Positions 1 through 64,000 of a stretch of 64,000 nucleotides of DNA are shown one piece after another. Numbering within the stretch: position 1 is the stretch's first letter; every line of letters begins with the position of its first letter. Source of the stretch: Acutalibacteraceae bacterium (GTDB lineage: Bacteria > Bacillota > Clostridia > Oscillospirales > Acutalibacteraceae). The translations under genes and the position numbers were made by a program. The notes under the pieces are model-generated. The model saw nothing but the letters and a program-made list of their open reading frames with translations, made no database searches and had not been told where the DNA came from. The stretch covers positions 90-64,089 of the forward strand of contig JAZOUK010000005.1 of the NCBI GenBank assembly GCA_045658105.1. Direction: 5' to 3'.

Positions 1-1520
1 GTATATAATCGATTTCTAGTAGAGATTTTCGAGATATTAAGACTATCTTTAATAAAAATATCATACGATACGGATGAAATTTCCTGAGTGATTTGGTTAT
101 TAACCGCGTATATTACGTCATATTCAATAATATCTGATGCATCTTGAAGTACTGTATAATTATCAATTATCCATTCGCCGTAGTCGGTAATAATTCTACT
201 TTCTTTTGGGATTTTCATAATGAAAATCTTCACAGCATTAATATATTCTTGATAAGCATTATCAATATAAAAATACTTTTTAACACCGTCCATATAGACA
301 TCATCATATAATTCGTTGTATTCTGCTAAATTTTTACATTCTTCATACGCTGCAATTTTCATCGCAATATAAGCGTTATATAGTGTTTCGAATTTTTTGA
401 TTTCACTATTGTCAAACTGACTACTAAAAACACTTGCCTTATTTCTGACACTGTTATACAAATCTGAGGCATATTGTGTAAGCATAACCGCAGATGTATA
501 CTCTGAATAATCGTATCCAAGCCATCCTTTAAACACAATATTATTAACTAAACCCACTACTGCTGTAACTGCAGAGCCATATGACTTCCATCCGTCAAGA
601 ATAGCATCGTTCGTTAGTTTCGGTAGATAGCCAATAATTTTATCATAAACTTTATCTTCAATATATGTACTGGTAAAATAAGTAACAAATCCACCAGAAA
701 GTTGTTTTTGAAGTCTTGTCATACCATTATAGAGCGTTGATGATGAACTTTGAGTATTGATAATATCCTGAATTAGTTCCATCTGAGTTTCTTGCATAGT
801 AATTGATAAAGCAAGAGATTTTGTAAAATCAACAGCATCTGTTAAATCACCTAACACTTCTGTGGTTTCGCTTAAGGTAGTATAAAGCTCAGATTTTAGC
901 GAAGGCAACTTAGGCTCTAATTCGGTACAATATTCTTCAAGGACAGCAATTGCACGATCAATAAAGTAATCATAAAGTTCTGGCTTTCCCAAATCTTTAT
1001 AATAGACCTCGTCTTCTATTACAACTTTATCAATTTTCTCAACAACACCTAAAAATTTATTAATATTCTTTATATATTTATTTTCAGTACCTACTTCTTT
1101 TGAAGCATTTAAGTTCACATCGCAAAGTTCTTCAACAAATTTTTGGTTTGCTTTATCCAGCTCATTGTTGAGTTTAAAATTTGATAAACCAATACTGTCC
1201 GATACATATTTTGCAATACCCGTTGGGTCTGATGCAATCCCTATCGATTCAAACCAAGCAGAAGCTTTAAAATGGTCGGTATTTATATATTCGTTGAGAA
1301 CGTTAGTTGTAACATTTGATGTGTCAAGCTCATATGAAATTAAATATGTATTAGTTGTTAAATAAGTAGAATACCCATAAAATAAATCGGAATAGTAGAT
1401 ATATTCCTCTTCACTAATGTTATCCTCGCTATCTTGGTCGATTGTTTCTGCCAAAGCTGTAAACGTAATACTACAAACAATCATTATAGTTGCTAATATC
1501 ACACATAATAACTTTTTCAT
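1..1520 (-). CDS. partial CDS: signal-peptide or N-terminally anchored protein of unknown function (>506 aa, C-terminus lies beyond window start)
   Basis: My own translation of the minus strand from ATG 1520..1518 stays open to position 1. It is absent from the ORF track because no stop lies in the window. The N-terminus MKKLLCVILATIMIVCSITFTALA/ETID looks like a Sec signal. Its ATG overlaps the TGA of the upstream TIR gene (ATGA at 1517-1520). Confidence 0.6.
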   Translation of the reverse strand, partial: MKKLLCVILATIMIVCSITFTALAETIDQDSEDNISEEEYIYYSDLFYGYSTYLTTNTYLISYELDTSNVTTNVLNEYINTDHFKASAWFESIGIASDPTGIAKYVSDSIGLSNFKLNNELDKANQKFVEELCDVNLNASKEVGTENKYIKNINKFLGVVEKIDKVVIEDEVYYKDLGKPELYDYFIDRAIAVLEEYCTELEPKLPSLKSELYTTLSETTEVLGDLTDAVDFTKSLALSITMQETQMELIQDIINTQSSSSTLYNGMTRLQKQLSGGFVTYFTSTYIEDKVYDKIIGYLPKLTNDAILDGWKSYGSAVTAVVGLVNNIVFKGWLGYDYSEYTSAVMLTQYASDLYNSVRNKASVFSSQFDNSEIKKFETLYNAYIAMKIAAYEECKNLAEYNELYDDVYMDGVKKYFYIDNAYQEYINAVKIFIMKIPKESRIITDYGEWIIDNYTVLQDASDIIEYDVIYAVNNQITQEISSVSYDIFIKDSLNISKISTRNRLY

Positions 1521-2206
1521 TTTCTATGCCTCACAATATTTTCTTCAAGTTTCAATAGAGTTTTTAATTGATTTATAAAGGTTCCCATATAATAATCTCT
1601 AATATAATGATTATCATAGATATTCTTGTTCATCGTAGCTTTAATTCGTTCGACCGGTACATTACCTATGCGTGGCAGATCTCGTTTTATATTGTGTATT
1701 TTAGATAGTAAAGCATTATAGTTTATATCGATATCAAATTCTACAATATTAGTAAAATTTTCATATCTCTTATCAATTAGAAATATGGGTATTGCGTTCA
1801 AAGCGGTGCCTTCGCGTATTACGGGAAGATATTTGGTTTTATTGACTCCACGAACCATCTCACCTGTAATTATGCTGTCTTCATAACCAACTCCGCCAAG
1901 TCTATTGTCTGCCTTATACTTATAGTTTGGTGTGCAAACTATAACAACATAATCACTTTTTAATATAGATTGTTCAATAGAAAATGGTACTGAATCGCCA
2001 GTTTCAATATGCCATTTATCAAATATTACGTTAACTCCATCTATGCGCATTTTTAATGCTAATTTTTCTACCCAATCAACATGTTCTTGATTATCATAAG
2101 AATATGATATAAAAACTGTTGGATTTATACCTTGAGCCAATCCAAACACCTCATTAAATACTATAATAACATTTCTCAAAAAGTGTACTTTTTGAGAAAT
2201 GTCCAA
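1517..2206 (-). CDS. TIR-domain protein
   Basis: TIR-like core: VFISYSYDNQEHVDWVEKLALKMRIDGVNVIFDKW...SDYVVIVCTPNYKYK...GGVGYEDSII...KYLPVI. The track start is TTG. An internal GAGGTG-n6-TTG start just before AQGINPTVFISYS is equally plausible. Confidence 0.75.
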   Translation of the reverse strand: MDISQKVHFLRNVIIVFNEVFGLAQGINPTVFISYSYDNQEHVDWVEKLALKMRIDGVNVIFDKWHIETGDSVPFSIEQSILKSDYVVIVCTPNYKYKADNRLGGVGYEDSIITGEMVRGVNKTKYLPVIREGTALNAIPIFLIDKRYENFTNIVEFDIDINYNALLSKIHNIKRDLPRIGNVPVERIKATMNKNIYDNHYIRDYYMGTFINQLKTLLKLEENIVRHRK

Positions 2207-2312
2207 TAATTTGAACTTGCTTTATTAAAAATATAAATCACTCCCAAATTTCAACATTTTTCCTTTTTTATATTGCGTTTACAGTAGTTTTATGGTATAA
2301 TATTGCATCATG

Positions 2313-2350
2313 AAACGGCTATCAAAAAGTACACCTTTTGATAGCCGTTT
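2313..2350. terminator. perfect 15-bp stem hairpin downstream of the resolvase gene
   Basis: AAACGGCTATCAAAA-agtacacc-TTTTGATAGCCGTTT, 3 nt after the resolvase stop. A/T runs are built into the stem, so it could act in both directions. Confidence 0.55.
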
Positions 2351-2352
2351 TA

Positions 2353-3054
<702 letters not shown>

Positions 3055-3127
3055 TCAAGAAAACATTAACAAAATGGGAACGATTATAAAAAACTAATGT
3101 AAAAAAGTAAAATCACCGAATTAAATG

Positions 3128-3157
3128 GAACAGGCACGGAAAATTCCGTGCCTGTTC
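3128..3157 (-). terminator. hairpin after the 397-aa gene
   Basis: GAACAGGCACGGAAAATTCCGTGCCTGTTC, a perfect palindrome 13 nt downstream of the stop at 3170. Confidence 0.5.
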
Positions 3158-3169
3158 GTTCAATACTGC

Positions 3170-4363
3170 TTATATACCATTTATTTCTTTTTGATAACGT
3201 TGATTAGCCACCTCAACAAGAAATGTCAGTGTTGAAACTTCAGTTTCAGTAAGTGGTTTATTGTGTTGAACTATCAAATAAGAATCAAGTGCTCTAAAAA
3301 CACTAATATACATACCTTGCCAACCACAATTACATTTGATATCACCCTGTAAATAATTATCAAACTGGTTTGAACGATATTCTCTTATGTGCACTTCGGG
3401 TTTATAACTTGTTGAATATCCTAATATGCCATAATCCCAATAGAAGTGAGTTGCCTTTATATCGCTCTTTAAAATACAAAACATAAGTGCTTGTGATAAA
3501 TCTAGTTGGGTTATTTGTTTTTCTATTTCATCCAATTGTTCTACATTAAAATGGTTATATCGTAACACTGCATAGGTAGCTTCGTTTAGCTCCTCCATAT
3601 TTAAAAAGTAATCTTTTAGCGCAGTATAATGATCGGTGGTTTTTATCTTTTCAATGATATCTAAAGATAAATATTTCTCAAATATACCTATAGGAATTGG
3701 TTCTGTCATTGGATCAAACGGTATATGTGAATCAACTTCATAATCCGAAAGAGCCAAGGACAATGGATCTAACGCAATATTCATAATCAACATCATTCCA
3801 ATGGCGTATTTCAAAAAAGAAAGAAAAAGATTTGTTCGCCCCTCTTGGTCTGTGGAATTTGAAATATTGTTAGAAACATAAAAGGTATCAAATCCCTGTT
3901 TATGTATATATTTATTTGCTTTTTTCAGCAATTCATCATATTGTTCAAAGAATTCTGGGATAACAGTTTTAATCTCATTATATGCATCATTTTGGCGAAT
4001 AAGTAAATCCTTAACTGCTTTATCCGACGGAAATCTACCTTTTTCTTTCCAAAGTTCATACTTATCGGCATCTACTGCAGACAAAAGCATATTGTTCATA
4101 TTCTCTATTGACTGTCTTAAAGAATAGAACGCGCAATCGAAATAACCATCCTCGTATAGGAAAAAAGCGTGTTTTAACAGTTCTACCGATTCACTGAAAA
4201 ACATATTACAAAACATCTCGTTAAGATTCCCAGTGGTGGGTATCAATGCTCGGAGTGTGCTCAATAATTCATCATGTTCAGGCAACTGCCTTTTCACCAA
4301 AAGACTGTGATCTTGTTCACATAATAATTCTTTCCATTCGGATTTATTCATTAAATTCACCAC
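3170..4363 (-). CDS. hypothetical protein, 397 aa (possible HEPN-like helical N-terminal domain, unverified)
   Basis: Long ORF with its own terminator. No motif I can assign firmly. VELLKHAFFLYEDGYFDCAFYSLRQSIENMNN ... KKANKYIHKQG only loosely resembles HEPN helices. Start is GTG 4363 or ATG 4351. Confidence 0.55.
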   Translation of the reverse strand: MVNLMNKSEWKELLCEQDHSLLVKRQLPEHDELLSTLRALIPTTGNLNEMFCNMFFSESVELLKHAFFLYEDGYFDCAFYSLRQSIENMNNMLLSAVDADKYELWKEKGRFPSDKAVKDLLIRQNDAYNEIKTVIPEFFEQYDELLKKANKYIHKQGFDTFYVSNNISNSTDQEGRTNLFLSFLKYAIGMMLIMNIALDPLSLALSDYEVDSHIPFDPMTEPIPIGIFEKYLSLDIIEKIKTTDHYTALKDYFLNMEELNEATYAVLRYNHFNVEQLDEIEKQITQLDLSQALMFCILKSDIKATHFYWDYGILGYSTSYKPEVHIREYRSNQFDNYLQGDIKCNCGWQGMYISVFRALDSYLIVQHNKPLTETEVSTLTFLVEVANQRYQKEINGI

Positions 4364-4448
4364 GCTAATTTTTTATATTTTTCTAAATATTTCAATTTGT
4401 AACTTTAGGAGAGATAAACAACCGACTTAGTGCACGCCTTGAAGTAGT

Positions 4449-4556
4449 CCTTTACTCTTCCGCATACTCATGCGGGCGTTCTTTATAGTCTTTAACCTTA
4501 TACTCGCCGATGGTGTCATATTTGCTTGCTTTTGTTTCGGTGGGGGTGTCTTGTTT
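4449..4556 (-). pseudogene. orphan 3'-end fragment of a fic gene (direct repeat of 9740-9847)
   Basis: The minus strand encodes ..TPTETKASKYDTIGEYKVKDYKERPHEYAEE*, near-identical to the C-terminus of the Fic protein at 9743. No upstream fic coding sequence is present. Identity is ~90% at the nucleotide level. Confidence 0.75.
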
Positions 4557-4702
4557 ATTTTATAATTAATACTATTAACAATTAATTGCTTTTTTGAGCC
4601 TGTAAATTTGCGCGAATTTTATTGATGATATACGTGTCAAAATCAGGATGATTGAAAACTTTCGTGAGACTTAAGCATTATTGCAAGTTCGTTTATGCTA
4701 TA

Positions 4703-5203
4703 TCATCCCCACCAATACAAAGCTTTGTTGTCAATAGCATATCGCCGTTCTACGATTCTTCTTTTCTCATGGCAGAGCATATCATCTGACATATCAACGC
4801 AAAAAAATCTAAATTCAACGTAATTTTGTGCAATCATATCTCTGTATTTATCGATATATCTAGGATTTCTTTTCCATGATTTTGTTCTCAAGGAACTAAC
4901 ATATGTACACATTTTGCATTTATGTATGTGGAACTTTGCACTGTCGTTCCCAAACCGCCTTCTAGCCAAATATTGTTTATTGCAGTTCACGCATATATTA
5001 TCATCTGGGGTGTTTAATATATGAATTGCACTTAGGATTTCACTATATATATTTATAGTTTCAGCAACTTCTAAACATCTCCAGTTTTCATTGTTTTTTC
5101 AACCGTACAACGCCCAAACTCCTGGTTTTTCATAAAACCTCCTATTTATCTCTGTACACTTTAAAAATTTGACTTTTGATCCAATAACAATATTTTTCTC
5201 CAT
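4703..5203 (-). pseudogene. Cys-rich ORF interrupted by one in-frame TGA (5099-5101)
   Basis: ATG 5203 (AAGGA RBS) gives MEKNIVIGSKVKFLKCTEINRRFYEKPGVWALYG, then TGA. The same frame continues KNNENWRCLEVAETINIYSEI...CVNCNKQ...HKCKMC... to the stop at 4703. The track lists only the distal 95 aa. Confidence 0.5.
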
Positions 5204-5260
5204 ATAGTTTTCCTTGGTTTATTTAAATGGTTTATATCATTTTATCACAAATCTAAGCTA

Positions 5261-5291
5261 AAAGAAAGTCACACCTTGCAATTCGCATAGG
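5261..5291 (-). terminator. putative terminator after the HEPN-like gene
   Basis: CCTTGC-aattc-GCAtAGG stem followed (minus strand) by CTTTCTTT. It shares a TTGCAA..GCA.AGGC core with the hairpins at 7397 and 9661. Confidence 0.35.
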
Positions 5292-5331
5292 CGAGGTTTT
5301 ACTTATGAATTAACTTTATCACAGTGATTTA

Positions 5332-6294
5332 TCATTTTAGAAACGATTCATCTGCAACCATTGTAAATAACAAAAACAGAAGAGCTGTAATATGTATTGA
5401 ATAATAATTCATGTATGTGAAATTACAATGGGCCAAATTATTTCTTAAATTTAAGTTTGAAGCATCAAAGAGAAGAGTAACAATTTTAACAAAACTATCA
5501 TCTGCTATATCTGTAAATAATGAACTACGAATAAATGGTGTCAGTGTGAATTTGTTGCAAAGAAGGTTCTTAATATTTGAATCATTCGAAATAATATTAT
5601 ATTTTCTTAATAATGCATATTGCATATCGGAAGTTGCTTGAACACTATCAAAATAAGCTGTAGTTGTTCTATGAGAAATCATTTCATATTGATGTTGTAA
5701 AAAATCTAATAAATCATTTTCTTGTGATGTCAATACAATGTTTCCGGCAGAGATTTCTTGCTTTAATGAGTTAAGGTACTGCTTTGCATATATTCTTTTC
5801 GTATGTTCTTTAATATCCTTTTCAAACAAGGTTGCGAGAATTAAAGTTGCTCCATAGGCTGGAGATAAACCATTGTTCTTACTATTAATTAATTCATTGT
5901 ATGCATATATAAACATTTCGTTGGTACTGATTGGCCCACTAACTCCATCCTCAACGCGAGCTATACGATTTCCTTCCTTATCAAAAACATTTAAAAATAC
6001 TCCACCAAGAATTATAGCGAGATTATAAAAATAAATCATATGTGATTGTAAATCGGTAATATTCGCACCTTGTATGTTGGGCAACTGTGAATAATCAAAA
6101 GTGGCATTTTTTATATCATAATCGCACATATCTATTATTTCACCTAAAAACTTAAGCTTCTCGTCTTTGCTAGAGTAGTTTTGATAAATTGAAAAATGGT
6201 TTATCTTATCATTTATATAGGCATCACGTTCTGTTATATTAATCAAAGCCAACCCTTGTGCCAAATCAAATTTGAAATTTTTGTTAAAAAACAT
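5332..6294 (-). CDS. HEPN-type protein with C-terminal RNxxxH motif (DUF4209-like)
   Basis: C-terminal ...LNLRNNLAHCNF (R 5443-5445, H 5428-5430) fits the Rx4-6H HEPN signature and the RNxxxH(G) signature described for DUF4209. It starts 27 nt after the AbiH-like stop, with a GAGGAAGAAGGA RBS. Confidence 0.6.
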   Translation of the reverse strand: MFFNKNFKFDLAQGLALINITERDAYINDKINHFSIYQNYSSKDEKLKFLGEIIDMCDYDIKNATFDYSQLPNIQGANITDLQSHMIYFYNLAIILGGVFLNVFDKEGNRIARVEDGVSGPISTNEMFIYAYNELINSKNNGLSPAYGATLILATLFEKDIKEHTKRIYAKQYLNSLKQEISAGNIVLTSQENDLLDFLQHQYEMISHRTTTAYFDSVQATSDMQYALLRKYNIISNDSNIKNLLCNKFTLTPFIRSSLFTDIADDSFVKIVTLLFDASNLNLRNNLAHCNFTYMNYYSIHITALLFLLFTMVADESFLK

Positions 6295-6321
6295 ATTAGT
6301 TCCTTCTTCCTCTAATTATTA

Positions 6322-7341
6322 TTAAAAACCGAATACCTCTGTGTCTTGCCTTAATATTATATTCCATCCATTGCTTTGTACATATTCTAACTTTCTTCTA
6401 TGATCTTGTTCATCGTGATAATAACATATTATTTCTTTGGCTTTTATAGCAACAAACACACTCCAGTCAGCCTGACCTAAAGAATGACCTATTATATGTA
6501 CCTCATCAAATTCCTCATTGGCAAGGATCTGGATTATGGTTTTTCGATAATCAAGAAATTCTTTGCTTTTCATTTTCAGCCATTTATATAATTCTTCTTC
6601 ATTGTCTTGTGTTCTTCTTACCACATCATCAAAGAATCTTTTAATAGCGGCTCTTTCAATCAAATTATTTTCCATATCATACTCATAGTATTTTAGTCTT
6701 TCGGCCAATACATCTTTTGGTCTTCCGGTTGCTTTACTTGAGGGATATTCCGTATGAACAGCAGTAGTATCCAAACGCTCAAAAGTATCACAACCAATGA
6801 CAATTTCATCATTAATATTTCCGTGAATATGTTCTACGTTATGAAAACCATAAAGCAGTTCTATGACATTTGTATAATTGAAATTTATAACCCTTGAAGC
6901 CGAATCAAAATGCTCTTTCAAAGTTTGCATTGAGGGAAATTTAGGAATTTTAGAATCGCAGTATAGATCACGAAGATAAGACAAAAAATCTGCCTCAAAA
7001 CTAACTAACAGTAAAACTATTTTTGAGATTACTTCAATTTCTTCTTTAAATGCCTCTGACCTATAATCATAATATCCGACCTCACCATTTTGATCTGTGC
7101 CGTAGGTGTCAATTATTTCTTCAACGATTTCATCCACTTCTACTTCAGTGCCGATTTCATCGAGTTTGTCTAATATCAGTTCTTTAAATCGATCTTCAAC
7201 ACTATACCAACAATTATTTTTGTTTTTGAAAACCGAGTATTTATCAGCATAGTTAGTAGAATATTTAACAAAATCATCAAAAGCTGTATTAAGCCCATGT
7301 GCTTTATCAAAGCCATTGCCTGTAATGATTAGTTTTTTCAA
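6322..7341 (-). CDS. AbiH-family abortive-infection-like protein
   Basis: MKKLIITGNGFDKAHGLNTAFDDF at the N-terminus, INFNYTNVIELL, VEHIHGNI, and VHIIGHSLGQADWSVF. This is the AbiH motif series as I recall it. Confidence 0.7.
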   Translation of the reverse strand: MKKLIITGNGFDKAHGLNTAFDDFVKYSTNYADKYSVFKNKNNCWYSVEDRFKELILDKLDEIGTEVEVDEIVEEIIDTYGTDQNGEVGYYDYRSEAFKEEIEVISKIVLLLVSFEADFLSYLRDLYCDSKIPKFPSMQTLKEHFDSASRVINFNYTNVIELLYGFHNVEHIHGNINDEIVIGCDTFERLDTTAVHTEYPSSKATGRPKDVLAERLKYYEYDMENNLIERAAIKRFFDDVVRRTQDNEEELYKWLKMKSKEFLDYRKTIIQILANEEFDEVHIIGHSLGQADWSVFVAIKAKEIICYYHDEQDHRRKLEYVQSNGWNIILRQDTEVFGF

Positions 7342-7385
7342 ACGATCTTCACCTCAATTCGACAATATTATATCATAAACTTATG

Positions 7386-7425
7386 TAAAAAGAAATCCCC
7401 GCTTGCAAGATTTGCAGAGGCGGGG
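7386..7425 (-). terminator. rho-independent terminator after the NACHT gene
   Basis: CCCCGC..GCAA-gat-TTGC..GCGGGG, followed on the minus strand by ATTTCTTTTT. Confidence 0.6.
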
Positions 7426-7473
7426 CAGTAAACATTGCATAATGTGAAGATCAATTTACCAAAAACAAAAAAT

Positions 7474-9585
7474 TTACCTTCTGTTACTAAGTTTAAATTG
7501 TTTGTTCAAAGATAAAATCTCTTTCTTAATTAAAAACATACACTCAAGTCGCTTTTGGCTCGCACCGTTAAAGGTAATGAAGCACTTGGAGACGATTCTT
7601 TTTTCTTTAAAAGAAAGACGTTTACTTCTGTTGTACATAAATGTATAGATTGTGGCTAAATCAAACAGTCGGAAAAAGTACTGCTTTTTTGTTTTTCCGT
7701 CCATTTTTGAAATGTCTGTTGGTAATTTTTTAGAAAGACGTGTAATTCGTTTGTCAAAAGCGTTATGGCAAGATATGCATTTATCATCATCCTTAAAATT
7801 GTATATAGTTTTACCAATAACATCACCATAGAATATAAGTGTATGTGATCTATTAGCAAGATCATAGTTGGCATTATATGTGTTGTTTAGGAATGGTAGC
7901 ATACGTTCAACATAATCTAATTCTATATTCTCTCCTGCTAAAAAGGACGAACTAATTGCACAGCAACGCTTTAATACAACACTATAATAGTCTAAATCTG
8001 AGGTTTGTTTTATATTAGAATCATTCCAATAAATAAACTCCAAAAAATCAACAACAGCGGGATTTTGCAATCCTAAACGTCCAAGACGAAAAACTATCTC
8101 GTACTTAAGAGAGAAAAACTCCATAGGATTCAAAACCGGAAACTCACATATAAATTTATTGTTAGGGAATTCAAAATATTTTTTGAGTTCTTCTTTTGTG
8201 TTTTCATCCAAGGTGTAATAATAGATACTGCAAAGTTTTTCGAAAAAATATTCCTTTATAGTATTATCATTCGTATTTATTGCATCTGTAATGAAATCCG
8301 CATAGTCATTCGAGTAGTTTTGGTAAAAGATAGAAAGTGCTTTTTTGTCAATTTGATTATTCCTCGTTTGAAGCAAATAGTGTTTTGCCACAAAATACTC
8401 AAAAAATGTCTCATGGGTAAAGGTGAGTTTGTCACCGGAAGTCTTTTTGAGTATTGTTGAAATGAAATGTATTTCAACAGGAAGGCTAAATTGCTTTTTG
8501 TCACTCGAAAAGAAAGCAAAAACTGCTTCTGCGATTTCTTCTCCTATTTTATCCAAATCAACTTTTGTAATAGGATCGTTATTTCTTCTGCAGTAGGTTT
8601 TAATAAGACACGAGATAAAATTGTCATAAAAGTCAAACTTATTGTTTGTATTAATTGAAACACTTGGGTGCGTCTGCAGTTTCATGTAGACAAACAGTTT
8701 CATTAAAAGCGGACTATTAATATTTTTTAACCAAGACGTATCATTCAAGATTTGATTTTTAATATCCGAAATTTTATTGTAAGAATCATACTGTATGTTG
8801 TTTAAAGTCTTCAAAAGATTCGCAGCATAATTATTTAACATTTTAGAGGACCAACTCATTATTTGAACATTTCTTTTTTTGATTCTCATAAAAGAATTGT
8901 TGCGGAGAATATATTTTTGCGCAAAGTCCGGACGCGATGTTATTTTTAAATCAACTTTTTTTGCAACTATAATAATACAATCAACAAATTCGGACAGCCG
9001 TTTTGCACGGCTTTCGCCGATTTCATCAACACCATCTAAGTACAAAATAACCTGTTTATATTTAGTAGCCATTAATTTGTTTTTTAGTTCATCTTGCATA
9101 GTTGTGTCGTCAAGCAAGGATATTAACTCAACAGAGTTAAAAAATAAATGTACTTTTTTCCCTATGTTTTTTTTAGAAAAATTCTTGATGAAATCATATT
9201 TTAATAAAGTGGATTTTCCACAGCCCGCAGGACCAGTCAAAATATATGCTTTATCCAATAAAGATTTGACTTTAAAAGCTTTTCTATCGCTAGAAATAGG
9301 CATGTTTTTATAAAAGAAATACTTTTGTTCACTAGGCTCATCGAAAAAAGTTGGTTCCCTTTCAATTTGTTCCTTTGTTCGCAAACCCATATTCTCAAAA
9401 TACTGCCTTGCATCTTTTGCTTCTTGCCCCAGTGAGCGATGCTCAAAAATAAATTTAAATACAGCCCATAAACCACCAACAATTATTGTTACTAATACTG
9501 CGACAGACGCAAAATCCCCAAACCAGTCTTTGTTTTCTACGAAAAAATGTTTTACTGCGTCCCATATGGCTTTCAAACGTTCCAT
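7474..9585 (-). CDS. membrane-anchored NACHT/STAND NTPase
   Basis: Walker A is ILTGPAGCGKSTLL and Walker B is VILYLDGVDEIGE. Also present: KITSRPDF and FTHETFFEYFVAKHYL (NACHT winged-helix-like). The N-terminal hydrophobic helix is FGDFASVAVLVTIIVGGLWAVFKFIF. I chose the ATG at 9585 (AGGAGAA RBS); the track starts at 9651. Confidence 0.8.
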   Translation of the reverse strand: MERLKAIWDAVKHFFVENKDWFGDFASVAVLVTIIVGGLWAVFKFIFEHRSLGQEAKDARQYFENMGLRTKEQIEREPTFFDEPSEQKYFFYKNMPISSDRKAFKVKSLLDKAYILTGPAGCGKSTLLKYDFIKNFSKKNIGKKVHLFFNSVELISLLDDTTMQDELKNKLMATKYKQVILYLDGVDEIGESRAKRLSEFVDCIIIVAKKVDLKITSRPDFAQKYILRNNSFMRIKKRNVQIMSWSSKMLNNYAANLLKTLNNIQYDSYNKISDIKNQILNDTSWLKNINSPLLMKLFVYMKLQTHPSVSINTNNKFDFYDNFISCLIKTYCRRNNDPITKVDLDKIGEEIAEAVFAFFSSDKKQFSLPVEIHFISTILKKTSGDKLTFTHETFFEYFVAKHYLLQTRNNQIDKKALSIFYQNYSNDYADFITDAINTNDNTIKEYFFEKLCSIYYYTLDENTKEELKKYFEFPNNKFICEFPVLNPMEFFSLKYEIVFRLGRLGLQNPAVVDFLEFIYWNDSNIKQTSDLDYYSVVLKRCCAISSSFLAGENIELDYVERMLPFLNNTYNANYDLANRSHTLIFYGDVIGKTIYNFKDDDKCISCHNAFDKRITRLSKKLPTDISKMDGKTKKQYFFRLFDLATIYTFMYNRSKRLSFKEKRIVSKCFITFNGASQKRLECMFLIKKEILSLNKQFKLSNRR

Positions 9586-9660
9586 TTCTTTTCTCCTGTT
9601 AAGCAATTTAATTTCTATAATCAATATAACATAAATGATGCGATTAATCAATTATAAGAA

Positions 9661-9713
9661 GTTACTATTCAACGCACCCTTTGCAATTTGCAGAGGCCGC
9701 GTTGGGTAGTAAC
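9661..9713 (-). terminator. long imperfect hairpin between fic and the NACHT gene
   Basis: GTTACTATTCAACGC...TTGCAATTTGCAGAGGC...GCGTTGGGTAGTAAC (13 of 15 arm positions pair). It lies 30 nt after the fic stop. Confidence 0.35.
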
Positions 9714-9742
9714 AGTCAATATTCACTTTTCAATGCTTATCT

Positions 9743-10456
9743 TTACTCATCCGTATATTCATGCGGGCGTTCTTTATAATCTTTAACTTTGTATTCGCCG
9801 ATGGTGTCGTATTTGCTTGCTTTTGTTTCGGTGGGTGTATTGGTTTCATTATCTTCTCCGAGGATTGCATCGAAGAAGATGCGTTCAAGGTATTCGTATT
9901 TTGAATAAATACCTTGGGATGCCCAAACGAGAGCGTTGCGAACGTAGGCTGAGTTTGTTTTAAATAACTCGTGTTCAACTTCAAATCCCATTGATTTTGC
10001 AAGAAGTACAGCAAACACTATAACAGTTCTTGTATTACCTTCACGGAAGGGGTGGGTTTGCCAAATACTTGCGATAATACGAACAAGCTTGAAAACGATA
10101 TCCTTATCGTTATCGCCGGTTCTTTTGAGCTTGGCGATTTCTTTCATTGTTTCGTTTAGTTGTTTTTTAATTTCTTTAGGATAAGCATAACGAACGGTAT
10201 CACCGCCGAGAACGTCTTCGTATTTTACCATTTGAATGGTACGAAAATCTCCCGCCCAATCAAATATTTGGCCGAAAATATTGCGGTGGATATCCTGCAA
10301 AGTTTCGGTGTTAAACTTATCGTACTTATAATCATAAATTGCTGCCATAGAAAGACCGGTAATATCAGCCTCTGCTTTGCGCAGTAATTCCGAATCTTTT
10401 ATATCTGCTAAATTTTTAAGGATGTCAACATCATCATATAAATAAGGGTCACGCAT
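9743..10456 (-). CDS. fic: Fic/DOC family protein (putative AMPylase toxin)
   Basis: Fic motif HPFREGNTRTV (10025-10054). The GGAGGT RBS lies inside the 3' end of the upstream gene. Confidence 0.9.
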   Translation of the reverse strand: MRDPYLYDDVDILKNLADIKDSELLRKAEADITGLSMAAIYDYKYDKFNTETLQDIHRNIFGQIFDWAGDFRTIQMVKYEDVLGGDTVRYAYPKEIKKQLNETMKEIAKLKRTGDNDKDIVFKLVRIIASIWQTHPFREGNTRTVIVFAVLLAKSMGFEVEHELFKTNSAYVRNALVWASQGIYSKYEYLERIFFDAILGEDNETNTPTETKASKYDTIGEYKVKDYKERPHEYTDE

Positions 10457-10459
10457 TTG

Positions 10460-10981
10460 TTATACCTCCGTTACAAAACCGTATCTTCTAAGCGTTTGCT
10501 CGAACACAGACAAAAATGTAATATTGCCGTTTTTCCAATTGGCAAGGTCGGTTTTAACCTTATCACTTACAGGAACACCCTCGATTGATGTCATAGCATC
10601 TGAAAAGGAAATGCGTTTTTCTTTTTCGTCAGCAGATATACTATCCATACCGCTTGTGAGTTTAAGCATTTTTAATTTGCGTAGCAAAGCTTTATCCAAT
10701 AACTCTGCGGCGGTTTCGATATCCGCAAGTCTTAATATAACTTCGGGTAGTTCTGCCTCATATTCTTTCCTTAATAAAATTTGCTTTGCAATTTCATCTG
10801 CTTCTTCAGCCTTGATGTATTTGCTCTCAACAGTATCGCCGTTACGGGTTTGCAAATATAAATATTGCTTACCGCCAATCTTCTTTTTAGAAATATATCC
10901 CTTTGGCAAAACACTAAGCTTTTGCTCAATTTCAAGTTTTGTGGCAAGTAATTCTTTGTATTCAAAAATAATATCAGTCAT
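10460..10981 (-). CDS. putative Fic antitoxin with C-terminal VbhA-like inhibitory domain
   Basis: C-terminal SFSDAMTSIEGVPVSDKVKTDLANWKNGNITF resembles the (S/T)xxxE(G/N) inhibitory helix of VbhA-type antitoxins (spacing is not exact). It sits 3 nt upstream of fic. A ~110-aa N-terminal extension has unknown function. Confidence 0.55.
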   Translation of the reverse strand: MTDIIFEYKELLATKLEIEQKLSVLPKGYISKKKIGGKQYLYLQTRNGDTVESKYIKAEEADEIAKQILLRKEYEAELPEVILRLADIETAAELLDKALLRKLKMLKLTSGMDSISADEKEKRISFSDAMTSIEGVPVSDKVKTDLANWKNGNITFLSVFEQTLRRYGFVTEV

Positions 10982-11004
10982 AATGCTACCTCCTGACTAC
11001 TAAT

Positions 11005-11061
11005 AGTATATCACAAATTAACCTACAAATCAACAAATATTTGAAAATTTGTAGGTTAATT
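11005..11061 (-). promoter_or_regulatory. promoter of the Fic TA operon overlapped by a 15-bp perfect inverted repeat (candidate operator)
   Basis: Minus strand: TTGATT (11028-11033), 17 nt, TATACT (11005-11010), then AGGAGG-ATG. The palindrome AATTAACCTACAAAT (11016-11030) / ATTTGTAGGTTAATT (11047-11061) overlaps the -35 and the spacer. Confidence 0.45.
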
Positions 11062-11089
11062 ATAACTATTCTTTTTTGAAAGCAACTAT

Positions 11090-11260
11090 TCAATTTGATT
11101 TTCTTTTAAGACCGCCATCACATGCAACAAACAAGGTGATACCTAAACATATTAGAAAAGCACCTGTTGCTGTTGATACCTTATACAAAAGTGCGAGATA
11201 GCCTGTCCGTATGGTAATTAATATTAAAATCAGCATAACAATACACTTAAATAGCTTCAT
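11090..11260 (-). CDS. small membrane protein (56 aa)
   Basis: AAAGGAGGA RBS. MKLFKCIVMLILILITIRTGYLALLYKVSTATGAFLICLGITLFVACDGGLKRKSN, two hydrophobic segments. Below the ORF-track size cutoff. Confidence 0.4.
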   Translation of the reverse strand: MKLFKCIVMLILILITIRTGYLALLYKVSTATGAFLICLGITLFVACDGGLKRKSN

Positions 11261-11297
11261 TTTAAATCCTCCTTTTATGTATTAAAAAAGCCTTATT

Positions 11298-11789
11298 TCA
11301 AGCGGTTTCGTCAGCTGCTCCGCCCTTGCCATTCCACTTTGTTGGTTCTGCTTCACCGAAACGTTGATAGTGAACTATTTCTCGCTGTCTCAAAAATTTT
11401 AGTGGGTCGAGTATATCAGGATCATCAATTAGCCTTAATAAGTTATCATAAGTCACTCTTGCTTTTTGCTCTGCTGCTAAATCTTCATGCAAATCGGCAA
11501 GAATGTCTCCTTTTGCCTGAATATATTCTGCTCTCCACGGAATACCCGATGCCGCAACTGGAAATACTGCATTTGTATGATCCACAAAATATTTATCAAA
11601 ACCACTTTCCTCAATCTGTTTTTCTGTTAGATTACGAGTTAACTGATGAACCATTGCACTTACCATTTCCATATGTGCAAGTTCTTCTGTACCTATATCT
11701 GTTAGCATTCCTTTAACCTCATTAAAAGGTTGTGAATACCTTTGGGTCAAGTAACGCATTGAAGCACCTAACTCGCCGTCCGGTCCGCC
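11298..11789 (-). pseudogene. cotJC: cotJC 3' segment (Mn-catalase-family spore coat protein) separated from its 5' end by the prophage
   Basis: The in-frame sequence upstream of the track ORF reads GGPDGELGASMRYLTQRYSQPF..GTEELAHMEMV.., typical of CotJC from about residue 30. The reading frame is cut by phage sequence at the CCGCC core (11785-11789). Confidence 0.85.
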
Positions 11790-11810
11790 AAAATGCTTTT
11801 AGATATATAG
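11771..11810. other. attL (host cotJC side / phage arm)
   Basis: actcgccgtccggtCCGCCaaaatgctttTAGATATATAG. The phage arm TAGATATATAG (11800-11810) is the inverted copy of CTATATATCTA at attR. Confidence 0.75.
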
Positions 11811-11924
11811 CTTTGATAACACTTTTAAACCCACAGGAAAATTTTGACAACAATAGTTGGTATTGAAATGGTTTCCTTTGATTTATTCTAATAACACGAT
11901 TTGTCAAAAATCGAGGTTTTAGTT

Positions 11925-12329
11925 ATGTTTACAAAGGAATTATCAAGTAATCTTTTGAAAATTTTAAACGAGAAAAAGTTAACGGTTTCTGCATTGTCTG
12001 AGCTTACTCATATGTCACGGAATCATATGAATAATATAATCAGTCAAAAGCAGGTACTCTCGGTTGAAATGCTTGAAAACATTTGCTCAGGCTTAGAGGT
12101 CAATCCGGACGAGCTACTTCTAAGTGATAAGTCGAAACAAAAAGATAAATCCAAGCCAATGAAAGTTACACAAATTGTATGCAGTAAAGGAAGCAATAAT
12201 ACAATGCATTCACCAATATGCCCTGACTGCGGCAAGAAGCTGATAAAAGACAATCAGGCGTTTTGTGATAAATGCGGAAGACGTTTGAGCTGGCGTGAAT
12301 ATAGTAAAGCCGAAATGTTATACTTATGA
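11925..12329 (+). CDS. XRE-family HTH protein with C-terminal zinc ribbon
   Basis: LNEKKLTVSALSELTHMSRNHMNNIISQKQ (HTH) and CPDCGKKLIKDNQAFCDKCGRRLSW. ATG 11925 follows a GAGG. The track ORF starts at TTG 11901. Confidence 0.7.
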   Translation: MFTKELSSNLLKILNEKKLTVSALSELTHMSRNHMNNIISQKQVLSVEMLENICSGLEVNPDELLLSDKSKQKDKSKPMKVTQIVCSKGSNNTMHSPICPDCGKKLIKDNQAFCDKCGRRLSWREYSKAEMLYL

Positions 12330-12601
12330 TGGCAAAGGGCCTTAAGGCTTTTGCCGGAAGGAGCTCAGCCTTGAAATCAAAAACCGCAACCAAATCAAAG
12401 CCTATGAGAGTAAATACGGTTTACTGCCACAGAGAAGAAAATGTGTTTTCTTATAAGCCCGTATGCCCTGCCTGCAACTCTCTGCTTTCAAGTGATTGGC
12501 AGCGTTATTGCGACCGTTGCGGTCAAAAGCTCAGCTGGGAAAGGCGCATTGAATGCGAGGTAACCCTTGAAAGACCGCGGCTCAAGAAAATCGACCGATA
12601 A
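12326..12601 (+). CDS. zinc-ribbon protein, paralogous to the C-terminus of the preceding gene
   Basis: CPACNSLLSSDWQRYCDRCGQKLSW compared with CPDCGKKLIKDNQAFCDKCGRRLSW. ATGA start/stop overlap with the upstream gene. Confidence 0.55.
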   Translation: MMAKGLKAFAGRSSALKSKTATKSKPMRVNTVYCHREENVFSYKPVCPACNSLLSSDWQRYCDRCGQKLSWERRIECEVTLERPRLKKIDR

Positions 12602-12835
12602 ATGATAAGTGAAGATATTACATATACTCTACGTTGTGATACCGTTCTCGATGAAGAGGGCCAAGCGTACACCGTCTACGGTATTACAGCTTTAAATAAC
12701 TCAGGCAAGGAGCTTGCAAGCTTCCCCGATATGTTTTTCGATAAGCAAAAGGCAATTGATTTTGTAAACCTCTGCAACTCAGAGCGTTTGGAGCTTGTCC
12801 ACCTTGCCGATGTGGTAGAGGATGCCCTGCTTTAA
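12602..12835 (+). CDS. hypothetical small protein (77 aa)
   Basis: Starts 1 nt after the upstream TAA and is acidic. No motif assigned. Confidence 0.5.
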   Translation: MISEDITYTLRCDTVLDEEGQAYTVYGITALNNSGKELASFPDMFFDKQKAIDFVNLCNSERLELVHLADVVEDALL

Positions 12836-12843
12836 TGTTTTTC

Positions 12844-12872
12844 TTGCATTTAGCATATAATTGTGCTACAAT
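12844..12872 (+). promoter_or_regulatory. sigma-A-type promoter
   Basis: TTGCAT (12844-12849), a 17-nt spacer ending in TGTGC, then TACAAT (12867-12872). Confidence 0.45.
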
Positions 12873-12878
12873 GGCCTT

Positions 12879-13048
12879 GCTACAAATCCAACTGAATAAT
12901 ATTCTTATACTTAGTGTAATTTACTATGGTAAAAATACGCTGTGTTTTGTCATACGCTTATGTGTAAGAATATTCAAGGATTTGTAGCAGGATTTTTGAA
13001 GACGAGCGTATTTTTCGTGCAAGGCTTCAAAGGTCTTGCACTTTTTTT
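12879..13048 (+). ncRNA. candidate structured leader/attenuator RNA upstream of 13068 (class unknown)
   Basis: An 11-bp closing helix pairs GCTACAAATCC (12879-12889) with GGATTTGTAGC (12978-12988). A second helix pairs TGAAT..ATTCTTA (12893-) with TAAGAATATTCA (12965-12976). The terminator comes next and the RBS of the next gene follows immediately. Confidence 0.3.
13017..13048 (+). terminator. intrinsic terminator inside the leader of gene 13068
   Basis: GTGCAAG-gcttcaaaggt-CTTGCAC followed by TTTTTTTATTTTT. The upstream TTTGAAG (12996-13002) could pair with CTTCAAA in the loop as an anti-terminator. Confidence 0.5.
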
Positions 13049-13067
13049 ATTTTTGGAGGAAGTTTAA

Positions 13068-13826
13068 ATGTTTAAATCTAAAAACAAAAGCACGATAATA
13101 TTAATCCTTGTGTCAATTTTTTTAATTATGGCTTCTTTATTGTTTATTGGTTTAATTATTTTTGCAATTAATATGGATGATGTTACTGTAGATAGCAGCA
13201 TAATTAATGCCACTATAAACTCCGAAAGCGCAGATGATGAGAATACTATAAAAGGAAGCGATGTCACAGTATATAACCCAAACACCACGTCCTCTGTTGT
13301 ATCGTCTAATATCACTGAAAGTAAACCTTCATATTATAGTGAACCCGAATTAAATTCGTCACATATAGAAAGCAATAATCAAATCGATATAAATTCATCA
13401 ATAAATGAAGCAGAGAAACAATTATTTAAACAATTGTACTCGATGGCTGAATCACAATATAAATCTGAAAAAAGCTTAGAAATTTCAAATTATAATACAC
13501 AATTACAACAATGGCAAGACAAATCGGAACAATATACTAAACAAAAATATAAAGAACGTCAAATACTGGAAGAAAATTTTGCAAGTATGGGTTTATTACA
13601 GTCAGGTCAATATACTTCTGCATTAAATAATCTAAATAATAAATATGATAATTTATTGAGCGAATGTAGGGCATATATAAATCAATTAAGTGACCAAATA
13701 TCAGATTTAGAAAGAGAAAAGCAAAATCCAGACCCCAACAAAATTTTAGCAATTATTGCAACTAATAATGGAATGACACCAGCAGAAGTACTTGAAAAAT
13801 ATAATAAATATTATTTAAATCAGTAA
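13068..13826 (+). CDS. N-terminally membrane-anchored protein with coiled-coil ectodomain
   Basis: GGAGGA RBS. TM helix IILILVSIFLIMASLLFIGLIIFAI. The ...EENFASMGLLQSGQ... motif resembles EEMANMGLTNSGL in virion protein 20444-21373. Confidence 0.6.
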   Translation: MFKSKNKSTIILILVSIFLIMASLLFIGLIIFAINMDDVTVDSSIINATINSESADDENTIKGSDVTVYNPNTTSSVVSSNITESKPSYYSEPELNSSHIESNNQIDINSSINEAEKQLFKQLYSMAESQYKSEKSLEISNYNTQLQQWQDKSEQYTKQKYKERQILEENFASMGLLQSGQYTSALNNLNNKYDNLLSECRAYINQLSDQISDLEREKQNPDPNKILAIIATNNGMTPAEVLEKYNKYYLNQ

Positions 13827-13837
13827 GGAATTTTGTA

Positions 13838-14104
13838 ATGAAAAAAATATTAACTATCTTAATTATTTGCTTTTTAATATTTCAATGCGGTTGCGATAAT
13901 GAACCAAATAGCAATAATACTATTTCAAATATTCCTTCAATTCCTACCTCAGATATTATCGTTTACATAACAAAAACAGGCGAATGTTATCACACCGAAG
14001 ATTGCAGTGCCCTCAGAAAATCAAAAATTGAAAAATCATTATCTGATGTTGCGGAGCGTTACCGCCCCTGTCAGCTCTGCTATCCACCTATAATAGACGA
14101 ATAA
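13838..14104 (+). CDS. small secreted/lipoprotein-like protein with YH-x3-C...C-x2-C motif
   Basis: Signal MKKILTILIICFLIFQCGC. C-terminal IVYITKTGECYHTEDCSALRKS...RPCQLCYPP. The same motif is found at the C-terminus of ImmA-like 48806-49507. Confidence 0.6.
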   Translation: MKKILTILIICFLIFQCGCDNEPNSNNTISNIPSIPTSDIIVYITKTGECYHTEDCSALRKSKIEKSLSDVAERYRPCQLCYPPIIDE

Positions 14105-14110
14105 AAAATA

Positions 14111-14145
14111 CCGCCCCACTCCGAAAGGAATGAGGCGGATTTTTT
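14111..14145. terminator. bidirectional terminator between convergent genes
   Basis: CCGCCCCACTCC-gaaa-GGAATGAGGCGG flanked by AAAAAATA and ATTTTTT. Confidence 0.6.
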
Positions 14146-17100
14146 AGTTTTTAACCTGATTAATATAATACTGTATCAGTTTATCATAATCGTCTAAAAA
14201 CCGCATTTCTGCTTTAGATAAGAAATATTCCTGCGCCAATTCCTCCAAATCCTGCTCACGCATCTTAGAGTAAACAGATTTTGTAAGTATCGGGTCACCG
14301 TTTTTCTTTTCACCAACCATTGCGGATAAGGTGTCGTAATCATATTTACGTTCCGACTTTACCTTATCATAAGCGAACTGATATATTTTACTTATCGCAG
14401 CAACTTTTTCATCATCAGAAAGCTTCGTATATTCCTGACTATCGAAAAGCTGACCAAGCAATTCTGCGCTGTATTTTCCTGTATTGCGCTGAAAATCTGC
14501 TTTTTCTTCGGGGGTAAATATCATCTTGTTACCCTTAACTGTGAAATAATTCGGGGCTGTTCGTGGTATGACAGAATTTTCACCTGTTGATTTGTAAAGC
14601 TTATATATCTCCCCGACAACCTCGCCTGAGCTTTTAGGATACGTGTTCCACGGTGAAGCAAATGCTTCCCATTCGTCAAGATATTGCGTGTTCTTAACTT
14701 CTTCACCCAAAACATTAACCTGATTAGGTAATGTAGTTCTGAGCCCTGGTATTTTCGCTATGACTTTATTTATAGCTGATTTAAAACTATTTGTATTGTC
14801 ATAAGACGTTCTGCGGTATTCGTCAAAATAGCTTGCAGTTTGAGACCAACGTTGTGGAACAAATGCTGCCGGCTCTGCCAAAGCTGCAGTTGTTAAGGCT
14901 TCTACTATATCCTCCGAAGAAAATAAATCATATAAACTTTGTAAAAACGACTGTTGCGAAAAAGCTTTACCACCTGCCTTAATCGCCTCTACTATTGCGT
15001 TCGCTACATCGCCATCAGGATTTTCTTCTTGACTTTCCATAAAATCCGCTACAACTGCCAAAATCGAACCGAATGGTTGTGCCCAATCATAAGTAACATT
15101 CACACCGAAAAATTCTATCGAATATGGCGGAATACCCATAATGTACTTTTCATAATTTGAAGCATCTTTATCGTCATCATCATCGCCCGAAAGTTTGACA
15201 ACGCCTAACGCCGCTCCTATAGCAACAAGCGCATAAACTGTTGTTCCTGTTATAGCATTACTCATACTGCGTACAAATTCTCTTTGTAACTGAGGATTAA
15301 ATTTGCCTTTATCTATAGCATTTTTAAGCTTTTTAGCGTTAACTCCTGCCGATACAAAGCCAACAGGGGAGAAGCTTCCAATCGCTTTAGCTATGTTTGA
15401 AGGTGTTTTTATAAACTTCATAACAAAGTCGCCGAGTCCGTAAGAAGTTCCGGGTATGTGCACCATATCGTTGAGCGCCGACTTAATTTTACTCGCGGAC
15501 CTTGTAAGCTTATTATCGTCTTGCCAAGTTCTTTGTAATGCTTCCTGCTTAGCTACTTCTATCATTTCGGGTGTAGGTATTTCCAAATTATTGAGCCTCA
15601 GTTGGTTATTCAATGAATTTGTCATCCACATTTCAAAGAAAGGTCTGTCTCCTACTTCTAAGCAGAAAGAAGTAAAATTATCCATCTTATTAAGAGCCTT
15701 TGCAATAGCATCTAATTGTTTGCCCAACTTTCCGTTGTGATGCTCGTTAAAATTCTTACCTGTCGAAGCATTAAGCTCAAAACGGTTTAAATCCTCTTGC
15801 TTTGTGCGTATACCTCTTTTGAAATCGTCCCAAGATTCGTAAACACCTTTTCCAAAGCTCTTTGTGCTTTCTTTTAGACGTTCTCTGCCATCCTTTGTAA
15901 ATACGTGACCGTACATACCTGTAGACCTGTATTCAGTCTTTTTTGATACTGCTTTATCAATAGCAGTTCCGAAAAAGTCAGATGCAATAAACAACGGTGT
16001 CATACCAACGTTACCGTTTATGTTGCGGAGTATTGTTTTTAAATTTAAAAGCATATTTGACCGTTGAAGTGCCCTGATAGATTGTCCGGCTTCGGGCGGA
16101 ATCTTATCCTGAATAATATTGCATATTTTTCCAAGTGCTATAGCTTTAGGTCTTGTATTATCGTCAAATAATGCAGCTTGCAGGGTATAACGGCGAATTA
16201 ATTCAATGTCATCCTCTGTGAGCTTGAGTTTATCAGCATTTTTATCTATCCATTTTTGGGTTTTGATTTCTGCCAATTCCTCAAAAGCTTTATCCAATTG
16301 TTTTTGGGCATACAATACCATTGCATTCGGTTCAAGTCTTCCGAGTATCGAGAAAATCTGCACCTGCTGACCGCCTGCTGTTCCAAAGGCTCTTACTCTT
16401 TCGGCCGCGGCGGCAGCACTTTCATAATCACCCACACGCTGATACCTGTCCATAAGGATAAATCCTACAGCCGTATCAATAAGGCTTGCGTGTTCAGGGT
16501 CTTTGTTCCACCATTGATTTACGTAGCTTTGTCCTCCCTCGTCAAGCTCCTTTGCCGCTTTCTCAAGAGTTTCCTTGTTTGTGACCGATTTATATTTTTG
16601 AATAAAGCTATCGTCTCGCACTTCGTCCTTAAAACGTTCGTCAAAAATATCCGATTCTAAAAGGCTGCCGTAAAATTTGCTTTCCTTATCACCGTCCGAT
16701 TCGCCCTTTTTGCGTGAGTGGTGAGGTGTGGTGTTTGCATCTTCTTCGGTTAAATTCGCTATCTCTGCGGGGTTGAGAGGCTTTTGTTTTTTAACCATAT
16801 CTAAATACTCTTGCCTTGTAATCTCGCCGTTCTCGTACTGTTCAAGCAAACTTTCTGCAGAATTATCGACAGGAATGGAATAATCGTCCGTTTCCTGCAT
16901 AGAATTTTTCTTGACAGTAGGCTCAATATCGTCTATAATGTCAGTAGAAGATGTTTCGGCTCTACGGTCTTGTGCCGTATGCGAGGCATCTTCTATTTCT
17001 ATTTCTTGAAGTCCTACAATATCATACAACAATGCAACTCCTGATTTTGTTGTTCCCACAATAATGTCCGCAGAATATCCTCTATCATCCACCTTGAAAT

Positions 17101-20100
17101 CAACAATTCCCCTTGCGAACTCAACAAAATTATCACTGCGCTGATGTTTGATTTCCTCGCCAATATAATTCCTTGCGGCTTTTAACAACTCATCTGCATT
17201 ATTAAATGCATTAATTTTATCGGTATATTTCTGTTTTTCATTTGCTAAAAGGTATTGAGCATCTTTTGACCTTTGCCACTCTCTGGCAGTCCTACTGTTA
17301 ACACCGATTTTTTGTCCTGATACATTTACAAAATCATTAAATTTGTTTTTGATAATATTAGACAAGGTTGTAGCAATGTCTTTTGCGCTGTCGGTATCAG
17401 AAATTGTTTTGTTTTCCACTTGAACAAATTTATGTCCATCAGTGGATTTTTTTATACTATAACTAACCTCACCATCTGAATTGGAGTTTTCCTTAACATT
17501 CACAGCCTCGTTATAAACCTTAATAAACTCCTTTTCGATTCGATTGATTTCATAGTTTACCTTAGCGTTTTCGGAAAACTTAGATTTTAAATAGTCGATT
17601 ATATTCTTAATCACATCAAGAAACGACTTTTTATGCTTCGGTTCTAATGCGTTCATAAGCTCTGCGTTAATAGCGCGTTCACCACCAAATAAACGTCCGC
17701 CCACAAAATCCGCAAGTATTTCATCATAACACTTTGTTTCGTCAAAGCCCCTTACCTCGCTGTAGGTATCCATAATTTCGGCTTTAAACTCGTTTATAGA
17801 TGAATAACCCTTGCTGTGAAGCCATATAGAAAACGCTTTGCTGTTAAATGCCATATCCATAAAATCGGTATAAGCAGGTAAAGCTCTCTTTAAATAGTGC
17901 GTGATTTCGTGCTTGAAAATGAAGTATACAGGTCTCTTGGCGTAAAAATTAATATGAATGTTTCCGTCCTTGTCTATATAACCGTCAGGGATTTTTTTCT
18001 TGCCCTTAAACTTATCAAGCTCATAAAAATCCTCATATATTACCTTTCTTCCTAACTTCTCACCGATTTCCCGAATTTCCTCCTGCTGAGCCTTGTTTAA
18101 ATGCTTACCCTTTACAGTATCAATATCACCGAACGAGGCTATATCATCCACCCCACCCGAAGAATTTTGGAAATTATTTTCGGTGCTGTCGGGTATATTA
18201 TTATTGACACCGCTGCCATTCTGTGGTATAGTGGGGTTGAAAGATGTATCTGATGAGACATCGTTGGACTTGCGATTTTTCAAATCGTCTCCAACACCGT
18301 CCAAGGATACATCTTTTTTTATACCCCAATTATAAATTTGACTTTCTCCTTGTTTTGCAAGGTCTCTTACAGCAATTCTTACACCTACGGTTTCTTCGCC
18401 AATCTGTACGGGTGTATAAAAATAATTCCATCTGTATACATTAGGGTCGCCATCATAATCGGGAGTGGAATATAAATAACAGGAATTTTTAAATATTTCG
18501 TCAGTGGAATAAAGCATATTCGCTTTTTCTTGTGTTATTTTTTCCAAAACCTCATTTATTCCTGTATTATACAATGTCGCTTCTAAGACTTTTCCGTTAA
18601 CCTCAAACTCAAAACCTTGGTTTTTAAAGCCATTAAGAAATTGTCTAAGGTTATTTTTGAGCGTGTCCATTGCTTCTTTAAGTATTGGTGTACGTTCTTT
18701 CTTTTTCATTGAACGTAAATCAGGATATGATTCTCCAACCTTTTCCTGCGTTTCCTTAGAAACTTTAACAACATTCCCCTCTGCAACCATACGATTATGA
18801 GTTTCATTCATTATTGCTGTTTTAGTATCATTGTCAGAGTAATCAACGTTCCGCCATATTTCGCTATTACGATTTGCAAATTCCTCTAAAGTTATGCGCT
18901 CTTTATTAAGACTATTTTTATAATTACTGTAACCTACTGCCGAACCTAACGAACCAAAACCAAAACCCATAAGCGCGCCCGAAGCTCCCGCCTCTAATAT
19001 TTGCAGTCCTAATTTTTGGGCTGCTTTTTTCTTTGCGGTTTTTTCGTCAATTTTGGGGTCTTGCATATATTCCTCAACAAGCATAGCATACTGCGAAATA
19101 CCACCGTTTGTAGCATAGTCATACAAAACATTTGCGACCTCGGTGGCGGTTTCCTCGGAGGCATTTGTCAACATAGATTTGCCTAAGTTTTTGGCAAAAT
19201 CTTTAAGTCCTGTAACCGTTCCTTCCTGCATCGTCTTAAGCTGACCTATTGAAAACTTTTCGAAAAAGCCTTCAAAAGCACCTGCTGCTATACCACCCCA
19301 AAATGCTTGTTCGTTCGTACCGCCACGTTCCAGTATATCATTGGTACTATTTGCCGCTGCAGATAGACCCAAAGTAACCGCACCGACAGTCCCCGTAGGA
19401 GCAACAACAAGCGAATCCACACCCGACATAGTGGTATTATACACAAAGTCGAAAGCATCCCATTTGCCTATTTCCCAATCAACCTTTTCGGGCAATGCCC
19501 CTCTTAGAATTGATGTTGACATCGCTGCTTTATTGGTTTTTAGATTGCCTGTAATTGCATAATCAACGGAATTAAGAATATGTTCTCCCGAAGCAGCTAA
19601 ATTCGTCGCAACAGAAGCTGCGGCACTTAAATATGGATGCTCTTTCGCAAACTTAGAATTATCTTTTGCGATTTTCTTTGTTTCTCTTGCATCCAAATCT
19701 TCTTCAAGAAATTTCAAAAACTCTGTTGCTTCCTTTGCACCCTGTTCCGCATAAATATAGTTATAAATTCCTATTTCCCTATCAGTCATAAAACTGTATT
19801 TATGAAAAAGAGGGTATGCGTTACTGTTCTTACCTTTAGTTTCTATGTAAGTCTGAGCATCGTTAATATTATTTATATACTCATATGTCCAGTCAACCCC
19901 CAAGACAAACGAACCGTATTTAGCTTTCTTGGGATTTGTACTTACAACCTCACCGTCAGGAAAAGCACTATAATATCTCACCTTTTTGAAATCTTCATAT
20001 TCTTTTTTCTTGGCTTCATATTTCTCTTTATAAGGTTGTACTTTTTTATTGTTACTCCAACCAAGTTCAGCCAAATCCTTGGTAATCGGGTCAATATTAA

Positions 20101-20431
20101 ATCTTTCTTGTGCCGATTTATAAGCCTTTTCGGCCTCGTTCATTTCTTGCTTTAATTGTTTTTCGGCAACATACCCCTCATCATAAGTCTTTGACGGAAT
20201 AGTTGTCCTGAGCTCGTCCGCCTTAATAAGCTGTCGCATATTTGCAGCAGGATTTTTCAGGGCGGTATTCGCGATTGAGGTGACATTGTTTTTTAGTTGC
20301 TTTATTGCTTGCGATTGACTTCCTATATATTCGCCTGTGGTAATAGAAACACCGGATTGAGTATTAACCCTTGAATTTGATTGCTGCGCTTTAGGTGCGC
20401 TAATAGATGCGCCTTTTACAATTTCAACCAT
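14144..20431 (-). CDS. 2095-aa virion-associated multidomain (polyvalent-type / tape-measure-like) protein with zincin HExxH motif
   Basis: Uninterrupted 6.3-kb ORF at the end of the late operon. Gly/Ala-rich hydrophobic segments (GAVTLGLSAAANS..GGIAAGAFEGFFEKF..GASGALMGFGFGSLGSAVG). HEITH at 17897-17911 in FIFKHEITHYLKR. Confidence 0.75.
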   Translation of the reverse strand: MVEIVKGASISAPKAQQSNSRVNTQSGVSITTGEYIGSQSQAIKQLKNNVTSIANTALKNPAANMRQLIKADELRTTIPSKTYDEGYVAEKQLKQEMNEAEKAYKSAQERFNIDPITKDLAELGWSNNKKVQPYKEKYEAKKKEYEDFKKVRYYSAFPDGEVVSTNPKKAKYGSFVLGVDWTYEYINNINDAQTYIETKGKNSNAYPLFHKYSFMTDREIGIYNYIYAEQGAKEATEFLKFLEEDLDARETKKIAKDNSKFAKEHPYLSAAASVATNLAASGEHILNSVDYAITGNLKTNKAAMSTSILRGALPEKVDWEIGKWDAFDFVYNTTMSGVDSLVVAPTGTVGAVTLGLSAAANSTNDILERGGTNEQAFWGGIAAGAFEGFFEKFSIGQLKTMQEGTVTGLKDFAKNLGKSMLTNASEETATEVANVLYDYATNGGISQYAMLVEEYMQDPKIDEKTAKKKAAQKLGLQILEAGASGALMGFGFGSLGSAVGYSNYKNSLNKERITLEEFANRNSEIWRNVDYSDNDTKTAIMNETHNRMVAEGNVVKVSKETQEKVGESYPDLRSMKKKERTPILKEAMDTLKNNLRQFLNGFKNQGFEFEVNGKVLEATLYNTGINEVLEKITQEKANMLYSTDEIFKNSCYLYSTPDYDGDPNVYRWNYFYTPVQIGEETVGVRIAVRDLAKQGESQIYNWGIKKDVSLDGVGDDLKNRKSNDVSSDTSFNPTIPQNGSGVNNNIPDSTENNFQNSSGGVDDIASFGDIDTVKGKHLNKAQQEEIREIGEKLGRKVIYEDFYELDKFKGKKKIPDGYIDKDGNIHINFYAKRPVYFIFKHEITHYLKRALPAYTDFMDMAFNSKAFSIWLHSKGYSSINEFKAEIMDTYSEVRGFDETKCYDEILADFVGGRLFGGERAINAELMNALEPKHKKSFLDVIKNIIDYLKSKFSENAKVNYEINRIEKEFIKVYNEAVNVKENSNSDGEVSYSIKKSTDGHKFVQVENKTISDTDSAKDIATTLSNIIKNKFNDFVNVSGQKIGVNSRTAREWQRSKDAQYLLANEKQKYTDKINAFNNADELLKAARNYIGEEIKHQRSDNFVEFARGIVDFKVDDRGYSADIIVGTTKSGVALLYDIVGLQEIEIEDASHTAQDRRAETSSTDIIDDIEPTVKKNSMQETDDYSIPVDNSAESLLEQYENGEITRQEYLDMVKKQKPLNPAEIANLTEEDANTTPHHSRKKGESDGDKESKFYGSLLESDIFDERFKDEVRDDSFIQKYKSVTNKETLEKAAKELDEGGQSYVNQWWNKDPEHASLIDTAVGFILMDRYQRVGDYESAAAAAERVRAFGTAGGQQVQIFSILGRLEPNAMVLYAQKQLDKAFEELAEIKTQKWIDKNADKLKLTEDDIELIRRYTLQAALFDDNTRPKAIALGKICNIIQDKIPPEAGQSIRALQRSNMLLNLKTILRNINGNVGMTPLFIASDFFGTAIDKAVSKKTEYRSTGMYGHVFTKDGRERLKESTKSFGKGVYESWDDFKRGIRTKQEDLNRFELNASTGKNFNEHHNGKLGKQLDAIAKALNKMDNFTSFCLEVGDRPFFEMWMTNSLNNQLRLNNLEIPTPEMIEVAKQEALQRTWQDDNKLTRSASKIKSALNDMVHIPGTSYGLGDFVMKFIKTPSNIAKAIGSFSPVGFVSAGVNAKKLKNAIDKGKFNPQLQREFVRSMSNAITGTTVYALVAIGAALGVVKLSGDDDDDKDASNYEKYIMGIPPYSIEFFGVNVTYDWAQPFGSILAVVADFMESQEENPDGDVANAIVEAIKAGGKAFSQQSFLQSLYDLFSSEDIVEALTTAALAEPAAFVPQRWSQTASYFDEYRRTSYDNTNSFKSAINKVIAKIPGLRTTLPNQVNVLGEEVKNTQYLDEWEAFASPWNTYPKSSGEVVGEIYKLYKSTGENSVIPRTAPNYFTVKGNKMIFTPEEKADFQRNTGKYSAELLGQLFDSQEYTKLSDDEKVAAISKIYQFAYDKVKSERKYDYDTLSAMVGEKKNGDPILTKSVYSKMREQDLEELAQEYFLSKAEMRFLDDYDKLIQYYINQVKN

Positions 20432-20443
20432 TTCATATCCTCC

Positions 20444-21373
20444 TTATGCCCATACCCAGTCATTTTTGGCCTTGTTATATTCAACCTCTACATACTGATT
20501 GTTAGGTCCTACCCAAACATAATATTTGTTGTTTGCTTTCCAAATACTCTGCTCCACACCGTCAGTTCTCCAACTCGCATTAAATGTTGTTTTTGCAAAT
20601 CCGTCTTTCTCCTTTAATTTAGAAAGCACAGTTCCATTATAATTATTAGGCTGATAGCCGTTTGAGAAAACTTTAGATTTATCGTACTCTCCGTCATCAT
20701 TTAAAGCATCTTTATTTATTTTGCCTGTATACGGATTAGAACCTGCTCTCATAGTGGCAGTATTACCGTCAGCATCGGTATAAACCACATTATCGTTAGA
20801 ACCGTATATTGTAGATGCCAAAGAGCCGTAGTTTAATTTATATAATTCGTTTTTATTTTTTGTCGCCTTAATCCTCTCCTTTTCAACCTCTGCATCGGCA
20901 TTAACTTTTGCAGTATATAGGTTCTGTGCAATACTTTGGTTGTTGGCATCCCACTCATCGCGGATAGTTTGCTCAGAGCTAAGGCGCTGATTTTCAATAT
21001 CGGTGAGTGATGCCGTCAACTCCCTTGTGAGACTGTCAACCATACTCTGTCGCTGTCGGTCGATGTTTGCCTTGTTGTTGGCGTAGGAGAGCTGATTGGC
21101 CGTAATTTGTGTGCGGTTAAGTCCCGAATTGGTAAGCCCCATATTCGCCATTTCTTCGGCAATATAAAACTCATTCACCTTTTTCTGCACCGCATTCTCA
21201 CGGTATGCGTTCTCATAATCATCCTTGCTGTCCTCGATTTGCTGATTGTATGTATCGGTTACTGTCTTTTTGTGGTTATCATAAAGGGTCTGATTTGTAG
21301 CCAGCTTTTTATTAAGCTGAGCTACATTTTCAGAATCCTCCCGAACCTGTTTTAAATAAGTATTGTATGACAT
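20444..21373 (-). CDS. virion structural protein (coiled-coil N-terminus, beta-rich C-terminus)
   Basis: Position in the late operon. No specific family recognised. Confidence 0.55.
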   Translation of the reverse strand: MSYNTYLKQVREDSENVAQLNKKLATNQTLYDNHKKTVTDTYNQQIEDSKDDYENAYRENAVQKKVNEFYIAEEMANMGLTNSGLNRTQITANQLSYANNKANIDRQRQSMVDSLTRELTASLTDIENQRLSSEQTIRDEWDANNQSIAQNLYTAKVNADAEVEKERIKATKNKNELYKLNYGSLASTIYGSNDNVVYTDADGNTATMRAGSNPYTGKINKDALNDDGEYDKSKVFSNGYQPNNYNGTVLSKLKEKDGFAKTTFNASWRTDGVEQSIWKANNKYYVWVGPNNQYVEVEYNKAKNDWVWA

Positions 21374-21388
21374 TTGTTTTTTCTCCCT

Positions 21389-23611
21389 TCATCGTGCCCT
21401 GCCTGTTACCCTATAATCAAGCGCAAGCCCGTCAATTATCATATTGCCCTCACATTCAAGCCGTATTCCAAACTGAACCGCCGAGCATATAGCAGGATAA
21501 AGTATACGGCTTTGGGTAAATCCTGCCGACCGTTCCTCTGCCTCATCCTCTAAAACAAGCCCTGTTTGCTCTTCTCCGCTGTCTGTTATAAAGGTGACAG
21601 TTATCTCGTTTCCACCATTAAAGCCCAAGGAAAGCCCCACAGAGCTAATATTTTTATAGGAATTAGGCTCACCGAAATTAAATAACTTTGTTTGTGCTAT
21701 TGAATTAATGAGGCTATCGTCCTGCACGTCAAAGTTCTGACCGTCCTTAAATGCCAACAAAGAACAACTGCGATTCCGTGTATCGGCTTCAAAAATAAAC
21801 ATATCATTATTGCATACAAGCAATGTGTTTGAACCTACTAAATCTGTATTACGCGGCAGTCTCCAGTAATACCACGGTATACGAAGATTCGCATCCTCGG
21901 TTTTTGAGTGACCTGCAGCATAAATATAACCGTAGCTGTTGTAATCCATAAGATACATATGTTCACCTATTTTTAGACAGTAATAACCATCCCAATCACA
22001 GGCAGTCGCATTTAGCGACATCTCATTTCTCAGCTTACGTTGTACCATTTCGGATAAAACAAATATGCTCCGCTCACTGTATTGGTTGCCTGAAACAAGG
22101 CTGTATACCCTGTCACCGCTTCCAAGCCATACAAGACGGTTTCTGCAAAGCTGTACTGTATCAGGATAAGGACAGCCAATACTCGGATTAATTTGCACAA
22201 GCGGAAAATATACTGCGCTCGATTGAATATCAATCACCCTTGGGTCGATAAGGTCGTCTGCGGTGATGCTGGTGTTCTGATGATACTGTGTATACCAAGT
22301 CTCAGTTTCCTTGAATATAACAAGCATATCCGACTGCTTACCGAAGCCTGTCACCGCCTCAGAGGTGTCACCCACATAAAAATATGAGTTCTCGGGGAAG
22401 TATAACGGCTTATTAAGCCCCGACCAGCAGACAAGCGATTTTTCGTTTTCGTCAGAATTTCCGCACAAAAACAGCCTTGTGCCGCCGGCAAGTCCCGCCG
22501 ATGCGCCGCCGAACCATTCACATCGGGTCATGTTGAAGATTTTATTTTTTTCCTCCAAAGTTGGTATAAATGGCATTATTATTTCAAGGTTGTCTTCTAC
22601 ATAAATAGCATCTTCATATATTTTTGCCGGGTCCTTAACTGTTCCATCACCGCTTTGGTCTATCCAAAAAGTTATATTTTGTGTGGATATTTCCATTATT
22701 AATCCGTCTTTTTGGTTGAGGTTCTTTTCCCAACCCGTTGCATTTAAGCCATCATCACTTATAGCATCGAAGATTGCGGTATGTGTTGTCTTTAATCCGT
22801 TTTCATCAGTAATTATTGCTTTAACTTCTTTTCCGACATACTCTTCAGGATTATTAATCATTCCTTCAGGAAAAGGATAATACATTTCGTGTAGATGTGT
22901 TCCGCTTTCACCACTCACTGGTGAAATATTTTTATTGACCGTAGAATAGATTATTTTAAATTTATTCCCAATCAGATTAAAGCTTTCAAACATAGTTCCT
23001 GAAAACTCTGCGCCACGTGTAACCTTGCAATGATGATAAACCGTCGGCACATAATAATCTTTTTCTTCTACCGGCTCCCAGCTCTCCTGTTCGGGTTTTA
23101 AAACATAAACAGAATATTCCGTGCTTGTCTTTATAAAGCAATAAAAGACACCCTGACTCTGTATTGCAAAATAGTTTTTTAATTCAACGTTAGCTTTTGA
23201 TATGCTCGGTAGCTGTGTAATACCGTCGGTACCCGCCCAAAAGAAATGCAGAGAAAAAAGTGTTGTCTGCCAAGGTGTCGATTCATCCGCTCGCGATAGA
23301 AAGGTCTCCTTGCAGGAAACCAACTGTTCCGCATTACCGTTAGCGTTAACACGGTTTATGTCGCTGTGTGTTTTACATTCTATAAAATGCTGACCGCCTA
23401 AAATCGGTTCGGGTTCATTTATAACAGTAGAAACGATGAGCTTCTCTCCCGGTCTTGTTCTGAGCATGCCGTCCTTATACCACATATTCACAAGCTCGGT
23501 AAGCTGATTATCATTGCATTGCGTAGGGTTATCGCGCAAATTTATACCGCCCGAAAGCTCAGGTATTCCTATTCTTCTTTTGCTCTGTTTATTCATTGCA
23601 GGGAATCTCAT
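21389..23611 (-). CDS. large virion structural protein (putative tail/adaptor component)
   Basis: 740 aa, ATGA-coupled to the upstream gene. N-terminal IPELSGGINLRDNPTQCNDNQLTELVNMWYKDGMLRTRPG is reminiscent of phage tail/connector-associated proteins. The assignment is tentative. Confidence 0.5.
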   Translation of the reverse strand: MRFPAMNKQSKRRIGIPELSGGINLRDNPTQCNDNQLTELVNMWYKDGMLRTRPGEKLIVSTVINEPEPILGGQHFIECKTHSDINRVNANGNAEQLVSCKETFLSRADESTPWQTTLFSLHFFWAGTDGITQLPSISKANVELKNYFAIQSQGVFYCFIKTSTEYSVYVLKPEQESWEPVEEKDYYVPTVYHHCKVTRGAEFSGTMFESFNLIGNKFKIIYSTVNKNISPVSGESGTHLHEMYYPFPEGMINNPEEYVGKEVKAIITDENGLKTTHTAIFDAISDDGLNATGWEKNLNQKDGLIMEISTQNITFWIDQSGDGTVKDPAKIYEDAIYVEDNLEIIMPFIPTLEEKNKIFNMTRCEWFGGASAGLAGGTRLFLCGNSDENEKSLVCWSGLNKPLYFPENSYFYVGDTSEAVTGFGKQSDMLVIFKETETWYTQYHQNTSITADDLIDPRVIDIQSSAVYFPLVQINPSIGCPYPDTVQLCRNRLVWLGSGDRVYSLVSGNQYSERSIFVLSEMVQRKLRNEMSLNATACDWDGYYCLKIGEHMYLMDYNSYGYIYAAGHSKTEDANLRIPWYYWRLPRNTDLVGSNTLLVCNNDMFIFEADTRNRSCSLLAFKDGQNFDVQDDSLINSIAQTKLFNFGEPNSYKNISSVGLSLGFNGGNEITVTFITDSGEEQTGLVLEDEAEERSAGFTQSRILYPAICSAVQFGIRLECEGNMIIDGLALDYRVTGRAR

Positions 23612-23976
23612 AAATCATAACACCTCGGCAATACATCCTGAATTGTTTCCTTTTTGGAAAGACTTGCCCGTTTTTGGTTATAAAGTGACGAATATAATTG
23701 CTGCTGGTCGCCGTCACTCTCAGATTGAGCAATCATCATAGCCATACCGTAGGGCATAACATCGTTTATAGCTATCTCAGGCAGCGTTATTTCTGTCTGA
23801 AGTCTATTAAGCGGCTGGAATTCACCCCTGTTACAAATGCGCCACAAATCGGAATAAACGAGGTTTAAGAGAGTAAGTCCCTTACTTGTTATTCTTGCGC
23901 TCAGCTGTAAATTGCCGTTTGCATTGGTATAACCTAACATTTCAGCTGCCTTTTTAAGCATTTCCTGTCCTGTCAT
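23608..23976 (-). CDS. small virion protein (possible head-tail adaptor)
   Basis: Lies immediately downstream of the portal candidate, 122 aa. Confidence 0.45.
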   Translation of the reverse strand: MTGQEMLKKAAEMLGYTNANGNLQLSARITSKGLTLLNLVYSDLWRICNRGEFQPLNRLQTEITLPEIAINDVMPYGMAMMIAQSESDGDQQQLYSSLYNQKRASLSKKETIQDVLPRCYDL

Positions 23977-23978
23977 AA

Positions 23979-25811
23979 TTACATACCTCCCTCGCCGTTT
24001 CCGTTGTAAGCGCCCTTTATCTTTGCCATCAATGCCATTTGTTCAGAAGCCGGCATACGCTGATACTTTTTAAATAACTCCGGCTGTTGCTGTGCGAAAT
24101 CCTGAAGAACCGCCTCATCCGAAAGCGCATCCTGTACCTGAGCCTGCTCGCTTTGCACCTGCAAGTCCTCCTTAAGACCTGTTACATCAGGAATAATTCC
24201 TGCGGGGAGTCTGTCAAGATACTGCGAGAAGCTTATCATCTGTCTTTCTAAGAGGTTATCAAGGGTAGAAATAACCACAGCCTCACTCCACAATGTAGCC
24301 GCTCCTACATCAATTCTCGCTGTTATAACGAGGTTTTTATATCGCTTACCGTCAAATGGAATGTAATTAACGCCGTCCTTTGTAACTGTACGGAGCATAC
24401 GCTCGCCGTAAAGATTAATCCAAAAGTCCGCCCATATACGGGCTAACTGCTCAATAAAATCGTAAAAGCGGTTCATATACATCTGCATAGGCTGTAAAGC
24501 CGCCTCGCGCATTTGAATTATTGCAGATGCATTGTCAGGTCTAAGATTTCCAAGCGCTGCATCGTTAGCTCCCGAATCGTTAAGACTTCCTGTCACCATA
24601 TTCTCAACGCTTGTGAAATACTGCGGATTCACGGTTGGCGGCTGAATGTGCCGTATTGCCGCATCAACTGCATTTGCATCACCTACAACACGTATCATTT
24701 GTCCGGGCTCGTTTGTAATGTGTCCAAGCACAATATCGCCGTTTACAACCGTTATCGGCATACCTGTGGAGATAACTCCCCAAACTGCCGCGGTAAGACA
24801 ACGGTTTATAGCAATTTGATTGGGGATTAAATGAGTAACTTCGCTCTCGCCGTATATGCAAGAACGTCTGCGTTCCCAAGGCATAAGCGCAATCGGATAA
24901 TGCTGTATGCCAATATTAAAAGGCTTTCTTATAACAACCTTTTCTGTCACCTCGGTGCACATAACTTCGTATGTACCGTCATCATTCCATTTTTTATAGA
25001 ACTTAGTCATAGTGGTAACGCGCTTGCTGTCCGTTGGCTCCTGCTCACCCCGTTCCCCTGAATTATACAAATAATCTGTATTATCAGGCTTAATGTCCTC
25101 AATTTTCTCTGCAGGAACGCGATTTTGCTTTGCTTCCCTTACAACCTCGGCGTAATTTCGTCTGCGCGCAATGATTATGTATGGCTGAGCCTGTATATTT
25201 TCATTATTAGGCTCTCCAAAAACAACGTTTTCGATTTCCAATACTTCACAGGCAATATCACCGGTGATTGGTTCCTGCTTTGCAGTATCAGCATAAAGAC
25301 CTGTTTTAATTCCGCTATCCCAATAGGTATATAAAAGACCCGTTCCGCTTATATAACAGTTTCTTAACGCCTGCTCCTTAAGAGTATCAAGCTTCACCCG
25401 CTCGCCTGTTATCTTAAAATACTCAGAAAGACACTGCATAACAGTGGCAATTTCCGCATTGCTCACCTCACCCTGTGGCGCAATACCTTTGTTAAGTCCG
25501 TCAGTTATAGCCTGCTTTTCCTGTTCAAGACCAATATCCGGAATACCGTCAGCAGTATAGTTTACTGCCAGCGGCGCCGCCGTTATAGAGGACATCTTAA
25601 ATTCGCCTATACGCTTAATTATGTTACGGCGCACAAGCGGTCGGTTATTGCCGCATTTAGCGCCGTGCCATTGGTCGCCAATAAAAAAGCGTTCATTTAC
25701 CTTGCCCTGTTCCGTAATACCTCTTTTTCCCAAACCGTTTTTAAAGCTGTTACCGGATTTATATTCATCAAATATTCTTTCAGGTTCTGTTCTTATTTTT
25801 AAAACACTCAT
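23979..25811 (-). CDS. putative portal protein
   Basis: 610 aa. The N-terminal NERFFIGDQWHG...RPLVRRNIIKRI motif is typical of portal N-termini as I remember them. AAGGAG RBS. Confidence 0.55.
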   Translation of the reverse strand: MSVLKIRTEPERIFDEYKSGNSFKNGLGKRGITEQGKVNERFFIGDQWHGAKCGNNRPLVRRNIIKRIGEFKMSSITAAPLAVNYTADGIPDIGLEQEKQAITDGLNKGIAPQGEVSNAEIATVMQCLSEYFKITGERVKLDTLKEQALRNCYISGTGLLYTYWDSGIKTGLYADTAKQEPITGDIACEVLEIENVVFGEPNNENIQAQPYIIIARRRNYAEVVREAKQNRVPAEKIEDIKPDNTDYLYNSGERGEQEPTDSKRVTTMTKFYKKWNDDGTYEVMCTEVTEKVVIRKPFNIGIQHYPIALMPWERRRSCIYGESEVTHLIPNQIAINRCLTAAVWGVISTGMPITVVNGDIVLGHITNEPGQMIRVVGDANAVDAAIRHIQPPTVNPQYFTSVENMVTGSLNDSGANDAALGNLRPDNASAIIQMREAALQPMQMYMNRFYDFIEQLARIWADFWINLYGERMLRTVTKDGVNYIPFDGKRYKNLVITARIDVGAATLWSEAVVISTLDNLLERQMISFSQYLDRLPAGIIPDVTGLKEDLQVQSEQAQVQDALSDEAVLQDFAQQQPELFKKYQRMPASEQMALMAKIKGAYNGNGEGGM

Positions 25812-25891
25812 TAATTCAAGCTCCTTGTTCTAATAGTTATATGGCGCCTATCTTTTTGATAAGCGCCGTTTCCCGTATGCTCAGGACCTTT

Positions 25892-26167
25892 TCAGGACCC
25901 GATAATTACCGCAATCAATGTAAACACCAAAGTTATTATTCCGCATAAAATAGCCACCGTCAGCTTATTGTTAAGCGCTATTTTTTTATCATATCCCATT
26001 TGGTTCTGAAGGATTAAATCAATTCGCTTATCGTCATTAGCAAATTTACTGTTATTTTGCAGTTGCTTTTCAATGCAGTCGTCTGCGGAAACGAACTTTT
26101 TATTGTATCTGTCGTCAAAATGCTTATCGAGATAATCCATTTGCTCCATAGAAAACAAATCCGCCAT
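25892..26167 (-). CDS. XhlA-like lysis-associated membrane protein
   Basis: Coiled-coil N-terminus and a C-terminal TM (LTVAILCGIITLVFTLIAVIIGS). Adjacent to the holin. Confidence 0.45.
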   Translation of the reverse strand: MADLFSMEQMDYLDKHFDDRYNKKFVSADDCIEKQLQNNSKFANDDKRIDLILQNQMGYDKKIALNNKLTVAILCGIITLVFTLIAVIIGS

Positions 26168-26376
26168 TACACATCCTCACTGTCTGGTATACCCTTGATG
26201 TTGAATAAAACCGTTACCACGCCCGATAACGCGCAGGCGCTTAAAACACCTAACCAATCAACCTCGGTAATCCCCATTGTGTTTGTGCCGATTACTGCAA
26301 GCGCAGTCTCGGCCATTGTTTTTGCAACCCTTATTCCAAGTGATTTGAGCCATTTTGTAAGCTTTCCCTTTCTCAT
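26167..26376 (-). CDS. holin
   Basis: 69 aa with two hydrophobic segments and a charged C-terminus (GIPDSEDV). It lies directly downstream of the endolysin. Confidence 0.6.
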   Translation of the reverse strand: MRKGKLTKWLKSLGIRVAKTMAETALAVIGTNTMGITEVDWLGVLSACALSGVVTVLFNIKGIPDSEDV

Positions 26377-26387
26377 TTTTTGTTACC

Positions 26388-26975
26388 TCACTTTAATAAA
26401 TTATTTACAAGTGCCTGAATAACTGAATAGTTATAACCCGCGTCGGTTAGCTTTTTCTTTCGTGTTGCACCGTTACCCCACTTACCGGCAATTACTTCCT
26501 TAGCTATCTGCTCGTTGCTTTTCTTTTGGTTCTGCTGTGCCTGAAGCTTGGCAAGGTAGCCGTCGTCATATGTACCGAGCTTGTTGGGAATTCCGCTTAT
26601 GGCGCAAATATCCTTTATCTGTGACTTTGAACCGTTCCCCCTCGCACAGTAATGACAGTGTGAGCCGGTGCTTTTGCCGGTGCTGCCCTCAATTCCGATA
26701 AGATCACCTATCTTTACAGCCTGTCCCTTTTTAACAAGCACCTTTGACATATGCCCGAAGTAATAGCGGTCTATGCTATTGTTTTTCTTAATGCGTACAT
26801 AAAGTCCAAAGCCCTGCTTGTGGTTGAGAGCATTTTCCCAGCCAGCCTTTTCCACAACACCATTTACAGTGCTGTGAATTTCCTTGCTGTCAACGCCCAC
26901 AAGGTCAAGACCATCGTGGGTTGCTCCCTTGTACTGCTGTGATACTCTGAATTTTCCGTTATATGGACTGTTCAT
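26388..26975 (-). CDS. endolysin: M23 peptidase domain + CW_7-like cell-wall-binding repeat
   Basis: GATHDGLDLVG...GDLIGIEGSTGKSTGSHCHY (LytM/M23 motifs). C-terminal GKWGNGATRKKKLTDAGYNYSVIQALVNNLL (Cpl-7-type repeat). Confidence 0.85.
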   Translation of the reverse strand: MNSPYNGKFRVSQQYKGATHDGLDLVGVDSKEIHSTVNGVVEKAGWENALNHKQGFGLYVRIKKNNSIDRYYFGHMSKVLVKKGQAVKIGDLIGIEGSTGKSTGSHCHYCARGNGSKSQIKDICAISGIPNKLGTYDDGYLAKLQAQQNQKKSNEQIAKEVIAGKWGNGATRKKKLTDAGYNYSVIQALVNNLLK

Positions 26976-27015
26976 ATCTTTTTCTCCTTTTATGTTATTT
27001 TTTCTGTATTAGCAT

Positions 27016-27417
27016 TTAAGCCACTTCATCCCAATAGGTAGGATAATCCTTTGGTGACCAAACACACACTACACCATCAGGAGCTATACAAGTGTATGTT
27101 TTGCCCTCAAAGGTACATTTATCACCGTTGTAATACCACTTGCCGACAATATACTCCGCTACGGTCTGCTCGGTTTCATCAGTTGCCACATTGCCGTTTT
27201 CTAATGCGGTTAACCTTTTGTCGATTTCTTCAAGCTTTGCAATTACATCGGTGCTATTTTCAACCTTTGCACCACCTCTTGCAATTGCCGTAAGCTCCTC
27301 GTATTCGCTATCTGTTAGACTACCCTGCACCCATAAAGAATTAATCTTCTTCATTATATCGGTAAGGTCATATCTTCCATTGTTCAATACATTTTTTACT
27401 ATGTTATACATAATCAT
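27016..27417 (-). CDS. fibre-associated protein with CBM5/12-like C-terminus
   Basis: ...YIVGKWYYNGDKCTFEGKTYTCIAPDGVVCVWSPKDYPTYWDEV resembles chitin-binding type-3 modules. Confidence 0.45.
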   Translation of the reverse strand: MIMYNIVKNVLNNGRYDLTDIMKKINSLWVQGSLTDSEYEELTAIARGGAKVENSTDVIAKLEEIDKRLTALENGNVATDETEQTVAEYIVGKWYYNGDKCTFEGKTYTCIAPDGVVCVWSPKDYPTYWDEVA

Positions 27418-27425
27418 TTACTCCT

Positions 27426-29126
27426 TTAGTTATTTAATAGTGCTACCGATAATTCGTTAAACTTATTATCAATATACATTTTTGTATCTGCATTATAGGT
27501 AAGGTTTATAAATACTCCCTGTGTGTCTGTTCGCAATGTCATATTAGGTGAAACTGGAGTCAATCCATTTACAGTTCCGTCAGCGTTTGCGTTTGCGGTT
27601 TGCTCCGTGTATTCCTCATAAGCTGTAACTTTATTTCCCACTTCTATTTGAATGTTAGAAACAGTTAGTGTTGACCCACCATCATTATAAGAAGGTTCAC
27701 CAGGTTTAAAAAAACACACTCCAAAATGCCAGTAGGCTACAGTATTAGGAATATTTACTGTAATATTACCAACATTATCCTTATACCAAGCATTATAAAA
27801 ACTGTTATAAGCCCAACCACTTATTGTTATGTCAGAATCGGTTAATACCGCTCCGTAAGCACCATAAGGCTGTATAAAAAGCCTTTTATTAGTTCCTTGC
27901 TCAAAATCAGCCGAGAAGCTGTACACTCCTGCAGGATATTTATTAGCTGTATTAATCGCCCACATAGACGCACCGCTACCATTAATACCTATCATTGAAT
28001 TGCCACTAATAACAAAGTTGTTTTCAACAGCGGTATGCCTCAAGTAATAATCCGACTTTGTGCCGATATCAAAAAGGTTTTTTCCATTTCGTATAACACT
28101 TACATCACTTAAATCTGTAACTACGGGCGAGCCAACTCCAATTTGAGGCTTTAAAACCACACTATCATAAAAAATATTTTGGTCGTAAAATACAACATAA
28201 GCATCCATAGAATAAACACTTGGATAGTCTAACAAATTAAATTCATCAGGGCGGCTGTCATCGCCGTCACAAGTGGTAACCAGCTCACCGTCCTTATCGT
28301 AAAACTCAAACCACCACACACAACCATCCAAACCTTCAAACCCTTCCACATTAAAGTAAAAAGTAGTTGATTGTTCGTTGCGTAACCTTTCAATAATATC
28401 AGTATTTTTTTCTACAAAATGGAATAACACTACATTATTTGCCGTACCATCTATTGTTATTGTTCCGTCACCATTATCAGTAATACTAAGTCCGTTTTCA
28501 GTTTTGGTTGTCTCTGCATACGGATAAGGTATTAAGTTTTTTCTTCTTAAATTTACATTTAGTTTGTGCGGCAAAGAAGAAACATCGTTTACCGCCACAA
28601 TCTCACCGCTTGCAGAATTGCGGATGGCATTTGCAAATGTATTATTCGCATAATCAAGGGTTACTTCTCCCGGGTCACCTTTTTCTCCCTTTTCACCTTG
28701 TGGACCTTGAATACCTTGCTCACCGTCTAACACATCGAAGGACTGAGTGCCGTTTACATCTGTTATTGATAATGTGTGTCCTTCCTCTGTTTCTGTAACT
28801 TCTACAGTGGGGGAAAAGCCGTCCTCACCGTTAGCGCCGCTCGGTATTTCAATGTTTGCAATAGCTTCTGCAACGGCTTTCCCGCTCTGAGCCCTATCCG
28901 AATCAGACATATATTTCTTGTCTGTTCCAAATGGTATAAGCTCCAAATCATTCCAATGTGTCATACCGTCTCCAATTTTTAAACCAATTGCTTTCCCGTT
29001 GTTATCTAAAACAAACCCCGGTTCGGTCTGTTCAAGTATTGGGTTTTGACTTTCCCATTCTTCAGCTTTCATTCGATAATATTGGTACACAACATCGGCA
29101 CGAATAATTGTTTTCTCGTTTTCCAT
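27426..29126 (-). CDS. tail fibre with collagen-like repeat
   Basis: GEQGIQGPQGEKGEKGDPGE G-X-Y run, 566 aa, in the late operon. Confidence 0.7.
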   Translation of the reverse strand: MENEKTIIRADVVYQYYRMKAEEWESQNPILEQTEPGFVLDNNGKAIGLKIGDGMTHWNDLELIPFGTDKKYMSDSDRAQSGKAVAEAIANIEIPSGANGEDGFSPTVEVTETEEGHTLSITDVNGTQSFDVLDGEQGIQGPQGEKGEKGDPGEVTLDYANNTFANAIRNSASGEIVAVNDVSSLPHKLNVNLRRKNLIPYPYAETTKTENGLSITDNGDGTITIDGTANNVVLFHFVEKNTDIIERLRNEQSTTFYFNVEGFEGLDGCVWWFEFYDKDGELVTTCDGDDSRPDEFNLLDYPSVYSMDAYVVFYDQNIFYDSVVLKPQIGVGSPVVTDLSDVSVIRNGKNLFDIGTKSDYYLRHTAVENNFVISGNSMIGINGSGASMWAINTANKYPAGVYSFSADFEQGTNKRLFIQPYGAYGAVLTDSDITISGWAYNSFYNAWYKDNVGNITVNIPNTVAYWHFGVCFFKPGEPSYNDGGSTLTVSNIQIEVGNKVTAYEEYTEQTANANADGTVNGLTPVSPNMTLRTDTQGVFINLTYNADTKMYIDNKFNELSVALLNN

Positions 29127-29131
29127 TTAAA

Positions 29132-30307
29132 TTACCCCTTCCATATGCCAATTGCATGGAATGCTACTTTATATTCTGTAATACTTATTAGAGCATTTTC
29201 ATCTGTGTATGGGCGGACTGCTATATAATCACCTGTATAAGATTTAGACATTTTACATTCACTTCCCCCTCTTACAGATAACCACATACCGTGTCCATTT
29301 GGCAAAATCTGAGCGTTCAATATCGGTGTTTCAAAGAACAAACCCTTGGGAAATGCGGAACTCGCAGGCGCTTTATCGGTAACGTTTAGCGTAACATCGT
29401 TTGCTCCAAGCCAATTGCTCCACGGTTTTTCAATGTTATTTAAAGAAACAGTCTTAGTTCCCCAACATTCCGCAACACCGCTGTTCCATTTACGATATAC
29501 CCAAATATCACTTACACCTTGCTCTAACACATAGTCGCTCTGTTGGTTGAACGTTTCGTCAATTTTGTCTTGGAGTTTTGCAGATTCAGTATCTATTTTT
29601 TCTGTAAACTCATTTGCGGCTTTTTCTACCTCGTCGTCTACATACTTTTTAACAACATTGTTTTCAACGGGATTTTTGCTTGTGTTTGACATTTCGTTGT
29701 CTACAACATATTTAATATCAAAATCCGCATTTCCTCTGTTACCGTCTAATATCCATGCAGAACCCTGGGTCAATGCAGTATGCGCCTTCACGGTATCATT
29801 ACGCGCTTGGGTGGCAGTCTGAGCATCTGCCGCAGCGCTTTCCGCGCTTTCCCTCGCCACCATTGCTAATGTGGTAATGCTTTCGTAATCCTCGCCGTCT
29901 GTTTCTTCTGCTTCAGGCAAGGATTTCAGCATCATTTTCACACAGTAGGAATACAGCTCCATTTCGGTTTTTTCGCCGTCTGTAAGAGTAATTACAAGAT
30001 AAACCTGTATAGTGCCTCCATAGTGTGTCTGCCATTCTGCAATCATATGTGAAACGGTTGTTTCATTATTCAGGTCAAGCGCTACAGGGTCAGTTGATAT
30101 TTTGCCGCCTACACCGTCATATAAATCGAAACGATAAAATAACTGCTTGCCATCATTCGATAATTCAATCAGTTTATCTTTTAAACCGTCTTCAAAAGAA
30201 AAATCCAATCGGGTCGCATTCTTTTCCCCCTGCACTCCTCCACGTTGCAGATTTGTTACGGCTATGCTTTTGTCGGTAACTGTAAATTCAAAAATTCTTA
30301 TTGACAT
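29132..30307 (-). CDS. tail fibre / receptor-binding-type protein
   Basis: 391 aa. C-terminal ...VYRKWNSGVAECWGTKTV... is typical of prophage fibre tip domains as I recall them. Confidence 0.5.
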   Translation of the reverse strand: MSIRIFEFTVTDKSIAVTNLQRGGVQGEKNATRLDFSFEDGLKDKLIELSNDGKQLFYRFDLYDGVGGKISTDPVALDLNNETTVSHMIAEWQTHYGGTIQVYLVITLTDGEKTEMELYSYCVKMMLKSLPEAEETDGEDYESITTLAMVARESAESAAADAQTATQARNDTVKAHTALTQGSAWILDGNRGNADFDIKYVVDNEMSNTSKNPVENNVVKKYVDDEVEKAANEFTEKIDTESAKLQDKIDETFNQQSDYVLEQGVSDIWVYRKWNSGVAECWGTKTVSLNNIEKPWSNWLGANDVTLNVTDKAPASSAFPKGLFFETPILNAQILPNGHGMWLSVRGGSECKMSKSYTGDYIAVRPYTDENALISITEYKVAFHAIGIWKG

Positions 30308-30372
30308 AATAGCCTCCTGTTATAACAAAGACGGCAACCGCAAAACACAGGCTGCCGTCCTCTCAAATTACT

Positions 30373-30612
30373 TTAATTTCCTATTGTCTCTTTGATTCTT
30401 GCAAGCTTTTCAGTCTTATTACTGCAGCCGTCTAAGGATATTCCCTTCTCTCCGGCAAAAGTCTCCAGCTGTGCTACGGTCATTCTGTCAAGCTCAATCC
30501 CATTGTCCAACTCGGTAGCTAAGATAAAGCCCGCATTTAGCAACTCATCCCGCTTTTGCTCAGTTTCTGCCGTTTTATGGGCATTGCCGTAACGGTTTAC
30601 AAGTTTAAACAT
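30373..30612 (-). CDS. small head-associated protein with SAP/HeH-like motif
   Basis: MTVAQLETFAGEKGISLDG. Located just downstream of the major capsid gene. Confidence 0.4.
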   Translation of the reverse strand: MFKLVNRYGNAHKTAETEQKRDELLNAGFILATELDNGIELDRMTVAQLETFAGEKGISLDGCSNKTEKLARIKETIGN

Positions 30613-30626
30613 TCAACCACCTCCGA

Positions 30627-31514
30627 TTAAGAAAGTGCAAATATTGTCTTCTTACGGCTGGTCTTAACAATAAGGTCGTAATAAAGGCGGAAGTTGATTT
30701 TATAAGCATCATAATCCTCAACCTGTTCAGGATTAAGCACGTTAATTTTGTCAACCTTCTTAATAAACGAAGCGCTGTCCTTAGGCATTACTACAGCTCT
30801 TACATCCACAGCTGTTGAGGTAGGTGCAAAGCCTGCATTAGGCTTAAAATCGAAATCAGATTTCATTCTTGACGCCGACACAGGTATAATAGAACAACCG
30901 TTCAAATTCTTCACCTTAAGATTGATTTCACCCTGCTTAAAATCGCTGACTGTAATATATCTCTGCAATTCGGCAGTAGTCATAAGCAAATTGTAAAGAG
31001 TCGGGTCAACCATTGCTATAAGAGAAGTTGCTCCGTCATACTCCATTGCCGCCTCTGCTTTGTTTATAAGACTGAGTAAATCTGCGACAGCCGTTTTCGT
31101 TTCGAAGCTAACTGTGTTGGTATTTGCTGCAGCAATCTTATAAAGTGCCGAGATATTATAGGCATCCATTTCAGGAACTGCCTGTGTGCGTGTAAATTCT
31201 CCAACCATCTGTCCCACAAGATTTGAAACACCACTCTCATCAACGTCCTGCGCATCAATAAATAGCTGTGCTCCTCTTTCCTGAGTAAGTGTATAGGGTG
31301 TATGCACTAAGGTCGCATCACTCTTTGGATAACCTCCTGTTCTGCTATAATCTCCCAAGCCCTGAAGGCTAAGCTCAGGAAGATAAACCGTTTTACTTCC
31401 CGAAAACTTTGCTCTAAAAGCATTATCAGCTAAAAAGCCTGTTTTGGCGGTTTGAACTATCATTTTGTCAAGCTCGCCGGTATATTTTTCTGCATAATTA
31501 ATTGTATTTGCCAT
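30627..31514 (-). CDS. major capsid protein
   Basis: 295 aa following the scaffold-like gene. MANTINYAEKYTGELDKM...KTVYLPELSLQGLGDYSRTGGYP matches a capsid family common in Firmicute phages (from memory). Confidence 0.7.
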   Translation of the reverse strand: MANTINYAEKYTGELDKMIVQTAKTGFLADNAFRAKFSGSKTVYLPELSLQGLGDYSRTGGYPKSDATLVHTPYTLTQERGAQLFIDAQDVDESGVSNLVGQMVGEFTRTQAVPEMDAYNISALYKIAAANTNTVSFETKTAVADLLSLINKAEAAMEYDGATSLIAMVDPTLYNLLMTTAELQRYITVSDFKQGEINLKVKNLNGCSIIPVSASRMKSDFDFKPNAGFAPTSTAVDVRAVVMPKDSASFIKKVDKINVLNPEQVEDYDAYKINFRLYYDLIVKTSRKKTIFALS

Positions 31515-31543
31515 AATAATTTTCTCCTTTGTTTTTTAAATTT

Positions 31544-32326
31544 TTACCTTCCCCATAAACCGCTTAAATATCCTTTTTCTTCTGCAGTTTGGGTTTCAAT
31601 ATTGTCGCTGCTCATCGAGCCGGCTGTTTTCTTTGCAGCTTCCTCAGCCTGAGCCTTGGCTGCCGCTATGTTTTTTGCCTCCTTGTGCTTATACTGTAGA
31701 TAAGCATTAAGAAGCTTTTCTCCCCCAAAGCCTGCCTGCTTTACAGTTTTAGGTAAATCCTTAAACGTCTTGCCCTCAAGCTCGGGAAATTCTGATACAA
31801 GTCCTGCAAATTCCTCCGCAAGTCTTGTCTCGGTGCTTTCTTCGGCAGTTTTTTCATCTGCCTTAGCTTTAGCAATCATATCATCATAAGCTTTTTTATG
31901 CTTTTGCTTCTGAAAAGCCATCATTTCATTGATAATACTTTCATCATCACCGTACTTATCAATAATCTGCTTGCGCATATCAGCCTCTTGATTCTGTAAC
32001 TGCTGTTCTATGTACTGCTCGCGAGTAACACCGTTAATAGCGGCAAGATAATCAATTTTAGAAATTACGGGCTCTAATTTTTCATAGTTCATACCCATTT
32101 GAGCATATTTTACAGCCTCGTCGCGACTAAGGCTCTTTGAATTCTTATAAAACTCAACATCTAAAAAGCTTTCATCTGCCGGTACATCCGCTTCTGACTG
32201 TTCCTCTGTCACCTCTTCTGCCTGCGGTCGAGCATTATCAGATTCAGTCTCTACTGTCTCGCTTGGTTCGCCTTCATTCGGTACGGTCGCCTCCTGTAAA
32301 GCTTCCATTGTTTCCATTCCTTCCAT
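31544..32326 (-). CDS. scaffolding protein
   Basis: Acidic, Ala/Glu/Lys-rich and coiled-coil, immediately upstream of the capsid gene. Confidence 0.55.
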   Translation of the reverse strand: MEGMETMEALQEATVPNEGEPSETVETESDNARPQAEEVTEEQSEADVPADESFLDVEFYKNSKSLSRDEAVKYAQMGMNYEKLEPVISKIDYLAAINGVTREQYIEQQLQNQEADMRKQIIDKYGDDESIINEMMAFQKQKHKKAYDDMIAKAKADEKTAEESTETRLAEEFAGLVSEFPELEGKTFKDLPKTVKQAGFGGEKLLNAYLQYKHKEAKNIAAAKAQAEEAAKKTAGSMSSDNIETQTAEEKGYLSGLWGR

Positions 32327-32389
32327 AATTTTCTCCTTTCTCCCTACGGTCGGGGAGCTTGTTATAATTAAACCGTTTTAACGGTGTAA

Positions 32390-32590
32390 TTAACTTTGTT
32401 CGTCACCATTGTAACTATTAAAATTGTCAAAATCCCTTTTGTCTCTTTCAAGCTTCCGTTTCTCGGTCTCTGTAAGCTCAGGAGCCTTTTTCTCTTTTAA
32501 GGCAACACCTTTTACTGCTGCATACAAAAAACCGCTTAGAAACGAAGCAAAGCAACATAAAACAATTAAAACTGCCAATGCAAAATACAT
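32390..32590 (-). CDS. small membrane protein
   Basis: MYFALAVLIVLCCFASFLSGFLYAAV TM helix plus a charged tail. I prefer the ATG at 32590 (AAGGATGGGA RBS) over the track start at 32602. Confidence 0.45.
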   Translation of the reverse strand: MYFALAVLIVLCCFASFLSGFLYAAVKGVALKEKKAPELTETEKRKLERDKRDFDNFNSYNGDEQS

Positions 32591-32592
32591 TT

Positions 32593-33930
32593 TTATTCCC
32601 ATCCTTCTTTAAAATCGTCCTGTGTAATGCTGTATTGTGATTCCTGCGTTCTTCGCCTGACCTTCGGGTCCTCGGGGCGAAAGAACTTAACATCCTCAAA
32701 GGCATAGCGCAAAGCATCACATAAATGATTGTTATTATCCTCAGGCTCATTCAGTGGTTTGTCGGTCTGCCTGTCCTTTTTCCAACAGTAGCTGGAAAGC
32801 TCCGAAATCATATTGCTGCACCGTGGGTGAACAAAGATTTTATACTCCTGAAGCTTTGCTATACCGTTTACAACACTGTCCTTACCTTTTACCGATGGTA
32901 TTATTCGGCTTATTCCGAGCCGCCTTAAGTCATCATTCGACTTCGGCTCTGCTGCATCGGCGCGGATGCGCTCCTTTGCAAAGCCTTTTTTCTTTATCAT
33001 AGCGGCTATATCAGAGTTAAGCATTTTGTGTTCATAATGCTCGTCATAAATGAATATCTCTTTGCTTATTGGATTAACCGCAAAGGCTATAAAGGCTGTA
33101 GGGTCATTCGTATAACCGTAATCAAGACCGAAAAAGTGCCTGTATTGCCATTCGGTTTTATCTTCAGAGCCTAATTTGTCCGGTTCAAATTCAACCTTCT
33201 CCCAGTTTTCAAATACAAGACCTTCAGCAATACCCCACTCGCCAAGACCTGCAACGGCGTATCTGCGATAGTTCCGTTCCTTAAGCTCTTGCATTGCAGT
33301 ATGGTATTCTGGGCTCAAATGCTCATTGCACAGATAATTCGTTGAATAGGTTGTAACCAATGAAGATTCTTCATCGAAAAAGCGTGATTTCAGCCAATGC
33401 GTTTCGCTCCAAGGGTTGAAGGTCAGCGTTGTTTGGTTAAATAACGGCTCAGGCAGCTTACTTCTCGGAACGGAAAGGTCGAGCTTCTCGAAATCCGTAC
33501 CGCTTTCAATCTCATAAGCCTCCTCAATCCACACCCAGCAAAGATAGCCCTTTGATACGGTGGTCGAAGCAAGCTTAAGAACATCGTCAAAGCCTCTGAA
33601 GAGTATCTTTTGTCCGGTAGGAATATACACCATTTCCATAGGTGATACCGTATTGCGCCACAGTTGGCTCACACCAAGCATTTCCTGAGCCAATTTAAGC
33701 TGAGCAAATGTACTGTCGCGGTGTGTATTCATAACTGCTCTTACTACAAGCAGATTACTTTCGGGATATTTCATCAGCCTGTAAATATAATTCAGCGCCG
33801 TTGTGGTGCTCTTTTTACTGCCTTTACCACCTTTTAAAACCCTGTAACGGCTTTTATCATTCCAAAACTTACCGTATCCGCCGCCAACTATGTCAGGCAG
33901 ATATATTCGTTTGCTATTCGGCAATTTCAT
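32593..33930 (-). CDS. terminase large subunit (PBSX/XtmB-like)
   Basis: YRVLKGGKGSKKSTTTAL Walker A, WVWIEEAYE Walker B-like, and C-terminal nuclease-like HLCDALRYA. I chose the start at MKLPNSKR (33930). Confidence 0.85.
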   Translation of the reverse strand: MKLPNSKRIYLPDIVGGGYGKFWNDKSRYRVLKGGKGSKKSTTTALNYIYRLMKYPESNLLVVRAVMNTHRDSTFAQLKLAQEMLGVSQLWRNTVSPMEMVYIPTGQKILFRGFDDVLKLASTTVSKGYLCWVWIEEAYEIESGTDFEKLDLSVPRSKLPEPLFNQTTLTFNPWSETHWLKSRFFDEESSLVTTYSTNYLCNEHLSPEYHTAMQELKERNYRRYAVAGLGEWGIAEGLVFENWEKVEFEPDKLGSEDKTEWQYRHFFGLDYGYTNDPTAFIAFAVNPISKEIFIYDEHYEHKMLNSDIAAMIKKKGFAKERIRADAAEPKSNDDLRRLGISRIIPSVKGKDSVVNGIAKLQEYKIFVHPRCSNMISELSSYCWKKDRQTDKPLNEPEDNNNHLCDALRYAFEDVKFFRPEDPKVRRRTQESQYSITQDDFKEGWE

Positions 33931-34264
33931 CCTCACCACTAATAAACACAACACCGCCGCTAATATCGATTTCATCCTTCGGTTTCTCACCTGATGTATC
34001 TCTCACCCAATCGGCGGCCGCTTTATCTCCGGCAAGCGCCTTGAGAACCATAGCAAACGCAATTCCGTTATCGTTTGTTGTATCCACGCCGCTTTTTTTA
34101 AGGTATTTTCTGAGCTCGCTCATTTCTGATGGAACTTTCCCCTGCAGAGCTTTTTTAACCGCAGCTCTGAGTCTTCGAGCCTCTCCACTTGCTTTTCCGC
34201 CATTCGACTGTTCTTCAAGTGTTAATATATGCGCCTGAGGTTTTAAGTTCTGTTCATTTGCCAT
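33914..34264 (-). CDS. putative terminase small subunit
   Basis: First gene of the late operon, overlapping terL. MANEQNLKPQAHILTLEEQSNGGKASGEARR basic N-terminus. RBS AAGGATGGTGA. Confidence 0.5.
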   Translation of the reverse strand: MANEQNLKPQAHILTLEEQSNGGKASGEARRLRAAVKKALQGKVPSEMSELRKYLKKSGVDTTNDNGIAFAMVLKALAGDKAAADWVRDTSGEKPKDEIDISGGVVFISGEDEIAE

Positions 34265-34406
34265 CTTCTCACCATCCTTACTTTTTAATTTTACCAAATT
34301 CATATGTCGCAATGTCACCTCTAAACTAAGAAAATTTTTTAACTGTTTTTTCCAGTGTTTATGCGGCTTTGCGACACTTTTTAAAAAATCATTTCAAATT
34401 TTTCCT

Positions 34407-34446
34407 AAAAATAAAAAACGGATAAAGCAATAAAGCCTCATCCGTT
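34407..34446 (-). terminator. terminator closing the early/middle operon
   Basis: Minus strand AACGGAT-gaggctttattgcttt-ATCCGTT followed by TTTTATTTTT. Confidence 0.6.
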
Positions 34447-34452
34447 CTCTCG

Positions 34453-34671
34453 TTAATTATATTTTTTGTTTACAAGCTTGTAGTAAGGGCAACTGTTATA
34501 ATTAAAACAATTACAATACTTTCCCTTGAAAAGCATTTTCTTATTACTGCTTCTGAATGTCTGTGTACAGGTTTCACTCACAGTCCCTTCACACTTGATT
34601 ATTTTTTCATTTTCTCCTTTATAAAAAGGACATTTAACATCATTAGACTTATAATTTGGCATCCATATCAC
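34453..34671 (-). CDS. Cys-rich hypothetical protein
   Basis: 72 aa with 8 Cys (CPFYKG..KCEG..CTQ..CNCFNYNSCPYY). Confidence 0.5.
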   Translation of the reverse strand: MIWMPNYKSNDVKCPFYKGENEKIIKCEGTVSETCTQTFRSSNKKMLFKGKYCNCFNYNSCPYYKLVNKKYN

Positions 34672-34991
34672 TCCGTTTCAAAAAAGTCCTCAAGTCTTAT
34701 ACCAACATCTCTGAGCTGTATTTCACAAATATCCGGCACATCATCATCCTTTACCTCGTATCGTTCAATGTGGCGGTTTTGCATTTCCTTAAGCTTACTG
34801 AAAAATCTTTTAAGCCGTTTTTTTCCAAAACCGAAATCAAAATGAAGTATGTGCATAATCTGTAAAATGACCATCTTATTATACTGTTCGAGATATTTGT
34901 GGAAAACTCTTTCACATTCCTGATTAAGCACCTTCTTTTGGTTTGCATTCGGCTGGTTCCTGTAAATCCTGCTTACTGCTCTGCACTTCAT
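34668..34991 (-). CDS. hypothetical early protein
   Basis: 107 aa, ATGA-coupled at both ends. Confidence 0.5.
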   Translation of the reverse strand: MKCRAVSRIYRNQPNANQKKVLNQECERVFHKYLEQYNKMVILQIMHILHFDFGFGKKRLKRFFSKLKEMQNRHIERYEVKDDDVPDICEIQLRDVGIRLEDFFETE

Positions 34992-35098
34992 TTAAATTTC
35001 TCCTCGTCTTTATTTACCAACATTATAGCCATTACAAGCACACCTATAAAACCGCCAACGGCCAAACCGACTGATAAGCCTATTAAGAAATTAGTCAT
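34988..35098 (-). CDS. 36-aa single-TM peptide
   Basis: MTNFLIGLSVGLAVGGFIGVLVMAIMLVNKDEEKFK. ATGA overlaps with both neighbours. Below the track cutoff. Confidence 0.4.
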   Translation of the reverse strand: MTNFLIGLSVGLAVGGFIGVLVMAIMLVNKDEEKFK

Positions 35099-35844
35099 TT
35101 ATCCTCACCCACCAATTCTTTTAAGAGGTTGTTAAGCATATCAAGTATATTATGTTGTTTAGCCACAAGTCCGTCTAAATAACCCTCTCTGTATTCGTTT
35201 GTTTTACCTGTCAAATTAACATCAACAGGTGTATTAACTATTTTTTCTCGCATTTCTTCAATACACTGCTTATACATTTCGATTTTTGTATCAATAATTT
35301 CCTTTGACAAAGATGAGTTTTCTATTTTTAACTTCTCATTCTCTTCATCAAGCCTTTTGCATATAGCAAATTGAGTATTAAATTCATTTTGATAATAGTC
35401 TGCTCTTTCTGTTTCATTTCCCCAAGGTGTTGACATAATATTTTCCTCCAATTCTTTTTTAAGTGCAGTTATATCTTGTAAACTGACACCTTTAACAATA
35501 AACCAATTGCCAAAGAATTTATTTTTTCTTACAATAGCCTTATTTAATCTTTCAAAAACCTCTTTATATATTTCTGCTTTTATTCTTTTAACTAAAACGG
35601 ATTCATAATCGTCTGCTGCTTGGCACTCCGATTTCAAACTCTTTATCTCTTCTTTTTGGCGGTTGATTTCTTTTTCTGCCATTGCAATGGCTCTGCGACC
35701 TGCTTGAATTAAGCATACTTCGATACAATCTTCACCACCGCTTTCATTTTTGTAAGAATTAAAAAACTCTTTTACATCTTTCTCAAAATATTTCGCTCTT
35801 TCTTCGAATGTTAATTGATTTCGTGCTACTTCACTATTTGACAT
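35095..35844 (-). CDS. coiled-coil hypothetical protein
   Basis: 249 aa, Glu/Lys-rich. Confidence 0.5.
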   Translation of the reverse strand: MSNSEVARNQLTFEERAKYFEKDVKEFFNSYKNESGGEDCIEVCLIQAGRRAIAMAEKEINRQKEEIKSLKSECQAADDYESVLVKRIKAEIYKEVFERLNKAIVRKNKFFGNWFIVKGVSLQDITALKKELEENIMSTPWGNETERADYYQNEFNTQFAICKRLDEENEKLKIENSSLSKEIIDTKIEMYKQCIEEMREKIVNTPVDVNLTGKTNEYREGYLDGLVAKQHNILDMLNNLLKELVGEDK

Positions 35845-35845
35845 A

Positions 35846-36124
35846 TTATTGTTCCTCCGTTTTTATATTTTTATTTTCGATTATTTCATATAACCTTTTA
35901 TTATCAGCTTCAAAACAATCTCTTTCCCAAGCACATTGTTTATATGCGTTTTTCAACCTTTCATTCTCCGCTTGTAGGCGGTCAAACAGTTCGATAAATT
36001 GTTTTATCAAACTATTAACGCAAGTGCTACAACAACCTTTGCCTATTAAATCACAATTCTGACAACCTACTTTTGCCTTATATTTCAAAAGTTCTTTAAT
36101 ATCTGTTAGTTTTTTATCGGGCAT
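35846..36124 (-). CDS. hypothetical protein (Cys cluster + coiled coil)
   Basis: GCQNCDLIGKGCCSTC. Confidence 0.45.
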   Translation of the reverse strand: MPDKKLTDIKELLKYKAKVGCQNCDLIGKGCCSTCVNSLIKQFIELFDRLQAENERLKNAYKQCAWERDCFEADNKRLYEIIENKNIKTEEQ

Positions 36125-36372
36125 TATACCTCAAATCCTTTCTTCTTTGACATTTCAACGAATTTATCCCAATGTTTAGGGTGGCAATAAAGCACTTTTT
36201 CGTTAAGAAGTTCTGCACCTATCAATCCACGAAAAGGCACAAGGGTTTCTCCATACCGCTTTACCCACTTCTTTTGGATTCTGCGTTTCTTATGTTTTCG
36301 TTTAGGGACATAGGTTACACAACTTTCTGTTACAAATACTTTAACCCCGTTAAAATATCCTTGTGGTTTCAT
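36124..36372 (-). CDS. hypothetical basic protein
   Basis: 82 aa, contains KRKHKKRRIQKKW. Confidence 0.45.
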   Translation of the reverse strand: MKPQGYFNGVKVFVTESCVTYVPKRKHKKRRIQKKWVKRYGETLVPFRGLIGAELLNEKVLYCHPKHWDKFVEMSKKKGFEV

Positions 36373-36388
36373 TCTCCCTCACGCTCCT

Positions 36389-36550
36389 TTATATAAAAAA
36401 TAACTGAAGTATAAACATCACTTCCGCACCGAAACAGAAAGTCGCAATATAACCAAATGCCGTTTGTACTGTTGGATTTTTAAAGCGTTTTCCAAAAATC
36501 ATACAAAATAGAAATATAAACTTGAATATAAAAAAAGGTATATCATTCAT
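36389..36550 (-). CDS. 53-aa two-TM membrane peptide (moron-like insert)
   Basis: MNDIPFFIFKFIFLFCMIFGKRFKNPTVQTAFGYIATFCFGAEVMFILQLFFI. Its ATG overlaps the yopX TGA. It is flanked by duplicated AAGGAGCGTGAGGG junctions. Confidence 0.4.
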   Translation of the reverse strand: MNDIPFFIFKFIFLFCMIFGKRFKNPTVQTAFGYIATFCFGAEVMFILQLFFI

Positions 36551-37023
36551 TTCCCCTCACGCTCCTTTAACAATTCGGGGTTGTCGTGTATGTTGCCGAT
36601 AATAAAACTACTATTCCAATTCCAATCATTGAATGCTTGAATATATCCGTCAGTTTCAAACGACCAACAAAAATTTTCTTTATCCCATACAACAACAGAA
36701 CGACCAATAGTTGTCTGAGGATAACCCCAAGTGTCGTCATAATCTTCGTGCCATTCTACAATATCGCCCTCAAACAACTTTTTGACCCCAATATTTATCC
36801 CCGTGTATTGCCCTACTGTTTCGGGAATAACATCAACTCTTAAATGTTGGTTAGGCAATCCCCAATCCATCATTTTTTCAAAAACAATTTGATGTATGTC
36901 GTTGTCTTTGTCTCTGTCATAATCTTCTTTAAAGCAATATGTAGTTTTATGCAGGTGGATATAATGCCCTGTGTACCACTCTCCCGTTTCTTTGCATTTG
37001 CCTCTAAACAATATTTCTCGCAT
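36547..37023 (-). CDS. YopX-family protein
   Basis: MREILFRGK...ETVGQYTGI...LFEGDIVEW...FIIGNIHDNPELL. Confidence 0.8.
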   Translation of the reverse strand: MREILFRGKCKETGEWYTGHYIHLHKTTYCFKEDYDRDKDNDIHQIVFEKMMDWGLPNQHLRVDVIPETVGQYTGINIGVKKLFEGDIVEWHEDYDDTWGYPQTTIGRSVVVWDKENFCWSFETDGYIQAFNDWNWNSSFIIGNIHDNPELLKEREGK

Positions 37024-37396
37024 TTTCTTTTAACTCCTTTAACTTCGCTTCCGCTTCCTCTTTGGTGAGGAATACGGTTTTGCCTAATTCTTTTGCAGGA
37101 ATAGTACCCATATTCCAAGTTTCTATTGATAACCCTTTTGCTCCAAATATTATCCTTTGCACTCCGTATTGTGTCATAAACCACTTGCCATAGTCATTAG
37201 GATTTGCAGGATATTTAGGTGTAAAGACTAACCATACATAATCCCCCACCCTGCAAGGCGGTACTATGATGCCGTTCGCTAAAAGGTGTTCGGCAACTCC
37301 AACAAGCATTTCGTTAAAGCTCCAATCTCCGTCTTTATACAGTTCGGCAAACTGTTTGTGCATTAAATCTATCAGCCTATCTTTATCACTATTCAT
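37004..37396 (-). CDS. hypothetical early protein
   Basis: Start MNSDKDRL with a GGAGGG RBS. The track ORF begins further upstream. Confidence 0.5.
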   Translation of the reverse strand: MNSDKDRLIDLMHKQFAELYKDGDWSFNEMLVGVAEHLLANGIIVPPCRVGDYVWLVFTPKYPANPNDYGKWFMTQYGVQRIIFGAKGLSIETWNMGTIPAKELGKTVFLTKEEAEAKLKELKENARNIV

Positions 37397-37577
37397 TGTC
37401 TGCCCTCCTGTTCCAATTTGTTTCTGCTTCGTTTTGCTCCCAAAATACAGGTGTTTTATTTCGGCAAAGCGAACATTCAACATAATAAAAAGTGGTAATG
37501 CGTATTTTTCCTTTTATATATCTTTTTAAATTTGCTTCACCATTACAAAACGGACAAGGCTTTAATTTATCGGTCAT
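37389..37577 (-). CDS. Lar-family (restriction alleviation-like) zinc-ribbon protein
   Basis: LKPCPFCNGEA...CSLCRNK...NWNRRA. Confidence 0.6.
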   Translation of the reverse strand: MTDKLKPCPFCNGEANLKRYIKGKIRITTFYYVECSLCRNKTPVFWEQNEAETNWNRRADNE

Positions 37578-37590
37578 TCGGTATCACTCC

Positions 37591-37881
37591 TTACTCAATA
37601 TCTATATCTAACGGAACACCACGCCTGCGGCTTAACTCTATTTCACCGCTTTGCAGTTCTGCTAATCTTTCTTGACAATCTTCAACGGTTTCATATCCGA
37701 GACAAAAAATCATATTGTCGGGTGCTCTCCATTTTTTAACTAAATCGACTATAAAATAAAGAACAGTGTGTTGTGGGTTAAAGGGTTTAGTGCAGATAAT
37801 ATACCTATCATCTCTTGCTCTTACTTTATATGGTTTCTTTTGGTTTGGCACATAAACCTCATCACCAACCTTTACTTTCAC
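37591..37881 (-). CDS. hypothetical protein
   Basis: 96 aa ORF in the operon. Confidence 0.45.
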   Translation of the reverse strand: MKVKVGDEVYVPNQKKPYKVRARDDRYIICTKPFNPQHTVLYFIVDLVKKWRAPDNMIFCLGYETVEDCQERLAELQSGEIELSRRRGVPLDIDIE

Positions 37882-38333
37882 TCACTATCACTCCAATCTA
37901 ATGCTTGTCCGCACTTGCGACAATATAAATCATATCTTGGCGGAGATAAATATTTCACTACTGTTGGTTCTGCATCACAACAAGGACAATGATTTAGGGT
38001 TATGTGATTATCTTCTGTTAAAACATCACTTTCTGTTGCAAGACGCATATCGTTTTTATTTTTGAAAATCCAAGTTACTTTTTTTAACTTTTTCGGTATC
38101 TGCTTTTCAAGGGCGGATAGAATGTTACTTTTATCAAGCACATAAACATCATCAATGCCATTCGCAACCGCCATATCTTTAATTTGTTTGCAAATTTCAT
38201 CATCTATTTTTTTGGCTTGTTGTATCATTATTTGGTTTGCTGCACTACTCACTATATTTTCCATTTCATCAAATTTAGGTGTTAAGTCTTTTGGAATATC
38301 CAAGTGTATATGTTCAATAAATTTCGGTGTCAT
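37878..38333 (-). CDS. hypothetical protein with C-terminal zinc ribbon
   Basis: CPCCDAEPTVV...YCRKCGQALDW. Confidence 0.5.
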   Translation of the reverse strand: MTPKFIEHIHLDIPKDLTPKFDEMENIVSSAANQIMIQQAKKIDDEICKQIKDMAVANGIDDVYVLDKSNILSALEKQIPKKLKKVTWIFKNKNDMRLATESDVLTEDNHITLNHCPCCDAEPTVVKYLSPPRYDLYCRKCGQALDWSDSE

Positions 38334-38339
38334 TCGGTA

Positions 38340-38621
38340 TCACTCCTTACTTTCATATCTTCCGCAAGCATTGTTTTTAAGCCTTATATCCGTTGCCTCG
38401 CTATTGCTAATAACCCATAATTCACATTTGTAATAGGTTTTGCAATGATAATCGACTTTTAAACAATGTTTACAAGTCTTGCAGTTTTTACCCTGTGTTA
38501 AGCCGTATAATTCTTGCATTGGTTTATATCTTCTTCGGTGCTTTTGTTGTGTTTCTTGAAATTGCTTTTCAAGTTCGGTTGTTGATATTTCGCCACCGAA
38601 AACATCAAGTTGTGCTTTCAT
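38340..38621 (-). CDS. Cys-rich hypothetical protein
   Basis: Start MKAQLDVFGG (AAAGGA RBS). Contains CKTCKHC..HCKTYYKC. Confidence 0.45.
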   Translation of the reverse strand: MKAQLDVFGGEISTTELEKQFQETQQKHRRRYKPMQELYGLTQGKNCKTCKHCLKVDYHCKTYYKCELWVISNSEATDIRLKNNACGRYESKE

Positions 38622-38769
38622 TCCTTTGCACCACCCTATTCTTTCCGTACATCTCAAATGTGTCTTTAACCATTTGGAGCAGTTTTCTTACATACGGTCT
38701 TTTGTTATAATATTTTTGGCATATGTCATTGCCTTTTATGGCTTTATTGCCACAGTATTTGCATTTCAT
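38605..38769 (-). CDS. small Cys-rich ORF (54 aa)
   Basis: MKCKYCGNKAIKGNDICQKYY... ATGA overlap with the upstream ORF. Below the track cutoff. Confidence 0.35.
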   Translation of the reverse strand: MKCKYCGNKAIKGNDICQKYYNKRPYVRKLLQMVKDTFEMYGKNRVVQRNESTT

Positions 38770-38939
38770 CCTGCCGCCTCACTTTCGAGCCAATGCTTAA
38801 CGCATTTCTTGCAGTTTTCAGGATCTACGTCGTTCTTAATTGGACACTCGAATTTATTTCCCGAAAGCTTTGTGCAGTTTTCAAAGCATATTTTGTCAAT
38901 ACCGGAATAAAACACATCTGATAGCTCATTAATATCCAT
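38766..38939 (-). CDS. small Cys-rich ORF (57 aa)
   Basis: MDINELSDVFYSGIDKICFENCTKLSGNKFECPIKNDVDPENCKKCVKHW... Confidence 0.35.
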   Translation of the reverse strand: MDINELSDVFYSGIDKICFENCTKLSGNKFECPIKNDVDPENCKKCVKHWLESEAAG

Positions 38940-38975
38940 AGCCTATATTCTTTCAAAATTCGTCATAACAGCCTC

Positions 38976-39119
38976 CTAATCCAACAACTCAAACAAATCA
39001 TTCATCGGACATTTTGCGCAAATTTCGTCAAGCTCATCCTGGTCCTTCATAACACAGGGATATTTGCAATATTTGTCACAGAATTTTTCTGTTATCTTTT
39101 CCAATTTTTTCGAATCCAT
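38976..39119 (-). CDS. small Cys-rich ORF (47 aa)
   Basis: MDSKKLEKITEKFCDKYCKYPCVMKDQDELDEICAKCPMNDLFELLD. Confidence 0.35.
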   Translation of the reverse strand: MDSKKLEKITEKFCDKYCKYPCVMKDQDELDEICAKCPMNDLFELLD

Positions 39120-39125
39120 TTTTCT

Positions 39126-39413
39126 TCACTCCGTAACAAGATAATTTAAAATAAATACATTACCACTTAATTCCCCTGATTTAATTTTGCATACCCTCGT
39201 AGCTACAGCATTTTTGCTGGGAAAGGTTCCGTCCTCTACAAGTTGTTCACTTGTACCGCAGAATCTTACAAAATCATTCTTATCATAAAAAACGTAAAAT
39301 TTTTCGTATTTTGGATGCTTTTGTCTGTATTTTCTCCGTTCGTTTTTCAAATAGCATTCTTTCGAACAATATTTTCTATGGCAGGGCGAACCACAAATTA
39401 TACATTCTTTCAA
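39126..39413 (-). CDS. hypothetical zinc-finger protein
   Basis: MKECIICGSPCHRKYCSKEC. Confidence 0.45.
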   Translation of the reverse strand: MKECIICGSPCHRKYCSKECYLKNERRKYRQKHPKYEKFYVFYDKNDFVRFCGTSEQLVEDGTFPSKNAVATRVCKIKSGELSGNVFILNYLVTE

Positions 39414-39802
39414 GTTTCTCCCACCTCCAGAATTTCAATCTCAGTCCTCGGTCTTTCCTTGCAGTACATCACCCTGCTGCCATCGTGGCTGTGTATTACC
39501 GTGTAGTTATCGTCTGCAAGCAATCCACATTCCACCATTATATCGTCAATCGCCTCAAGTAAATTTGTTAAATCACACTTACGCCTTGTCGGCATATAGA
39601 AAATACATTTAACATTTACCGGCACATTTATTAAATATCCTTTAGGTATAAACCAAGCCGCATCTTTGGCATACTACATATATTGCTCACTCTGCCCTAT
39701 AAAATGCTTACCTGTTTTACGGTTAATCAATATTCTCTGATGATTCTTCTTGGTTATCGGCGGCAGTGGTATCGTAAATTTAATTAATGCTTTCTCTGCC
39801 AT
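39410..39802 (-). pseudogene. rusA: RusA-family Holliday-junction resolvase with in-frame TAG (39674-39676)
   Basis: ATG 39802 (AGGAGTG RBS) gives MAEKALIKFTIPLPPITKKNHQRILINRKTGKHFIGQSEQYM, then TAG. The same frame continues YAKDAAWFIPKGYLINVPVNVKCIFYMPTRRKCDLTNLLEAIDDIM...LADDNYTV. The expected DLDN reads DLTN. Confidence 0.75.
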
Positions 39803-39814
39803 CACAATTCACTC

Positions 39815-40609
39815 CTATTCTTTGGCATCTAACATCTGTTTAAATAATTCTAAATCATAAGAAGCAGCCTCACCGGGAGATTGCTTTTCTGTTGCTTGCC
39901 ACTCGCGAACTTTAGATTTCCAATCAGATATCCCATGCCAATTTTTTGCATTGTAATAATAAAAGAATTTCTTTGCATTAATTTTAATTTTTTCCTTTTT
40001 GAAAAATTCTTCAACTTGTTCAAGAGTGGGGGGAGACGTGCTCTCGCGCGCTCCCTCTCTCTTATTTTGTTTTACTTTATTTTGTTTTACTTTATTTTGT
40101 GAGTTATTGTCTACATTATCGGGGTTTTTGTATGCAGAAACGGGGTTTTTGTATGCAGAAACTTTTTTAAAGGCAACTTTATTAAGAACACCGGCAGGAA
40201 CATCGTTGATATCGTTCATATCAAGCAACCAGTATTCTTCGATAATTGTTATTTGCTCACGGCGACCGAACATCCTTAAATATCGCCGCTGGATACCCGC
40301 GGAAGTTAATACCCCAAACACTTTAAACACCCTTTCATCAAAGAAAGAACATCTTAAAGCACCCGAAATAAACTCGCTTATGTACTCGGGACTGCAACCA
40401 CAACCCGCACCGTCAGACACTAAGAAGCACCTGCTTTTGTCCCACTTAATAAAGTATCCATTTTTACCGTAAATTTCGCACAAAAGGTAATCAAGTAAAT
40501 ACATACCTTTGGCACCAAATTCTACTCTTAACAGTTTTACCTTGTCGTCATTATAAAAGTCTGTATTTTTTGGAAAATAATCAACCCCGTCTTTCAACGG
40601 TCGTGCCAA
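39815..40609 (-). CDS. phage replisome organiser / replication initiator (DUF4373-like N-terminus)
   Basis: MARPLKDGVDYFPKNTDFYNDDKVKLL... The position is upstream of rusA and downstream of ssb. It contains internal tandem DNA repeats. Confidence 0.6.
   Translation of the reverse strand: MARPLKDGVDYFPKNTDFYNDDKVKLLRVEFGAKGMYLLDYLLCEIYGKNGYFIKWDKSRCFLVSDGAGCGCSPEYISEFISGALRCSFFDERVFKVFGVLTSAGIQRRYLRMFGRREQITIIEEYWLLDMNDINDVPAGVLNKVAFKKVSAYKNPVSAYKNPDNVDNNSQNKVKQNKVKQNKREGARESTSPPTLEQVEEFFKKEKIKINAKKFFYYYNAKNWHGISDWKSKVREWQATEKQSPGEAASYDLELFKQMLDAKE
40063..40100. repeat. 15-bp tandem repeat x2.5 inside the initiator gene
   Basis: TATTTTGTTTTACTT repeated (encodes NKVKQNKVKQNK). Confidence 0.8.
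40121..40162. repeat. perfect 21-bp tandem repeat x2 (candidate iterons/origin)
   Basis: GGGGTTTTTGTATGCAGAAAC x2 (encodes VSAYKNPVSAYKNP). Confidence 0.8.
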
Positions 40610-40633
40610 TTTTTAATCCTCCTTAAACTTTTT

Positions 40634-41053
40634 TTAGAACGGAAGGTCATCATCCGTAGCATCGCCCAAATCGGCAAAATCATTTACATCGGCATTGCTG
40701 TAAGAAGAAACAGGCTCGCCATCATCCTCAGAATCACGCTTGGACTCTACAAACTGAGCGTTATTAACCACAACCTCAAATGCGGTGCGGTTATTACCGT
40801 TTTTATCCTGGTATCTTCTAGTTTGAATTGAACCCTCAATACCAATCATATTACCTTTTCTAAAATATTTGGTTATAAATTCTGCTGTCTGTCGCCAAGC
40901 AACTATATTAATAAAATCGCTTTGTTGTTCTTCACCGGAACGGTAAGGGCGACTAACGGCAATAGAAAAGGATGTAACCGAAGTACCATTAGGAGTTGTT
41001 TTAAGCTCCGGGTCTGCAGTTAATCGACCTGTTAAAACTACTAAATTAAACAT
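40634..41053 (-). CDS. ssb: single-stranded DNA-binding protein
   Basis: MFNLVVLTGRLTADPELKTTPNGTSV... and an acidic tail ending DDDLPF. Confidence 0.9.
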   Translation of the reverse strand: MFNLVVLTGRLTADPELKTTPNGTSVTSFSIAVSRPYRSGEEQQSDFINIVAWRQTAEFITKYFRKGNMIGIEGSIQTRRYQDKNGNNRTAFEVVVNNAQFVESKRDSEDDGEPVSSYSNADVNDFADLGDATDDDLPF

Positions 41054-41054
41054 T

Positions 41055-41357
41055 TTACCACCACTTTCTATATATTAATTTTGTTTCATCCCAATCGGGA
41101 TATCTTTGTATTAAATAGTTCTCTATACGTTTTTTAAATTCCTTGTGCTTCTTGCCGTTATCATATTCATAATGCTCTTTAGCGGTAAGACAGACAAGAT
41201 TTTGAGCTATTCCAAGACCACCACGTGCACGTGATATGTAATGCGCAATTTGTATGTTCTCTTTAGAACCGCTCAAAATACTTCTGCCATCATCTCGCTC
41301 TATAACTTCACTGCGCACCTTAGCAGAAATATCACAAGCTTTTGATAATTCACTCAT
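41055..41357 (-). CDS. HNH-type endonuclease-like protein
   Basis: QIAHYISRARGGLGIAQNLVCLTAKEH. Confidence 0.5.
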   Translation of the reverse strand: MSELSKACDISAKVRSEVIERDDGRSILSGSKENIQIAHYISRARGGLGIAQNLVCLTAKEHYEYDNGKKHKEFKKRIENYLIQRYPDWDETKLIYRKWW

Positions 41358-41881
41358 CCGCTATCCTCCCATAAAGCAAGCTCTTTTGGTGTAGCGGTCT
41401 CTATGCCGTTGTTTTTGCACTCTTGTATTAAAAGCTTAATAAGCCGTGACATTTGCGCAGAATCATATTCCGAAGAACCAACATAATTTACCACGTTTGT
41501 ATAACCTTTAAATTTGCTTTTTCCTAACGGCTCACACACCCAACCAAGGCCGCGCTTTTCCCATATTTCAATCCATCCGTCAACTGCATCGTTTCTTATG
41601 GGTGTTACCTGATAATTACCGCCTACTTCTTTAACAAGCACACGGTATATGTCCCGCGGAGATATCTCAAGCTTTTCCGAAAGCTGACCGCACAATTCCC
41701 AAAAGTATGCGTTTGCATCAAGACTTCGTTTGTTTTTCCAAAGACATAATTTGATTTTAAGAAGCTTATCCTTGTATTCATCGTATAACTCAAGAAAAGA
41801 TTTAGGAATTATAACCGTCAAAGCACATTCACCGTTCGTTGTCAGCAAAAGGTCCTTTATTTTACATTTTTGCTCAAACAT
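41354..41881 (-). CDS. ninB: NinB/Orf-family recombination mediator
   Basis: KNKRSLDANAYFWELCGQLS and VGSSEYDSAQMSRLIKLLIQECKNNGIE parallel lambda Orf (RSLDQNRKLWACLGDVS ... GQSTSRMRVGEFAELLELIQAFG). Confidence 0.65.
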   Translation of the reverse strand: MFEQKCKIKDLLLTTNGECALTVIIPKSFLELYDEYKDKLLKIKLCLWKNKRSLDANAYFWELCGQLSEKLEISPRDIYRVLVKEVGGNYQVTPIRNDAVDGWIEIWEKRGLGWVCEPLGKSKFKGYTNVVNYVGSSEYDSAQMSRLIKLLIQECKNNGIETATPKELALWEDSG

Positions 41882-43434
41882 TTTATTTCTTCCTTCCAAG
41901 CTTTCCAACATATGCAACAGTTCGCACCATACCAATCCAATGCCGTTGTTGCATATTCGGGTGCTAAAAGCTCAACCTGTAATCGACTTATAGACCGGTC
42001 AGACTTTGTTATTTCTCCGACCCATTTAACACCCTCATTGGCCAATGTGTTAAAATCGCCTGTCATATGCTTAACAAGGCTTACCTTATCTCCAAAATAT
42101 GCAATTGTTTGGCTTCTATCGGATGTTATTATGCAGTCTTTTTTGTTGCCGCAGGCTACAAGCACTATTCCAAAATCCTTGTCAAGCACCGTTTCGAATC
42201 CACAAGGCGGATTATACGGCGTATAACCATGTACTTCCTCGGTTACATATTCCTTAGTCACACTTTCCTTGTGATTTTTAGGCTTGAAAAATTCATCTAT
42301 CGTCAAGTGCTCGCCCTTTGGTTTTTTAACAACACCGTTTAAATTAACGTCTGTCTCAACACCTTCGGGATAAAGGTCTATATTTCCGCCAAAGTCAATT
42401 ACTGTGCAAGTTGTTTTCTTCGGTGCAGTACGTAGAACCCTACCAACCTTTTGTACCCATTGTCCGTGGGTACCATTGGTATCGAAATCCACTATGTTAC
42501 GAAGTTCAGGATAATCGTATCCCTCTGTGCAAATGTCAACATTTATAAGCTCCTCGCAGTCTCCGGTCTCGAATCTTTCAAGTTCTTCCTTGCGCGTAAT
42601 ATCGTCAAGTCCTAACGAAAGATATGCGGGTTTTCTGCCTAATTCCTTTAAGGTGTCATATATAAGATTGCAAAATTCGTGAGACGGCGCAAAAATTACC
42701 GTTTTACCGTCCTCTTTTAACCTCAAATACTCCTGACATAGTTTTTTCATAAGCTCTATACCAAACACATCAAATTTACAATTCTTGCTTAAATGTCCCT
42801 TTTCGTCCCCATCATCGGTTTGAAAAACAGGTGAAGCATCTATAAACTTTGGTCTCACAAGATAATGGCTATCTATCAGAAAACGCGATGTAATTTGATT
42901 AAAGTTATCAAATAACTCTATAAGCGGTAGCTTATCACCACGGTTAGGTGTAGCAGTAACTCCTAAAAGTGCAGCGTTCGGCTTGCCTTGCTTATTCCAA
43001 TTTATAATGCTTTCATAGGTGCTCGCCTTAGCGTGGTGGGCCTCATCTATTACAATAAGGTCAAAATAACTTCCTGCATCAGCAAAGTCATCAAGTAAAT
43101 TTACAACTGTCTGCACCATTCCAAAATGTACATAACCGTGTAAGCTTTTTCTTACCGATGTTATTTCGCTTGTTGCGAGTTCAGGACACACCTTAGAAAA
43201 TTTTGTGTGATTCTGGTCGTGTATTTCGGTCCGATGCACCAGCACAAGCACGTGCGGCCTTTTTTTATTATCAGCATAAAAGCCGTTTGCAAATCTGCCT
43301 ATCGCCGCCGCCATCATAATTGTTTTTCCTGCTCCCGTACCCGCTACAATAAGAGAATTTCCGCGCTCTTTTAACATTTCTACAGCATTTTGTACCGCTG
43401 CTTCTTGATAAGGACGTAATGTAAATCTTTCCAT
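41857..43434 (-). CDS. SF2 DEAD/DEAH-box DNA helicase
   Basis: LRPYQEAAV, AGTGAGKT (motif I), VIDEAHH (motif II), and later motifs TATP and QKVGRVLR. Confidence 0.85.
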   Translation of the reverse strand: MERFTLRPYQEAAVQNAVEMLKERGNSLIVAGTGAGKTIMMAAAIGRFANGFYADNKKRPHVLVLVHRTEIHDQNHTKFSKVCPELATSEITSVRKSLHGYVHFGMVQTVVNLLDDFADAGSYFDLIVIDEAHHAKASTYESIINWNKQGKPNAALLGVTATPNRGDKLPLIELFDNFNQITSRFLIDSHYLVRPKFIDASPVFQTDDGDEKGHLSKNCKFDVFGIELMKKLCQEYLRLKEDGKTVIFAPSHEFCNLIYDTLKELGRKPAYLSLGLDDITRKEELERFETGDCEELINVDICTEGYDYPELRNIVDFDTNGTHGQWVQKVGRVLRTAPKKTTCTVIDFGGNIDLYPEGVETDVNLNGVVKKPKGEHLTIDEFFKPKNHKESVTKEYVTEEVHGYTPYNPPCGFETVLDKDFGIVLVACGNKKDCIITSDRSQTIAYFGDKVSLVKHMTGDFNTLANEGVKWVGEITKSDRSISRLQVELLAPEYATTALDWYGANCCICWKAWKEEIKCLSKNVK

Positions 43435-43437
43435 TGC

Positions 43438-44460
43438 CTACTCCTTTTCCTTGAGCAGAAAAGCCCCTGCAGCAGAAAAGCTTCCTGTAAGCTTGCCGTC
43501 TTCGGTTTTAAAACGGCTTGCGTTATATTCTTTCGCCTGCTCAACAATTTTTTGAAGCTCTGCTTTGCGCCTTTCTTCTGCTTTCTCCGCATCCCCTTTT
43601 GCTTTTTTATATTCGCTCAGGTCAAACGTAAGTGAGAGCTCTTTGTTATACACGGTGTTAAGGCGTATGCTTTCTATTATATTTTTAGATGTATCGTGTG
43701 CTATAAATGCTTTTGGCTCATTACGGTTATCCACATCACGAAAGAAACGTTCAATACAGACATTAATTAATGCCGACAAATGAGGATTGTTTGCAAAATA
43801 GAGCATATTTACGCTTAGCTTGTCCTTAAGATATTCTGCTCTTTTTTTCTTTGACATTTGGGTTATCCTGCCACGCTCAAAAACGGTATCGTTTTCAAGC
43901 ACCATTATCTGAAGAATATAAAAATCATCCTTTGTCATAGTTATCTGATACTGCGCCTGAATTATGTATTTAAATGGTAAGCCTCTTTTAATAACATTCG
44001 GCATCATTGTTTTTTGCTCGCATACAAATTTTTTGCCCACAGGTACAAACCCACCGCCGTAATTAAACGGTTGTACATCAATTTCCTCACTGATACCGCT
44101 TATGTCAAGACTTGCAATCAGTCTGTCAGACACATAAACCGCACCGGGCTTTAGCTTATGCGTTCTCCCTGCTTGCAAAACCTTTAAACCGTATGACTCT
44201 ACTGCGTGACCGTATTCGGCAAACTCCGGAGGTACCGACTGTCTTTGATACACACCATCGTTAAGTATCTTATGGTATAACGCCCACGTGGTTGTATAAG
44301 GCTTTTCTTCCCTGAAGCGTTCGGCATTTATACCGCAGTTCTGCAGCTCCTCATCAGAAGCATAGTAACGTACAATATCGAATACCTCACTACTTCCAAT
44401 TCGTGTAAGGCGAGCCTTTTCCCATTCTAAAGAGCCTTGCTTAAGCTTTGTTTTATTCAT
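43438..44460 (-). CDS. YqaJ/lambda-Exo-like recombination exonuclease
   Basis: KQGSLEWEKARLTRIGSSEVFDI at the N-terminus. Adjacent to and overlapping the recT-like gene. Confidence 0.75.
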   Translation of the reverse strand: MNKTKLKQGSLEWEKARLTRIGSSEVFDIVRYYASDEELQNCGINAERFREEKPYTTTWALYHKILNDGVYQRQSVPPEFAEYGHAVESYGLKVLQAGRTHKLKPGAVYVSDRLIASLDISGISEEIDVQPFNYGGGFVPVGKKFVCEQKTMMPNVIKRGLPFKYIIQAQYQITMTKDDFYILQIMVLENDTVFERGRITQMSKKKRAEYLKDKLSVNMLYFANNPHLSALINVCIERFFRDVDNRNEPKAFIAHDTSKNIIESIRLNTVYNKELSLTFDLSEYKKAKGDAEKAEERRKAELQKIVEQAKEYNASRFKTEDGKLTGSFSAAGAFLLKEKE

Positions 44461-45589
44461 TACTTTTGCCGCCCTTCAATAATTTACCAAACCACGGTTC
44501 TATTATCGGAAAAGTGTTTTTGCTTCTTGCAATATTAACAATACTTGCATAATGTGTGTTAATAACTTCCTGAAGCTCGGCGCCGCCCTCAAGCAATGCT
44601 TTGATTTCATTTGCCTTATCTACAGCAAGCTTTGGATTCACCTTAAATAAATCTAAAGTTTCTTTAATATCTTCCTTTTGCTCAGCTGTAAGATTTGTAA
44701 TATCAACCTTAACAGCTTCCAGCGGAATTTCAAATTCTATTTTCTCAGGTGGCAGGAAACTTTCAGGTGGCTCGAACTCATCTTCTTTATCAAAGGCATA
44801 TATTGTATCCTTAAGCTCTGGCAATACCTCTTTAACACGTTTTAAGGCTCTGCGGATTATAGTTTTTTTCGCCATTTCACCTGTCCATTTGCACCAGAAG
44901 CTATCCGTATTAAGTTCTTCTGTTACAACCTTACGTTTACCAACAGTTCCGTTTGCTCTTGCGTATTCCACCCACTTTGTTTTATATATTCCTTGCTCGC
45001 CGGTGTTTGATATCTCAAGCATTTCCTCGGCCGACATTTCACATTCTGACATAAAACGTGTACCGTCTTTTGTATTTATAACCGTAAGCCGACATATAAA
45101 CTTTGAAAAATAATTGTTTGCAATTCTTTCAGCCATTATTTTACGGTCAGGATTTATGCGCCTATCCTCTAAAACATAAACAATCTCACCGTTATAAAAT
45201 TCCTCACGGAAATATGTAGTATCACTATCTTCCTTCGGAACAGCAACTATAGTGTCAGTAATGCGATACCCCTTACGCGCTGCTGCTCTGTAAAAAGCCT
45301 CAACTCGTGCAGAAATCGTAATCGATTTTCCGCGCTTAACAAAATCTATTTTGTCATAATCCTCGGCTTTAATTCCACCTTGGTTCAATGTCTGTAAATT
45401 AGCCAGGAAAACATTTGCCGCGTTAACCGCCTCGGCTTCTGTAAGATTATCTAATAGTTTAAGATTAGAAATAGCTTTTACTGCAAAAGGAATACAGTCT
45501 GTTTTAAGCCCGATTTCACGCTTTAGCACTTCAAATAAATTTTCAGGTGTGTTAATAAGCTGCCTGTATACAGATAATGTGTTGCTCAT
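44453..45589 (-). CDS. recT: RecT-family single-strand annealing protein
   Basis: ...FWCKWTGEMAKKTIIRRALKRV... Paired with the YqaJ exonuclease. Confidence 0.7.
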   Translation of the reverse strand: MSNTLSVYRQLINTPENLFEVLKREIGLKTDCIPFAVKAISNLKLLDNLTEAEAVNAANVFLANLQTLNQGGIKAEDYDKIDFVKRGKSITISARVEAFYRAAARKGYRITDTIVAVPKEDSDTTYFREEFYNGEIVYVLEDRRINPDRKIMAERIANNYFSKFICRLTVINTKDGTRFMSECEMSAEEMLEISNTGEQGIYKTKWVEYARANGTVGKRKVVTEELNTDSFWCKWTGEMAKKTIIRRALKRVKEVLPELKDTIYAFDKEDEFEPPESFLPPEKIEFEIPLEAVKVDITNLTAEQKEDIKETLDLFKVNPKLAVDKANEIKALLEGGAELQEVINTHYASIVNIARSKNTFPIIEPWFGKLLKGGKSNE

Positions 45590-45873
45590 CCTATATTCAC
45601 CCCATCGTAAACAACGTTCAGTATATCGATTTCAAGCGGTGTAAATCGGTCTTGTACTATTTCCGAAAATCGGTCTTTAATTTCACCGGCGCACTCCTCA
45701 CAAACAACACCATAGGTATCGTCAGTGAAATATTCTCCACAATGCTCGCACTTTTTAGCTTCTGATATTTCAGCTCCCCTGCAGGTCGGACAAACACTCC
45801 AGCGTTCTCCACTTTCCTCAGTTATAACAAAGGCTTCCTCAAACTCCGTCCCGCAATTCAAACACTTATACAT
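45586..45873 (-). CDS. zinc-ribbon protein
   Basis: MYKCLNCG...CPTCRG...CEHCG...CEEC. Confidence 0.5.
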   Translation of the reverse strand: MYKCLNCGTEFEEAFVITEESGERWSVCPTCRGAEISEAKKCEHCGEYFTDDTYGVVCEECAGEIKDRFSEIVQDRFTPLEIDILNVVYDGVNIG

Positions 45874-46117
45874 CGCCGTTCTCCTCAAGCTGCTTTTTAA
45901 AGCCTTCCCTGTAATACTTGTCCTTAAGGTCAGAAAGCTTTGAATAAAGCCGGTTAAGCTTGTCTGTCTTTAAATCAAGCTCACGCATAAGCTTATCGTT
46001 TTCTCTTGTAAGCTTAATGTTCGTGCAGCCTACATAGACTACAAAGAAAAACAAAAATATAAAAAATCCTACGCTCAGCCACATAACGGGCCCGTCTATA
46101 AAAATATAACTATCCAT
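45866..46117 (-). CDS. membrane-anchored coiled-coil protein
   Basis: TM helix VMWLSVGFFIFLFFFVVYVGC. Confidence 0.45.
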   Translation of the reverse strand: MDSYIFIDGPVMWLSVGFFIFLFFFVVYVGCTNIKLTRENDKLMRELDLKTDKLNRLYSKLSDLKDKYYREGFKKQLEENGDV

Positions 46118-46229
46118 TTTTAAATTTCTCCTTGATTTTTTAATAAATATCTGTTAAAATAAAACAAACTTATAGGCACTGTCTGCTTGTAACAAAAAGC
46201 GCCTATTTGTTTGTGTTTGGGCCACTGCT

Positions 46230-46481
46230 TTATGCAGTGGTTTTTTTAAATTCCGGGAAACGCTCATAAAAAGCTTTTTTCCTTTCGGGTGAGACTTCCT
46301 CAAGTAAAGACGCTGCCTCAGGATAAGCACTGAAGATTTCGCTCATAACTCTGCTTGTTCTGTGCACTCTTTCTCTATCCCATTTATCAAGTTCTTCGGG
46401 AGTGAGCTCCTCCATCGGCTTTGCGGAACCGTCCGGCATACGTAAAAAACCTCTTACTGTCGGTAAATCTCTTCTTCCCAT
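46230..46481 (-). CDS. hypothetical protein
   Basis: I prefer the start MGRRDLPT (GGAGG 9 nt upstream). Confidence 0.45.
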   Translation of the reverse strand: MGRRDLPTVRGFLRMPDGSAKPMEELTPEELDKWDRERVHRTSRVMSEIFSAYPEAASLLEEVSPERKKAFYERFPEFKKTTA

Positions 46482-46551
46482 ATGTATCATCCTCCTTGTC
46501 TAATAATATTTTTTAGCTGCTTTGTCCTATACCATAGCTAACCAATAACCT

Positions 46552-46755
46552 TTAGCTCCCAATAGTGGATGGCGTTGTGCCGAAATCCGATTCAAAGCCG
46601 TCTTCAGAGCTTGACAATACGGTATAAACCTTTAACATACTGTCAACGAGCTGCATATATTCCTCATTGTCATCAGCTTCGGCAGCAATATCCGCTTTAC
46701 GGTCAAGCTCTTTAAAATGGTCTGCCAATAACTTATCTGCTTCTCTCTTTTTCAT
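46552..46755 (-). CDS. hypothetical acidic protein
   Basis: AAGGAGGAAAGG RBS. Confidence 0.45.
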   Translation of the reverse strand: MKKREADKLLADHFKELDRKADIAAEADDNEEYMQLVDSMLKVYTVLSSSEDGFESDFGTTPSTIGS

Positions 46756-46767
46756 TACCTTTCCTCC

Positions 46768-46965
46768 TTATGCTTTTCTCGCACAGCCGTTTTGATACAA
46801 AAACCGCTGCGCCGTACAATAGCTTGTGGTTTTAAGTCCTTTCGACCCGACGAAGTTCCCCATCGCAACTTCTGACTTACGCCCTGTTTCCGCCATATAA
46901 TACTTTTTACCACATTTATACAGCCGACCTGCAATAGTCTCGTTCTTGTCAACGTAGTATTCCAT
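46768..46965 (-). CDS. hypothetical protein
   Basis: GGAGGTG RBS. Preferred over the overlapping ORF 46755-46973. Confidence 0.45.
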   Translation of the reverse strand: MEYYVDKNETIAGRLYKCGKKYYMAETGRKSEVAMGNFVGSKGLKTTSYCTAQRFLYQNGCARKA

Positions 46966-47031
46966 AACCGCACCTCCTTATTTAATTTGACTATCTACTC
47001 CCCACCTGTTATAATTTCTTGAAAGGTGGTG

Positions 47032-47211
47032 ATGATAATGAATGACTTTTGTCCTTTAATCAACGGTCCTTGTAATCGTAACTGTGTACTTATCGAAAAA
47101 GGACGAGGTGTATACGGTTTGACCGATTATTGCTCTTTTGCATCGGCAATCAAAAAATCAGATACAACAGTTATTACCGAGCTAAAGAAATTGGTCAACA
47201 AAAATCGTTAA
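47032..47211 (+). CDS. small hypothetical protein (opposite strand)
   Basis: AAAGGTGGTG RBS, Cys-containing, convergent with the neighbouring genes. Confidence 0.35.
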   Translation: MIMNDFCPLINGPCNRNCVLIEKGRGVYGLTDYCSFASAIKKSDTTVITELKKLVNKNR

Positions 47212-47528
47212 TCCAAATGTTGTACTATAGCCGAACCGATAACACCTATTTGTGCACTGCGCAGGATTTTCTCAGCTTCCTGTGCGGTGCATTGTTTTTC
47301 CGCTAATACATTTATTATCCTACGAACAATTTCATCCTGCTCTATCTCATTTAATGGGCGATTTCTTTTCAATGGCTCATTCACACGCCTGTTCCATTTT
47401 TTAATAGCTTCTTCTTCGCTGTAACTCGAATCGTAAATATTGGCGGCAAATTTTTTGCATTGAACAACATCATTCAGAGTATTTGTTCGCGCCTCTCCAC
47501 CGCAAAAGGGACATTTCTTCAATTTCAT
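47208..47528 (-). CDS. Lar-like N-terminal zinc-ribbon protein with C-terminal extension
   Basis: MKLKKCPFCGGEA...EEAIKKWNRRV. Confidence 0.5.
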   Translation of the reverse strand: MKLKKCPFCGGEARTNTLNDVVQCKKFAANIYDSSYSEEEAIKKWNRRVNEPLKRNRPLNEIEQDEIVRRIINVLAEKQCTAQEAEKILRSAQIGVIGSAIVQHLD

Positions 47529-47546
47529 TCTCTCACCTCACCTTAT

Positions 47547-47560
47547 TGTCGATTTCGACA
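47547..47560. promoter_or_regulatory. operator-like palindrome O1
   Basis: TGTCGA-TT-TCGACA. Contains the recurring TTTCGACAC motif. Confidence 0.4.
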
Positions 47561-47563
47561 CAT

Positions 47564-47773
47564 TTAAGCCGAAAAAATTTCGTCTTGGGTTACCCCGAAG
47601 ACGGTTGACAAAACCTTTCCTTGCTCAGATGTAAAATCCGAATATCCTTCTATCTTTTCTTTATACGTTCTTTTACATATCCCCAATATTTCAGCCATTT
47701 CATCATCACTCTTTTGGCTTAGAATTTGGAAAGCAGGAATTTTATAATATTTCTTATGTTTCTTTTTTCTCAT
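47564..47773 (-). CDS. Cro/excisionase-like small HTH protein (first early gene)
   Basis: MRKKKHKKYYKIP...MAEILGICKRTYKEKIEG. GGAGG RBS. Divergent from the repressor gene. Confidence 0.55.
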   Translation of the reverse strand: MRKKKHKKYYKIPAFQILSQKSDDEMAEILGICKRTYKEKIEGYSDFTSEQGKVLSTVFGVTQDEIFSA

Positions 47774-47794
47774 ATATTCACCTCCAAAAACGTT

Positions 47795-47844
47795 TGTGTC
47801 ACTTTCGACACATAGATAATAACACACTTCCGTTTCTTTGTCAA
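47795..47844 (-). promoter_or_regulatory. early (PR-like) promoter with operator O2 over the start site
   Basis: Minus strand: TTGACA (47839-47844), 17 nt, TATTAT (47816-47821). The palindrome TGTGTC-ACTTTC-GACACA (47795-47812) lies just downstream. Confidence 0.55.
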
Positions 47845-47872
47845 CACTTTTTTTAAGAAAATTTCATTTTTA

Positions 47873-47941
47873 TGTTGCATTTTCGACACTTTGATGTTAT
47901 AATGTCACCGTAGCCAAGGGAGCGGCGGTTGTTTCCGACAC
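47873..47941 (+). promoter_or_regulatory. lysogenic (PRM-like) promoter with operators O3/O4
   Basis: TTGCAT (47875-47880), 17 nt, TATAAT (47898-47903). TTTCGACAC is at 47881-47889 and the variant TTTCCGACAC at 47932-47941. Confidence 0.5.
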
Positions 47942-47962
47942 CTACCGAAAGGGGGTGTTGCT

Positions 47963-48025
47963 ATGGAATATATTATTTCTTTTACATTACTTGTATTAAT
48001 AATAATTATTTACATAAAGAAATAA
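47963..48025 (+). CDS. 20-aa hydrophobic peptide (leader peptide or type-I-toxin-like)
   Basis: GAAAGGGGGTG RBS. MEYIISFTLLVLIIIIYIKK. Followed directly by a hairpin. Confidence 0.3.
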   Translation: MEYIISFTLLVLIIIIYIKK

Positions 48026-48051
48026 CCGCCTACTCTGCACAGTAGACGGTT
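48024..48051 (+). terminator. hairpin after the small peptide ORF
   Basis: AACCGCCTACT-ctgcac-AGTAGaCGGTT followed by T. Confidence 0.4.
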
Positions 48052-48139
48052 TATCCTAAATAAACGGTTTATTCGCGGAAACAACTAATGCTTCCTTGTC
48101 TACATCTATATTAACATATCAGCTCTAAAATGTCAAGAG

Positions 48140-48730
48140 GTGTTTAAAATTACTATACTTGGTGAAAGATTAAAACAATTAAGAACGTCTAAGGGGTTAA
48201 ATCAAACACAATTATCAGAAGCTTTGAATGAGCGTTTTTGTTTAAAAACCGATAGAGTTATGATTAGTAAATGGGAAACCGGTTTTCAAACTCCTATGAT
48301 TCACACAATTTCTTGTATAGCAAAATATTTCAATGTTTCAATAGATTATTTGAATGGTGAAGAAGAAAAAAGTTTCCCCGACATAAACCTCCCCTCCCCT
48401 AACATCACCCAGAGCTACATTTCACTCGCCCCTGACCCGTCTCCTCAAACTCAAACCTTACTTGTATTTAATAAAAACGGTGTAGCGGGCGGTCACGAAA
48501 AAACCGTACCTTCAGATGATGTTTTGAATGAAATAAATAAACTGGCGCAGGCGTTAATGCCATATCCTGCCGAACAAATCAATTCACTCTTAACAATAAT
48601 AAAAAATGGTGGGAATATTCCTATTCAAACAGATTTACCGTCCGAGCTTAAAGAGCTTATTGCCGTTGCGGTGAATTTACCGCCCGAAAAAATAAAGGCG
48701 CTTATAACAGTAGCGGAAAATATGAAATAA
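48140..48730 (+). CDS. XRE-family phage repressor (ImmR/CI-like, no S24 domain)
   Basis: LGERLKQLRTSKGLNQTQLSEALN...ISKWETG HTH. It is followed by an ImmA-like protease gene. GTG start is uncertain. Confidence 0.8.
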   Translation: MFKITILGERLKQLRTSKGLNQTQLSEALNERFCLKTDRVMISKWETGFQTPMIHTISCIAKYFNVSIDYLNGEEEKSFPDINLPSPNITQSYISLAPDPSPQTQTLLVFNKNGVAGGHEKTVPSDDVLNEINKLAQALMPYPAEQINSLLTIIKNGGNIPIQTDLPSELKELIAVAVNLPPEKIKALITVAENMK

Positions 48731-48805
48731 ATATATTACGCTTTCTTGACTTTATTTCAGCCCCCTATATCATTAAATTATTAATAATATAGGGGGAACC
48801 ACAAA

Positions 48806-49507
48806 ATGAAATCTATCAAACATTCCGCTATCCAATTTGCAAAATCAATTAATCTTACAAACAAACGAATAACCCTAAAAGGATTATTACACGCTGCCCG
48901 TAAAAAGGGGTTCATCATTAAAAGTTATTCAGAATCAGCCACATTGCTTATGGCTTTTGGGCTTTACGATGAATCAAGAGAAGCAGACTCTGTTTCTGTT
49001 ATTGACAAATCAGGTACAGCTTATATTTTTATTGATAACCTCATTTCCGAGAATAGTCAATTATTTGCCCTTGCACACGAATTAGGGCATATTATATTAA
49101 AGCACCGCAAAACCCCGAGTCTCAAAAAGCAACAGGAAAGACAAGCCGATTTATTCGCACATTATCTGCTGTCATCAAGTAGCAGTACCCTAATAATCAA
49201 TATCGCAATTACTGTAACATCTGTAATTCTAATTACCTGTATTATTCTAATAACTGTATTTATCACATATTCAAATAATGAAAAAATAAAAACCGTTTCT
49301 GCGGAATCAGAAAGCTCTGTAAATAGTCAAAGTGCAGAAGCAAGTAATAGTACAGTTTGCTATTTTACTCGTTACGGAACAGTTTATCATATATACAGGG
49401 ATTGTTTTTATTTAAAAAATTCCACAAAAATATATACCGATACAGTAGAAGAATGTCATTTAGATAAGTTGTGTTCTGCATGTAAGCATAGGCAGTATAA
49501 AGAATAA
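48806..49507 (+). CDS. ImmA/IrrE-family metalloprotease fused to a TM segment and a YH-x3-C...C-x2-C domain
   Basis: FALAHELGHIILKH (HEXXH). TM LIINIAITVTSVILITCIILITVFI. C-terminal VCYFTRYGTVYHIYRDCFYLKNS...LCSACKH. Confidence 0.75.
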   Translation: MKSIKHSAIQFAKSINLTNKRITLKGLLHAARKKGFIIKSYSESATLLMAFGLYDESREADSVSVIDKSGTAYIFIDNLISENSQLFALAHELGHIILKHRKTPSLKKQQERQADLFAHYLLSSSSSTLIINIAITVTSVILITCIILITVFITYSNNEKIKTVSAESESSVNSQSAEASNSTVCYFTRYGTVYHIYRDCFYLKNSTKIYTDTVEECHLDKLCSACKHRQYKE

Positions 49508-49523
49508 TTCAGTTAATCTTTAA

Positions 49524-49700
49524 AGAAACGGTTTATTTAAACCATATGCAATAAAAAAGCTCATCCCTGAGAACGAGCTAAAAGAAGCCTGTAAATATTG
49601 TAATAACCGTTGGGAACTATCAGAATACTTTGGTGTGCCTGAAGACTTTATGCAAAAGGCTTTGGATTATTATGCGGAACAATTAATTTTTAAAAATTAA
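49524..49700 (+). pseudogene. orphan ImmA C-terminal remnant (no start codon)
   Basis: The open frame RNGLFKPYAIKKLIPENELKEACKYCNNRWELSEYFGVPEDFMQKALDYYAEQLIFKN* resembles the usual C-terminal end of ImmA/IrrE proteins. Confidence 0.4.
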
Positions 49701-49703
49701 TTG

Positions 49704-49732
49704 TTGACAAATTACTTTTAAATGCATATAAT
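49704..49732 (+). promoter_or_regulatory. consensus sigma-A promoter upstream of the integrase
   Basis: TTGACA, 17 nt, TATAAT. Confidence 0.6.
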
Positions 49733-49763
49733 AAACACGTAACGCAAAGTTACAAATGTTAAC

Positions 49764-49827
49764 AAGCCTTTAGAAGTAGTTGTCCCACCATATGGGAATT
49801 TACGAAAATAAAGGCTTTATTTTTTTG
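49764..49827 (+). terminator. terminator-like structure within the integrase leader
   Basis: AAGCCTTTA (49764-49772) pairs with TAAAGGCTT (49809-49817), with an inner CCCA..TGGG stem, followed by TATTTTTTT. Confidence 0.45.
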
Positions 49828-49899
49828 AGAATGAATTAAGCAAAATTTCAGCTATCGAGAAAATCTCGACAACTGCACCAATCAGAAAGGAGGAACCTT

Positions 49900-51336
49900 A
49901 TGACCGAATTTAAAAAAGCAGCCTGCTACATTCGTGTTTCAACTGATGAGCAAACCGAATATTCTCCGGATAGCCAATTAAAGCTTATTCAGGATTACGC
50001 AGAAAAGAACGATATAGTCCTGCTTGAAGATTACATCTTTATGGAGGACGGCGGTAAATCCGGCAAAAGTATGGCCAAGCGCGATAAATTTCTTGAAATG
50101 ATAGCCGCTGCCAAAAAGAAGCCTTCGCCCTTTAATATAATACTTGTGTGGAAGTTCAGCCGATTCGCGAGAAACCAAGAGGAAGCGATTACTCTTAAAT
50201 CAATGCTTAAGAAAAACGGTATAGAGGTTATCTCCATATCGGAGCCTCTACCTGAGGGACCGTTCGGTGAACTGATAGAGCGCATCCTTGAATGGCAGGA
50301 TGAATTTTACTTAACCAATCTGTCGCAAGAAGTCAAACGAGGAATGCTCGAGAGAGCCTCACGCGGCTTGCCTGTAGCTCCTCCGCCAATAGGCTATGAT
50401 TCAAAGGACGGTAAATATATCCCAAACGCCGATGCGGCTCTTATACGCGGAATTTACGAGGATTTCTTAAACGGTTTAGGACTTCGTGCTGCAGCAGTTA
50501 AATACGGTAATCTCGGAATGCGAACAACGCGCGGCAATCTGCCTGATAACAGATGTATAGAATACATTCTCCGAAATCCTGTTTATACAGGTAAGATTCG
50601 TTGGAGCTTAGACGGCCGAGCTGCATCAACCAGACACTATGATAATCCTAATATAATGGTGACCGACGGTACCCACGAACCAATAATCAGTCAGGAATTG
50701 TTTGATAACGTGCAAAAAAAGCTTGACGAGCAAAAACGAATGTATGGTAAATATCAGCGCAGGGAGCAACCGGTGCAATTTATGCTCAAAGGCTTAGTTC
50801 GTTGCTCCGCATGTGGCTCTACCCTGATTTTAATAAATTCAAAATCGCAGTCATTACAGTGCCATAGCTACGGAAGGGGAACCTGTAAGACCTCACACAG
50901 CATAACGGTTAAAAAAGCCAATGCGGCCGTCATAGCCTACCTTGAAAACGCCGTTATAACAAACGAATTTAATATAGCCGAAAACAGGATGCCAAGAACC
51001 GGCTTGCCCGGTAGCGACTATAAAAAGCTCATTGAAAACGAGAAAGCAAAGCTTAACAGAATTAAGCTTGCTTATCAAAACGGTATTGACACTTTGGAAG
51101 AATATAAGCTTAACAAAGCTAAGATAACAGAATCAATAGCAAGGTTAGAGGAAGCTGCAGCTGCAAGCGTTCCGAGGATAAACAAAAAAGAATATCGCGA
51201 ACAAGTAATTGATGTACTCAAAACAGTTCGAAACAAAAACCAACCCGAACACATAAAAAATGCTGCCCTAAGAACAATAATAGAACATATCGTGTTTAAT
51301 AAATCAAAAAATAGCTTCGAGGTTTATTTTTATTAG
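49900..51336 (+). CDS. large serine recombinase (prophage integrase)
   Basis: AACYIRVSTDEQ catalytic Ser motif, VWKFSRFARN, and a Cys-rich zinc-ribbon region (CSACGSTL...CHSYGRGTC). 478 aa. The stop is 28 nt from the att core. Confidence 0.9.
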   Translation: MTEFKKAACYIRVSTDEQTEYSPDSQLKLIQDYAEKNDIVLLEDYIFMEDGGKSGKSMAKRDKFLEMIAAAKKKPSPFNIILVWKFSRFARNQEEAITLKSMLKKNGIEVISISEPLPEGPFGELIERILEWQDEFYLTNLSQEVKRGMLERASRGLPVAPPPIGYDSKDGKYIPNADAALIRGIYEDFLNGLGLRAAAVKYGNLGMRTTRGNLPDNRCIEYILRNPVYTGKIRWSLDGRAASTRHYDNPNIMVTDGTHEPIISQELFDNVQKKLDEQKRMYGKYQRREQPVQFMLKGLVRCSACGSTLILINSKSQSLQCHSYGRGTCKTSHSITVKKANAAVIAYLENAVITNEFNIAENRMPRTGLPGSDYKKLIENEKAKLNRIKLAYQNGIDTLEEYKLNKAKITESIARLEEAAAASVPRINKKEYREQVIDVLKTVRNKNQPEHIKNAALRTIIEHIVFNKSKNSFEVYFY

Positions 51337-51339
51337 ACA

Positions 51340-51380
51340 CTATATATCTATTTGCAGTAAGCACCGCCGTATTGACTTAT
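51340..51380. other. attR (phage arm / host cotJC side)
   Basis: CTATATATCTAtttgcagtaagcaCCGCCgtattgacttat. Confidence 0.75.
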
Positions 51381-51455
51381 TATTATCTGCGCATATTTTG
51401 GATTGGGATTCTTTATATTGATGGGATATTGTAATTTTTTCTCATATTTCCACAT
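51348..51455 (-). pseudogene. cotJC: cotJC 5' segment (first 31 codons, then phage-derived tail and stop)
   Basis: The ATG lies 3 nt after the cotJB stop. MWKYEKKLQYPINIKNPNPKYAQIIISQYGG, then AYCK*. The CotJC N-terminus was recognised from the B. subtilis-type MW.YEKKLQYP motif. Confidence 0.8.
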
Positions 51456-51458
51456 AAT

Positions 51459-51722
51459 TTAAGCCTCCATAAAATCGTTTTCCCAAGGCCACGGTCCCTT
51501 GAGCCATTCCCAACAGCCTTTTGATGTTACATCATCTGTTGTACATATATACGGTCCAAAATTTTTCTCATATAGTTTTATGATTTCACTTCTTTTTTTA
51601 CGGTATTCTTCTAAAAGCTCTGTTGCCCTTCTGCTTGTAGGGTGCGAATCAAGATAAAGCACAAGCTCGTGTATTGCAAAATCTAATTCATATATTTTCC
51701 GTTTTAAATCAGCTTTTCTCAT
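51459..51722 (-). CDS. cotJB: spore coat protein CotJB
   Basis: LDFAIHELVLYLDSHP...GPWPWE. Confidence 0.85.
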   Translation of the reverse strand: MRKADLKRKIYELDFAIHELVLYLDSHPTSRRATELLEEYRKKRSEIIKLYEKNFGPYICTTDDVTSKGCWEWLKGPWPWENDFMEA

Positions 51723-51997
51723 CTATACATACCTCCGTAAAATGGCTTATCTATATCAGGAAACAGCGTGCCGTTTAACAAAGCCGTTTCAGGAGGATAC
51801 ACGCTATCAAGCGGTTGCATATTAACAAATACCATTGTTAAAACTCCATCGGTTTTCTGCTGAGGAGACGGTACACAAAAATCTGTATTAATACAACTTG
51901 GTACTGAACTACCCTTACCGCCCATGCATTCTTTACAATTAGTACCGTTTACTGTGTCGGTATACATATCTGAAAGACTAAAATATCTTCTTTCCAT
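51719..51997 (-). CDS. cotJA: spore coat-associated protein CotJA
   Basis: ...ETALLNGTLFPDIDKPFYGG. Overlaps the cotJB start. Confidence 0.75.
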   Translation of the reverse strand: MERRYFSLSDMYTDTVNGTNCKECMGGKGSSVPSCINTDFCVPSPQQKTDGVLTMVFVNMQPLDSVYPPETALLNGTLFPDIDKPFYGGMYR

Positions 51998-52181
51998 TTT
52001 TGCTTAAACTCCTTAATAATTTTTACTATTTGTATGCCTTTTTATAATAGACCTTAGGATGATATATAGGTCCTACTAACATATTATTCCTTAACATCAA
52101 ATTTGTTATAATATATTTGTTAAGAAGATGTTAAGAAATATGTTTTTTTGTTAAAATACAGAAAATATTGTGTTATTTTTC

Positions 52182-52210
52182 TTGTAAAATATTGCATTGA
52201 ATGCTATAAT
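52182..52210 (+). promoter_or_regulatory. candidate promoter of the decarboxylase operon
   Basis: TTGTAA, 17 nt, TATAAT. Confidence 0.4.
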
Positions 52211-52321
52211 TAATTAAAAGGGCAAAAATTGTTAATTTTATTACAATAAATGCTCCGACTTTGATTTTATCAGACCTAATGGTGACTGGTAAGAGACTTT
52301 GTCACACTAAGGAGGTGTGTT

Positions 52322-52606
52322 TTGTTGACAGAAATTTCAAATGCGTTTGTTGTTGTGTTGGGTATATCAATAGTATTTATAGGCCTTATTTGTATTATAA
52401 TTCTTTGCAAGATATTAGGTGCTATTTGTACTATGTCAGAAAAGAAAAACAATACCGTGGCTAATGCTTCGGTTTTATCCACTCCTGTAGCAACACAGTC
52501 CATCGAAAACCGTCAGGAAATCATTGCTGCTGTTTCAGCTGTTTTGGCTGAAGAATTAGGTACAGATGTTTCCGCAATAAGAATTTTATCATTTAAAAAA
52601 AATTAA
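52322..52606 (+). CDS. OadG-family small subunit of Na+-translocating decarboxylase
   Basis: N-terminal TM, and C-terminal EIIAAVSAVLAEELG...IRILSFK. GGAGGTG RBS with a TTG start. Confidence 0.7.
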   Translation: MLTEISNAFVVVLGISIVFIGLICIIILCKILGAICTMSEKKNNTVANASVLSTPVATQSIENRQEIIAAVSAVLAEELGTDVSAIRILSFKKN

Positions 52607-52624
52607 AGAAAAGGTGTATTTAAA

Positions 52625-52969
52625 ATGAAAAAATATAACGTAACTGTAAACGGTACTTCTTATGAAATCACTTTAGAGGTCGTAGACGCTGCTGATGTTA
52701 AGGCTTCTCCTGCCCCAGCTACTACAACTCCTGCAGCTCCTGCTGCCCCTGCCGGCGGAGAAACTGTAAACGCTCCAATGCCAGGAAATATTCTTTCTGT
52801 TAATGTTCAGAATGGCGCAACAGTTAAGAAGGGCGATGTTCTTATGATTCTTGAAGCAATGAAAATGGAAAATGAGATTATGGCTCCTTGCGATGGCACT
52901 GTTTCATCTGTTAATGTTCAAAAGGGTGCTTCTGTTGAAACAGGTGCTGTTCTCTGCGTTATTTCTTAA
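52625..52969 (+). CDS. biotin carboxyl carrier protein subunit
   Basis: Ala/Pro linker and the biotinylation motif LEAMKMENEI. Confidence 0.85.
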   Translation: MKKYNVTVNGTSYEITLEVVDAADVKASPAPATTTPAAPAAPAGGETVNAPMPGNILSVNVQNGATVKKGDVLMILEAMKMENEIMAPCDGTVSSVNVQKGASVETGAVLCVIS

Positions 52970-53002
52970 GTACGCTCGCAATCATTCAGGAGAATAAAAA
53001 TT

Positions 53003-54256
53003 ATGGAACAAATAATGAATTTTATTGAGCAAACCGGATTTTATATGATTATAAACGGTTTACTTACGGACGGTGGATGGAAAAATCTTTTAATGATTGC
53101 TGTCTCACTTGTTCTTTTATGGCTTGCTATAAAGAAGCAATTTGAACCGCTTTTGCTTATAGGTATTGCATTTGGTATGTTGCTTACAAATCTTCCCGGT
53201 GCTGAGATGTATCACGGAAATTTGTGGTCTGCGTTTATGGATGAATCATCTGAATTCTATCATTCATACGGCTATATAATGGCAAACGGTGGTCTGCTTG
53301 ACTATTTATATATAGGTGTTAAGACCTGTATTTATCCTTGTCTTATCTTTATGGGAATCGGTGCTATGACCGATTTTGGACCGCTTATTTCTAACCCTAA
53401 GTCCTTGCTTTTGGGTGCTGCTGCTCAAATCGGTATATTTGCAACCTTTATTGGAAGTATTGCACTCGGCTTCCCGCAAACTGCTGCTGCATCTATCGGT
53501 ATTATCGGCGGTGCAGATGGTCCTACAGCTATATACACAACATCTCTGCTCCACCCCGAACTTTTAGGACCTATTGCTGTTGCGGCTTACTCATATATGG
53601 CATTGGTTCCGGTTATTCAGCCACCTATTATGAAGCTTCTCACAACTAAGAAAGAACGAGAAATCGTAATGAAACCGCTCCGTCAGGTATCTAAGACAGA
53701 GAAAATTATATTCCCGATTGTTGTTACTATATTCGTAGCACTTCTTGTTCCCTCTGCAACACCCCTTGTTGGTTGCCTTATGTTAGGTAATCTTTGGAAG
53801 GAGTCAGGAGTTGCAGAACGTCTATGCAAGACTGCTCAAAACGAACTTATGAACATTGTAACTATATTCCTTGGTATCTCTGTAGGTGCTACAGCTACCG
53901 CTGAAACCTTCCTTAACACCGAGCGTAATACTATTACAATTGCAGGCAAAACTATTGATATGCTTCGTTTACCCACACTTGAAATTATCGTGATGGGTGT
54001 TGTTGCTTTCGGTGTTGCAACTGCTTGCGGCGTTCTTTTTGCAAAGCTTATGAACATTTTCTCAAAGAACAAAATTAATCCTCTTATCGGTTCTGCAGGT
54101 GTTTCTGCTGTTCCTATGGCTGCCCGCGTTTCACAAATGGTTGGTCAAAAAGCTAACCCCTCAAACTTCCTTCTTATGCACGCTATGGGACCGAATGTTG
54201 CAGGTGTTATCGGCTCAGCAATTGCAGCTGGTGTGCTCATTGCACTCCTTGGCTAA
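53003..54256 (+). CDS. Na+-transporting decarboxylase beta subunit (OadB/GcdB/MmdB family)
   Basis: 417-aa polytopic membrane protein with GAADGPT-type and [14 protein letters not shown] motifs. Confidence 0.85.
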
Positions 54257-54289
54257 AGCTCCAAGTTTCTTGAATTTAAGGAGATAAAA

Positions 54290-55696
54290 ATGGAAAATAA
54301 AAAGCTTTTTATAACTGATACAATTCTTCGTGATGCTCATCAGTCTCAGGCTGCAACACGAATGAGAATAGAAGATATGCTTCCCGCGCTTGAAAAACTC
54401 GATAAAATAGGTTATTGGTCGGTTGAGTGTTGGGGTGGCGCTACATTTGACTCTTGTATGCGTTTCCTTAACGAAGACCCGTGGGAAAGACTTCGCAAAA
54501 TAAAAAAACATATGCCAAACACAAAGCTTCAAATGCTTTTCCGTGGTCAGAATATTCTTGGCTACAAACACTATGCAGATGATGTTGTTGAAGCTTTTGT
54601 TGCAAAATCAATTGAAAACGGCATAGATGTTATCCGTATTTTTGACGCTCTTAATGACAAGCGCAATCTTGAGCAGGCTGTTAAAGCTACAAAGAAGTAC
54701 GGCGGTATATGCGAAACCGCTATGAGCTATACTATAAGTCCTGTTCACAACGAGGAATACTTTGTAAACCTTGCAAAAGAGCTTGAAAGTATGGGCGCAG
54801 ATGTAATATGTATTAAGGACATGGCGAACCTTCTCCTCCCCTACGATGCATATTCACTCGTTAAAAAACTCAAGGAAAATGTAAAGGTTCCAATTCATCT
54901 TCATACTCATAACACTACCGGTACAGGCGATATGACCTATCTTATGGCTGCACAAGCAGGCGTTGATATTGTTGACTGTGCGCTTTCTCCCTTTGCAAAC
55001 GGTACAGCAAACCCCTCTACAGAGGCATTAGTTGCAACAATGCAAGGTACTGAGCGTGACACCGGTCTTGACCTCAGCAAATTAAGTGATGTAGCTGCAC
55101 ATTTCCGTGGCGTTGCTGACAAGATGAAGGCAGAAGGCACACTTGACCCCAAGGTGCTTAATGTTGATGCAAAAACTCTTATATACCAAGTTCCGGGCGG
55201 TATGCTTTCAAACACCATTTCTCAGCTTAAGCAGGCAGGTCAAGAGCATAAATATTATGAAGTTTTAGCAGAAGTTCCTCGTGTTCGTAAGGATTTTGGA
55301 TATCCCCCGCTTGTTACGCCTACAAGTCAGATTGTTGGTACACAGGCTGTTATGAATATCATTTCAGGTGAGCGTTATAAGATGGTTCCAAAGGAATCCA
55401 AGGCTCTGCTTCGCGGTGAGTACGGAAAGTTACCTGCGCCTGTTAACGAAGATGTTCGCAAGAAGTGTATCGGTGATGATAAAGTAATAACTTGCCGCCC
55501 TGCTGACCTATTAGAACCCGAACTTGAATCTTATGCTAAGGAAATGAAAGAAAAAGGTATCGGCAAATGTCCTGAAGATGTATTGAGCTATGCATTATTC
55601 CCACAGGTTGCAGAAAAATTCTTTGCAGTTCGTGATAAGGCACCTGAGAACGAAAACTCAGTAAGAAATCTAATTGTTGAAGATCTTTCAGAATAA
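54290..55696 (+). CDS. oxaloacetate decarboxylase alpha-type carboxyltransferase subunit (no fused biotin domain)
   Basis: ITDTILRDAHQS, ECWGGATFD, HLHTHNTTG. Confidence 0.9.
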   Translation: MENKKLFITDTILRDAHQSQAATRMRIEDMLPALEKLDKIGYWSVECWGGATFDSCMRFLNEDPWERLRKIKKHMPNTKLQMLFRGQNILGYKHYADDVVEAFVAKSIENGIDVIRIFDALNDKRNLEQAVKATKKYGGICETAMSYTISPVHNEEYFVNLAKELESMGADVICIKDMANLLLPYDAYSLVKKLKENVKVPIHLHTHNTTGTGDMTYLMAAQAGVDIVDCALSPFANGTANPSTEALVATMQGTERDTGLDLSKLSDVAAHFRGVADKMKAEGTLDPKVLNVDAKTLIYQVPGGMLSNTISQLKQAGQEHKYYEVLAEVPRVRKDFGYPPLVTPTSQIVGTQAVMNIISGERYKMVPKESKALLRGEYGKLPAPVNEDVRKKCIGDDKVITCRPADLLEPELESYAKEMKEKGIGKCPEDVLSYALFPQVAEKFFAVRDKAPENENSVRNLIVEDLSE

Positions 55697-55710
55697 TATA
55701 TGATCAATAA

Positions 55711-55742
55711 AGGAGACTGCTATTTAAAGCAATCTCCTTTTT
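55711..55742 (+). terminator. terminator after the decarboxylase operon
   Basis: AGGAGAcTGC...GCAaTCTCCT followed by TTTTAT. Confidence 0.55.
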
Positions 55743-55752
55743 ATATAAAAAA

Positions 55753-55777
55753 ACGGCAAGGTTTATAGCCTTACCGT
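55753..55777. terminator. second, bidirectional hairpin
   Basis: ACGGcAAGG-tttata-gCCTTaCCGT flanked by A and T runs. Confidence 0.5.
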
Positions 55778-55787
55778 TTTTTATTTT

Positions 55788-56135
55788 CTATTTTTTAAAC
55801 TCTATAAAACCATAACTATGAAGAATCTGAAAAAACTTTGAAAGTCTTTCATAAAGCGGGTGCGCTTCCTCGCCGAAATGCTCATCTACAGTAAAGCCAA
55901 TCTGAGTAATGGTGTTCTCGCCATCAATTATCGGCCATACATAGCTACCCATACTATCAAGATGAATATAGCTTATTTTTGGCTTTTTAAAAAGCTTCTG
56001 AGCAATCCAATTAAAAGCACCCTTATTCATAATCTCAAGTGTAATAATTCCTGTTTCATCGCTTGACCAAGCTATTCCCTCTTTTCGTACGGGGATGCGG
56101 TCAAGATAATTTTCGACTACTTTTTTCTTTCCCAT
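55788..56135 (-). CDS. PqqD-family protein
   Basis: IHLDSMGSYVWPIIDGENTITQI...LSKFFQILHSYGFIEF. Confidence 0.65.
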   Translation of the reverse strand: MGKKKVVENYLDRIPVRKEGIAWSSDETGIITLEIMNKGAFNWIAQKLFKKPKISYIHLDSMGSYVWPIIDGENTITQIGFTVDEHFGEEAHPLYERLSKFFQILHSYGFIEFKK

Positions 56136-56139
56136 ACTG

Positions 56140-58044
56140 TTACTTACTGCGTTTCTTCCATACAGTAAACTTAAGAAGTGTGAGAATAATTACGCCAAAG
56201 AGAGCTATCCCACCAATATCAGAAGCTGTTGAGGGAATAAACTTAGAAAGGTCTATAAGCTCGCTTACGCCAAATACTGCAAGCAATGCCAAAGCAATAC
56301 CTACAAGACCCTCGCCCGCAATCATACCTGAGCAGAAGAGTATACCATCATTAACAATAGCATCCTTCTCTTCTTTATCTTTCTTAATCTTATCAAGGAA
56401 AAATCTAATAATACCGCCAACCATAATGCAAGCATTAAGTTGTACAGGAAGATATATACCAATTGCAAAGGGAAGTACCGGAATTCCGATAAGCTCTACA
56501 ACAATTGCAATAAACACACCTGTAAATACAAGTACCCACGGGAGATTTCCACCCATAACGCCCTCTATAATAAGCTTCATAAGGGTTGCCTGAGGAGCTG
56601 CAAGAGCATCTGTACCGAAGCCCCAAGCCTTATCAAGAAGATAAAGTGTGCCGCCGATTGCAAGTGCTGCTGAAACAACACCGATTACTTCACCAATTTG
56701 TTGTTTTTTAGGAGTTGCACCCAAAAGATAACCGGTTTTAAGGTCCTGAGAAGTGTCACCAGAAATAGCAGCAACAATACAAATAATAGAACCGATTGCA
56801 ATTGCGCTACACATGCCTGCAATACCGCCGTTGCCTGTAAATTTTAAAATTAAAGTTGAAATAAGCAAAGTTGCGATTGCCATGCCCGAAACAGGATTAT
56901 TACTGCTTCCTACAAGGCCAACCATTCTTGAAGAAACGGTAGCAAAAAAGAAACCAAATACAACAATAATTATTGCACCTATTGGATTAACAGGAATGGC
57001 AGGAACAAGCCAAATAAGAAGGGTGAGTAACAAAATAGCCATGAGTACAATTTTAATACTTAAATCCTTAGATGTACGCTCAGTAGAAGCAGCACCCGCG
57101 CCACTCATACTCTTGATAGCGCCTGTAAAGGTTTTAACAATAAGCGGTAGAGACTTAATAAGACTGATTATTCCACCGGCAGCAAGTGCACCTGCACCAA
57201 TATATCTTATATATGAGCCCCAAATTCCACCTGCTCCGCTTTCAGCAAAAATCTCGCCAATAGTGGCATCTACACTTGGATAAAGCACACTATTTTCTCC
57301 AAAAAGAACAATCAAAGGAATAAGTACAAGCCAACTTAAAACGCCGCCCGCAAACATATATGACGAAATTCTTGCGCCACAGATATATCCAACACTCATT
57401 ACTGCGGGGTAAATCTGTGTTCCAATTTCACCTGCATAACCTTTTACTCTACCTGAAACCTCACCTGAAACAACTTTAAGTCCGTCAATAATAAACTTAA
57501 AGAGTGCCGCAAAACCCATACCTGCAAAAACGGTGGATGCGTTTGCTCCGCCCTTTTCGCCTGCAAGAAGAACCTCTGCACAAGCAGTTCCCTCAGGATA
57601 AGGTAAGGTTCCGTGTTCCTTAACAATGAGTGCATTTCTAAGCGGAACCATAAAGAATACACCCAAAAGTCCACCAATAAGTGCGATAAGTGTAATCTCT
57701 AACAGACTTGGCTTGTCCATCTTGCCTTCAGCAGCCCAAAGAAAAAGAGCCGGAAGTGTGAAAATAGCACCAGCCGCAAGTGATTCACCTGCAGAACCTA
57801 CAGTCTGCACAATATTGCTTTCAAGAATGGAGTTTCTGCGCATTATAATGCGTATAACACCCATAGCAATAACTGCGGCGGGAATTGAAGCAGAAACAGT
57901 CATTCCCACGCGAAGACCAAGGTAAGCATTTGCCGCACCAAATACTACTGCCAAAATTATACCCATAATAACTGATGTAACTGTTATTTCAGGAGTAACC
58001 TTTTCAGCAGGAATATAAGGCTTAAATTCATTTTTATTATCCAT
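56140..58044 (-). CDS. OPT-family oligopeptide transporter
   Basis: ~635-aa polytopic membrane protein. N-terminal FKPYIPAEKVTPEITVTSVIMGIILAVVFGAANAYLGLRVGMTVSASIPAAV is typical of bacterial OPT. Start MDNKNEF (GGAGAA RBS). Confidence 0.8.
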   Translation of the reverse strand: MDNKNEFKPYIPAEKVTPEITVTSVIMGIILAVVFGAANAYLGLRVGMTVSASIPAAVIAMGVIRIIMRRNSILESNIVQTVGSAGESLAAGAIFTLPALFLWAAEGKMDKPSLLEITLIALIGGLLGVFFMVPLRNALIVKEHGTLPYPEGTACAEVLLAGEKGGANASTVFAGMGFAALFKFIIDGLKVVSGEVSGRVKGYAGEIGTQIYPAVMSVGYICGARISSYMFAGGVLSWLVLIPLIVLFGENSVLYPSVDATIGEIFAESGAGGIWGSYIRYIGAGALAAGGIISLIKSLPLIVKTFTGAIKSMSGAGAASTERTSKDLSIKIVLMAILLLTLLIWLVPAIPVNPIGAIIIVVFGFFFATVSSRMVGLVGSSNNPVSGMAIATLLISTLILKFTGNGGIAGMCSAIAIGSIICIVAAISGDTSQDLKTGYLLGATPKKQQIGEVIGVVSAALAIGGTLYLLDKAWGFGTDALAAPQATLMKLIIEGVMGGNLPWVLVFTGVFIAIVVELIGIPVLPFAIGIYLPVQLNACIMVGGIIRFFLDKIKKDKEEKDAIVNDGILFCSGMIAGEGLVGIALALLAVFGVSELIDLSKFIPSTASDIGGIALFGVIILTLLKFTVWKKRSK

Positions 58045-58135
58045 ATATTCTCCAATCCGACAACACTTTAACACTTTAAAATGTCGACTTAAAAATTCAA
58101 ATTATTATATCATAAGAAGTCAAAATATGCAACAT

Positions 58136-60523
58136 TTAATTAAGTTCAGCTATAGTAACACCGTTTTCGCCCTCACCAAATGTGCCGAGTCTATAGGATT
58201 TTACCGAACGGTGACTACGCAAATGCGCCTGAACCGCCTTTCTGAGTACACCTGTACCCTTACCATGAATAATTCTTAACGTTTCAATACCAGAAACAAT
58301 GGCATTATCAATATATCTATCAAGCTCCAAAATCGCCTCGTCCGATGCCATTCCTCTAATATCAATTTCACCTGAAACTTCACGATGAGCTCTCGACATA
58401 AGTCCTGTAACATTTCTTGTTTTCTTTATCTCGGTAGACTGCGCATACTTTGATTTTGCCCTAAGGCTATCAAATTTAACCCACATTTTCATAGCTCCTG
58501 CCATTACATAAGCCTGTTTCTTTTGGGTATTTATATCTATAACAGTAGCATCTCTGCCGATATCTGCTATTATAACAATATCGCCTTTTTGTGGATTCAC
58601 AACTGCTTCGCCCGATACATTTTTTTCAATTACAGGATTTGCAGTATCTTCAAGTTCCTTAAGCGATGATTTGTATGCCGCTCTTGCCTTTTCTGCCATA
58701 CTTGAAGCATTCTGAGCATTCATTGATTTCTTAAGCTCTTCAAGCTCGTTAAGCAAAAGACTTGACTTATATCTTGCAGTTTCTATAATCTGATTTGCAG
58801 CTTCTCTTGTTTTCTCCATCATTTTTTCACGGTTTTTCTGCAAATCGTTTTCTCTCTGCTCTGCCCTTTTCTTGGTGTTTTCAAGATCAGAACGAAGCTT
58901 TTGAGCCTTACGGTGCTCCTCGTCAGCTGAACGACGGGCATTTTCAAGCGCCTCTACTACCCTTTCAAACCTTGTATCCTCCTCAGATACCTGAGCCTTA
59001 GCATTTTCGATTATCGTATCGTCAAGTCCCAAGCGTTTTGAAATCGCAAAGGCATTTGACCTTCCAGGCATACCGATAATTAGCTTATATGTTGGTTTTA
59101 ATGTAGATACATCAAATTCGCAAGAAGCATTTTCAACCTTGGGAGTATCAATTGCATATGCCTTAAGCTCGGGATAATGAGTGGTTGCAACCACCTTTGA
59201 ACCGTAAGCCGCAAGTCTTATAAGTATAGCTTTAGCAAGAGCCGCACCCTCAACAGGGTCGGTGCCGGCACAAAGCTCATCAAATAATACAAGAGAATTA
59301 TCGTCGGCATTATCTAATATTGAAATAATATTAGTCATATGTGACGAAAATGTTGAAAGCGACTGTTCAATACTCTGTTCGTCGCCAATATCAGCAAAAA
59401 CCTTTTCGTAAACTGCAACTGTACTTGAATCATCACACGGAATCATTAGACCACACATTGTCATAAGTGTTAAAAGTCCAACCGTTTTAAGCGTAACTGT
59501 CTTACCACCCGTATTAGGGCCTGTTATAACGAGTGTATTATACTCTGTGCCGAGTTCTACAGTTATAGGAACAACCGATTTGTAGTGAATAAGCGGATGT
59601 CTCGCATTTTTAAGGTAGGTTTTTCCCTCAGTGTTTATTGCAGGAACAATAGCCTTCATTTTATATGCAAGACGCGCTTTTGCAAATATAAGATTAAGTT
59701 TTACCAATGCATCAAACGAACGAATTATAGTATCAGCAAAGTTCCCTGCCTCTGCGGATAATTCAGCAAGAATACGCTCAATCTCCTCTTGCTCGCGAAG
59801 CTTCAGTACCCTTATTTCATTATTGGTTTCTACAACAGACATTGGTTCAATAAAAACCGTAGAGCCTGTAGCCGAGGTATCATGAATAATACCACCAATC
59901 TGTCCCTTATGTTCTACCTTAAGCGGTACAACAAATCTACCATCACGCTGAGTGACAATTGCTTCCTGTAGATATTTAGCCGACGGTCCGTGAACTATTT
60001 TGTCAAGCAATTCCCTGATTTTAGACGATTTAGCAATTATTTTACGACGAATATCATAAAGGGTGGGAGAAGCGTTATCGTTAATTTCCTCAGCACTTTT
60101 AATTGCAAAAACGATTTTTTCTTCAAGATATTTATTTGGAAACAATACATCAAACAGATAATCAATCGCTGTTTCTTTCATTCCTGAGCAATCGTTTCGC
60201 CATTCCTTTAAGGAACGAATCACTCTTAATACCTCTGCAATATCAAGAAGCTCACACATAGAAAGCACCGCAGAAGCCTGCGCTCTCACAAGACAGGACG
60301 AAACATTTTTTGCCGAACCAAATGACGGTGCAGTATACCGAGACATAAAGGTGTATGCTGCATTGGTTTCTGAAAGCTTTGTTTTTACCTCATCAATTGA
60401 TGTATCAGGTATAATTTTTCTTGCCAATTCTGCCGCATCTGACACCGTCGCCTCGTTTGCAAGCAGTTCAAGTATTTTATCAAGCTCTAATGTTTTTAAA
60501 TATCTTTCGATATTATAGCTCAT
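58136..60523 (-). CDS. mutS2: endonuclease MutS2
   Basis: ITGPNTGGKT Walker A, a coiled-coil region, and a C-terminal Smr domain (IIHGKGTGVLR). Confidence 0.95.
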   Translation of the reverse strand: MSYNIERYLKTLELDKILELLANEATVSDAAELARKIIPDTSIDEVKTKLSETNAAYTFMSRYTAPSFGSAKNVSSCLVRAQASAVLSMCELLDIAEVLRVIRSLKEWRNDCSGMKETAIDYLFDVLFPNKYLEEKIVFAIKSAEEINDNASPTLYDIRRKIIAKSSKIRELLDKIVHGPSAKYLQEAIVTQRDGRFVVPLKVEHKGQIGGIIHDTSATGSTVFIEPMSVVETNNEIRVLKLREQEEIERILAELSAEAGNFADTIIRSFDALVKLNLIFAKARLAYKMKAIVPAINTEGKTYLKNARHPLIHYKSVVPITVELGTEYNTLVITGPNTGGKTVTLKTVGLLTLMTMCGLMIPCDDSSTVAVYEKVFADIGDEQSIEQSLSTFSSHMTNIISILDNADDNSLVLFDELCAGTDPVEGAALAKAILIRLAAYGSKVVATTHYPELKAYAIDTPKVENASCEFDVSTLKPTYKLIIGMPGRSNAFAISKRLGLDDTIIENAKAQVSEEDTRFERVVEALENARRSADEEHRKAQKLRSDLENTKKRAEQRENDLQKNREKMMEKTREAANQIIETARYKSSLLLNELEELKKSMNAQNASSMAEKARAAYKSSLKELEDTANPVIEKNVSGEAVVNPQKGDIVIIADIGRDATVIDINTQKKQAYVMAGAMKMWVKFDSLRAKSKYAQSTEIKKTRNVTGLMSRAHREVSGEIDIRGMASDEAILELDRYIDNAIVSGIETLRIIHGKGTGVLRKAVQAHLRSHRSVKSYRLGTFGEGENGVTIAELN

Positions 60524-60534
60524 TTGTTTTTCTC

Positions 60535-61293
60535 CTAATTTTTTTCTATCTGATTATAAAAATCAAGTGTATGAAAGCGCTGGTCTGTTTGTAATGTTAA
60601 ATACTGCGAGGTTACAGATGAAAGATGTCTCGCACTTTGTTCTGGAATTTCAAAGGCATAAAGCTTGCCAAATTCCGAAAATGCAATATGCCTCAGTGCA
60701 GAAAGCACAGTTCTGTCAATCCTTACACAGCCTGTATCATTGCCACATTCCGCACAACTAAGCGTTCCGTCTGAAAGATTAAAATACATCAGATTATCCT
60801 CAAACTTCCCGCACTCCTTACAAGCCACCAAGTCGGGCATATAACCCATAGTAGTAGCTATTCTGAACTCTGTTATAGCCTTTATTAAGGGAGGAAAGCG
60901 CTTTTCCTTGGTGATAAAATGCAGTGAATTGAGAATAAGCCTTAAAAGCTCTTTATTAGGTACACCGTTTTCTCCGAAAAAAAATGCCAATTCGCAAAAA
61001 TACTGTGAGAGGGTAAGAATTTCAATATCACTTCCAAAAGAAAAAAACTGCGCTATAGGTGTAGCCTCATAAATACGATTTGTACCGTTTTTCTGTTTTA
61101 TAGCGAAATTGGAATATGTAAGAAGGGCAGTTGCAGCATTTTTCTTAGATTTAATATTCTCCGCTCCCGATGCAAAGGCTTTTATTATCCCATAATCGTG
61201 CGTAAAGAGAGTAACCAAACGGTCACTCTCCCCTACCTTCATTTCCTTTATTACTAATCCCTCGGTTGTAAACCGTGTCACCATATCCGCCAC
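60535..61293 (-). CDS. recO: DNA repair protein RecO
   Basis: OB-fold N-terminus and a zinc motif CKECG...CAECG. Conserved era-recO neighbourhood. Confidence 0.9.
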   Translation of the reverse strand: MADMVTRFTTEGLVIKEMKVGESDRLVTLFTHDYGIIKAFASGAENIKSKKNAATALLTYSNFAIKQKNGTNRIYEATPIAQFFSFGSDIEILTLSQYFCELAFFFGENGVPNKELLRLILNSLHFITKEKRFPPLIKAITEFRIATTMGYMPDLVACKECGKFEDNLMYFNLSDGTLSCAECGNDTGCVRIDRTVLSALRHIAFSEFGKLYAFEIPEQSARHLSSVTSQYLTLQTDQRFHTLDFYNQIEKN

Positions 61294-61387
61294 TGATATT
61301 CTTCTCCTTACAGGTATTTACAAACTCAAGATAATCGCTAACCTTTCCGCTTTTAATAAAGCGCAACCAAGTTTTATCCGTTTCCAT
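61223..61387 (-). CDS. YqzL-like small protein (54 aa)
   Basis: METDKTWLRFIKSGKVSDYLEF... lies between era and recO, as yqzL does in Bacillus. It overlaps the recO 5' end, so the true extent is uncertain. Confidence 0.35.
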   Translation of the reverse strand: METDKTWLRFIKSGKVSDYLEFVNTCKEKNISGGYGDTVYNRGISNKGNEGRGE

Positions 61388-61447
61388 AATAAACACTTCC
61401 CTCTGTTAAAAGTGTATATCAGAAACAAATAAATATTATAGGAAAAA

Positions 61448-62368
61448 TCAGTCAAGTCCAAAAGTATGAATGAGACCCTGACGATTTCGCCAATCCTCTT
61501 TAACCTTTACCCACAGTTTAACATTTGCACGAATGCCGAAAAATTCTTCAATATCGCGCCTTGCCATAGTACCGATTTTTTTAAGCATTGAACCGCTTTT
61601 GCCAATAATTATACCTTTATGTGAATCTCTCTCACATATAATCGTAGCCTCAACCTCAACAATAGGCTCGCCAGATGCAGTATCCCTTTCAACGAAACGC
61701 TCAAGGTCAACAGCAATACCGTGAGGCACCTCTTTATCAAGCGTTCTCAAAAGCTTTTCCCTTATCATTTCAGCAACCATAACCTTTTCGGGTTGGTCGG
61801 TAACATCCTCATCATCAAAAAAATGAGGCGATGGCTTTGCTACATTGTAAAGTTCTTTAAGCATAAGATCAACACCATCTCCCGTCTTGGCAGAAAGAGG
61901 AATGACTGCCTCAAACGGGAAATGCTCATTATATTTAATTATAATATTAAGAAGCTCTTCTTTTTTTTCAAGCAAATCAATCTTATTTATTACCAAAAAA
62001 GCCTTAAGCTTACGCTTTTTAAGCTCCTTTATAAGCTCTACCTCAGCAGGAGGAAGCTCCTCACTATCGTTCTTAAATGAAGTGACCGCCTCAATAACAA
62101 GTACCGCTGCGTCAACATCTGCCATACCGTCACCCACAGCGCGGTTCATATTTTTATCAAGCTCATTCCTTGGCTTATGAAATCCCGGTGTATCAATAAA
62201 CACAAGCTGAGTTTCAGCCTTAGTGTATATACCCATAATTCGAGTGCGGGTGGTCTGAGGCTTGTTAGAAACGATAGCCACCTTTTGACCGAGCACATTG
62301 TTCATAAGTGAGGACTTACCTACATTGGGTCTACCTATAATTGTTATAAAAGCTGATTTTTGTTCCAT
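61448..62368 (-). CDS. era: GTPase Era
   Basis: GRPNVGKSSL, DTPG, NKID, and a C-terminal KH domain. Confidence 0.95.
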   Translation of the reverse strand: MEQKSAFITIIGRPNVGKSSLMNNVLGQKVAIVSNKPQTTRTRIMGIYTKAETQLVFIDTPGFHKPRNELDKNMNRAVGDGMADVDAAVLVIEAVTSFKNDSEELPPAEVELIKELKKRKLKAFLVINKIDLLEKKEELLNIIIKYNEHFPFEAVIPLSAKTGDGVDLMLKELYNVAKPSPHFFDDEDVTDQPEKVMVAEMIREKLLRTLDKEVPHGIAVDLERFVERDTASGEPIVEVEATIICERDSHKGIIIGKSGSMLKKIGTMARRDIEEFFGIRANVKLWVKVKEDWRNRQGLIHTFGLD

Positions 62369-62372
62369 AAAT

Positions 62373-62855
62373 TTAAACCTTATTTATTGCAAGACCTAAC
62401 GCGGCAAGCACAACTTCTTCTTTTTCACGCATTAATGTTTGTTCAAGACCGCCTGCTTCGTGGTCATATCCTAATAAATGGAGCATTGAATGAACTGTGA
62501 GGAAAGCTACCTCACGCTCAAGTCCGTGGCCGTATAAATCTGCCTGATACATAGCGTGGTCGACCGAAATTACAATATCACCAAGCATTTTAGCGCCTGT
62601 TTCAGGGTTAGTATCATACTCGCCGTTTTCACCAAGCGGGAAAGAAAGCACATCTGTAGATGAGTCGATATTGCGATGTGTGGCATTCATTTCTCTAATC
62701 ATTTCATCGTCTACAAGGGTAACATCCACCTCTGACGGAGCTTCATAGCCCTCAAACTTTAGGGTTGCGTTACAAGCCTTTCTGATAAGAAGTCGAGTTC
62801 CCGTAGGGATCTTAACTGATTTCTGCTTTACTACAATGTTTACCTTTACACTCAT
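62373..62855 (-). CDS. ybeY: rRNA maturation endoribonuclease YbeY
   Basis: HSMLHLLGYDH. Confidence 0.95.
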   Translation of the reverse strand: MSVKVNIVVKQKSVKIPTGTRLLIRKACNATLKFEGYEAPSEVDVTLVDDEMIREMNATHRNIDSSTDVLSFPLGENGEYDTNPETGAKMLGDIVISVDHAMYQADLYGHGLEREVAFLTVHSMLHLLGYDHEAGGLEQTLMREKEEVVLAALGLAINKV

Positions 62856-63871
62856 TTATTTTCTGCACTTCTTTCATAAGCTTTTATTATTTCCTGCACC
62901 AAGCGGTGACGGACAACATCCTTACCCGTAAGGCGCGAAATTGCAATATCATCAATATTTTTAAGGATTCTCACTGCATCCTTAAGCCCTGATTTTTTAC
63001 CGTCAGGCAAATCTATCTGAGTAATATCACCTGTTACAACCGCCTTGGAATTAAAACCGAGACGGGTTAAAAACATCTTCATCTGCTCACAGGTAGTATT
63101 CTGAGCCTCGTCGAGAATTATAAAGCTATCATCAAGAGTTCTGCCTCGCATATAAGCTAAAGGCGCTACCTCAATATCGCCTCTTTCCTGACATTTCTGA
63201 AAATTTTCTGCACCCAACATATCAAAAAGGGCATCATACAATGGTCTCAAATACGGGTCTATTTTCTGTTGCAGGTCACCTGGTAGAAATCCCAGTCTTT
63301 CCCCCGCCTCAACCGCAGGACGAGTTAGAATAATACGATTTACCTGCTTTGCTCTAAAAGCACTAACTGCCTGAGCAACTGCAAGATAGGTTTTTCCTGT
63401 TCCAGCAGGCCCTACACCGATAGTTATAGTATTGTTTCTTATAGCCTCAACATACTGCTTTTGACCGAGTGTTTTAGGCTTAACAGGTTTTCCTTTTGAG
63501 GTAATACAAATACAGTCTGCATCAGTAATGTCTATAATTTTACCATCATCGCCATCCTCAACAAGGTATGCCACATAATCAATATTTTGGTCAGTTATCT
63601 GCTCACCCTTATTAATCATCGTAATAAGTCCCTCAATCGTTCTTCGGGCGGATAATACATTATCAACCTCGCCCTTAATTTTTATCTTACTGCCATACGA
63701 TGTAACTGCTACATTGTATCTTTTTTCAATTCTTCTAATATTAACATCAAAATTGCCAAAAAGATTAACAATCTGCTCCATTCTTTCAATATCTACCGTC
63801 TGTTCAAACAAAGATATTATCACTCCAAAAATATTTAGCATAATTATAGCATACTTTAAAACTACTTTCAA
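62852..63871 (-). CDS. phoH: PhoH-family ATPase
   Basis: GPAGTGKTYLAVA Walker A, ILDEAQN Walker B. The exact start is uncertain (several in-frame Met). Confidence 0.9.
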   Translation of the reverse strand: MKVVLKYAIIMLNIFGVIISLFEQTVDIERMEQIVNLFGNFDVNIRRIEKRYNVAVTSYGSKIKIKGEVDNVLSARRTIEGLITMINKGEQITDQNIDYVAYLVEDGDDGKIIDITDADCICITSKGKPVKPKTLGQKQYVEAIRNNTITIGVGPAGTGKTYLAVAQAVSAFRAKQVNRIILTRPAVEAGERLGFLPGDLQQKIDPYLRPLYDALFDMLGAENFQKCQERGDIEVAPLAYMRGRTLDDSFIILDEAQNTTCEQMKMFLTRLGFNSKAVVTGDITQIDLPDGKKSGLKDAVRILKNIDDIAISRLTGKDVVRHRLVQEIIKAYERSAENK

Positions 63872-64000
63872 TAAAATTTAAAAAAAATAAACTAAAAATA
63901 TACAAAATTATTGCAAAGTATCTTTACCTTTGATATAATTCATATTGCAAATTATTAATTCAAGGTGTTTATATGCGAAAAAATATAATATATTTTATTT

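Follow-up and report, generated by a model that had tools for sequence, protein, structure and literature searches.

A short SEFIR-type TIR gene heads a probable phase-variable operon with a giant secreted protein gene in gut Clostridia

Organization of the locus

The stretch of DNA analyzed here, hereafter the window, covers 64,000 nucleotides of an Acutalibacteraceae bacterium (assembly GCA_045658105.1, contig JAZOUK010000005.1, positions 90 to 64,089). Three genes at its start are encoded on the minus strand: a small serine recombinase, a short TIR gene and a large gene with a signal peptide, hereafter the partner. A short invertible segment separates the recombinase from the TIR gene. Related loci are numbered with the prefix L. 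The features of the window are the following.

1..1520, minus strand: 5' part of the partner gene, 506 codons, open at the window edge; translation and AF2 indicate a signal peptide, then a conserved N-terminal domain, all-alpha and ~440 aa long, and the first part of a beta-rich region
1449..1520, minus strand: predicted partner signal peptide, residues 1-24, with MKK, a hydrophobic core and ALA before E
1517..1520, minus strand: ATGA overlap of TIR stop and partner start, read from the sequence; a GAGG (1529-1532) precedes the ATG by 8 nt
1517..2140, minus strand: gene for the short SEFIR-type TIR protein of 207 aa, stop codon included in the coordinates; it opens with TTG (2140-2138), preceded by GAGG (2149-2152)
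2169..2202, no strand: site B, operon-proximal, a perfect palindrome ACATTTCTCAAAAAGT-GT-ACTTTTTGAGAAATGT from the repeat search; core GT at 2185-2186 on the plus strand
2187..2330, no strand: invertible segment, 144 bp between the central dinucleotides, from the comparison with L052
2273..2301, plus strand: candidate extended -10 promoter within the invertible segment, TTGCGT-17 nt-TGgTATAAT, read from the sequence
2311..2352, no strand: site A, recombinase-proximal, a palindrome AAACGGCTATCAAAAAGT-AC-ACCTTTTGATAGCCGTTT from the repeat search; core AC at 2331-2332
2353..2967, minus strand: small serine recombinase, 204 aa; ATG at 2967 with GGAGG, in an open reading frame extending to 3042

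The plus strand reads 'tcat' at 1517-1520, where the TIR stop codon (TGA, 1519-1517) overlaps the partner start codon (ATG, 1520-1518) on the minus strand. The partner frame stays open for 506 codons, down to window position 3. An earlier note on this DNA had described both the overlap and a partner of at least 506 aa running off the window edge, and translation bears this out. The TIR gene is real, yet the 229-aa open reading frame starting at 2206 crosses a recombination site, which makes the TTG at 2140 and a protein of 207 aa the likely start and product. This TTG lies 8 nt after GAGG, and the identical start is gene-called in the 98%-identical L052 homologue.

A truncated SEFIR-type TIR protein

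The N-terminal TIR assignment of the earlier note stands in Pfam, PADLOC and PDB searches. The protein matches the Pfam families TIR_2 (5e-15, 56.5 bits, cut-off 28) and SEFIR (1e-12, 48.8 bits, cut-off 23), as well as the PADLOC bSEFIR profile (4.5e-53, covering positions 37-198 of 412). In PDB, the top match by sequence is the Bacillus cereus SEFIR protein 5Y8F (9e-19), with TIR proteins at 4e-4 or worse. PADLOC and PDB hence favor SEFIR, whereas Pfam hmmscan places TIR_2 slightly above SEFIR; the selection rule for bSEFIR is an N-terminal domain matching SEFIR above generic TIR by HHsearch (10.1101/2022.05.11.491447). The gene belongs to the TIR/SEFIR superfamily (Pfam clan CL0173). The SEFIR/TIR domain spans approximately residues 7-130, after which comes a tail of ~75 aa that is specific to the clade. 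Across the clade alignment, the FISYS..D and GG.GYE motifs are invariant, as are D16 and E87 (207-aa numbering), and the C-terminal tail is conserved. The ratio dN/dS is 0.09-0.26 in all appreciably diverged pairs, even at dS ~2.5, and reaches up to 0.35 in two nearly identical pairs, where the values are noisier. The TIR gene is under purifying selection.

The anti-phage activity of bSEFIR has been validated, and the protein depletes NAD+ (10.1101/2022.05.11.491447; 10.1101/2024.02.11.579819). In a bSEFIR system, phage protection and NAD+ depletion would be expected to depend on a conserved Asp (D40 in the reference protein). By homology, the window TIR is likely a cytosolic, NAD+-degrading abortive-infection enzyme, and hydropathy revealed no export signal in the protein. 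The C-terminal half of the bSEFIR profile is missing from it, and autonomous sensing and NADase activity are both putative.

The partner, a member of a giant secreted protein family

The partner N-terminus reads MKKLLCVILATIMIVCSITFTALA/ETID. Hydropathy of the 506-codon fragment identifies residues 1-27 as the sole hydrophobic stretch, followed by an A-L-A motif, with no further membrane segment. This matches the signal or anchor sequence recognized in the earlier note, and the A-x-A rule suggests that the signal peptide is cleaved. The same N-terminal pattern is present in all partner homologues. The mature part is rich in Tyr, Asp and Asn, as noted before (Y 9.1%, D 7.7%, N 6.8%). The fragment has no Pfam, PADLOC or NCBIfam match, and SLOG, Macro, SIR2 and SAVED domains are absent among the Pfam and PADLOC results, in line with the earlier reading that SIR2, SLOG and Macro were lacking. 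The dN/dS of the N-terminal domain is 0.08-0.26, indicating purifying selection.

At E<=1e-3, a profile of the partner family recovers 403 cluster representatives, most of them 900-2,300 aa long. The partner is a member of this family of giant secreted multidomain proteins from gut and rumen Clostridia. A close match to the window locus was not found among GTDB species genomes, IMG/VR, annotated phages or plasmids, and neither the TIR protein nor the recombinase was found among recorded proteins. The closest full-length relative of the partner is P0191 (1,168 aa, 81% identity), and the L025 relative is 1,821 aa long (66% identity); both served as proxies for the full-length partner. Full-length relatives carry adhesin-type modules including InlB B-repeat, Big_3, CUB, dockerin and BspA LRR. 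No CWB2 or other anchor match was detected in the window fragment, P0191 or the L025 protein. We infer a surface location for the partner.

Structure prediction for the partner, proposed in the earlier note, yielded no significant PDB match. The AF2 model shows helices to about residue 435 and strands from about residue 450 (mean pLDDT 66.5 with 18 sequences; an earlier run on the N-terminal domain with 5 sequences gave 58.6). Two Foldseek searches of PDB with the N-terminal domain returned nothing at E<=0.001, with TM-scores <0.2. A likeness to ClyA-type pore-forming toxins was considered and dropped because the Foldseek matches were at noise level.

A candidate promoter segment found in both orientations

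Sites A and B are hix-like palindromes occupying 2313-2350 and 2169-2202, respectively. Their cores, AC and GT, are reverse complements and the sites are inverted relative to each other. As assembled, site A forms a terminator-like hairpin of 17 pairs followed by a T-run on the plus strand. The candidate promoter between the sites is directed towards this hairpin, with the TIR operon behind it. Its -35 hexamer matches only 3/6 positions, which explains why a generic promoter scan did not list it. A weaker promoter-like match (TTGATA-17-TATTAT, 2325-2297) lies on the operon strand and overlaps the switch.

Comparison of the window with the related element L052 shows that both orientations of the segment occur naturally, with breakpoints at the sites. 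Window positions 2176-2341 (166 nt) are inverted relative to L052 9179-9344 at 98.2% identity (E 1e-79), while the flanks of the inverted segment are collinear (88% over 2.8 kb). If the window is flipped in silico, 264/270 positions agree with L052, against 200/273 as assembled. L052 also confirms the crossover position at site B. The same promoter is present in L052, where it points at the TIR gene. The junction sequences are GGCTATCAAAAGGTGTACTTTTTGAGAAAT and GGCTATCAAAAAGTACACTTTTTGAGAAAT in the ON state, and GGCTATCAAAAGGTGTACTTTTTGATAGCC and ATTTCTCAAAAAGTACACTTTTTGAGAAAT in the OFF state. Besides the sample of the window, the element is carried by ERZ28593640, ERZ28436107 and SRR17418325. 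Judging from consensus promoters and hairpins, the assembled orientation is probably OFF and the L052 orientation ON.

The adjacent recombinase matches the Pfam family Resolvase (6e-26) and HTH_7, and in PDB it matches Sin/Bin3 (4e-29), gamma-delta resolvase and a Gin-type DNA invertase (4e-13). From its adjacency, it is presumed to be the invertase of the switch. Homologous serine recombinases occupy the matching position in L023, L024, L052 and L013. A regular expression search recovers paired sites of the form CAAAAnGT-NN-nCnTTTTGA in four serine-type loci, 136-147 bp apart and with reverse-complementary cores; the cores are AA and TT in L024 and L013. The distance from the -10 hexamer to a site core is conserved at 28-30 nt (28-29 nt from the gene-proximal core in L024 and L013, where the promoter is TG-extended). 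The switch promoter faces the operon in L024, L013 and L052 and faces away in the window and L023. The switch interior was too diverged for comparison with L024 and L013 in either orientation, where only the window against L013 leaned towards the flipped state, by ~2 standard deviations.

Switches of this kind are built with two types of recombinase. Serine modules precede the TIR gene in L023, L024 and L052. Tyrosine modules, found in the L025, L030 and L035 groups and in L051, consist of a 280-aa recombinase and perfect 23-25-nt inverted repeats 233-237 bp apart. Within and between the tyrosine-recombinase groups, contigs are collinear and no orientation polymorphism was found. Similar switches also stand right before partner-family genes that have no TIR gene, in L013 (serine) as well as L012 and L053 (tyrosine). 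The recombinase and the upstream invertible promoter are common to the TIR loci and did not feature in the earlier note.

One-sided linkage of the TIR gene to surface protein genes

The short TIR clade (59-99% identity) is placed directly before a gene for a giant signal-peptide protein in 8/8 context-bearing loci, which are related by descent and not fully independent. The 4-nt overlap of the window recurs in L023, L026, L027 and L052, and L024, L025, L030, L035 and L051 have a 2-nt gap between the TIR gene and the downstream gene. With such recurrence in 8/8 homologous loci, the coupling is not due to chance. A recombinase lies upstream of the TIR gene in every locus with upstream sequence, and every locus is from Clostridia of the gut or rumen. 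Defense genes lie nearby: the window has AbiH and a STAND-like NTPase, L035 has DarT/NADAR and L025 has ParE. In L051, the TIR gene is disrupted by a stop codon and a frameshift, whereas the downstream gene has kept an intact start.

The identity of the downstream gene is less constant. The A1-family partner pairs with the TIR gene in five loci (the window, L023, L024, L052 and the L025 group). An LRR/dockerin giant secreted protein with BspA-type LRR, unrelated to the A1 family, follows the TIR gene in L030 and L035. Two unrelated families of giant proteins thus occupy the slot downstream of the short-clade TIR gene. The swap from the A1-type gene in L025 to the LRR/dockerin gene in L030 and L035 occurs next to upstream DNA that is ~79% identical. 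The recombinase has been swapped as well: between the window (serine) and L025 (tyrosine), TIR and partner show similar divergence.

Viewed from the partner, the association disappears. None of the 23 partner-family loci sampled from the partner side contains a short-clade TIR gene (tblastn on 22 of them gave no match), and none of the small open reading frames before TIR-less partner genes in L004, L005, L017, L002 and L020 resembles a TIR gene or one another. The resulting view that there was no TIR linkage at all was overturned by searches from the TIR side. The earlier note had considered one outcome damaging to its proposal, namely a common surface protein lacking any conserved tie to TIR genes. 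This is hence an accurate description from the partner side (0/23) and an incorrect one from the TIR side (8/8). Distant SEFIR homologues in viral contigs are ordinary single genes of 300-940 aa with no secreted neighbor, which makes the linkage to a secreted protein specific to the short clade. In the literature, we found no TIR or SEFIR gene reported to be controlled by an inverton or to pair with a secreted protein.

A probable phase-variable operon

We suggest that the locus is probably a phase-variable operon co-expressing a truncated bSEFIR-type NADase with a surface protein, the two being co-regulated rather than signaling to each other. In the OFF orientation, the promoter would face away from the operon, with transcription running into the terminator hairpin of site A, and site B would form a second perfect hairpin just ahead of the TIR gene. 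In the ON orientation, as in L052, inversion would turn the promoter toward the operon and convert both long hairpins into imperfect hybrids. A single mRNA might then give rise to two translationally coupled proteins. The first would be a cytosolic, truncated 207-aa bSEFIR-type TIR and, by homology, an NAD+-degrading abortive-infection enzyme. The second would be a Sec-exported giant protein with an all-alpha N-terminal domain, a beta-rich region and, as in full-length relatives, adhesin-like repeats. We infer that TIR and partner most likely do not signal to each other. Co-regulation would confine a costly suicide-type defense to the subpopulation displaying the surface protein.

The persistence of the TIR gene in this slot raises a further question. 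A fully independent defense TIR should have clade members elsewhere, and all eight context loci place it here. Its retention through swaps of recombinase and surface protein family hints at a functional tie beyond co-regulation. The TIR might serve as a dedicated 'phase guard' wired to the ON phase of invertible-promoter surface protein operons, with abortive infection confined to an adhesive and possibly phage-exposed subpopulation. The giant adhesin-like protein could expose a phage receptor or place cells in clonal aggregates. Since abortive infection pays in receptor-exposed or aggregated cells, selection would retain an abortive-infection TIR at the head of surface operons. In another version, phage would be blocked by the surface protein as well, making the operon a two-layer phase-variable defense. 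CwpV sets a precedent, as a Clostridial surface protein that is phase-variable and prevents phage from injecting DNA (PMC4737114). We regard such functional coupling without direct signaling as possible rather than probable. The exclusive placement in 8/8 loci speaks for it, yet this support is correlative and the eight loci share one ancestral arrangement. The disrupted TIR gene of L051 ahead of an intact downstream start argues in the opposite direction, as does the lack of a TIR gene at most partner-family genes, some of them behind similar switches.

The effector role for the partner implied in the earlier note did not fare well. Under a Thoeris-like scheme, the TIR would make a nucleotide signal and the partner would act as a dedicated membrane or extracytoplasmic effector or sensor. 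Tight translational coupling and the pairing kept in five A1-family loci would fit such a scheme, and further Thoeris types whose effectors are transmembrane proteins are now being reported (10.64898/2025.12.03.692087). The partner, however, has a lone N-terminal hydrophobic segment ending in A-x-A and no cytoplasmic nucleotide-binding domain. With only a cleavable-looking signal peptide, nothing cytoplasmic would be left to receive a TIR signal. The absence of SLOG, Macro, SIR2, SAVED or any other Pfam or PADLOC match, the adhesin-type modules of full-length relatives, the 0/23 partner-side count and the pairing of the TIR with an unrelated LRR/dockerin protein all weigh against signaling. 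Given the one-sided linkage, the interchangeable partner and the shared invertible promoter, we consider a Thoeris-like pair improbable.

Even less probable is a host-directed pair, in which an adhesin would act along with a TIR/SEFIR protein directed against host TLR or IL-17 signaling, as proposed for bacterial Tcp proteins. The gut or rumen origin of all loci, phase variation as a typical trait of host-interaction factors, and BspA-type LRR, Ig-like and dockerin modules in some downstream proteins, typical of host or matrix binding, would suit this role. The TIR has no export signal though, its nearest characterized relatives are bSEFIR and the Bacillus cereus SEFIR rather than Tcp-type TIRs, and the neighbors are phage-defense and toxin-antitoxin genes. 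The least probable reading of all is a neutral hitch-hiker, a truncated bSEFIR remnant merely carrying the ribosome to the next start codon, which would account for the partial profile coverage (37-198 of 412) and the disrupted L051 copy, yet conflicts with the low dN/dS of diverged pairs (0.09-0.26), the invariant FISYS..D and GG.GYE motifs and the tail conserved across the clade.

If the phase-variable operon is confirmed, expression of a TIR/SEFIR enzyme would be limited to a stochastic subpopulation and linked to a surface phenotype; such enzymes are usually discussed as constitutive sensors. This would bear on how costly suicide defenses can be afforded, and on abortive infection in structured populations. 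Approximately 400 giant unannotated secreted proteins with an all-alpha N-terminal domain lacking a match would join the phase-variable surface proteins of the gut. If the TIR does guard the ON phase, this would be a previously undescribed rule of bacterial immunity. The switch is compact and defined by sequence (two 34-38-bp sites that enclose 144 bp, plus the neighboring 204-aa recombinase), and natural ON and OFF examples in uncultured gut Clostridia make it directly testable.

Comparison with known systems

Like the ThsB TIR of Thoeris and its ThsA-type effector, the window has a gene for a small TIR-only protein immediately beside a second gene. The second gene of the window instead encodes an exported giant protein without a nucleotide-sensing or killing domain. 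The linkage is also one-sided with an interchangeable partner family, in contrast to the reciprocal co-occurrence expected of a Thoeris pair. The TIR resembles bSEFIR of Bacillus sp. NIO-1130 (10.1101/2022.05.11.491447) in its N-terminal SEFIR-type TIR domain, the FISYS..D and GGVGxE motifs and the presence of defense-gene neighbors. It differs in being only 207 aa long, without the C-terminal half of the 412-position profile. bSEFIR is a single-gene system, whereas the window TIR clade is never found alone and is the first operon gene before a giant secreted protein gene, behind an invertible promoter.

The switch recalls cwpV/RecV of Clostridioides difficile (PMC4737114), as well as the flagellar and cmr switches, since in these Clostridia a recombinase flips a short promoter or leader segment before a gene for a large signal-peptide protein. 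The hairpin and terminator logic also depends on orientation in both cases, and CwpV itself is anti-phage (PMC4737114). In the window-type loci, though, the gene for the presumed invertase lies beside the switch; it encodes a small serine recombinase in some loci and a tyrosine recombinase of 280 aa in sister loci. The surface protein bears no relation to CwpV: it has a signal peptide, yet does not match the cell-wall-binding domain CWB2. A TIR gene also lies between the switch and the surface protein gene.

Close parallels in switch design are Hin/hix and Gin/gix (PMC2427008, PMC3798978), which have a small serine recombinase and paired inverted palindromes of ~26-36 bp, cross over at a central dinucleotide and carry a promoter within the segment. 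The window segment is only 144 bp long with the recombinase gene outside, compared to ~1 kb for Hin, and the window recombinase is closer by sequence to Sin/Bin3 than to Gin. Mpi of Bacteroides fragilis is a serine-invertase system of similar design. The window half-site CTATCAAAAgGT also resembles the hix half-site, TTATCAAAAACC. With an adjacent small serine recombinase, inverted palindromic sites and both orientations found in nature, the window switch has, on sequence grounds, the hallmarks of a serine-invertase inverton.

A coupled SEFIR-type gene and a giant secreted protein

The left edge of the window carries a short SEFIR-type TIR gene that overlaps the gene of a giant secreted protein, its partner. 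A recombinase gene and two palindromes precede the pair.

1-1520, minus strand: partner gene, open at the window edge
2206-1517, minus strand: TIR ORF as listed, 229 aa (ORF list and raw sequence)
2140-1517, minus strand: likely true TIR coding sequence, 207 aa, GAGG 8 nt before the TTG start
2169-2202: site B, operon-proximal palindrome
2273-2301, plus strand: predicted promoter TTGCGT-17-TGgTATAAT
2313-2350: site A, recombinase-proximal palindrome
2353-2967, minus strand: small serine recombinase gene

The ATGA coupling described in the earlier note is confirmed. On the minus strand, the TIR stop codon (TGA, 1519-1517) overlaps the partner start (ATG, 1520-1518), and the partner frame has no stop in its 506 codons up to the window edge. 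The TIR gene itself is real, but a start at 2206 fits less well than TTG at 2140, as the 22 codons between the two cross a recombination site. The gene caller picked the equivalent TTG in the homologue (98% identical) at the related locus L052. Judged from these sequence features, TTG at 2140 is almost certainly the real start and the product 207 aa long.

The TIR assignment held in all profile and sequence searches. The product matches Pfam TIR_2 (5e-15) and SEFIR (1e-12), as well as positions 37-198 of the 412-position PADLOC bSEFIR profile (4.5e-53). Among PDB sequences it is closest to the Bacillus cereus SEFIR domain 5Y8F (9e-19), with ordinary bacterial TIRs at 4e-4 or worse. The invariant motifs FISYS..D and GG.GYE are kept, and the C-terminal half of bSEFIR is absent. 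bSEFIR confers phi29 protection on B. subtilis, and its N-terminal SEFIR domain depletes NAD+ (10.1101/2022.05.11.491447; 10.1101/2024.02.11.579819). Both genes are under purifying selection, with dN/dS of 0.09-0.35 for the TIR and 0.08-0.26 for the partner N-domain.

The earlier note's view of the partner as an apparently exported protein lacking visible known motifs is borne out. The product begins MKKLLCVILATIMIVCSITFTALA/E, the sole hydrophobic segment in the protein, and has no match in Pfam, PADLOC or NCBIfam. A word-indexed search found four relatives, and an exhaustive profile search 403 cluster representatives at E<=1e-3. Over 100 of these have in common an N-terminal region of ~440 aa at the protein start, with lengths mostly of 900-2,300 aa. 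Every member has an N-terminal signal peptide. Full-length members, of which P0191 is the nearest (1,168 aa, 81% identity), carry beta-rich repeats and a DYDGDGLxDNxDP calcium-type motif, with InlB B-repeats, Big_3, CUB-like domains, BspA-type LRR or dockerin as further modules. A scan of species-representative genomes yielded 19 loci, all in Clostridia MAGs from gut or rumen (Acutalibacteraceae, Oscillospiraceae, Lachnospiraceae, Agathobacter). This places the partner in a family of giant exported proteins that are adhesin-like and carry no annotation.

Structure modelling, as proposed in the earlier note, gave a fold class but no relative. Two AlphaFold runs concur on an all-alpha N-domain with strands from ~residue 450, at modest confidence (pLDDT 58.6 and 66.5), and Foldseek returned no significant match in the PDB. 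The non-significant matches include ClyA-family alpha-pore-forming toxins (MakA, SmhB, AhlB), a lead and not evidence. Two conserved helices of moderate hydrophobicity, SYGSAVTAVVGLVNNIVF, span residues 277-334 (window ~540-690), in the least confident region of the AF2 model.

A predicted invertible promoter upstream of the gene pair

Repeat searches showed that the two palindromes have a common core, TCAAAAAGT-NN-ACTTTTTGA. The dinucleotide at the centre is GT in site B and AC in site A, each the reverse complement of the other. Serine recombinases cut with a 2-bp stagger, and the two sites are therefore in inverted orientation. The predicted promoter between them is directed away from the TIR into the site A hairpin, which was also scored as a terminator. 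The operon strand also has a promoter-like match, a weaker one, which overlaps the switch.

The locus L052, reached via the closest relative of the partner, holds a recombinase, a 207-aa TIR and a partner with the same ATGA overlap. Window 194-3068 is collinear with L052 (8458-11327; blastn, 88% over 2.8 kb), and window 2176-2341 matches L052 9179-9344 in inverted orientation (98.2%, E 1e-79). The L052 intergenic region reads exactly as predicted for the flipped window. Inverted in silico at the central dinucleotides, the window matches L052 at 264/270 positions, against 200/273 as assembled. Since the segment is inverted between the two loci and its breakpoints coincide with the predicted crossovers, the switch occurs in both states in nature. 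The window has two long perfect hairpins and a promoter facing away from the operon, and L052 two hybrid imperfect palindromes and a promoter toward the TIR. From these consensus elements, OFF is the inferred state of the window and ON that of L052.

The two loci are also mosaic, with 98-99% identity in the switch and TIR (TIR dS 0.04) and 86% amino-acid identity between the partner N-domains (dS 0.37). DNA homology ends just upstream of the recombinase (3068) and at the end of the N-domain (194), which indicates cassette-like exchange of the surface protein's C-terminal body.

Every TIR with upstream sequence is preceded by a recombinase gene in the same orientation. The recombinase is of the small serine type in the window, L023, L024 and L052; in L051 and the groups of L025, L030 and L035 it is a tyrosine recombinase of 280 aa. 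Four serine-type loci have paired sites of one design, 136-147 bp between centres, with GT/AC or AA/TT cores. TG-extended promoters called objectively in L024 and L013 lie 28-29 nt from the gene-proximal core and face the operon; that of the window lies 30 nt from a core, but the recombinase-proximal one. Serine-type orientation is split, with the promoter away from the operon in the window and L023 and toward it in L024, L052 and L013. Tyrosine-type TIR loci have perfect 23-25-nt inverted repeats around 233-237 bp holding a strong predicted promoter (TTTACA-17-TGnTATAAT) directed back at the recombinase. All five tyrosine-type switches of L025, L030, L035, L051 and L053 were assembled with the TG-extended promoter toward the recombinase, which suggests that OFF is the majority state in these communities.

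Conservation of the linkage

The co-occurrence proposed as a check in the earlier note holds from the TIR side but not from the partner side. The six nearest TIR clusters are all ~204-255 aa as called, with one more from a metagenome scan. In every locus with context, a giant signal-peptide protein directly follows the TIR, its gene either overlapping the TIR gene by 4 nt or starting 2 nt after it. This is a member of the partner family in L023, L024, L052 and L025-27 (A1 family profile, E 1e-195 to 1e-214). In L030-34, L035-41 and L051, it is an unrelated protein of 1,670-1,826 aa with BspA LRR and dockerin and without the A1 N-domain. The TIR had no tblastn match in 22 partner-family loci, and L053 (partner 63% identical) likewise lacks it. 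Remoter SEFIR proteins in viral contigs are ordinary single genes of 300-940 aa without a giant secreted neighbour.

Switches also precede partner genes that lack a TIR. At L013, a homologous serine recombinase (74% nucleotide identity), the same paired sites and an ON-facing promoter directly precede a partner-family gene. At L012 and L053, it is the 280-aa tyrosine recombinase (in L012, 80-88% nucleotide identity to TIR-linked ones) and the same inverted-repeat type that stand directly before partner-family genes. Exact inverted repeats of 12-18 nt around 79-266 bp were found in 6 of 23 TIR-less partner loci, ending 66-86 nt ahead of the start codon in five of the six; 0 of 100 shuffles reached the observed repeat lengths. 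Phase-variable control thus appears recurrent in this surface-protein family, with the TIR as an optional gene inserted after the switch and ahead of the surface-protein gene.

At L004, whose partner is the closest genome-derived homologue (57% identity), a different small first gene fills the TIR slot. Its 215-aa product (9357-10004) has several hydrophobic segments and no family match; the gene is ATGA-coupled to the secreted-protein gene, as the TIR is, with an imperfect inverted repeat upstream. The TIR copy of L051 (1890-2503) has an in-frame stop (TAG for a conserved Trp codon) and a frameshift, beside an intact recombinase, inverted repeats and start of the LRR-type protein. Either genuine decay or an error of assembly may account for this. 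In L030 and L035, two more conserved exported genes follow the giant LRR/dockerin protein, and the putative phase-variable operon there thus comprises at least four genes. One of the two encodes 882-982 aa with Big_2, a hyaluronate-lyase N-beta domain and a C-terminal membrane anchor, and the other a DUF5640 protein.

Genomic surroundings

Directly upstream of the recombinase, the module adjoins a defence-island-like run. A prophage and, from ~53 kb, chromosomal housekeeping genes (oxaloacetate decarboxylase, OPT, MutS2, RecO, Era, YbeY, PhoH) lie further on.

within 3170-10981, minus strand: DUF5677-like protein (397 aa)
within 3170-10981, minus strand: DUF4209 protein (320 aa)
within 3170-10981, minus strand: AbiH (339 aa; Pfam 2e-30, PADLOC 3.5e-17)
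within 3170-10981, minus strand: NACHT/STAND-like NTPase (725 aa; weak matches, no PADLOC match)
within 3170-10981, minus strand: Fic (237 aa)
within 3170-10981, minus strand: unannotated ORF (173 aa)
~14000-51400: prophage, including helicase and RecT
14144-20431: LPD3-containing polyvalent protein, 2,095 aa
23979-25811: P22-like portal
27426-29126: Mtd_N tropism determinant, weak match
32593-33990: terminase
48140-49507: repressor and M78 peptidase pair
49900-51336: large serine integrase

Genes for a truncated Mn-catalase (matching only profile positions 40-190 of 284) and an HTH/zinc-ribbon protein (11298-11759, 11901-12329) stand between the defence run and the prophage. In L052 the Mn-catalase is intact (220 aa) and, together with a similar HTH/zinc-ribbon gene, lies on the opposite flank of the TIR-partner module; no DNA-level homology was detected between the two regions.

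Possible role of the TIR

In ON cells, a single transcript would yield a cytosolic truncated bSEFIR-type enzyme and the giant protein, the latter made by translational coupling to the TIR and then Sec-exported. Co-regulation is the most economical reading, with a presumed suicide enzyme confined to the subpopulation expressing the surface protein. Defence genes lie nearby, which fits an immune role: the window has AbiH and the STAND-like NTPase, L035 has DarT/NADAR and L025 has ParE. We consider it rather improbable that co-expression was itself selected, be it that the ON phase is more phage-exposed or more clonal, or that the surface protein is an exclusion factor as is CwpV (PMC4737114). 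The Thoeris-like signal relay from TIR to partner implied by the earlier note is unlikely, because the partner keeps no cytoplasmic part after export, can be replaced by an unrelated protein and is usually found without a TIR.

Comparison with known systems

Neither the effector features nor the reciprocal linkage of Thoeris was found. The product belongs to the TIR clan, and it has neither the architecture nor the single-gene status of canonical bSEFIR. The literature searches gave no account of an inverton-controlled TIR or SEFIR gene, nor of one coupled to a secreted protein, and the recombinase-switch-TIR-partner module is absent from annotated phage and plasmid records. SEFIR defence genes and invertible promoters of surface proteins are each known separately. 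Invertible promoters ahead of surface proteins include Hin/hix, Bacteroides Mpi and C. difficile RecV/cwpV. In its adjacent recombinase, its paired inverted sites and the natural occurrence of both orientations, the window locus matches a serine-invertase inverton.

Follow-up and report, generated by a model that had tools for sequence, protein, structure and literature searches.

An abiH gene and a DUF4209/HEPN-type gene side by side in a clostridial defence island: a probable juxtaposition of two separate defence genes

The window, a 64,000-nucleotide stretch of an Acutalibacteraceae contig, carries two neighbouring genes on its minus strand: abiH (6322-7341), a 339-aa ORF with a TTG start and an RBS, GAGGTG, located 8 nt 5′ of that start, and a partner ORF of 320 aa with an ATG start (5332-6294). 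Between them lies an intergenic spacer of 27 nt (6295-6321, minus strand), which holds the partner RBS, AGAGGAAGAAGGAA, at 6300-6313 and coincides with the cassette seam described below; both the gap and the RBS-preceded ORF that an earlier note had reported here were confirmed. Given that the 27-nt gap contains no terminator and that the spacer forms no stable hairpin (dG -1.5, z +0.42), abiH and its partner are probably co-expressed, and their co-transcription is plausible. Functional cooperation of the two proteins within the window lineage is possible, as judged from the sequence. Neither gene is a chance ORF, since many full-length homologues were found for each. A fusion or frameshift artefact was also considered and rejected: each ORF has its own RBS, and L019, the one other locus with both genes, keeps an identical 27-nt gap.

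The region preceding abiH contains promoter-like elements together with the abiH RBS (7349-7389, minus strand), of which 7389-7362 matched a consensus scan and the rest was read from the sequence. These comprise TTTACA at 7384-7389, an extended -10-like element, TGATATAAT, at 7367-7375, and the RBS GAGGTGA at 7349-7355; we infer that they act as the abiH promoter. Homology to the window starts at 7425 in L020 and at 7379 in L056, two loci that carry AbiH alone, and the leader therefore travels with abiH. At 7387-7425 (minus strand), an intrinsic terminator ends the upstream gene for a STAND/NACHT-like NTPase; its hairpin at 7397-7425 (CCCCGC...GCGGGG), followed by UUUCUUUUU, has a dG of -16.6 kcal/mol and a z of -2.84, with one of 200 shuffles folding equally well. 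The AbiH transcription unit is bounded on its 5′ side by this terminator. The earlier note had placed a terminator on each side of the pair, and the upstream one proved real, whereas the downstream one amounts to a weak hairpin. The latter is a possible leaky terminator past the partner (5260-5293, minus strand), with a hairpin at 5272-5293 and a U-rich tract, CUUUCUUUU; its z is -1.76, nine of 200 shuffles fold equally well, and the terminator pattern scan found nothing on the partner strand at 5260-5293. Beyond it, and outside the pair, lies a disrupted gene with its own RBS (4703-5203, minus strand), which is split into ORFs of 34 aa and 95 aa in the window and is a single intact ORF of 166 aa in L019.

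The abiH product is a clear member of its family. It matched Pfam AbiH (PF14253) at E = 1.8e-30 (107.3 bits, where the cut-off is 30.9) over aa 4-301, covering model positions 1-247 of 260, and the PADLOC AbiH model at E = 3.5e-17. All of the motifs on which the earlier note had based its AbiH-like assignment were found in the translation, namely GNGFDKAHGL (aa 8-17), NFNYTN (153-158), HIHG (171-174) and IIGHSLG (283-289). Across 27 homologues with 44-93% identity, G8, N9, G10, D12 and H15, the F154-N155-Y156-T157-N158 run, G285, H286, S287 and L288, and D292 were invariant, and H171, I172, H173 and G174 were nearly so (at least 90%). The AF2 model of the protein (pLDDT 92.3) was compared with the PDB by Foldseek, in which the best full-length matches were Sir2 proteins, all of them weak (E = 0.12-0.95, TM approximately 0.3); 8wld_Q (E = 0.12, TM 0.30) and CobB (E = 0.45) were both non-significant. 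Likewise, hhalign against the verified CobB sequence aligned the GNGFD segment with GAGIS and nothing else (E = 0.11). Because none of these matches is significant, we take the Sir2 kinship of AbiH from the literature, in which AbiH was described in 2012 as a predicted Sir2-superfamily enzyme (PMC3506569; likewise PMC13064643).

The partner carries its most recognizable feature near the C terminus, where the translation contains LRNNLAH (aa 283-289) within a conserved LNLRNNLAH. Against Pfam DUF4209 (PF13910), the window protein scored just below threshold (aa 237-310, E = 8e-4, 19.8 bits, where the cut-off is 22.3). Its relatives match at the family level: 25 of 29 close members at E ≤ 0.01 and 27 of 63 wider members at E ≤ 0.001, with a best E of 1.3e-10; DUF4209 membership is thus well supported despite the sub-threshold window protein. 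The reading of LRNNLAH as a HEPN/DUF4209-type motif was borne out by the conservation of R-N-x3-H. The codons of R284-N-N-L-A-H289 (5428-5445, minus strand) specify a HEPN Rx4H motif, the predicted catalytic site, and those of E158-K-D-I-K162 (5809-5823, minus strand) specify the more upstream Ex3K motif that characterizes helix 2 of HEPN proteins; the HEPN motif definition and the Ex3[KR] motif are described in PMC3710099. In the family alignment, N282, L283, N285 and H289 were invariant and R284 was near-invariant; E158 was invariant and K162 conserved at 90% or more in alignment A1, and E158 at 90% or more in alignment A3.

The AF2 model of the partner (pLDDT 92) is all-alpha, with E158 and K162 within a predicted helix at 147-182 and the LRNNLAH region forming a short helix (283-288) ahead of the last long helix (300-314). 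Foldseek returned no match for this model at E < 0.5 in the PDB or BFVD, with Csm6 HEPN proteins appearing at a non-significant E = 4-6, so the HEPN fold of the partner is a predicted one. A PDB sequence search with the partner profile gave no matches at E ≤ 10, an exact-sequence look-up of the window protein gave no record, and Pfam, NCBIfam and PADLOC gave no P-loop or ABC match. The subfamily, which accounts for 139 clusters at 50% identity in a set of 1.84 billion representatives, is a rare, small bacterial DUF4209 group of approximately 320 aa, for which PADLOC has no covering model. A scan of viral contigs found no relatives of the partner and therefore gave no sign that phages carry it.

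Some HEPN-like domains are non-catalytic, and the partner might accordingly be a helical protein that serves as a regulator or specificity factor and uses RNxxxH to bind RNA or other proteins. The absence of significant PDB and BFVD matches and the sub-threshold DUF4209 score would fit such a role, as would a homologue, P0022, that has serine at R284 and is nevertheless located in a mod-X-res operon. We regard this as improbable, because R284, N285, H289 and E158 are conserved at 90% or more in 63 family members whose mean column identity is 19%, and such motif conservation is associated with active HEPN RNases (PMC3710099). The partner is most likely a metal-independent endoRNase acting as a toxic effector, as predicted from its sequence.

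We searched all ORFs of 59 fetched loci with hmmsearch, using profiles of both families. The partner family occurred in 19 loci and AbiH in 41, and the two overlapped in L019 only (one of the 19 partner loci and one of the 41 AbiH loci), in a sample limited in that the closest partner homologues (78-94% identity) lie on contigs of 1.2-3.2 kb, too short to show their flanks. L019 aligns to window positions 7379 through 4601 at 90.8% nucleotide identity, with amino-acid identities of 93% for AbiH and 93-94% for the partner; being nearly identical at the DNA level, it represents the same element rather than an independent instance. Independent contexts numbered approximately 13 for the partner without AbiH and approximately 17 for AbiH without the partner. 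Furthermore, the boundaries of homology fall between the genes. In the partner-only locus L001, where the partner shares 76% identity with that of the window, the alignment is confined to 6320 through 5326, which comprises the RBS and ORF. The AbiH-only loci align from 7425 to 6332 (L020), 7340 to 6369 (L055), 7379 to 6359 (L056), 7340 to 6359 (L023) and 7340 to 6392 (L057), so that their homology stops at 6332-6392, the 3′ end of AbiH. As partner-only and AbiH-only homology both break there, we place a seam at the AbiH stop codon. Visual comparison of the junctions of the window, L019, L020, L023, L055, L024 and L057 showed no common recombination-site-like motif.

These data bear on the suggestion that the pair is a self-contained, undescribed two-gene system, for which the neighbourhood co-occurrence of AbiH homologues with RNxxxH proteins had been proposed as a check, and a complete lack of it elsewhere as a refutation; such a lack is essentially what the 59 loci show. 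In an obligate system of this kind, AbiH might, for example, generate an NAD-derived product or an ADP-ribosylation that activates the HEPN RNase. The tight same-strand spacing, the terminator before the pair and the weak one after it, and the retention of the pair in L019 would be in keeping with this; however, the pairing recurs in a single near-identical locus among 59, homology breaks at the AbiH stop codon, close AbiH relatives have unrelated genes or none in the 3′ position, and Lactococcus AbiH works as a single gene (PMC13064643). The obligate reading is thus largely refuted by the comparative sequence data, and we consider it highly improbable. A toxin-antitoxin reading was rejected as well: the two proteins have the size and look of enzymes, there is no candidate for a small antitoxin among them, and either family is found in loci that lack the other.

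The slot 3′ of abiH is variably occupied among close AbiH relatives. In L055, a RES-domain protein (Pfam, 1.3e-8) follows at a distance of 27 nt; L023 has a DUF4238 protein in this position (8.7e-9), and L020-22 have a protein of 186 aa that carries RNSYAH, again a motif of the RNxxxH form. The slot is empty in L024-27, and in L057-59 it is taken up by a clear terminator. Close AbiH homologues thus stand alone, each followed by a terminator of its own, in L024-27 and L057-59, which would fit single-gene function. Rst_DUF4238 figures among the defence systems listed in 10.1101/2024.10.26.620412. The window itself contains an island with a TIR protein (1517-2206), a resolvase, a DUF5677-like protein, the STAND NTPase and a Fic protein (PADLOC PDC-S04, 9.4e-50). 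Near-identity DNA searches of 5200-7500 and 1-25000 against plasmid and phage collections gave no match, and an Rfam scan of the whole window returned nothing.

The partner, for its part, most commonly occupies the mod-res interval of a type III R-M operon. In L005/L018, L006/L007 and L014, its neighbours are an N6_N4_Mtase gene on one side and a ResIII+RE_endonuc gene on the other, at distances of 0-18 nt, and in L013 it accompanies a split mod gene; these mod-res-embedded relatives are 41-49% identical to the window protein. In L008, the partner stands beside a Gabija-like OLD-ATPase, a UvrD helicase and an integrase, and in L003 the homologue is solitary. The repeated tight insertion into defence operons, in the order mod-X-res, hints that the partner, instead of being wholly autonomous, may rely on the operon that hosts it or keep watch over it.

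PrrC-EcoprrI is a HEPN anticodon nuclease encoded inside a type Ic R-M operon. By analogy with it, the partner could be a second-line RNase that the first-line protein of the operon inhibits and that a phage inhibitor sets free; the restraining protein would be type III Mod/Res elsewhere and AbiH in the window, where the pair, though young, would still be a functional two-layer unit. The cassette comes without a promoter and sits at gaps of 0-27 nt within other defence operons, AbiH and the partner are equally diverged between the window and L019, and the same logic has been proposed for at least 16 R-M-linked HEPN clades with PrrC-EcoprrI as the paradigm (PMC3710099). Yet a single HEPN protein would have to recognize unrelated Mod/Res, AbiH or, in the solitary homologue, nothing at all; the partner also occurs alone or beside unrelated genes, and the ABC-ATPase domain that regulates PrrC and RloC is missing from it. 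We therefore judge a guard of this kind unlikely.

Collectively, our analysis favours, with good though not full confidence, two separate defence genes that were brought together recently in one lineage and that each work without the other, rather than an obligate two-component system. The pair is probably a stack of co-transcribed, autonomous defence genes. Under this reading of two separate genes, they would be arranged head to tail as a single transcription unit, within a dense defence island of a mobile element in a low-GC gut Firmicute. AbiH, an ordinary member of its family, would be a Sir2-like protein that most likely consumes NAD+ or ADP-ribosylates a target upon infection, and the partner would be a metal-independent endoRNase acting through E158, R284, N285 and H289. 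The partner would travel as a promoter-less cassette of RBS and ORF that lands in or 3′ of defence operons, and the window copy would have landed directly past the abiH stop codon, borrowing the abiH promoter.

A more speculative extension, which we hold to be quite doubtful, has two separate parts: a portable, promoter-less plug-in RNase that would guard unrelated first-line operons, and an AbiH-clade 3′ end that would serve as a swap site for toxin cassettes. The attachment sites of such a plug-in would be the type III mod/res interval and the AbiH stop codon, and it would fire when a phage neutralizes the host system; the alternative cassettes at the AbiH-clade 3′ end would be HEPN, RES and DUF4238. 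If the plug-in guard were true, the copy next to abiH would be the first guard of this kind for a non-R-M, Sir2-type defence. Irrespective of that extension, a false lead is removed, in that AbiH-HEPN does not warrant a catalogue entry as a novel two-gene system, and a rare, experimentally untouched bacterial DUF4209/HEPN subfamily without a PADLOC model is flagged. Its recurrent mod-res placement makes this subfamily a good candidate on which to test the second-line RNase idea of 2013, and the varied toxin-type genes in the slot 3′ of close AbiH relatives inform how defence islands are assembled.

Among known systems, PrrC-EcoprrI resembles the relatives of the partner in having a HEPN-type gene within an R-M operon, which in those relatives is of a different type (type III, mod-X-res). 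In contrast to PrrC, the partner has no N-terminal ABC-type NTPase domain, and the window copy follows abiH, outside any R-M operon. To our knowledge, neither a tRNA target nor an activating phage peptide is known for the partner. With the DUF4209/C6orf70 HEPN family, which was placed in R-M-related operons in 2013 (PMC3710099, Anantharaman et al.), the partner shares the C-terminal DUF4209, the Rx4H motif with N after R and the upstream Ex3K motif, and its relatives share the R-M operon setting; it differs in that its subfamily is compact, at approximately 320 aa, with N-terminal two thirds that lack characterization, and in that its copy in the window adjoins abiH rather than an R-M system.

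Like the Sir2 effectors ThsA, DSR1/2, SIR2-HerA and SIR2-pAgo, AbiH is a predicted member of the Sir2 superfamily (PMC3506569, PMC13064643). The SIR2 subunit of SIR2-HerA was the best, albeit non-significant, Foldseek match of the window AbiH, which is nevertheless accompanied by no HerA, pAgo, SLOG or other known Sir2 partner. A further comparison is with the AbiH of L. lactis, which was cloned as a lone gene that suffices for abortive-infection phage resistance (Prevots 1996, cited in PMC13064643), and which has been found in lactococci on ICEs (PMC13064643); PADLOC likewise treats AbiH as a single-gene system. The window AbiH shares with it full-length profile coverage and every family-invariant motif, and a location on a mobile element or in a defence island is likewise true of the window gene. 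The window gene differs in belonging to a gut-Clostridia clade, in encoding an acidic helical insert of approximately 50 aa (aa 48-94) that gave a weak EF-hand/S100-like match, and in being trailed by a second defence-type gene in the same operon.

Both open reading frames that the earlier note had proposed as a self-contained, undescribed AbiH plus HEPN (RNxxxH) defence system were recovered on the minus strand, at 6322-7341 for abiH (339 aa, TTG start, RBS GAGGTG) and at 5332-6294 for the downstream partner gene (320 aa, ATG start), together with every motif quoted for them; the two genes are real. The 27-nt spacer between them contains a purine-rich RBS, AGAGGAAGAAGGAA, and gave no hairpin on folding (dG -1.5 kcal/mol, z +0.42), and the genes are probably co-transcribed. 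Of the two terminators thought to flank the pair, the downstream one is weak. Upstream of abiH, a strong intrinsic terminator, its hairpin (7397-7425; dG -16.6, z -2.84) leading into a U-tract, closes the preceding 725-aa STAND/NACHT-like NTPase gene (7474-9651, minus), with promoter-like elements between this terminator and abiH; 3′ of the partner, there is only a weak hairpin at 5272-5293 (z -1.76), followed by CUUUCUUUU.

The pair sits within a run of defence-type genes, all on the same strand and with a GC content of ~30% throughout. Downstream lie genes for a TIR/SEFIR-domain protein (1517-2206, minus), a serine resolvase (2353-3042, minus) and a 397-aa DUF5677-like protein (3170-4363, minus), along with a disrupted small gene (4703-5203, minus) split into 34-aa and 95-aa ORFs, whose orthologue in the fetched locus L019 (2178-2678) is intact and encodes a 166-aa Cys-rich protein without a family match. 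Beyond the NTPase gene are a Fic gene (9743-10456, minus; PADLOC candidate PDC-S04, 9.4e-50), a 153-aa ORF (11298-11759, minus) that covers only positions 40-190 of 284 in the Mn-catalase model and is probably a truncated gene remnant, and a 2095-aa polyvalent protein ORF (14144-20431, minus). The LPD3 (large polyvalent protein-associated) domain of the latter suggests that the island is carried on a conjugative, phage-like or otherwise mobile element, for which no match was found in plasmid or phage collections.

The assignment of the first gene to AbiH was confirmed by Pfam PF14253 (E = 1.8e-30, nearly the whole model covered) and by the PADLOC AbiH model (3.5e-17). In an alignment of 27 homologues (44-93% identity), GNGFD..H, FNYTN and IGHSLG..D were invariant and HIHG nearly so (≥90%). 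The AF2 model was confident (pLDDT 92.3), and its top full-length Foldseek matches in the PDB were Sir2 proteins at non-significant scores, including 8wld_Q, the SIR2 subunit of SIR2/HerA (E = 0.12, TM 0.30), and E. coli CobB (E = 0.45-0.95). Aligning the AbiH profile by hhalign with CobB, whose sequence had been checked beforehand against PDB 6rxj, matched the first motif alone (GNGFD with GAGIS; E = 0.11). Separately, this AbiH clade has an acidic helical insert (aa 48-94; 7060-7200) that showed a weak match to S100B EF-hand proteins (E = 0.045); within the insert, the loop G-T-D-Q-N-G-E-V-G-Y-Y-D resembles a calcium-binding loop but has G at position 1.

The partner had no PADLOC or NCBIfam match, and its sole Pfam match, DUF4209 (aa 237-310, E = 8e-4), scored 19.8 bits, just short of the 22.3-bit threshold. 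At the family level the match is well supported, with DUF4209 detected in 25 of 29 close homologues and in 27 of the 63 members of a wider alignment (best E = 1.3e-10). Although mean column identity across the 63 sequences was 19%, G97, E158, F276, N282, R284, N285 and H289 were conserved in at least 90% of them. Anantharaman et al. 2013 (PMC3710099) describe catalytically active HEPN RNases as marked by an Rx4H-type motif and, upstream of it, Ex3[KR]; R284-N-N-L-A-H289, in which R is followed by a polar residue as is typical, corresponds to the former and E158-x3-K162 fits the latter. The second gene can thus be regarded as HEPN-type, as had been proposed, through its conserved RNxxxH motif and family-level match. 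Its AF2 model was confident and all-helical (pLDDT 92, pTM 0.90), and neither Foldseek against PDB and BFVD nor a profile search of PDB sequences returned anything significant, so that the HEPN fold assignment derives from sequence. The family is rare: it comprised 51 clusters at 90% identity and 139 at 50% identity (1.84 billion representatives searched), and 185,579 species genomes contained five loci only, at least four of them in Clostridia MAGs.

To assess co-occurrence, loci with a relative of abiH or of the partner (59 in all) were fetched, and every ORF in them was searched with both family profiles. The partner family was present in 19 and AbiH in 41 of these, and L019 was the only locus with both. 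Because L019 matches the window from 7379 to 4601 at 90.8% nucleotide identity (blastn), it is this very element, as carried by a related strain, and not independent evidence. The proposed two-gene system found no backing among the remaining loci, and an obligate AbiH-HEPN system is highly improbable; these comparisons indicate that the AbiH and DUF4209/HEPN genes are evolutionarily independent cassettes.

Comparison of window 4601-7600 with the fetched loci by blastn delineated the seam between the two modules. The closest partner-only locus, L001, aligned to window 6320->5326 alone, a stretch made up of RBS, ORF and 6 nt past the stop codon. AbiH-only loci aligned from the leader through the abiH 3′ end (L020, 7425->6332; L056, 7379->6359; L055, 7340->6369; L023, 7340->6359; L057, 7340->6392). 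These sharp boundaries therefore place the seam at the abiH stop codon (6322-6324), and the alignments indicate that the promoter region travels with abiH and the HEPN-like gene as a promoter-less RBS plus ORF cassette. The AbiH homologue P0053 (89% identity) departs from near-identity with the window protein only in its last ~40 residues, which resemble other members of the clade, a pattern that recombination around the 3′ end of abiH, the site at which downstream cassettes change, may explain.

The slot behind close AbiH relatives is variable and holds different toxin-type or defence-type genes. In L020-22 (AbiH 78% identity), AbiH is followed by a 186-aa RNSYAH-motif protein (L020 1193-1753) and then DUF6994, with a 478-aa RNNYAH protein weakly matching HEPN_Apea further downstream (L020 2649-4085). 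A RES-domain protein follows after a 27-nt gap in L055 (2882-3751; AbiH 75%), and a DUF4238 protein in L023 (about 6045-6932; AbiH 66%); the catalogued defence systems include Rst_DUF4238 (10.1101/2024.10.26.620412). In L023, no canonical start codon lies upstream of the HHLIPQTY motif of the DUF4238 protein, and a Fic gene directly precedes AbiH. No further gene in the operon follows AbiH in L024-27 (54%) or L057-59 (66%), and L057 has a clear terminator right after the AbiH stop codon.

Relatives of the partner likewise occupy diverse contexts. In L001 and L002 (76% identity), the 1.4 kb upstream shows no sign of AbiH; both pair the HEPN-like gene with a 647-aa protein bearing two C-terminal HTH_28/HTH_Tnp_1 domains and an N-terminal region that is otherwise unassigned (L001 6974-8917, ~10 nt after the HEPN-like gene). 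The L003 relative (64%) is solitary, that of L008 (65%) adjoins a Gabija-like OLD-ATPase, a UvrD helicase and an integrase, and that of L011 follows an SMC-like ATPase gene. Most recurrent is a place inside type III R-M operons, where mod (N6_N4_Mtase) and res (ResIII + RE_endonuc) flank the gene and intergenic gaps measure 0-18 nt; this holds for four distinct lineages at 41-49% identity: L005 (6001-6969) with L018 (4989-5957), L006 (6001-6969) with L007 (1559-2527), L014 (5001-5960), and L013 (2142-3110), where mod is split. Gabija-like genes (OLD-TOPRIM ATPase and UvrD helicase) lie immediately upstream in L014. Such close packing into type III R-M operons fits the main rival, in which the HEPN cassette would act as a PrrC-like second-line RNase monitoring whichever first-line defence hosts it, but the solitary occurrences and the variety of genes around the cassette argue against its depending on a specific protein-protein interaction, and we regard this explanation as rather unlikely.

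Collectively, we favour, as the probable reading, two independent and autonomous cassettes: AbiH as a predicted Sir2-like, NAD+-consuming abortive-infection effector, and the partner as a predicted metal-independent endoRNase acting through E158, R284, N285 and H289 and toxic to the infected cell, each of which would work alone. Much of this is already known, namely AbiH itself, its placement as a predicted Sir2-superfamily enzyme, and the HEPN affiliation of DUF4209 (the C6orf70 family), which "occurs in R-M related operons" (PMC3710099). Beyond that 2013 survey, our literature search found no paper on DUF4209 in bacteria and none naming it together with AbiH. The new part is modest, a compact ~320-aa DUF4209 subfamily without a PADLOC model; its placement between mod and res and the variable toxin slot behind the AbiH clade are useful observations, yet they lie within established concepts of defence-island modularity.

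Follow-up and report, generated by a model that had tools for sequence, protein, structure and literature searches.

A complete-looking temperate prophage splits the spore-coat gene cotJC in the window (the whole stretch of DNA analysed, 64,000 nucleotides from an Acutalibacteraceae bacterium), and removing it in silico with one copy of a 5-bp core (39,579 bp in all) restores a single ORF of 579 nt and 192 codons. It is an element with its own site-specific recombinase, a large serine recombinase (LSR), beside the att site, and the sequences of LSR relatives indicate that aiming at this cotJC codon is a property of the whole LSR clade in gut Clostridia. We take the element to be foremost an ordinary active temperate phage, for which cotJC would be a conserved and tolerated landing site (probability roughly 0.55). 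The features on which this reading draws are collected in Table 1.

Table 1. Features of the interrupted cotJ operon and its prophage, numbered from the first letter of the window
Feature	Position	Strand	Remarks
cotJA	51719-51997	-	Pfam CotJA, E 1e-12; same gene order in L001, L003, L076
cotJB	51459-51722	-	Pfam CotJB, E 2e-23
Truncated cotJC 5' ORF	51348-51455	-	ATG at 51455
cotJC 3' piece	11298-11784	-	last base of codon 31, codons 32-192, stop
Core copy, LSR-proximal junction	51364-51368		CCGCC on + strand (GGCGG in cotJC sense); predicted crossover dinucleotide 51364-51365
Core copy, distal junction	11785-11789		CCGCC on + strand; predicted crossover dinucleotide 11785-11786
LSR-proximal attP arm	51340-51350		CTATATATCTA; 13 nt from central dinucleotide
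Distal attP arm	11800-11810		TAGATATATAG; 13 nt from central dinucleotide
Prophage body	11790-51363		39,574 bp (39,579 bp with one core copy)
LSR, 478 aa	49900-51336	+	Pfam Resolvase PF00239, Recombinase PF07508, Zn_ribbon_recom PF13408, all above cutoff
Promoter-like site upstream of LSR	49704-49732	+	TTGACA-17-TATAAT, 12/12; also fits AC-N16-CATATAATA; consensus match only
ImmA/IrrE-like metallopeptidase	48806-49507	+	Pfam Peptidase_M78
cI-like HTH repressor	48140-48730	+	Pfam HTH_3
Early/replication/recombination module	39815-47827	-	Lar-like protein, RecT-like, RecE-like, helicase, NinB, HNH, SSB, replication initiator
86-aa early ORF	46230-46490	-	weak RDF lead
Packaging/virion/lysis module	14144-34318	-	contains the seven entries below
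TerL	32593-33990	-
Major head	30627-31514	-
Tail-fibre-like	27426-30307	-
M23 peptidase/endolysin	26388-26975	-
Portal	23979-25811	-
740-aa virion protein		-
2095-aa ORF	14144-20431	-
Junction-adjacent distal cassette	11901-14104	+	HTH + zinc-ribbon regulator 11901-12329, zinc-ribbon 91 aa, DUF6514 77 aa, then 50-, 252- and 88-aa ORFs

The interrupted gene is the third of cotJABC, as judged by synteny in three related genomes (L001, L003 and L076). An earlier note on this DNA had described a prophage that splits cotJC after 31 codons; all of its coordinates hold, and the pieces rejoin in frame. The 5' ORF reads MWKYEKKLQYPINIKNPNPKYAQIIISQYGG and then AYCK and a stop, encoded by phage DNA: its host part (51455 down to 51364) comprises codons 1-30 plus two bases of codon 31, whose third base comes, like the tail, from the phage. 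The 3' piece (161 codons beyond the second core copy) resumes with PDGELGASMRYLTQRY, in a frame closed upstream by an in-frame TAA within the phage arm, and CCGCC is seen at both junctions, just as described earlier. The joined product, previously put at about 190 codons, matches Pfam Mn_catalase (PF05067) over residues 1-176 (E 2e-55), unbroken across the join, and aligns over 100% of its length with more than 100 homologues of 192 aa at identities of up to 94%. At 117 bits, its score against the NCBIfam true-catalase equivalog falls far below the cutoff of 350, in keeping with a CotJC of the short type. Precise excision would rebuild a full-length, in-frame cotJC.

The recombinase reported next to the junction is borne out by its three Pfam domains; it carries the catalytic motif YIRVSTDEQ, ends 27 nt before the core, and yields partial NCBIfam matches to CcrB and XisF. 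The match to XisF (E 2e-29) reaches 103 bits where the family cutoff is 375, and identification of the LSR as a XisF equivalog was rejected on that basis. The inverted arms claimed for a dyad-symmetric attP are likewise exact, forming a 50-bp dyad of 11-nt inverted repeats around the same CC dinucleotide of the 5-bp shared core. Inverted repeats of 11 nt are not rare by chance (361 pairs in 39.7 kb); these two occupy mirror positions around the core, and in all relatives examined a TATATCT arm stands at that same distance. The design fits that of serine integrases, namely an attP dyad of about 50 bp, few shared bases, and a 2-bp crossover, its position predicted here, that sets polarity. Upstream of the LSR gene, the candidate promoter looks like a perfect sigma-A-type site, and constitutive.

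Every LSR relative with readable flanks lies at the same cotJC codon, down to about 42% identity and in unrelated phages. Genome loci with a readable downstream flank (LSR 69-79% identical) adjoin cotJC at this codon in 10 cases out of 10; different phages do so at L019 (LSR 64%) and at L021 and L022 (57%), as do seven IMG/VR contigs (42%). Several cultured genomes in IMG also have prophages in cotJC, taxon ids 650716026 and 649989958 being examples. The attP of the circular free phage PQ006094 (LSR 43.5%) follows the same design and has a GGAGG-type core like that of the L001 attB. Insertion at the codon occurs in both orientations, which match the flipped central dinucleotide: at 12 junctions the dinucleotide lying 13 nt beyond the arm motif is CC if the LSR faces the 5' piece of cotJC and GG if it faces the 3' piece. 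Two more sites in cotJC belong to other LSR lineages, so that at least three unrelated lineages account for three sites in one gene. That the source is a metagenome-type contig (64,596 bp, present once in the collection) raises the question of a MAG contig wrongly fusing phage and host DNA, but each junction coincides with a copy of the same 5-bp core and keeps the frame, the two att arms are mirror images, and this junction design is repeated in more than 20 independent assemblies; we give an assembly chimera next to no credence. cotJC already appears among recurrent targets of integration (Abe et al. 2013, as cited in bioRxiv 10.1101/2021.11.22.469490), and beyond that listing, available through secondary citation, we found no characterised cotJC-intervening case in the searchable literature. 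What appears new here, from comparison of sequences, is the same-codon recurrence across the LSR clade, the two orientations with their GG/CC flip, and the two further cotJC sites.

The uninterrupted cotJC that the earlier note proposed to seek in related genomes exists as a syntenic empty site in three of them. The nearest relative, L076, has an intact cotJC among the same neighbours and is colinear across the join, at 89.4% identity over 6.5 kb; the joined CotJC and that of L076 are identical at 184 of 192 residues (95.8%), with dN/dS of 0.043. L001 and L003 carry an uninterrupted cotJC at the same chromosomal place, at 85-87% identity. A same-species attB was found neither in the two contig collections nor by exact-sequence look-up, because the lysogen contig alone represents its species in the collections.

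The prophage (38.8% G+C, against 35.9% in the flanks) looks like a complete temperate tailed phage with most modules found. A terminator-like site lies at 13017-13041, in the plus-strand cassette at the distal end. Completeness is judged from modules only, and neither a tape-measure gene nor a clear holin gene could be recognised in the prophage; some local decay shows in an ImmA-type relic, lacking a start, that sits between the LSR and the ImmA-like gene. Such features, together with the lack of an attP junction in viral or metagenome contig collections and of the same-species attB, might suggest a decaying or fixed cryptic prophage that has lost excision and cost its lineage cotJC permanently. 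This we consider very improbable, as no frameshift or stop breaks any of the large ORFs, the LSR or either piece of cotJC, the two att arms are whole and retain their exact 11-nt mirror symmetry, and the joined gene has the low dN/dS given above.

As an active temperate phage, the element would have been placed by its own LSR into cotJC, which closes the spore-coat operon cotJA-cotJB-cotJC. The LSR would pair the 50-bp attP (TATATCTA arm, 13 nt, central dinucleotide, 13 nt, mirrored arm) with an attB in cotJC that, from the anatomy, should span roughly codons 23-40, and strand exchange would occur at the GG starting codon 31, a position predicted to lie inside the conserved Q-Y-G-G-P-D-G-E-L motif. 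In the lysogen, with cotJC split, the operon promoter could yield only a 35-residue stub. The cI-like repressor and the ImmA-like protease probably maintain lysogeny, and induction would therefore be expected to follow the usual stress route. Excision would presumably need the LSR plus a directionality factor (RDF), and would rejoin cotJC exactly.

Splitting of sporulation genes by prophages that leave the mother-cell chromosome is a textbook curiosity, described mainly in Bacillus and a handful of pathogenic Clostridium species. On top of ordinary lysogeny, sporulation-coupled excision of this kind is a serious possibility, somewhat short of an even chance: the prophage would be kept in the forespore and germ line, a sigma-E- or sigma-K-driven RDF would act with the constitutive LSR to excise it in the mother cell, and cotJC would be rebuilt before coat assembly. 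Such a system would be SPbeta-like rather than skin-like, because the element has the look of a complete, active phage. The structural analogy to skin in sigK and SPbeta in spsM is, on sequence grounds, one that holds for anatomy (LSR beside the junction, exact in-frame join), and the targeting of three cotJC sites by at least three unrelated lineages also speaks for sporulation-coupled excision. In model species cotJ-type operons are mother-cell-specific; the B. subtilis cotJ operon is sigma-E dependent. Expression of the interrupted gene in the mother cell is predicted by homology only; 36 nt upstream of cotJA, a CATACAAAT motif resembles a -10 element but has no clear -35 partner. In C. difficile, the cotJ-type operon is mother-cell-specific and sigma-K dependent (PMC3789822). 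A constitutive-looking LSR promoter fits both C. difficile CD1231, which is not controlled by sigma-E or SpoIIID (PMC3789822), and SPbeta, where the RDF gene sprB sets the timing of excision (PMC6957869). The published cases that have been tested (skin, SPbeta, vfbin, vrin, gin and yin) excise during sporulation or in a growth-phase-dependent manner, and by analogy argue for more weight on developmental excision than we have given it.

Against it stand the results for the sigma-E/K-type promoters or small RDF gene suggested earlier as controls of excision. Matches to a sigma-K-like promoter in the phage number 5 against 4.6 expected by chance; those to sigma-E number 0 against 2.0 with a strict pattern and 2 against 2.2 with a looser one. 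No RDF-like family match was recognised among the prophage proteins. The nearest to a lead is the 86-aa early ORF, common to six LSR relatives at 40-49% identity; of the other phage proteins, just the cI-like repressor, the ImmA-like protein and the LSR itself have matches in two or more relatives. The regions upstream of the LSR show no conservation among relatives, and the contig collections hold no sequence sign of excision. CotJC-like catalases, moreover, are reported to be dispensable for spore-coat formation in C. difficile (PMC11222575), so selection for rescue of cotJC may be weak.

If excision is tied to sporulation, lysogeny would shape the spore properties, and hence the transmission, of gut commensals. 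The case and its relatives put the anatomy known from the textbook examples into uncultured gut Clostridia, at scale, on a coat gene with three target sites. More tentatively still than for this one phage, cotJC-splitting phages may represent a widespread and repeatedly evolved regulatory switch in gut Clostridia, in which excision, confined to the mother cell or to some of the cells, lets lysogeny tune spore-coat composition and heterogeneity while the phage keeps its germ-line place. A side result of that reading would be a natural demonstration that a flipped 2-bp attP crossover reverses insertion polarity at one attB. Should excision prove non-developmental, the locus is simply a well-resolved integration site. 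For integrase engineering, the LSR clade is a useful source of natural serine integrases whose 50-bp attP is defined, whose attB is conserved and whose polarity has flipped naturally.

Among known systems, SPbeta in spsM of B. subtilis (SprA integrase, SprB RDF) shares with the cotJC prophage a full-size, active-looking phage that splits a mother-cell sporulation gene, an LSR adjoining one junction, excision that rebuilds the ORF exactly, and a constitutive-looking LSR promoter (PMC4191935, PMC5499854, PMC6957869). The likeness is one of anatomy: target gene, phage type and host class (gut Clostridia, Acutalibacteraceae-like) differ, and neither a sprB-like RDF nor a sporulation promoter was recognised in the cotJC prophage. 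The skin elements in sigK (SpoIVCA/Skr in B. subtilis; CD1231/CD1234 in C. difficile) are also LSR-bearing and inside a mother-cell gene, and in C. difficile sporulation does not control the recombinase, timing being set by the RDF (PMC3789822, PMC5025042); however, skin is a defective remnant in a gene essential for sporulation, whereas the cotJC phage looks whole and cotJC is probably dispensable. Like vfbin (spoVFB), vrin (spoVR), gin (gerE) and yin (yabG), the cotJC element is mobile and has its own recombinase inside a sporulation gene, but excision of those four has been shown experimentally and the cotJC element is known here from sequence. The fdxN element of Anabaena heterocysts (XisF) is similarly removed by an LSR from a gene in a terminally differentiated cell, but it is not a phage. 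In the active lysogeny of Listeria A118/phi10403S, an LSR phage splits comK and its excision without lysis restores the gene; there the trigger is intracellular growth rather than sporulation, and kinship in sequence is very distant. The A118 integrase (4kis) is among the few solved structures that match the LSR, weakly (E 3e-05).

The 39.6-kb element is a prophage that interrupts a sporulation gene and carries a serine integrase, and so belongs to a well-described class of gene-intervening elements (skin/sigK, SPbeta/spsM, vfbin/spoVFB, vrin/spoVR, gin/gerE, yin/yabG). According to a passage in bioRxiv 10.1101/2021.11.22.469490, Abe et al. 2013 list cotJC as an integration target; that listing aside, no paper in the literature searched characterises a phage that splits cotJC, or the att sites or recombinase clade of one. 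Phage phi027 of C. difficile adjoins a CotJC-like gene and does not interrupt it.

The factual statements of an earlier note on this DNA were all borne out, and its interpretation, a skin/SPbeta-style element excised during development, is partly supported. The 31 CotJC codons that open 3 nt after cotJA-cotJB, the continuation of the gene 39.6 kb away on the same strand, the 5-bp core shared by both junctions, the 11-bp inverted arms and the recombinase (LSR) beside the junction all lie where that note placed them (see the table). Deleting 39,579 bp in silico restores one cotJC, as it had claimed: the join leaves a 192-codon ORF whose product gives one unbroken match to Pfam Mn_catalase across the junction (residues 1-176, E 2e-55), and more than 100 homologues, each exactly 192 aa long, align over its whole length at up to 94% identity.

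Features of the split cotJC locus and its prophage (window coordinates)
Feature	Position	Strand	Remarks
cotJA	51997..51719	-	upstream of cotJB
cotJB	51722..51459	-	3 nt before cotJC ATG
cotJC start ATG	51455	-	first 31 codons MWKYEKKLQYPINIKNPNPKYAQIIISQYGG, then AYCK* in foreign DNA
cotJC 3' piece	11784..11298	-	continues PDGELGASMRYLTQRY..., 39.6 kb from 5' piece
Core GGCGG (gene sense)	51368..51364 and 11789..11785	-	at both junctions
LSR-proximal phage arm	51340-51350		CTATATATCTA, exact repeat
Distal phage arm	11800-11810		TAGATATATAG, exact repeat
Predicted attB			...AGTCAATACGGCGGACCGGACGGCGAG..., rejoined cotJC
Predicted attP			...AAAGCATTTTGGCGGTGCTTACTGCAAA..., excised phage
LSR, 478 aa	49900-51336	+	three LSR domains, YIRVSTDEQ catalytic motif; ends 27 nt from core
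ImmA/IrrE-like peptidase	48806-49507	+	lysogeny
cI-like HTH protein	48140-48730	+	lysogeny
Early genes		-	Lar-like, RecT-like, RecE-like, helicase, NinB, HNH, SSB, replication initiator
Late genes		-	large terminase, major head, tail-fibre-like proteins, M23 peptidase/endolysin, portal, 740-aa virion protein, 2095-aa ORF
Far-end small cassette	11901-14104	+	includes HTH plus zinc-ribbon regulator

The earlier note had named the search for an uninterrupted cotJC in related genomes as a test that could refute it, and the outcome favours the note: three relatives have such a copy. At 89.4% over 6.5 kb, the closest (L076; GCA_045533475.1, JAZSHV010000004.1) is colinear with the reconstructed empty site through the junction, with matching neighbours (oxaloacetate decarboxylase genes, cotJABC, a 56-aa ORF, DUF6788, Fic) and an intact 192-aa CotJC identical to the joined product at 184 of 192 residues. 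L001 and L003 have the same arrangement at 85-87% identity, and the attB sites of these relatives vary at synonymous positions only, giving GGTGG, GGAGG or GGCGG cores. The low dN/dS between the joined gene and that of L076 (0.043), in which time before and after insertion is not separable, indicates that cotJC is a constrained gene; it neither dates the insertion nor speaks to rescue of the gene. Assembly chimerism, a misjoin of phage and host, was considered and rejected.

The insert looks like a whole temperate phage, judging from its gene content; in this it resembles SPbeta and differs from skin, which is a remnant. G+C is 38.8% in the body and 35.9% in the flanks. The phage may be short-tailed, since no tape measure was seen among its genes. 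The 2095-aa ORF (14144-20431, minus strand) at the end of the virion module has as its sole match a weak PHROG hit of unknown function; an unrelated phage at another cotJC locus (L019) carries a 2741-aa ART-PolyVal protein in a similar place. Upstream of the LSR promoter and after the ImmA-like gene (49508-49700), a frame ending ...KKLIPENELKEACKYCNNRWELSEYFGVPEDFMQKALDYYAEQLIFKN*, which has no start codon, resembles what would remain of the C-terminus of a further ImmA-type gene.

The main new result concerns the recombinase: a large clade of integrases from gut Clostridia appears to be dedicated to one codon of cotJC. A protein search with the LSR returned 7,016 homologues at E <= 1e-80, and cotJC targeting was read only from loci with flanks. 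Thirteen genome loci encode an LSR 69-84% identical to that of the window; all are from MAGs of animal and human guts, assigned to Acutalibacteraceae, Clostridia or uncultured Ruminococcus. Downstream sequence is present at 10 of the 13, and in all 10 a cotJC interrupted at this very codon begins within about 30-70 nt of the LSR stop. More distant recombinases use that codon too: one 64% identical, in a different phage that encodes a giant PolyVal-ART protein (L019), one 57% identical, in yet another phage, which encodes PcfJ, an N6 methylase and DnaN (L021/L022), and those of seven IMG/VR contigs, 42% identical. The recombination unit is therefore common to unrelated phages, like SPbeta-type units, whose sharing among phages has been described (PMC6957869). 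A single-protein query of viral contigs confirmed no LSR relatives. One MAG (RGIG8652) has two LSR contigs, L012 abutting the cotJC 5' piece and L013 the 3' piece, which could reflect a mixture of strains or a single gene with two phages inserted face to face; another MAG has two LSR copies (L006, L007) on contigs that break inside the gene.

The junctions also point to the position of the crossover. Both window arms lie 13 nt from one shared dinucleotide (51364-51365, equivalently 11785-11786), and every junction examined has a conserved arm, TATATC[TC][AT], followed by 13 nt and the dinucleotide. This is CC where the LSR faces the cotJC 5' piece (window, L009-L012, L015, L021) and GG where it faces the 3' piece (L005, L008, L013, L014, L017, L019). 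A chance origin of the inverted repeats was rejected. In LSRs the 2-bp crossover at the site centre is the sole determinant of polarity, and we therefore infer that crossover occurs at the GG opening cotJC codon 31, and that in nature flips of the central dinucleotide within attP have reversed the orientation of insertion in this clade. A circular free phage, PQ006094 (LSR 43.5% identical), has an attP of the predicted kind directly after its integrase, TTATTATATCTT-CTAGCAGTAAGTA-CC-TCC...AAGATATAATAA, with a core that would suit the GGAGG attB of L001; this is indirect evidence for free phages within the clade.

Codon 31 is not the only point at which cotJC is broken. The joined CotJC matched 37 IMG/VR viral contigs, 36 with the 3' piece, usually near a contig end, and one (L059) with cotJB plus cotJC residues 1-69. 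The match starts at residues 20-30 in L023-L032 (at about 30 in the seven contigs L026-L032), at residues 58-65, in the E-E-L-A-H-M-E metal-binding motif, in 25 contigs (L033-L057), and at residue 113 in one (L058); by their IMG taxon ids, several of L033-L058 derive from cultured genomes. Among isolate genomes in IMG, those carrying a prophage in cotJC include taxon ids 650716026, 649989958, 2839891887, 2876110513, 2914989346, 2703719307, 2791355329 and 2703719182. Directly upstream of the break, L034-L035, L039-L043, L045-L046, L049-L055 and L058 carry an LSR 22-24% identical to that of the window (by Pfam, L039 and L058 have the full set of three LSR domains, and L054 has Resolvase and Recombinase). 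Thus cotJC is a three-site target for at least three independent LSR lineages, which is also new. In L005, a relative with a 79%-identical LSR, the cotJC 3' piece is broken again at residue ~65 (..GIEE, then KYCAF*; region 4560-7428). Foreign DNA with a 181-aa ORF, RepL-like by eye, follows, and the contig ends soon after.

For the biology of the element we favour a plain temperate phage occupying cotJC, with a probability of roughly 0.55. A developmental switch, in which the phage would be excised during sporulation, ranks second and falls somewhat short of an even chance. The anatomy is that of known intervening elements in sporulation genes, several LSR lineages have converged on one such gene, and cotJ-type operons are mother-cell-specific in model organisms, that of B. 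subtilis being sigma-E dependent. The C. difficile operon is sigma-K dependent (PMC3789822). The perfect sigma-A-type promoter match upstream of the LSR (TTGACA-17-TATAAT, 49704-49732) also fits the scheme of SPbeta (PMC6957869) and the C. difficile skin (PMC3789822), where the RDF, not the recombinase, sets the timing of excision. However, Pfam and PHROGs recognised no RDF or excisionase among 17 small phage ORFs, and sigma-E/K-type promoters, the other sign the earlier note had looked to, occur at chance level in a regex scan of the phage: 5 sigma-K-like matches against 4.6 expected, 0 strict sigma-E-like against 2.0, and 2 looser sigma-E against 2.2. The sole well-placed match overlaps the sigma-A promoter of the LSR. 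LSR upstream regions are not conserved, no shared promoter being found across 15 relatives compared, and the occurrence of both insertion orientations excludes read-through from the cotJ promoter as a general trigger. Finally, C. difficile CotJC-type catalases are reported to be dispensable for spore-coat formation (PMC11222575), so a temperate phage could occupy cotJC at little cost.

A weak lead to a directionality factor is an acidic 86-aa early ORF (46230-46490, minus strand; phrog_26314, unknown function). It is common to the LSR flanks of six relatives at 40-49% identity and, repressor, ImmA-like protein and LSR aside, no other phage protein has matches in two or more relatives. A scan of 51336-52319 found no plus-strand terminator-like site between the LSR stop at 51336 and 52303, so a transcript from the strong LSR promoter could continue through cotJC', cotJB and cotJA in antisense; cotJ transcripts would in turn enter the LSR in antisense.

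Searches for excision junctions in viral contigs gave no match to the exact attP 30-mer, and nothing with a degenerate attB/attP/attL/attR pattern. In metagenome contigs the same pattern had 16 matches, all attB-like in intact cotJC of other organisms (0/16 attP, 0/16 near the window species). Exact look-up in a contig index found neither the LSR nor the 153-aa CotJC fragment, and the exact joined CotJC is absent from a collection of 15 billion proteins. Host Era and the phage major head protein are both singletons in that collection; this lysogen is therefore the only known representative of the species, and an empty site from the species itself is not findable.

A second, separate insertion appears to lie beside the cotJ locus. 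A 98-nt direct repeat (4450-4547 and 9741-9838, 91% identical), a duplication of the Fic 3' end, bounds a 5.3-kb block that looks like a defence island and encodes AbiH, a NACHT-like ATPase and a DUF4209 protein; the cargo after Fic differs in L001, L003 and L076. Genes for a TIR/SEFIR-domain protein (1517-2206) and for a small HTH_7-domain resolvase (2353-3042) extend this defence and mobile region farther left.
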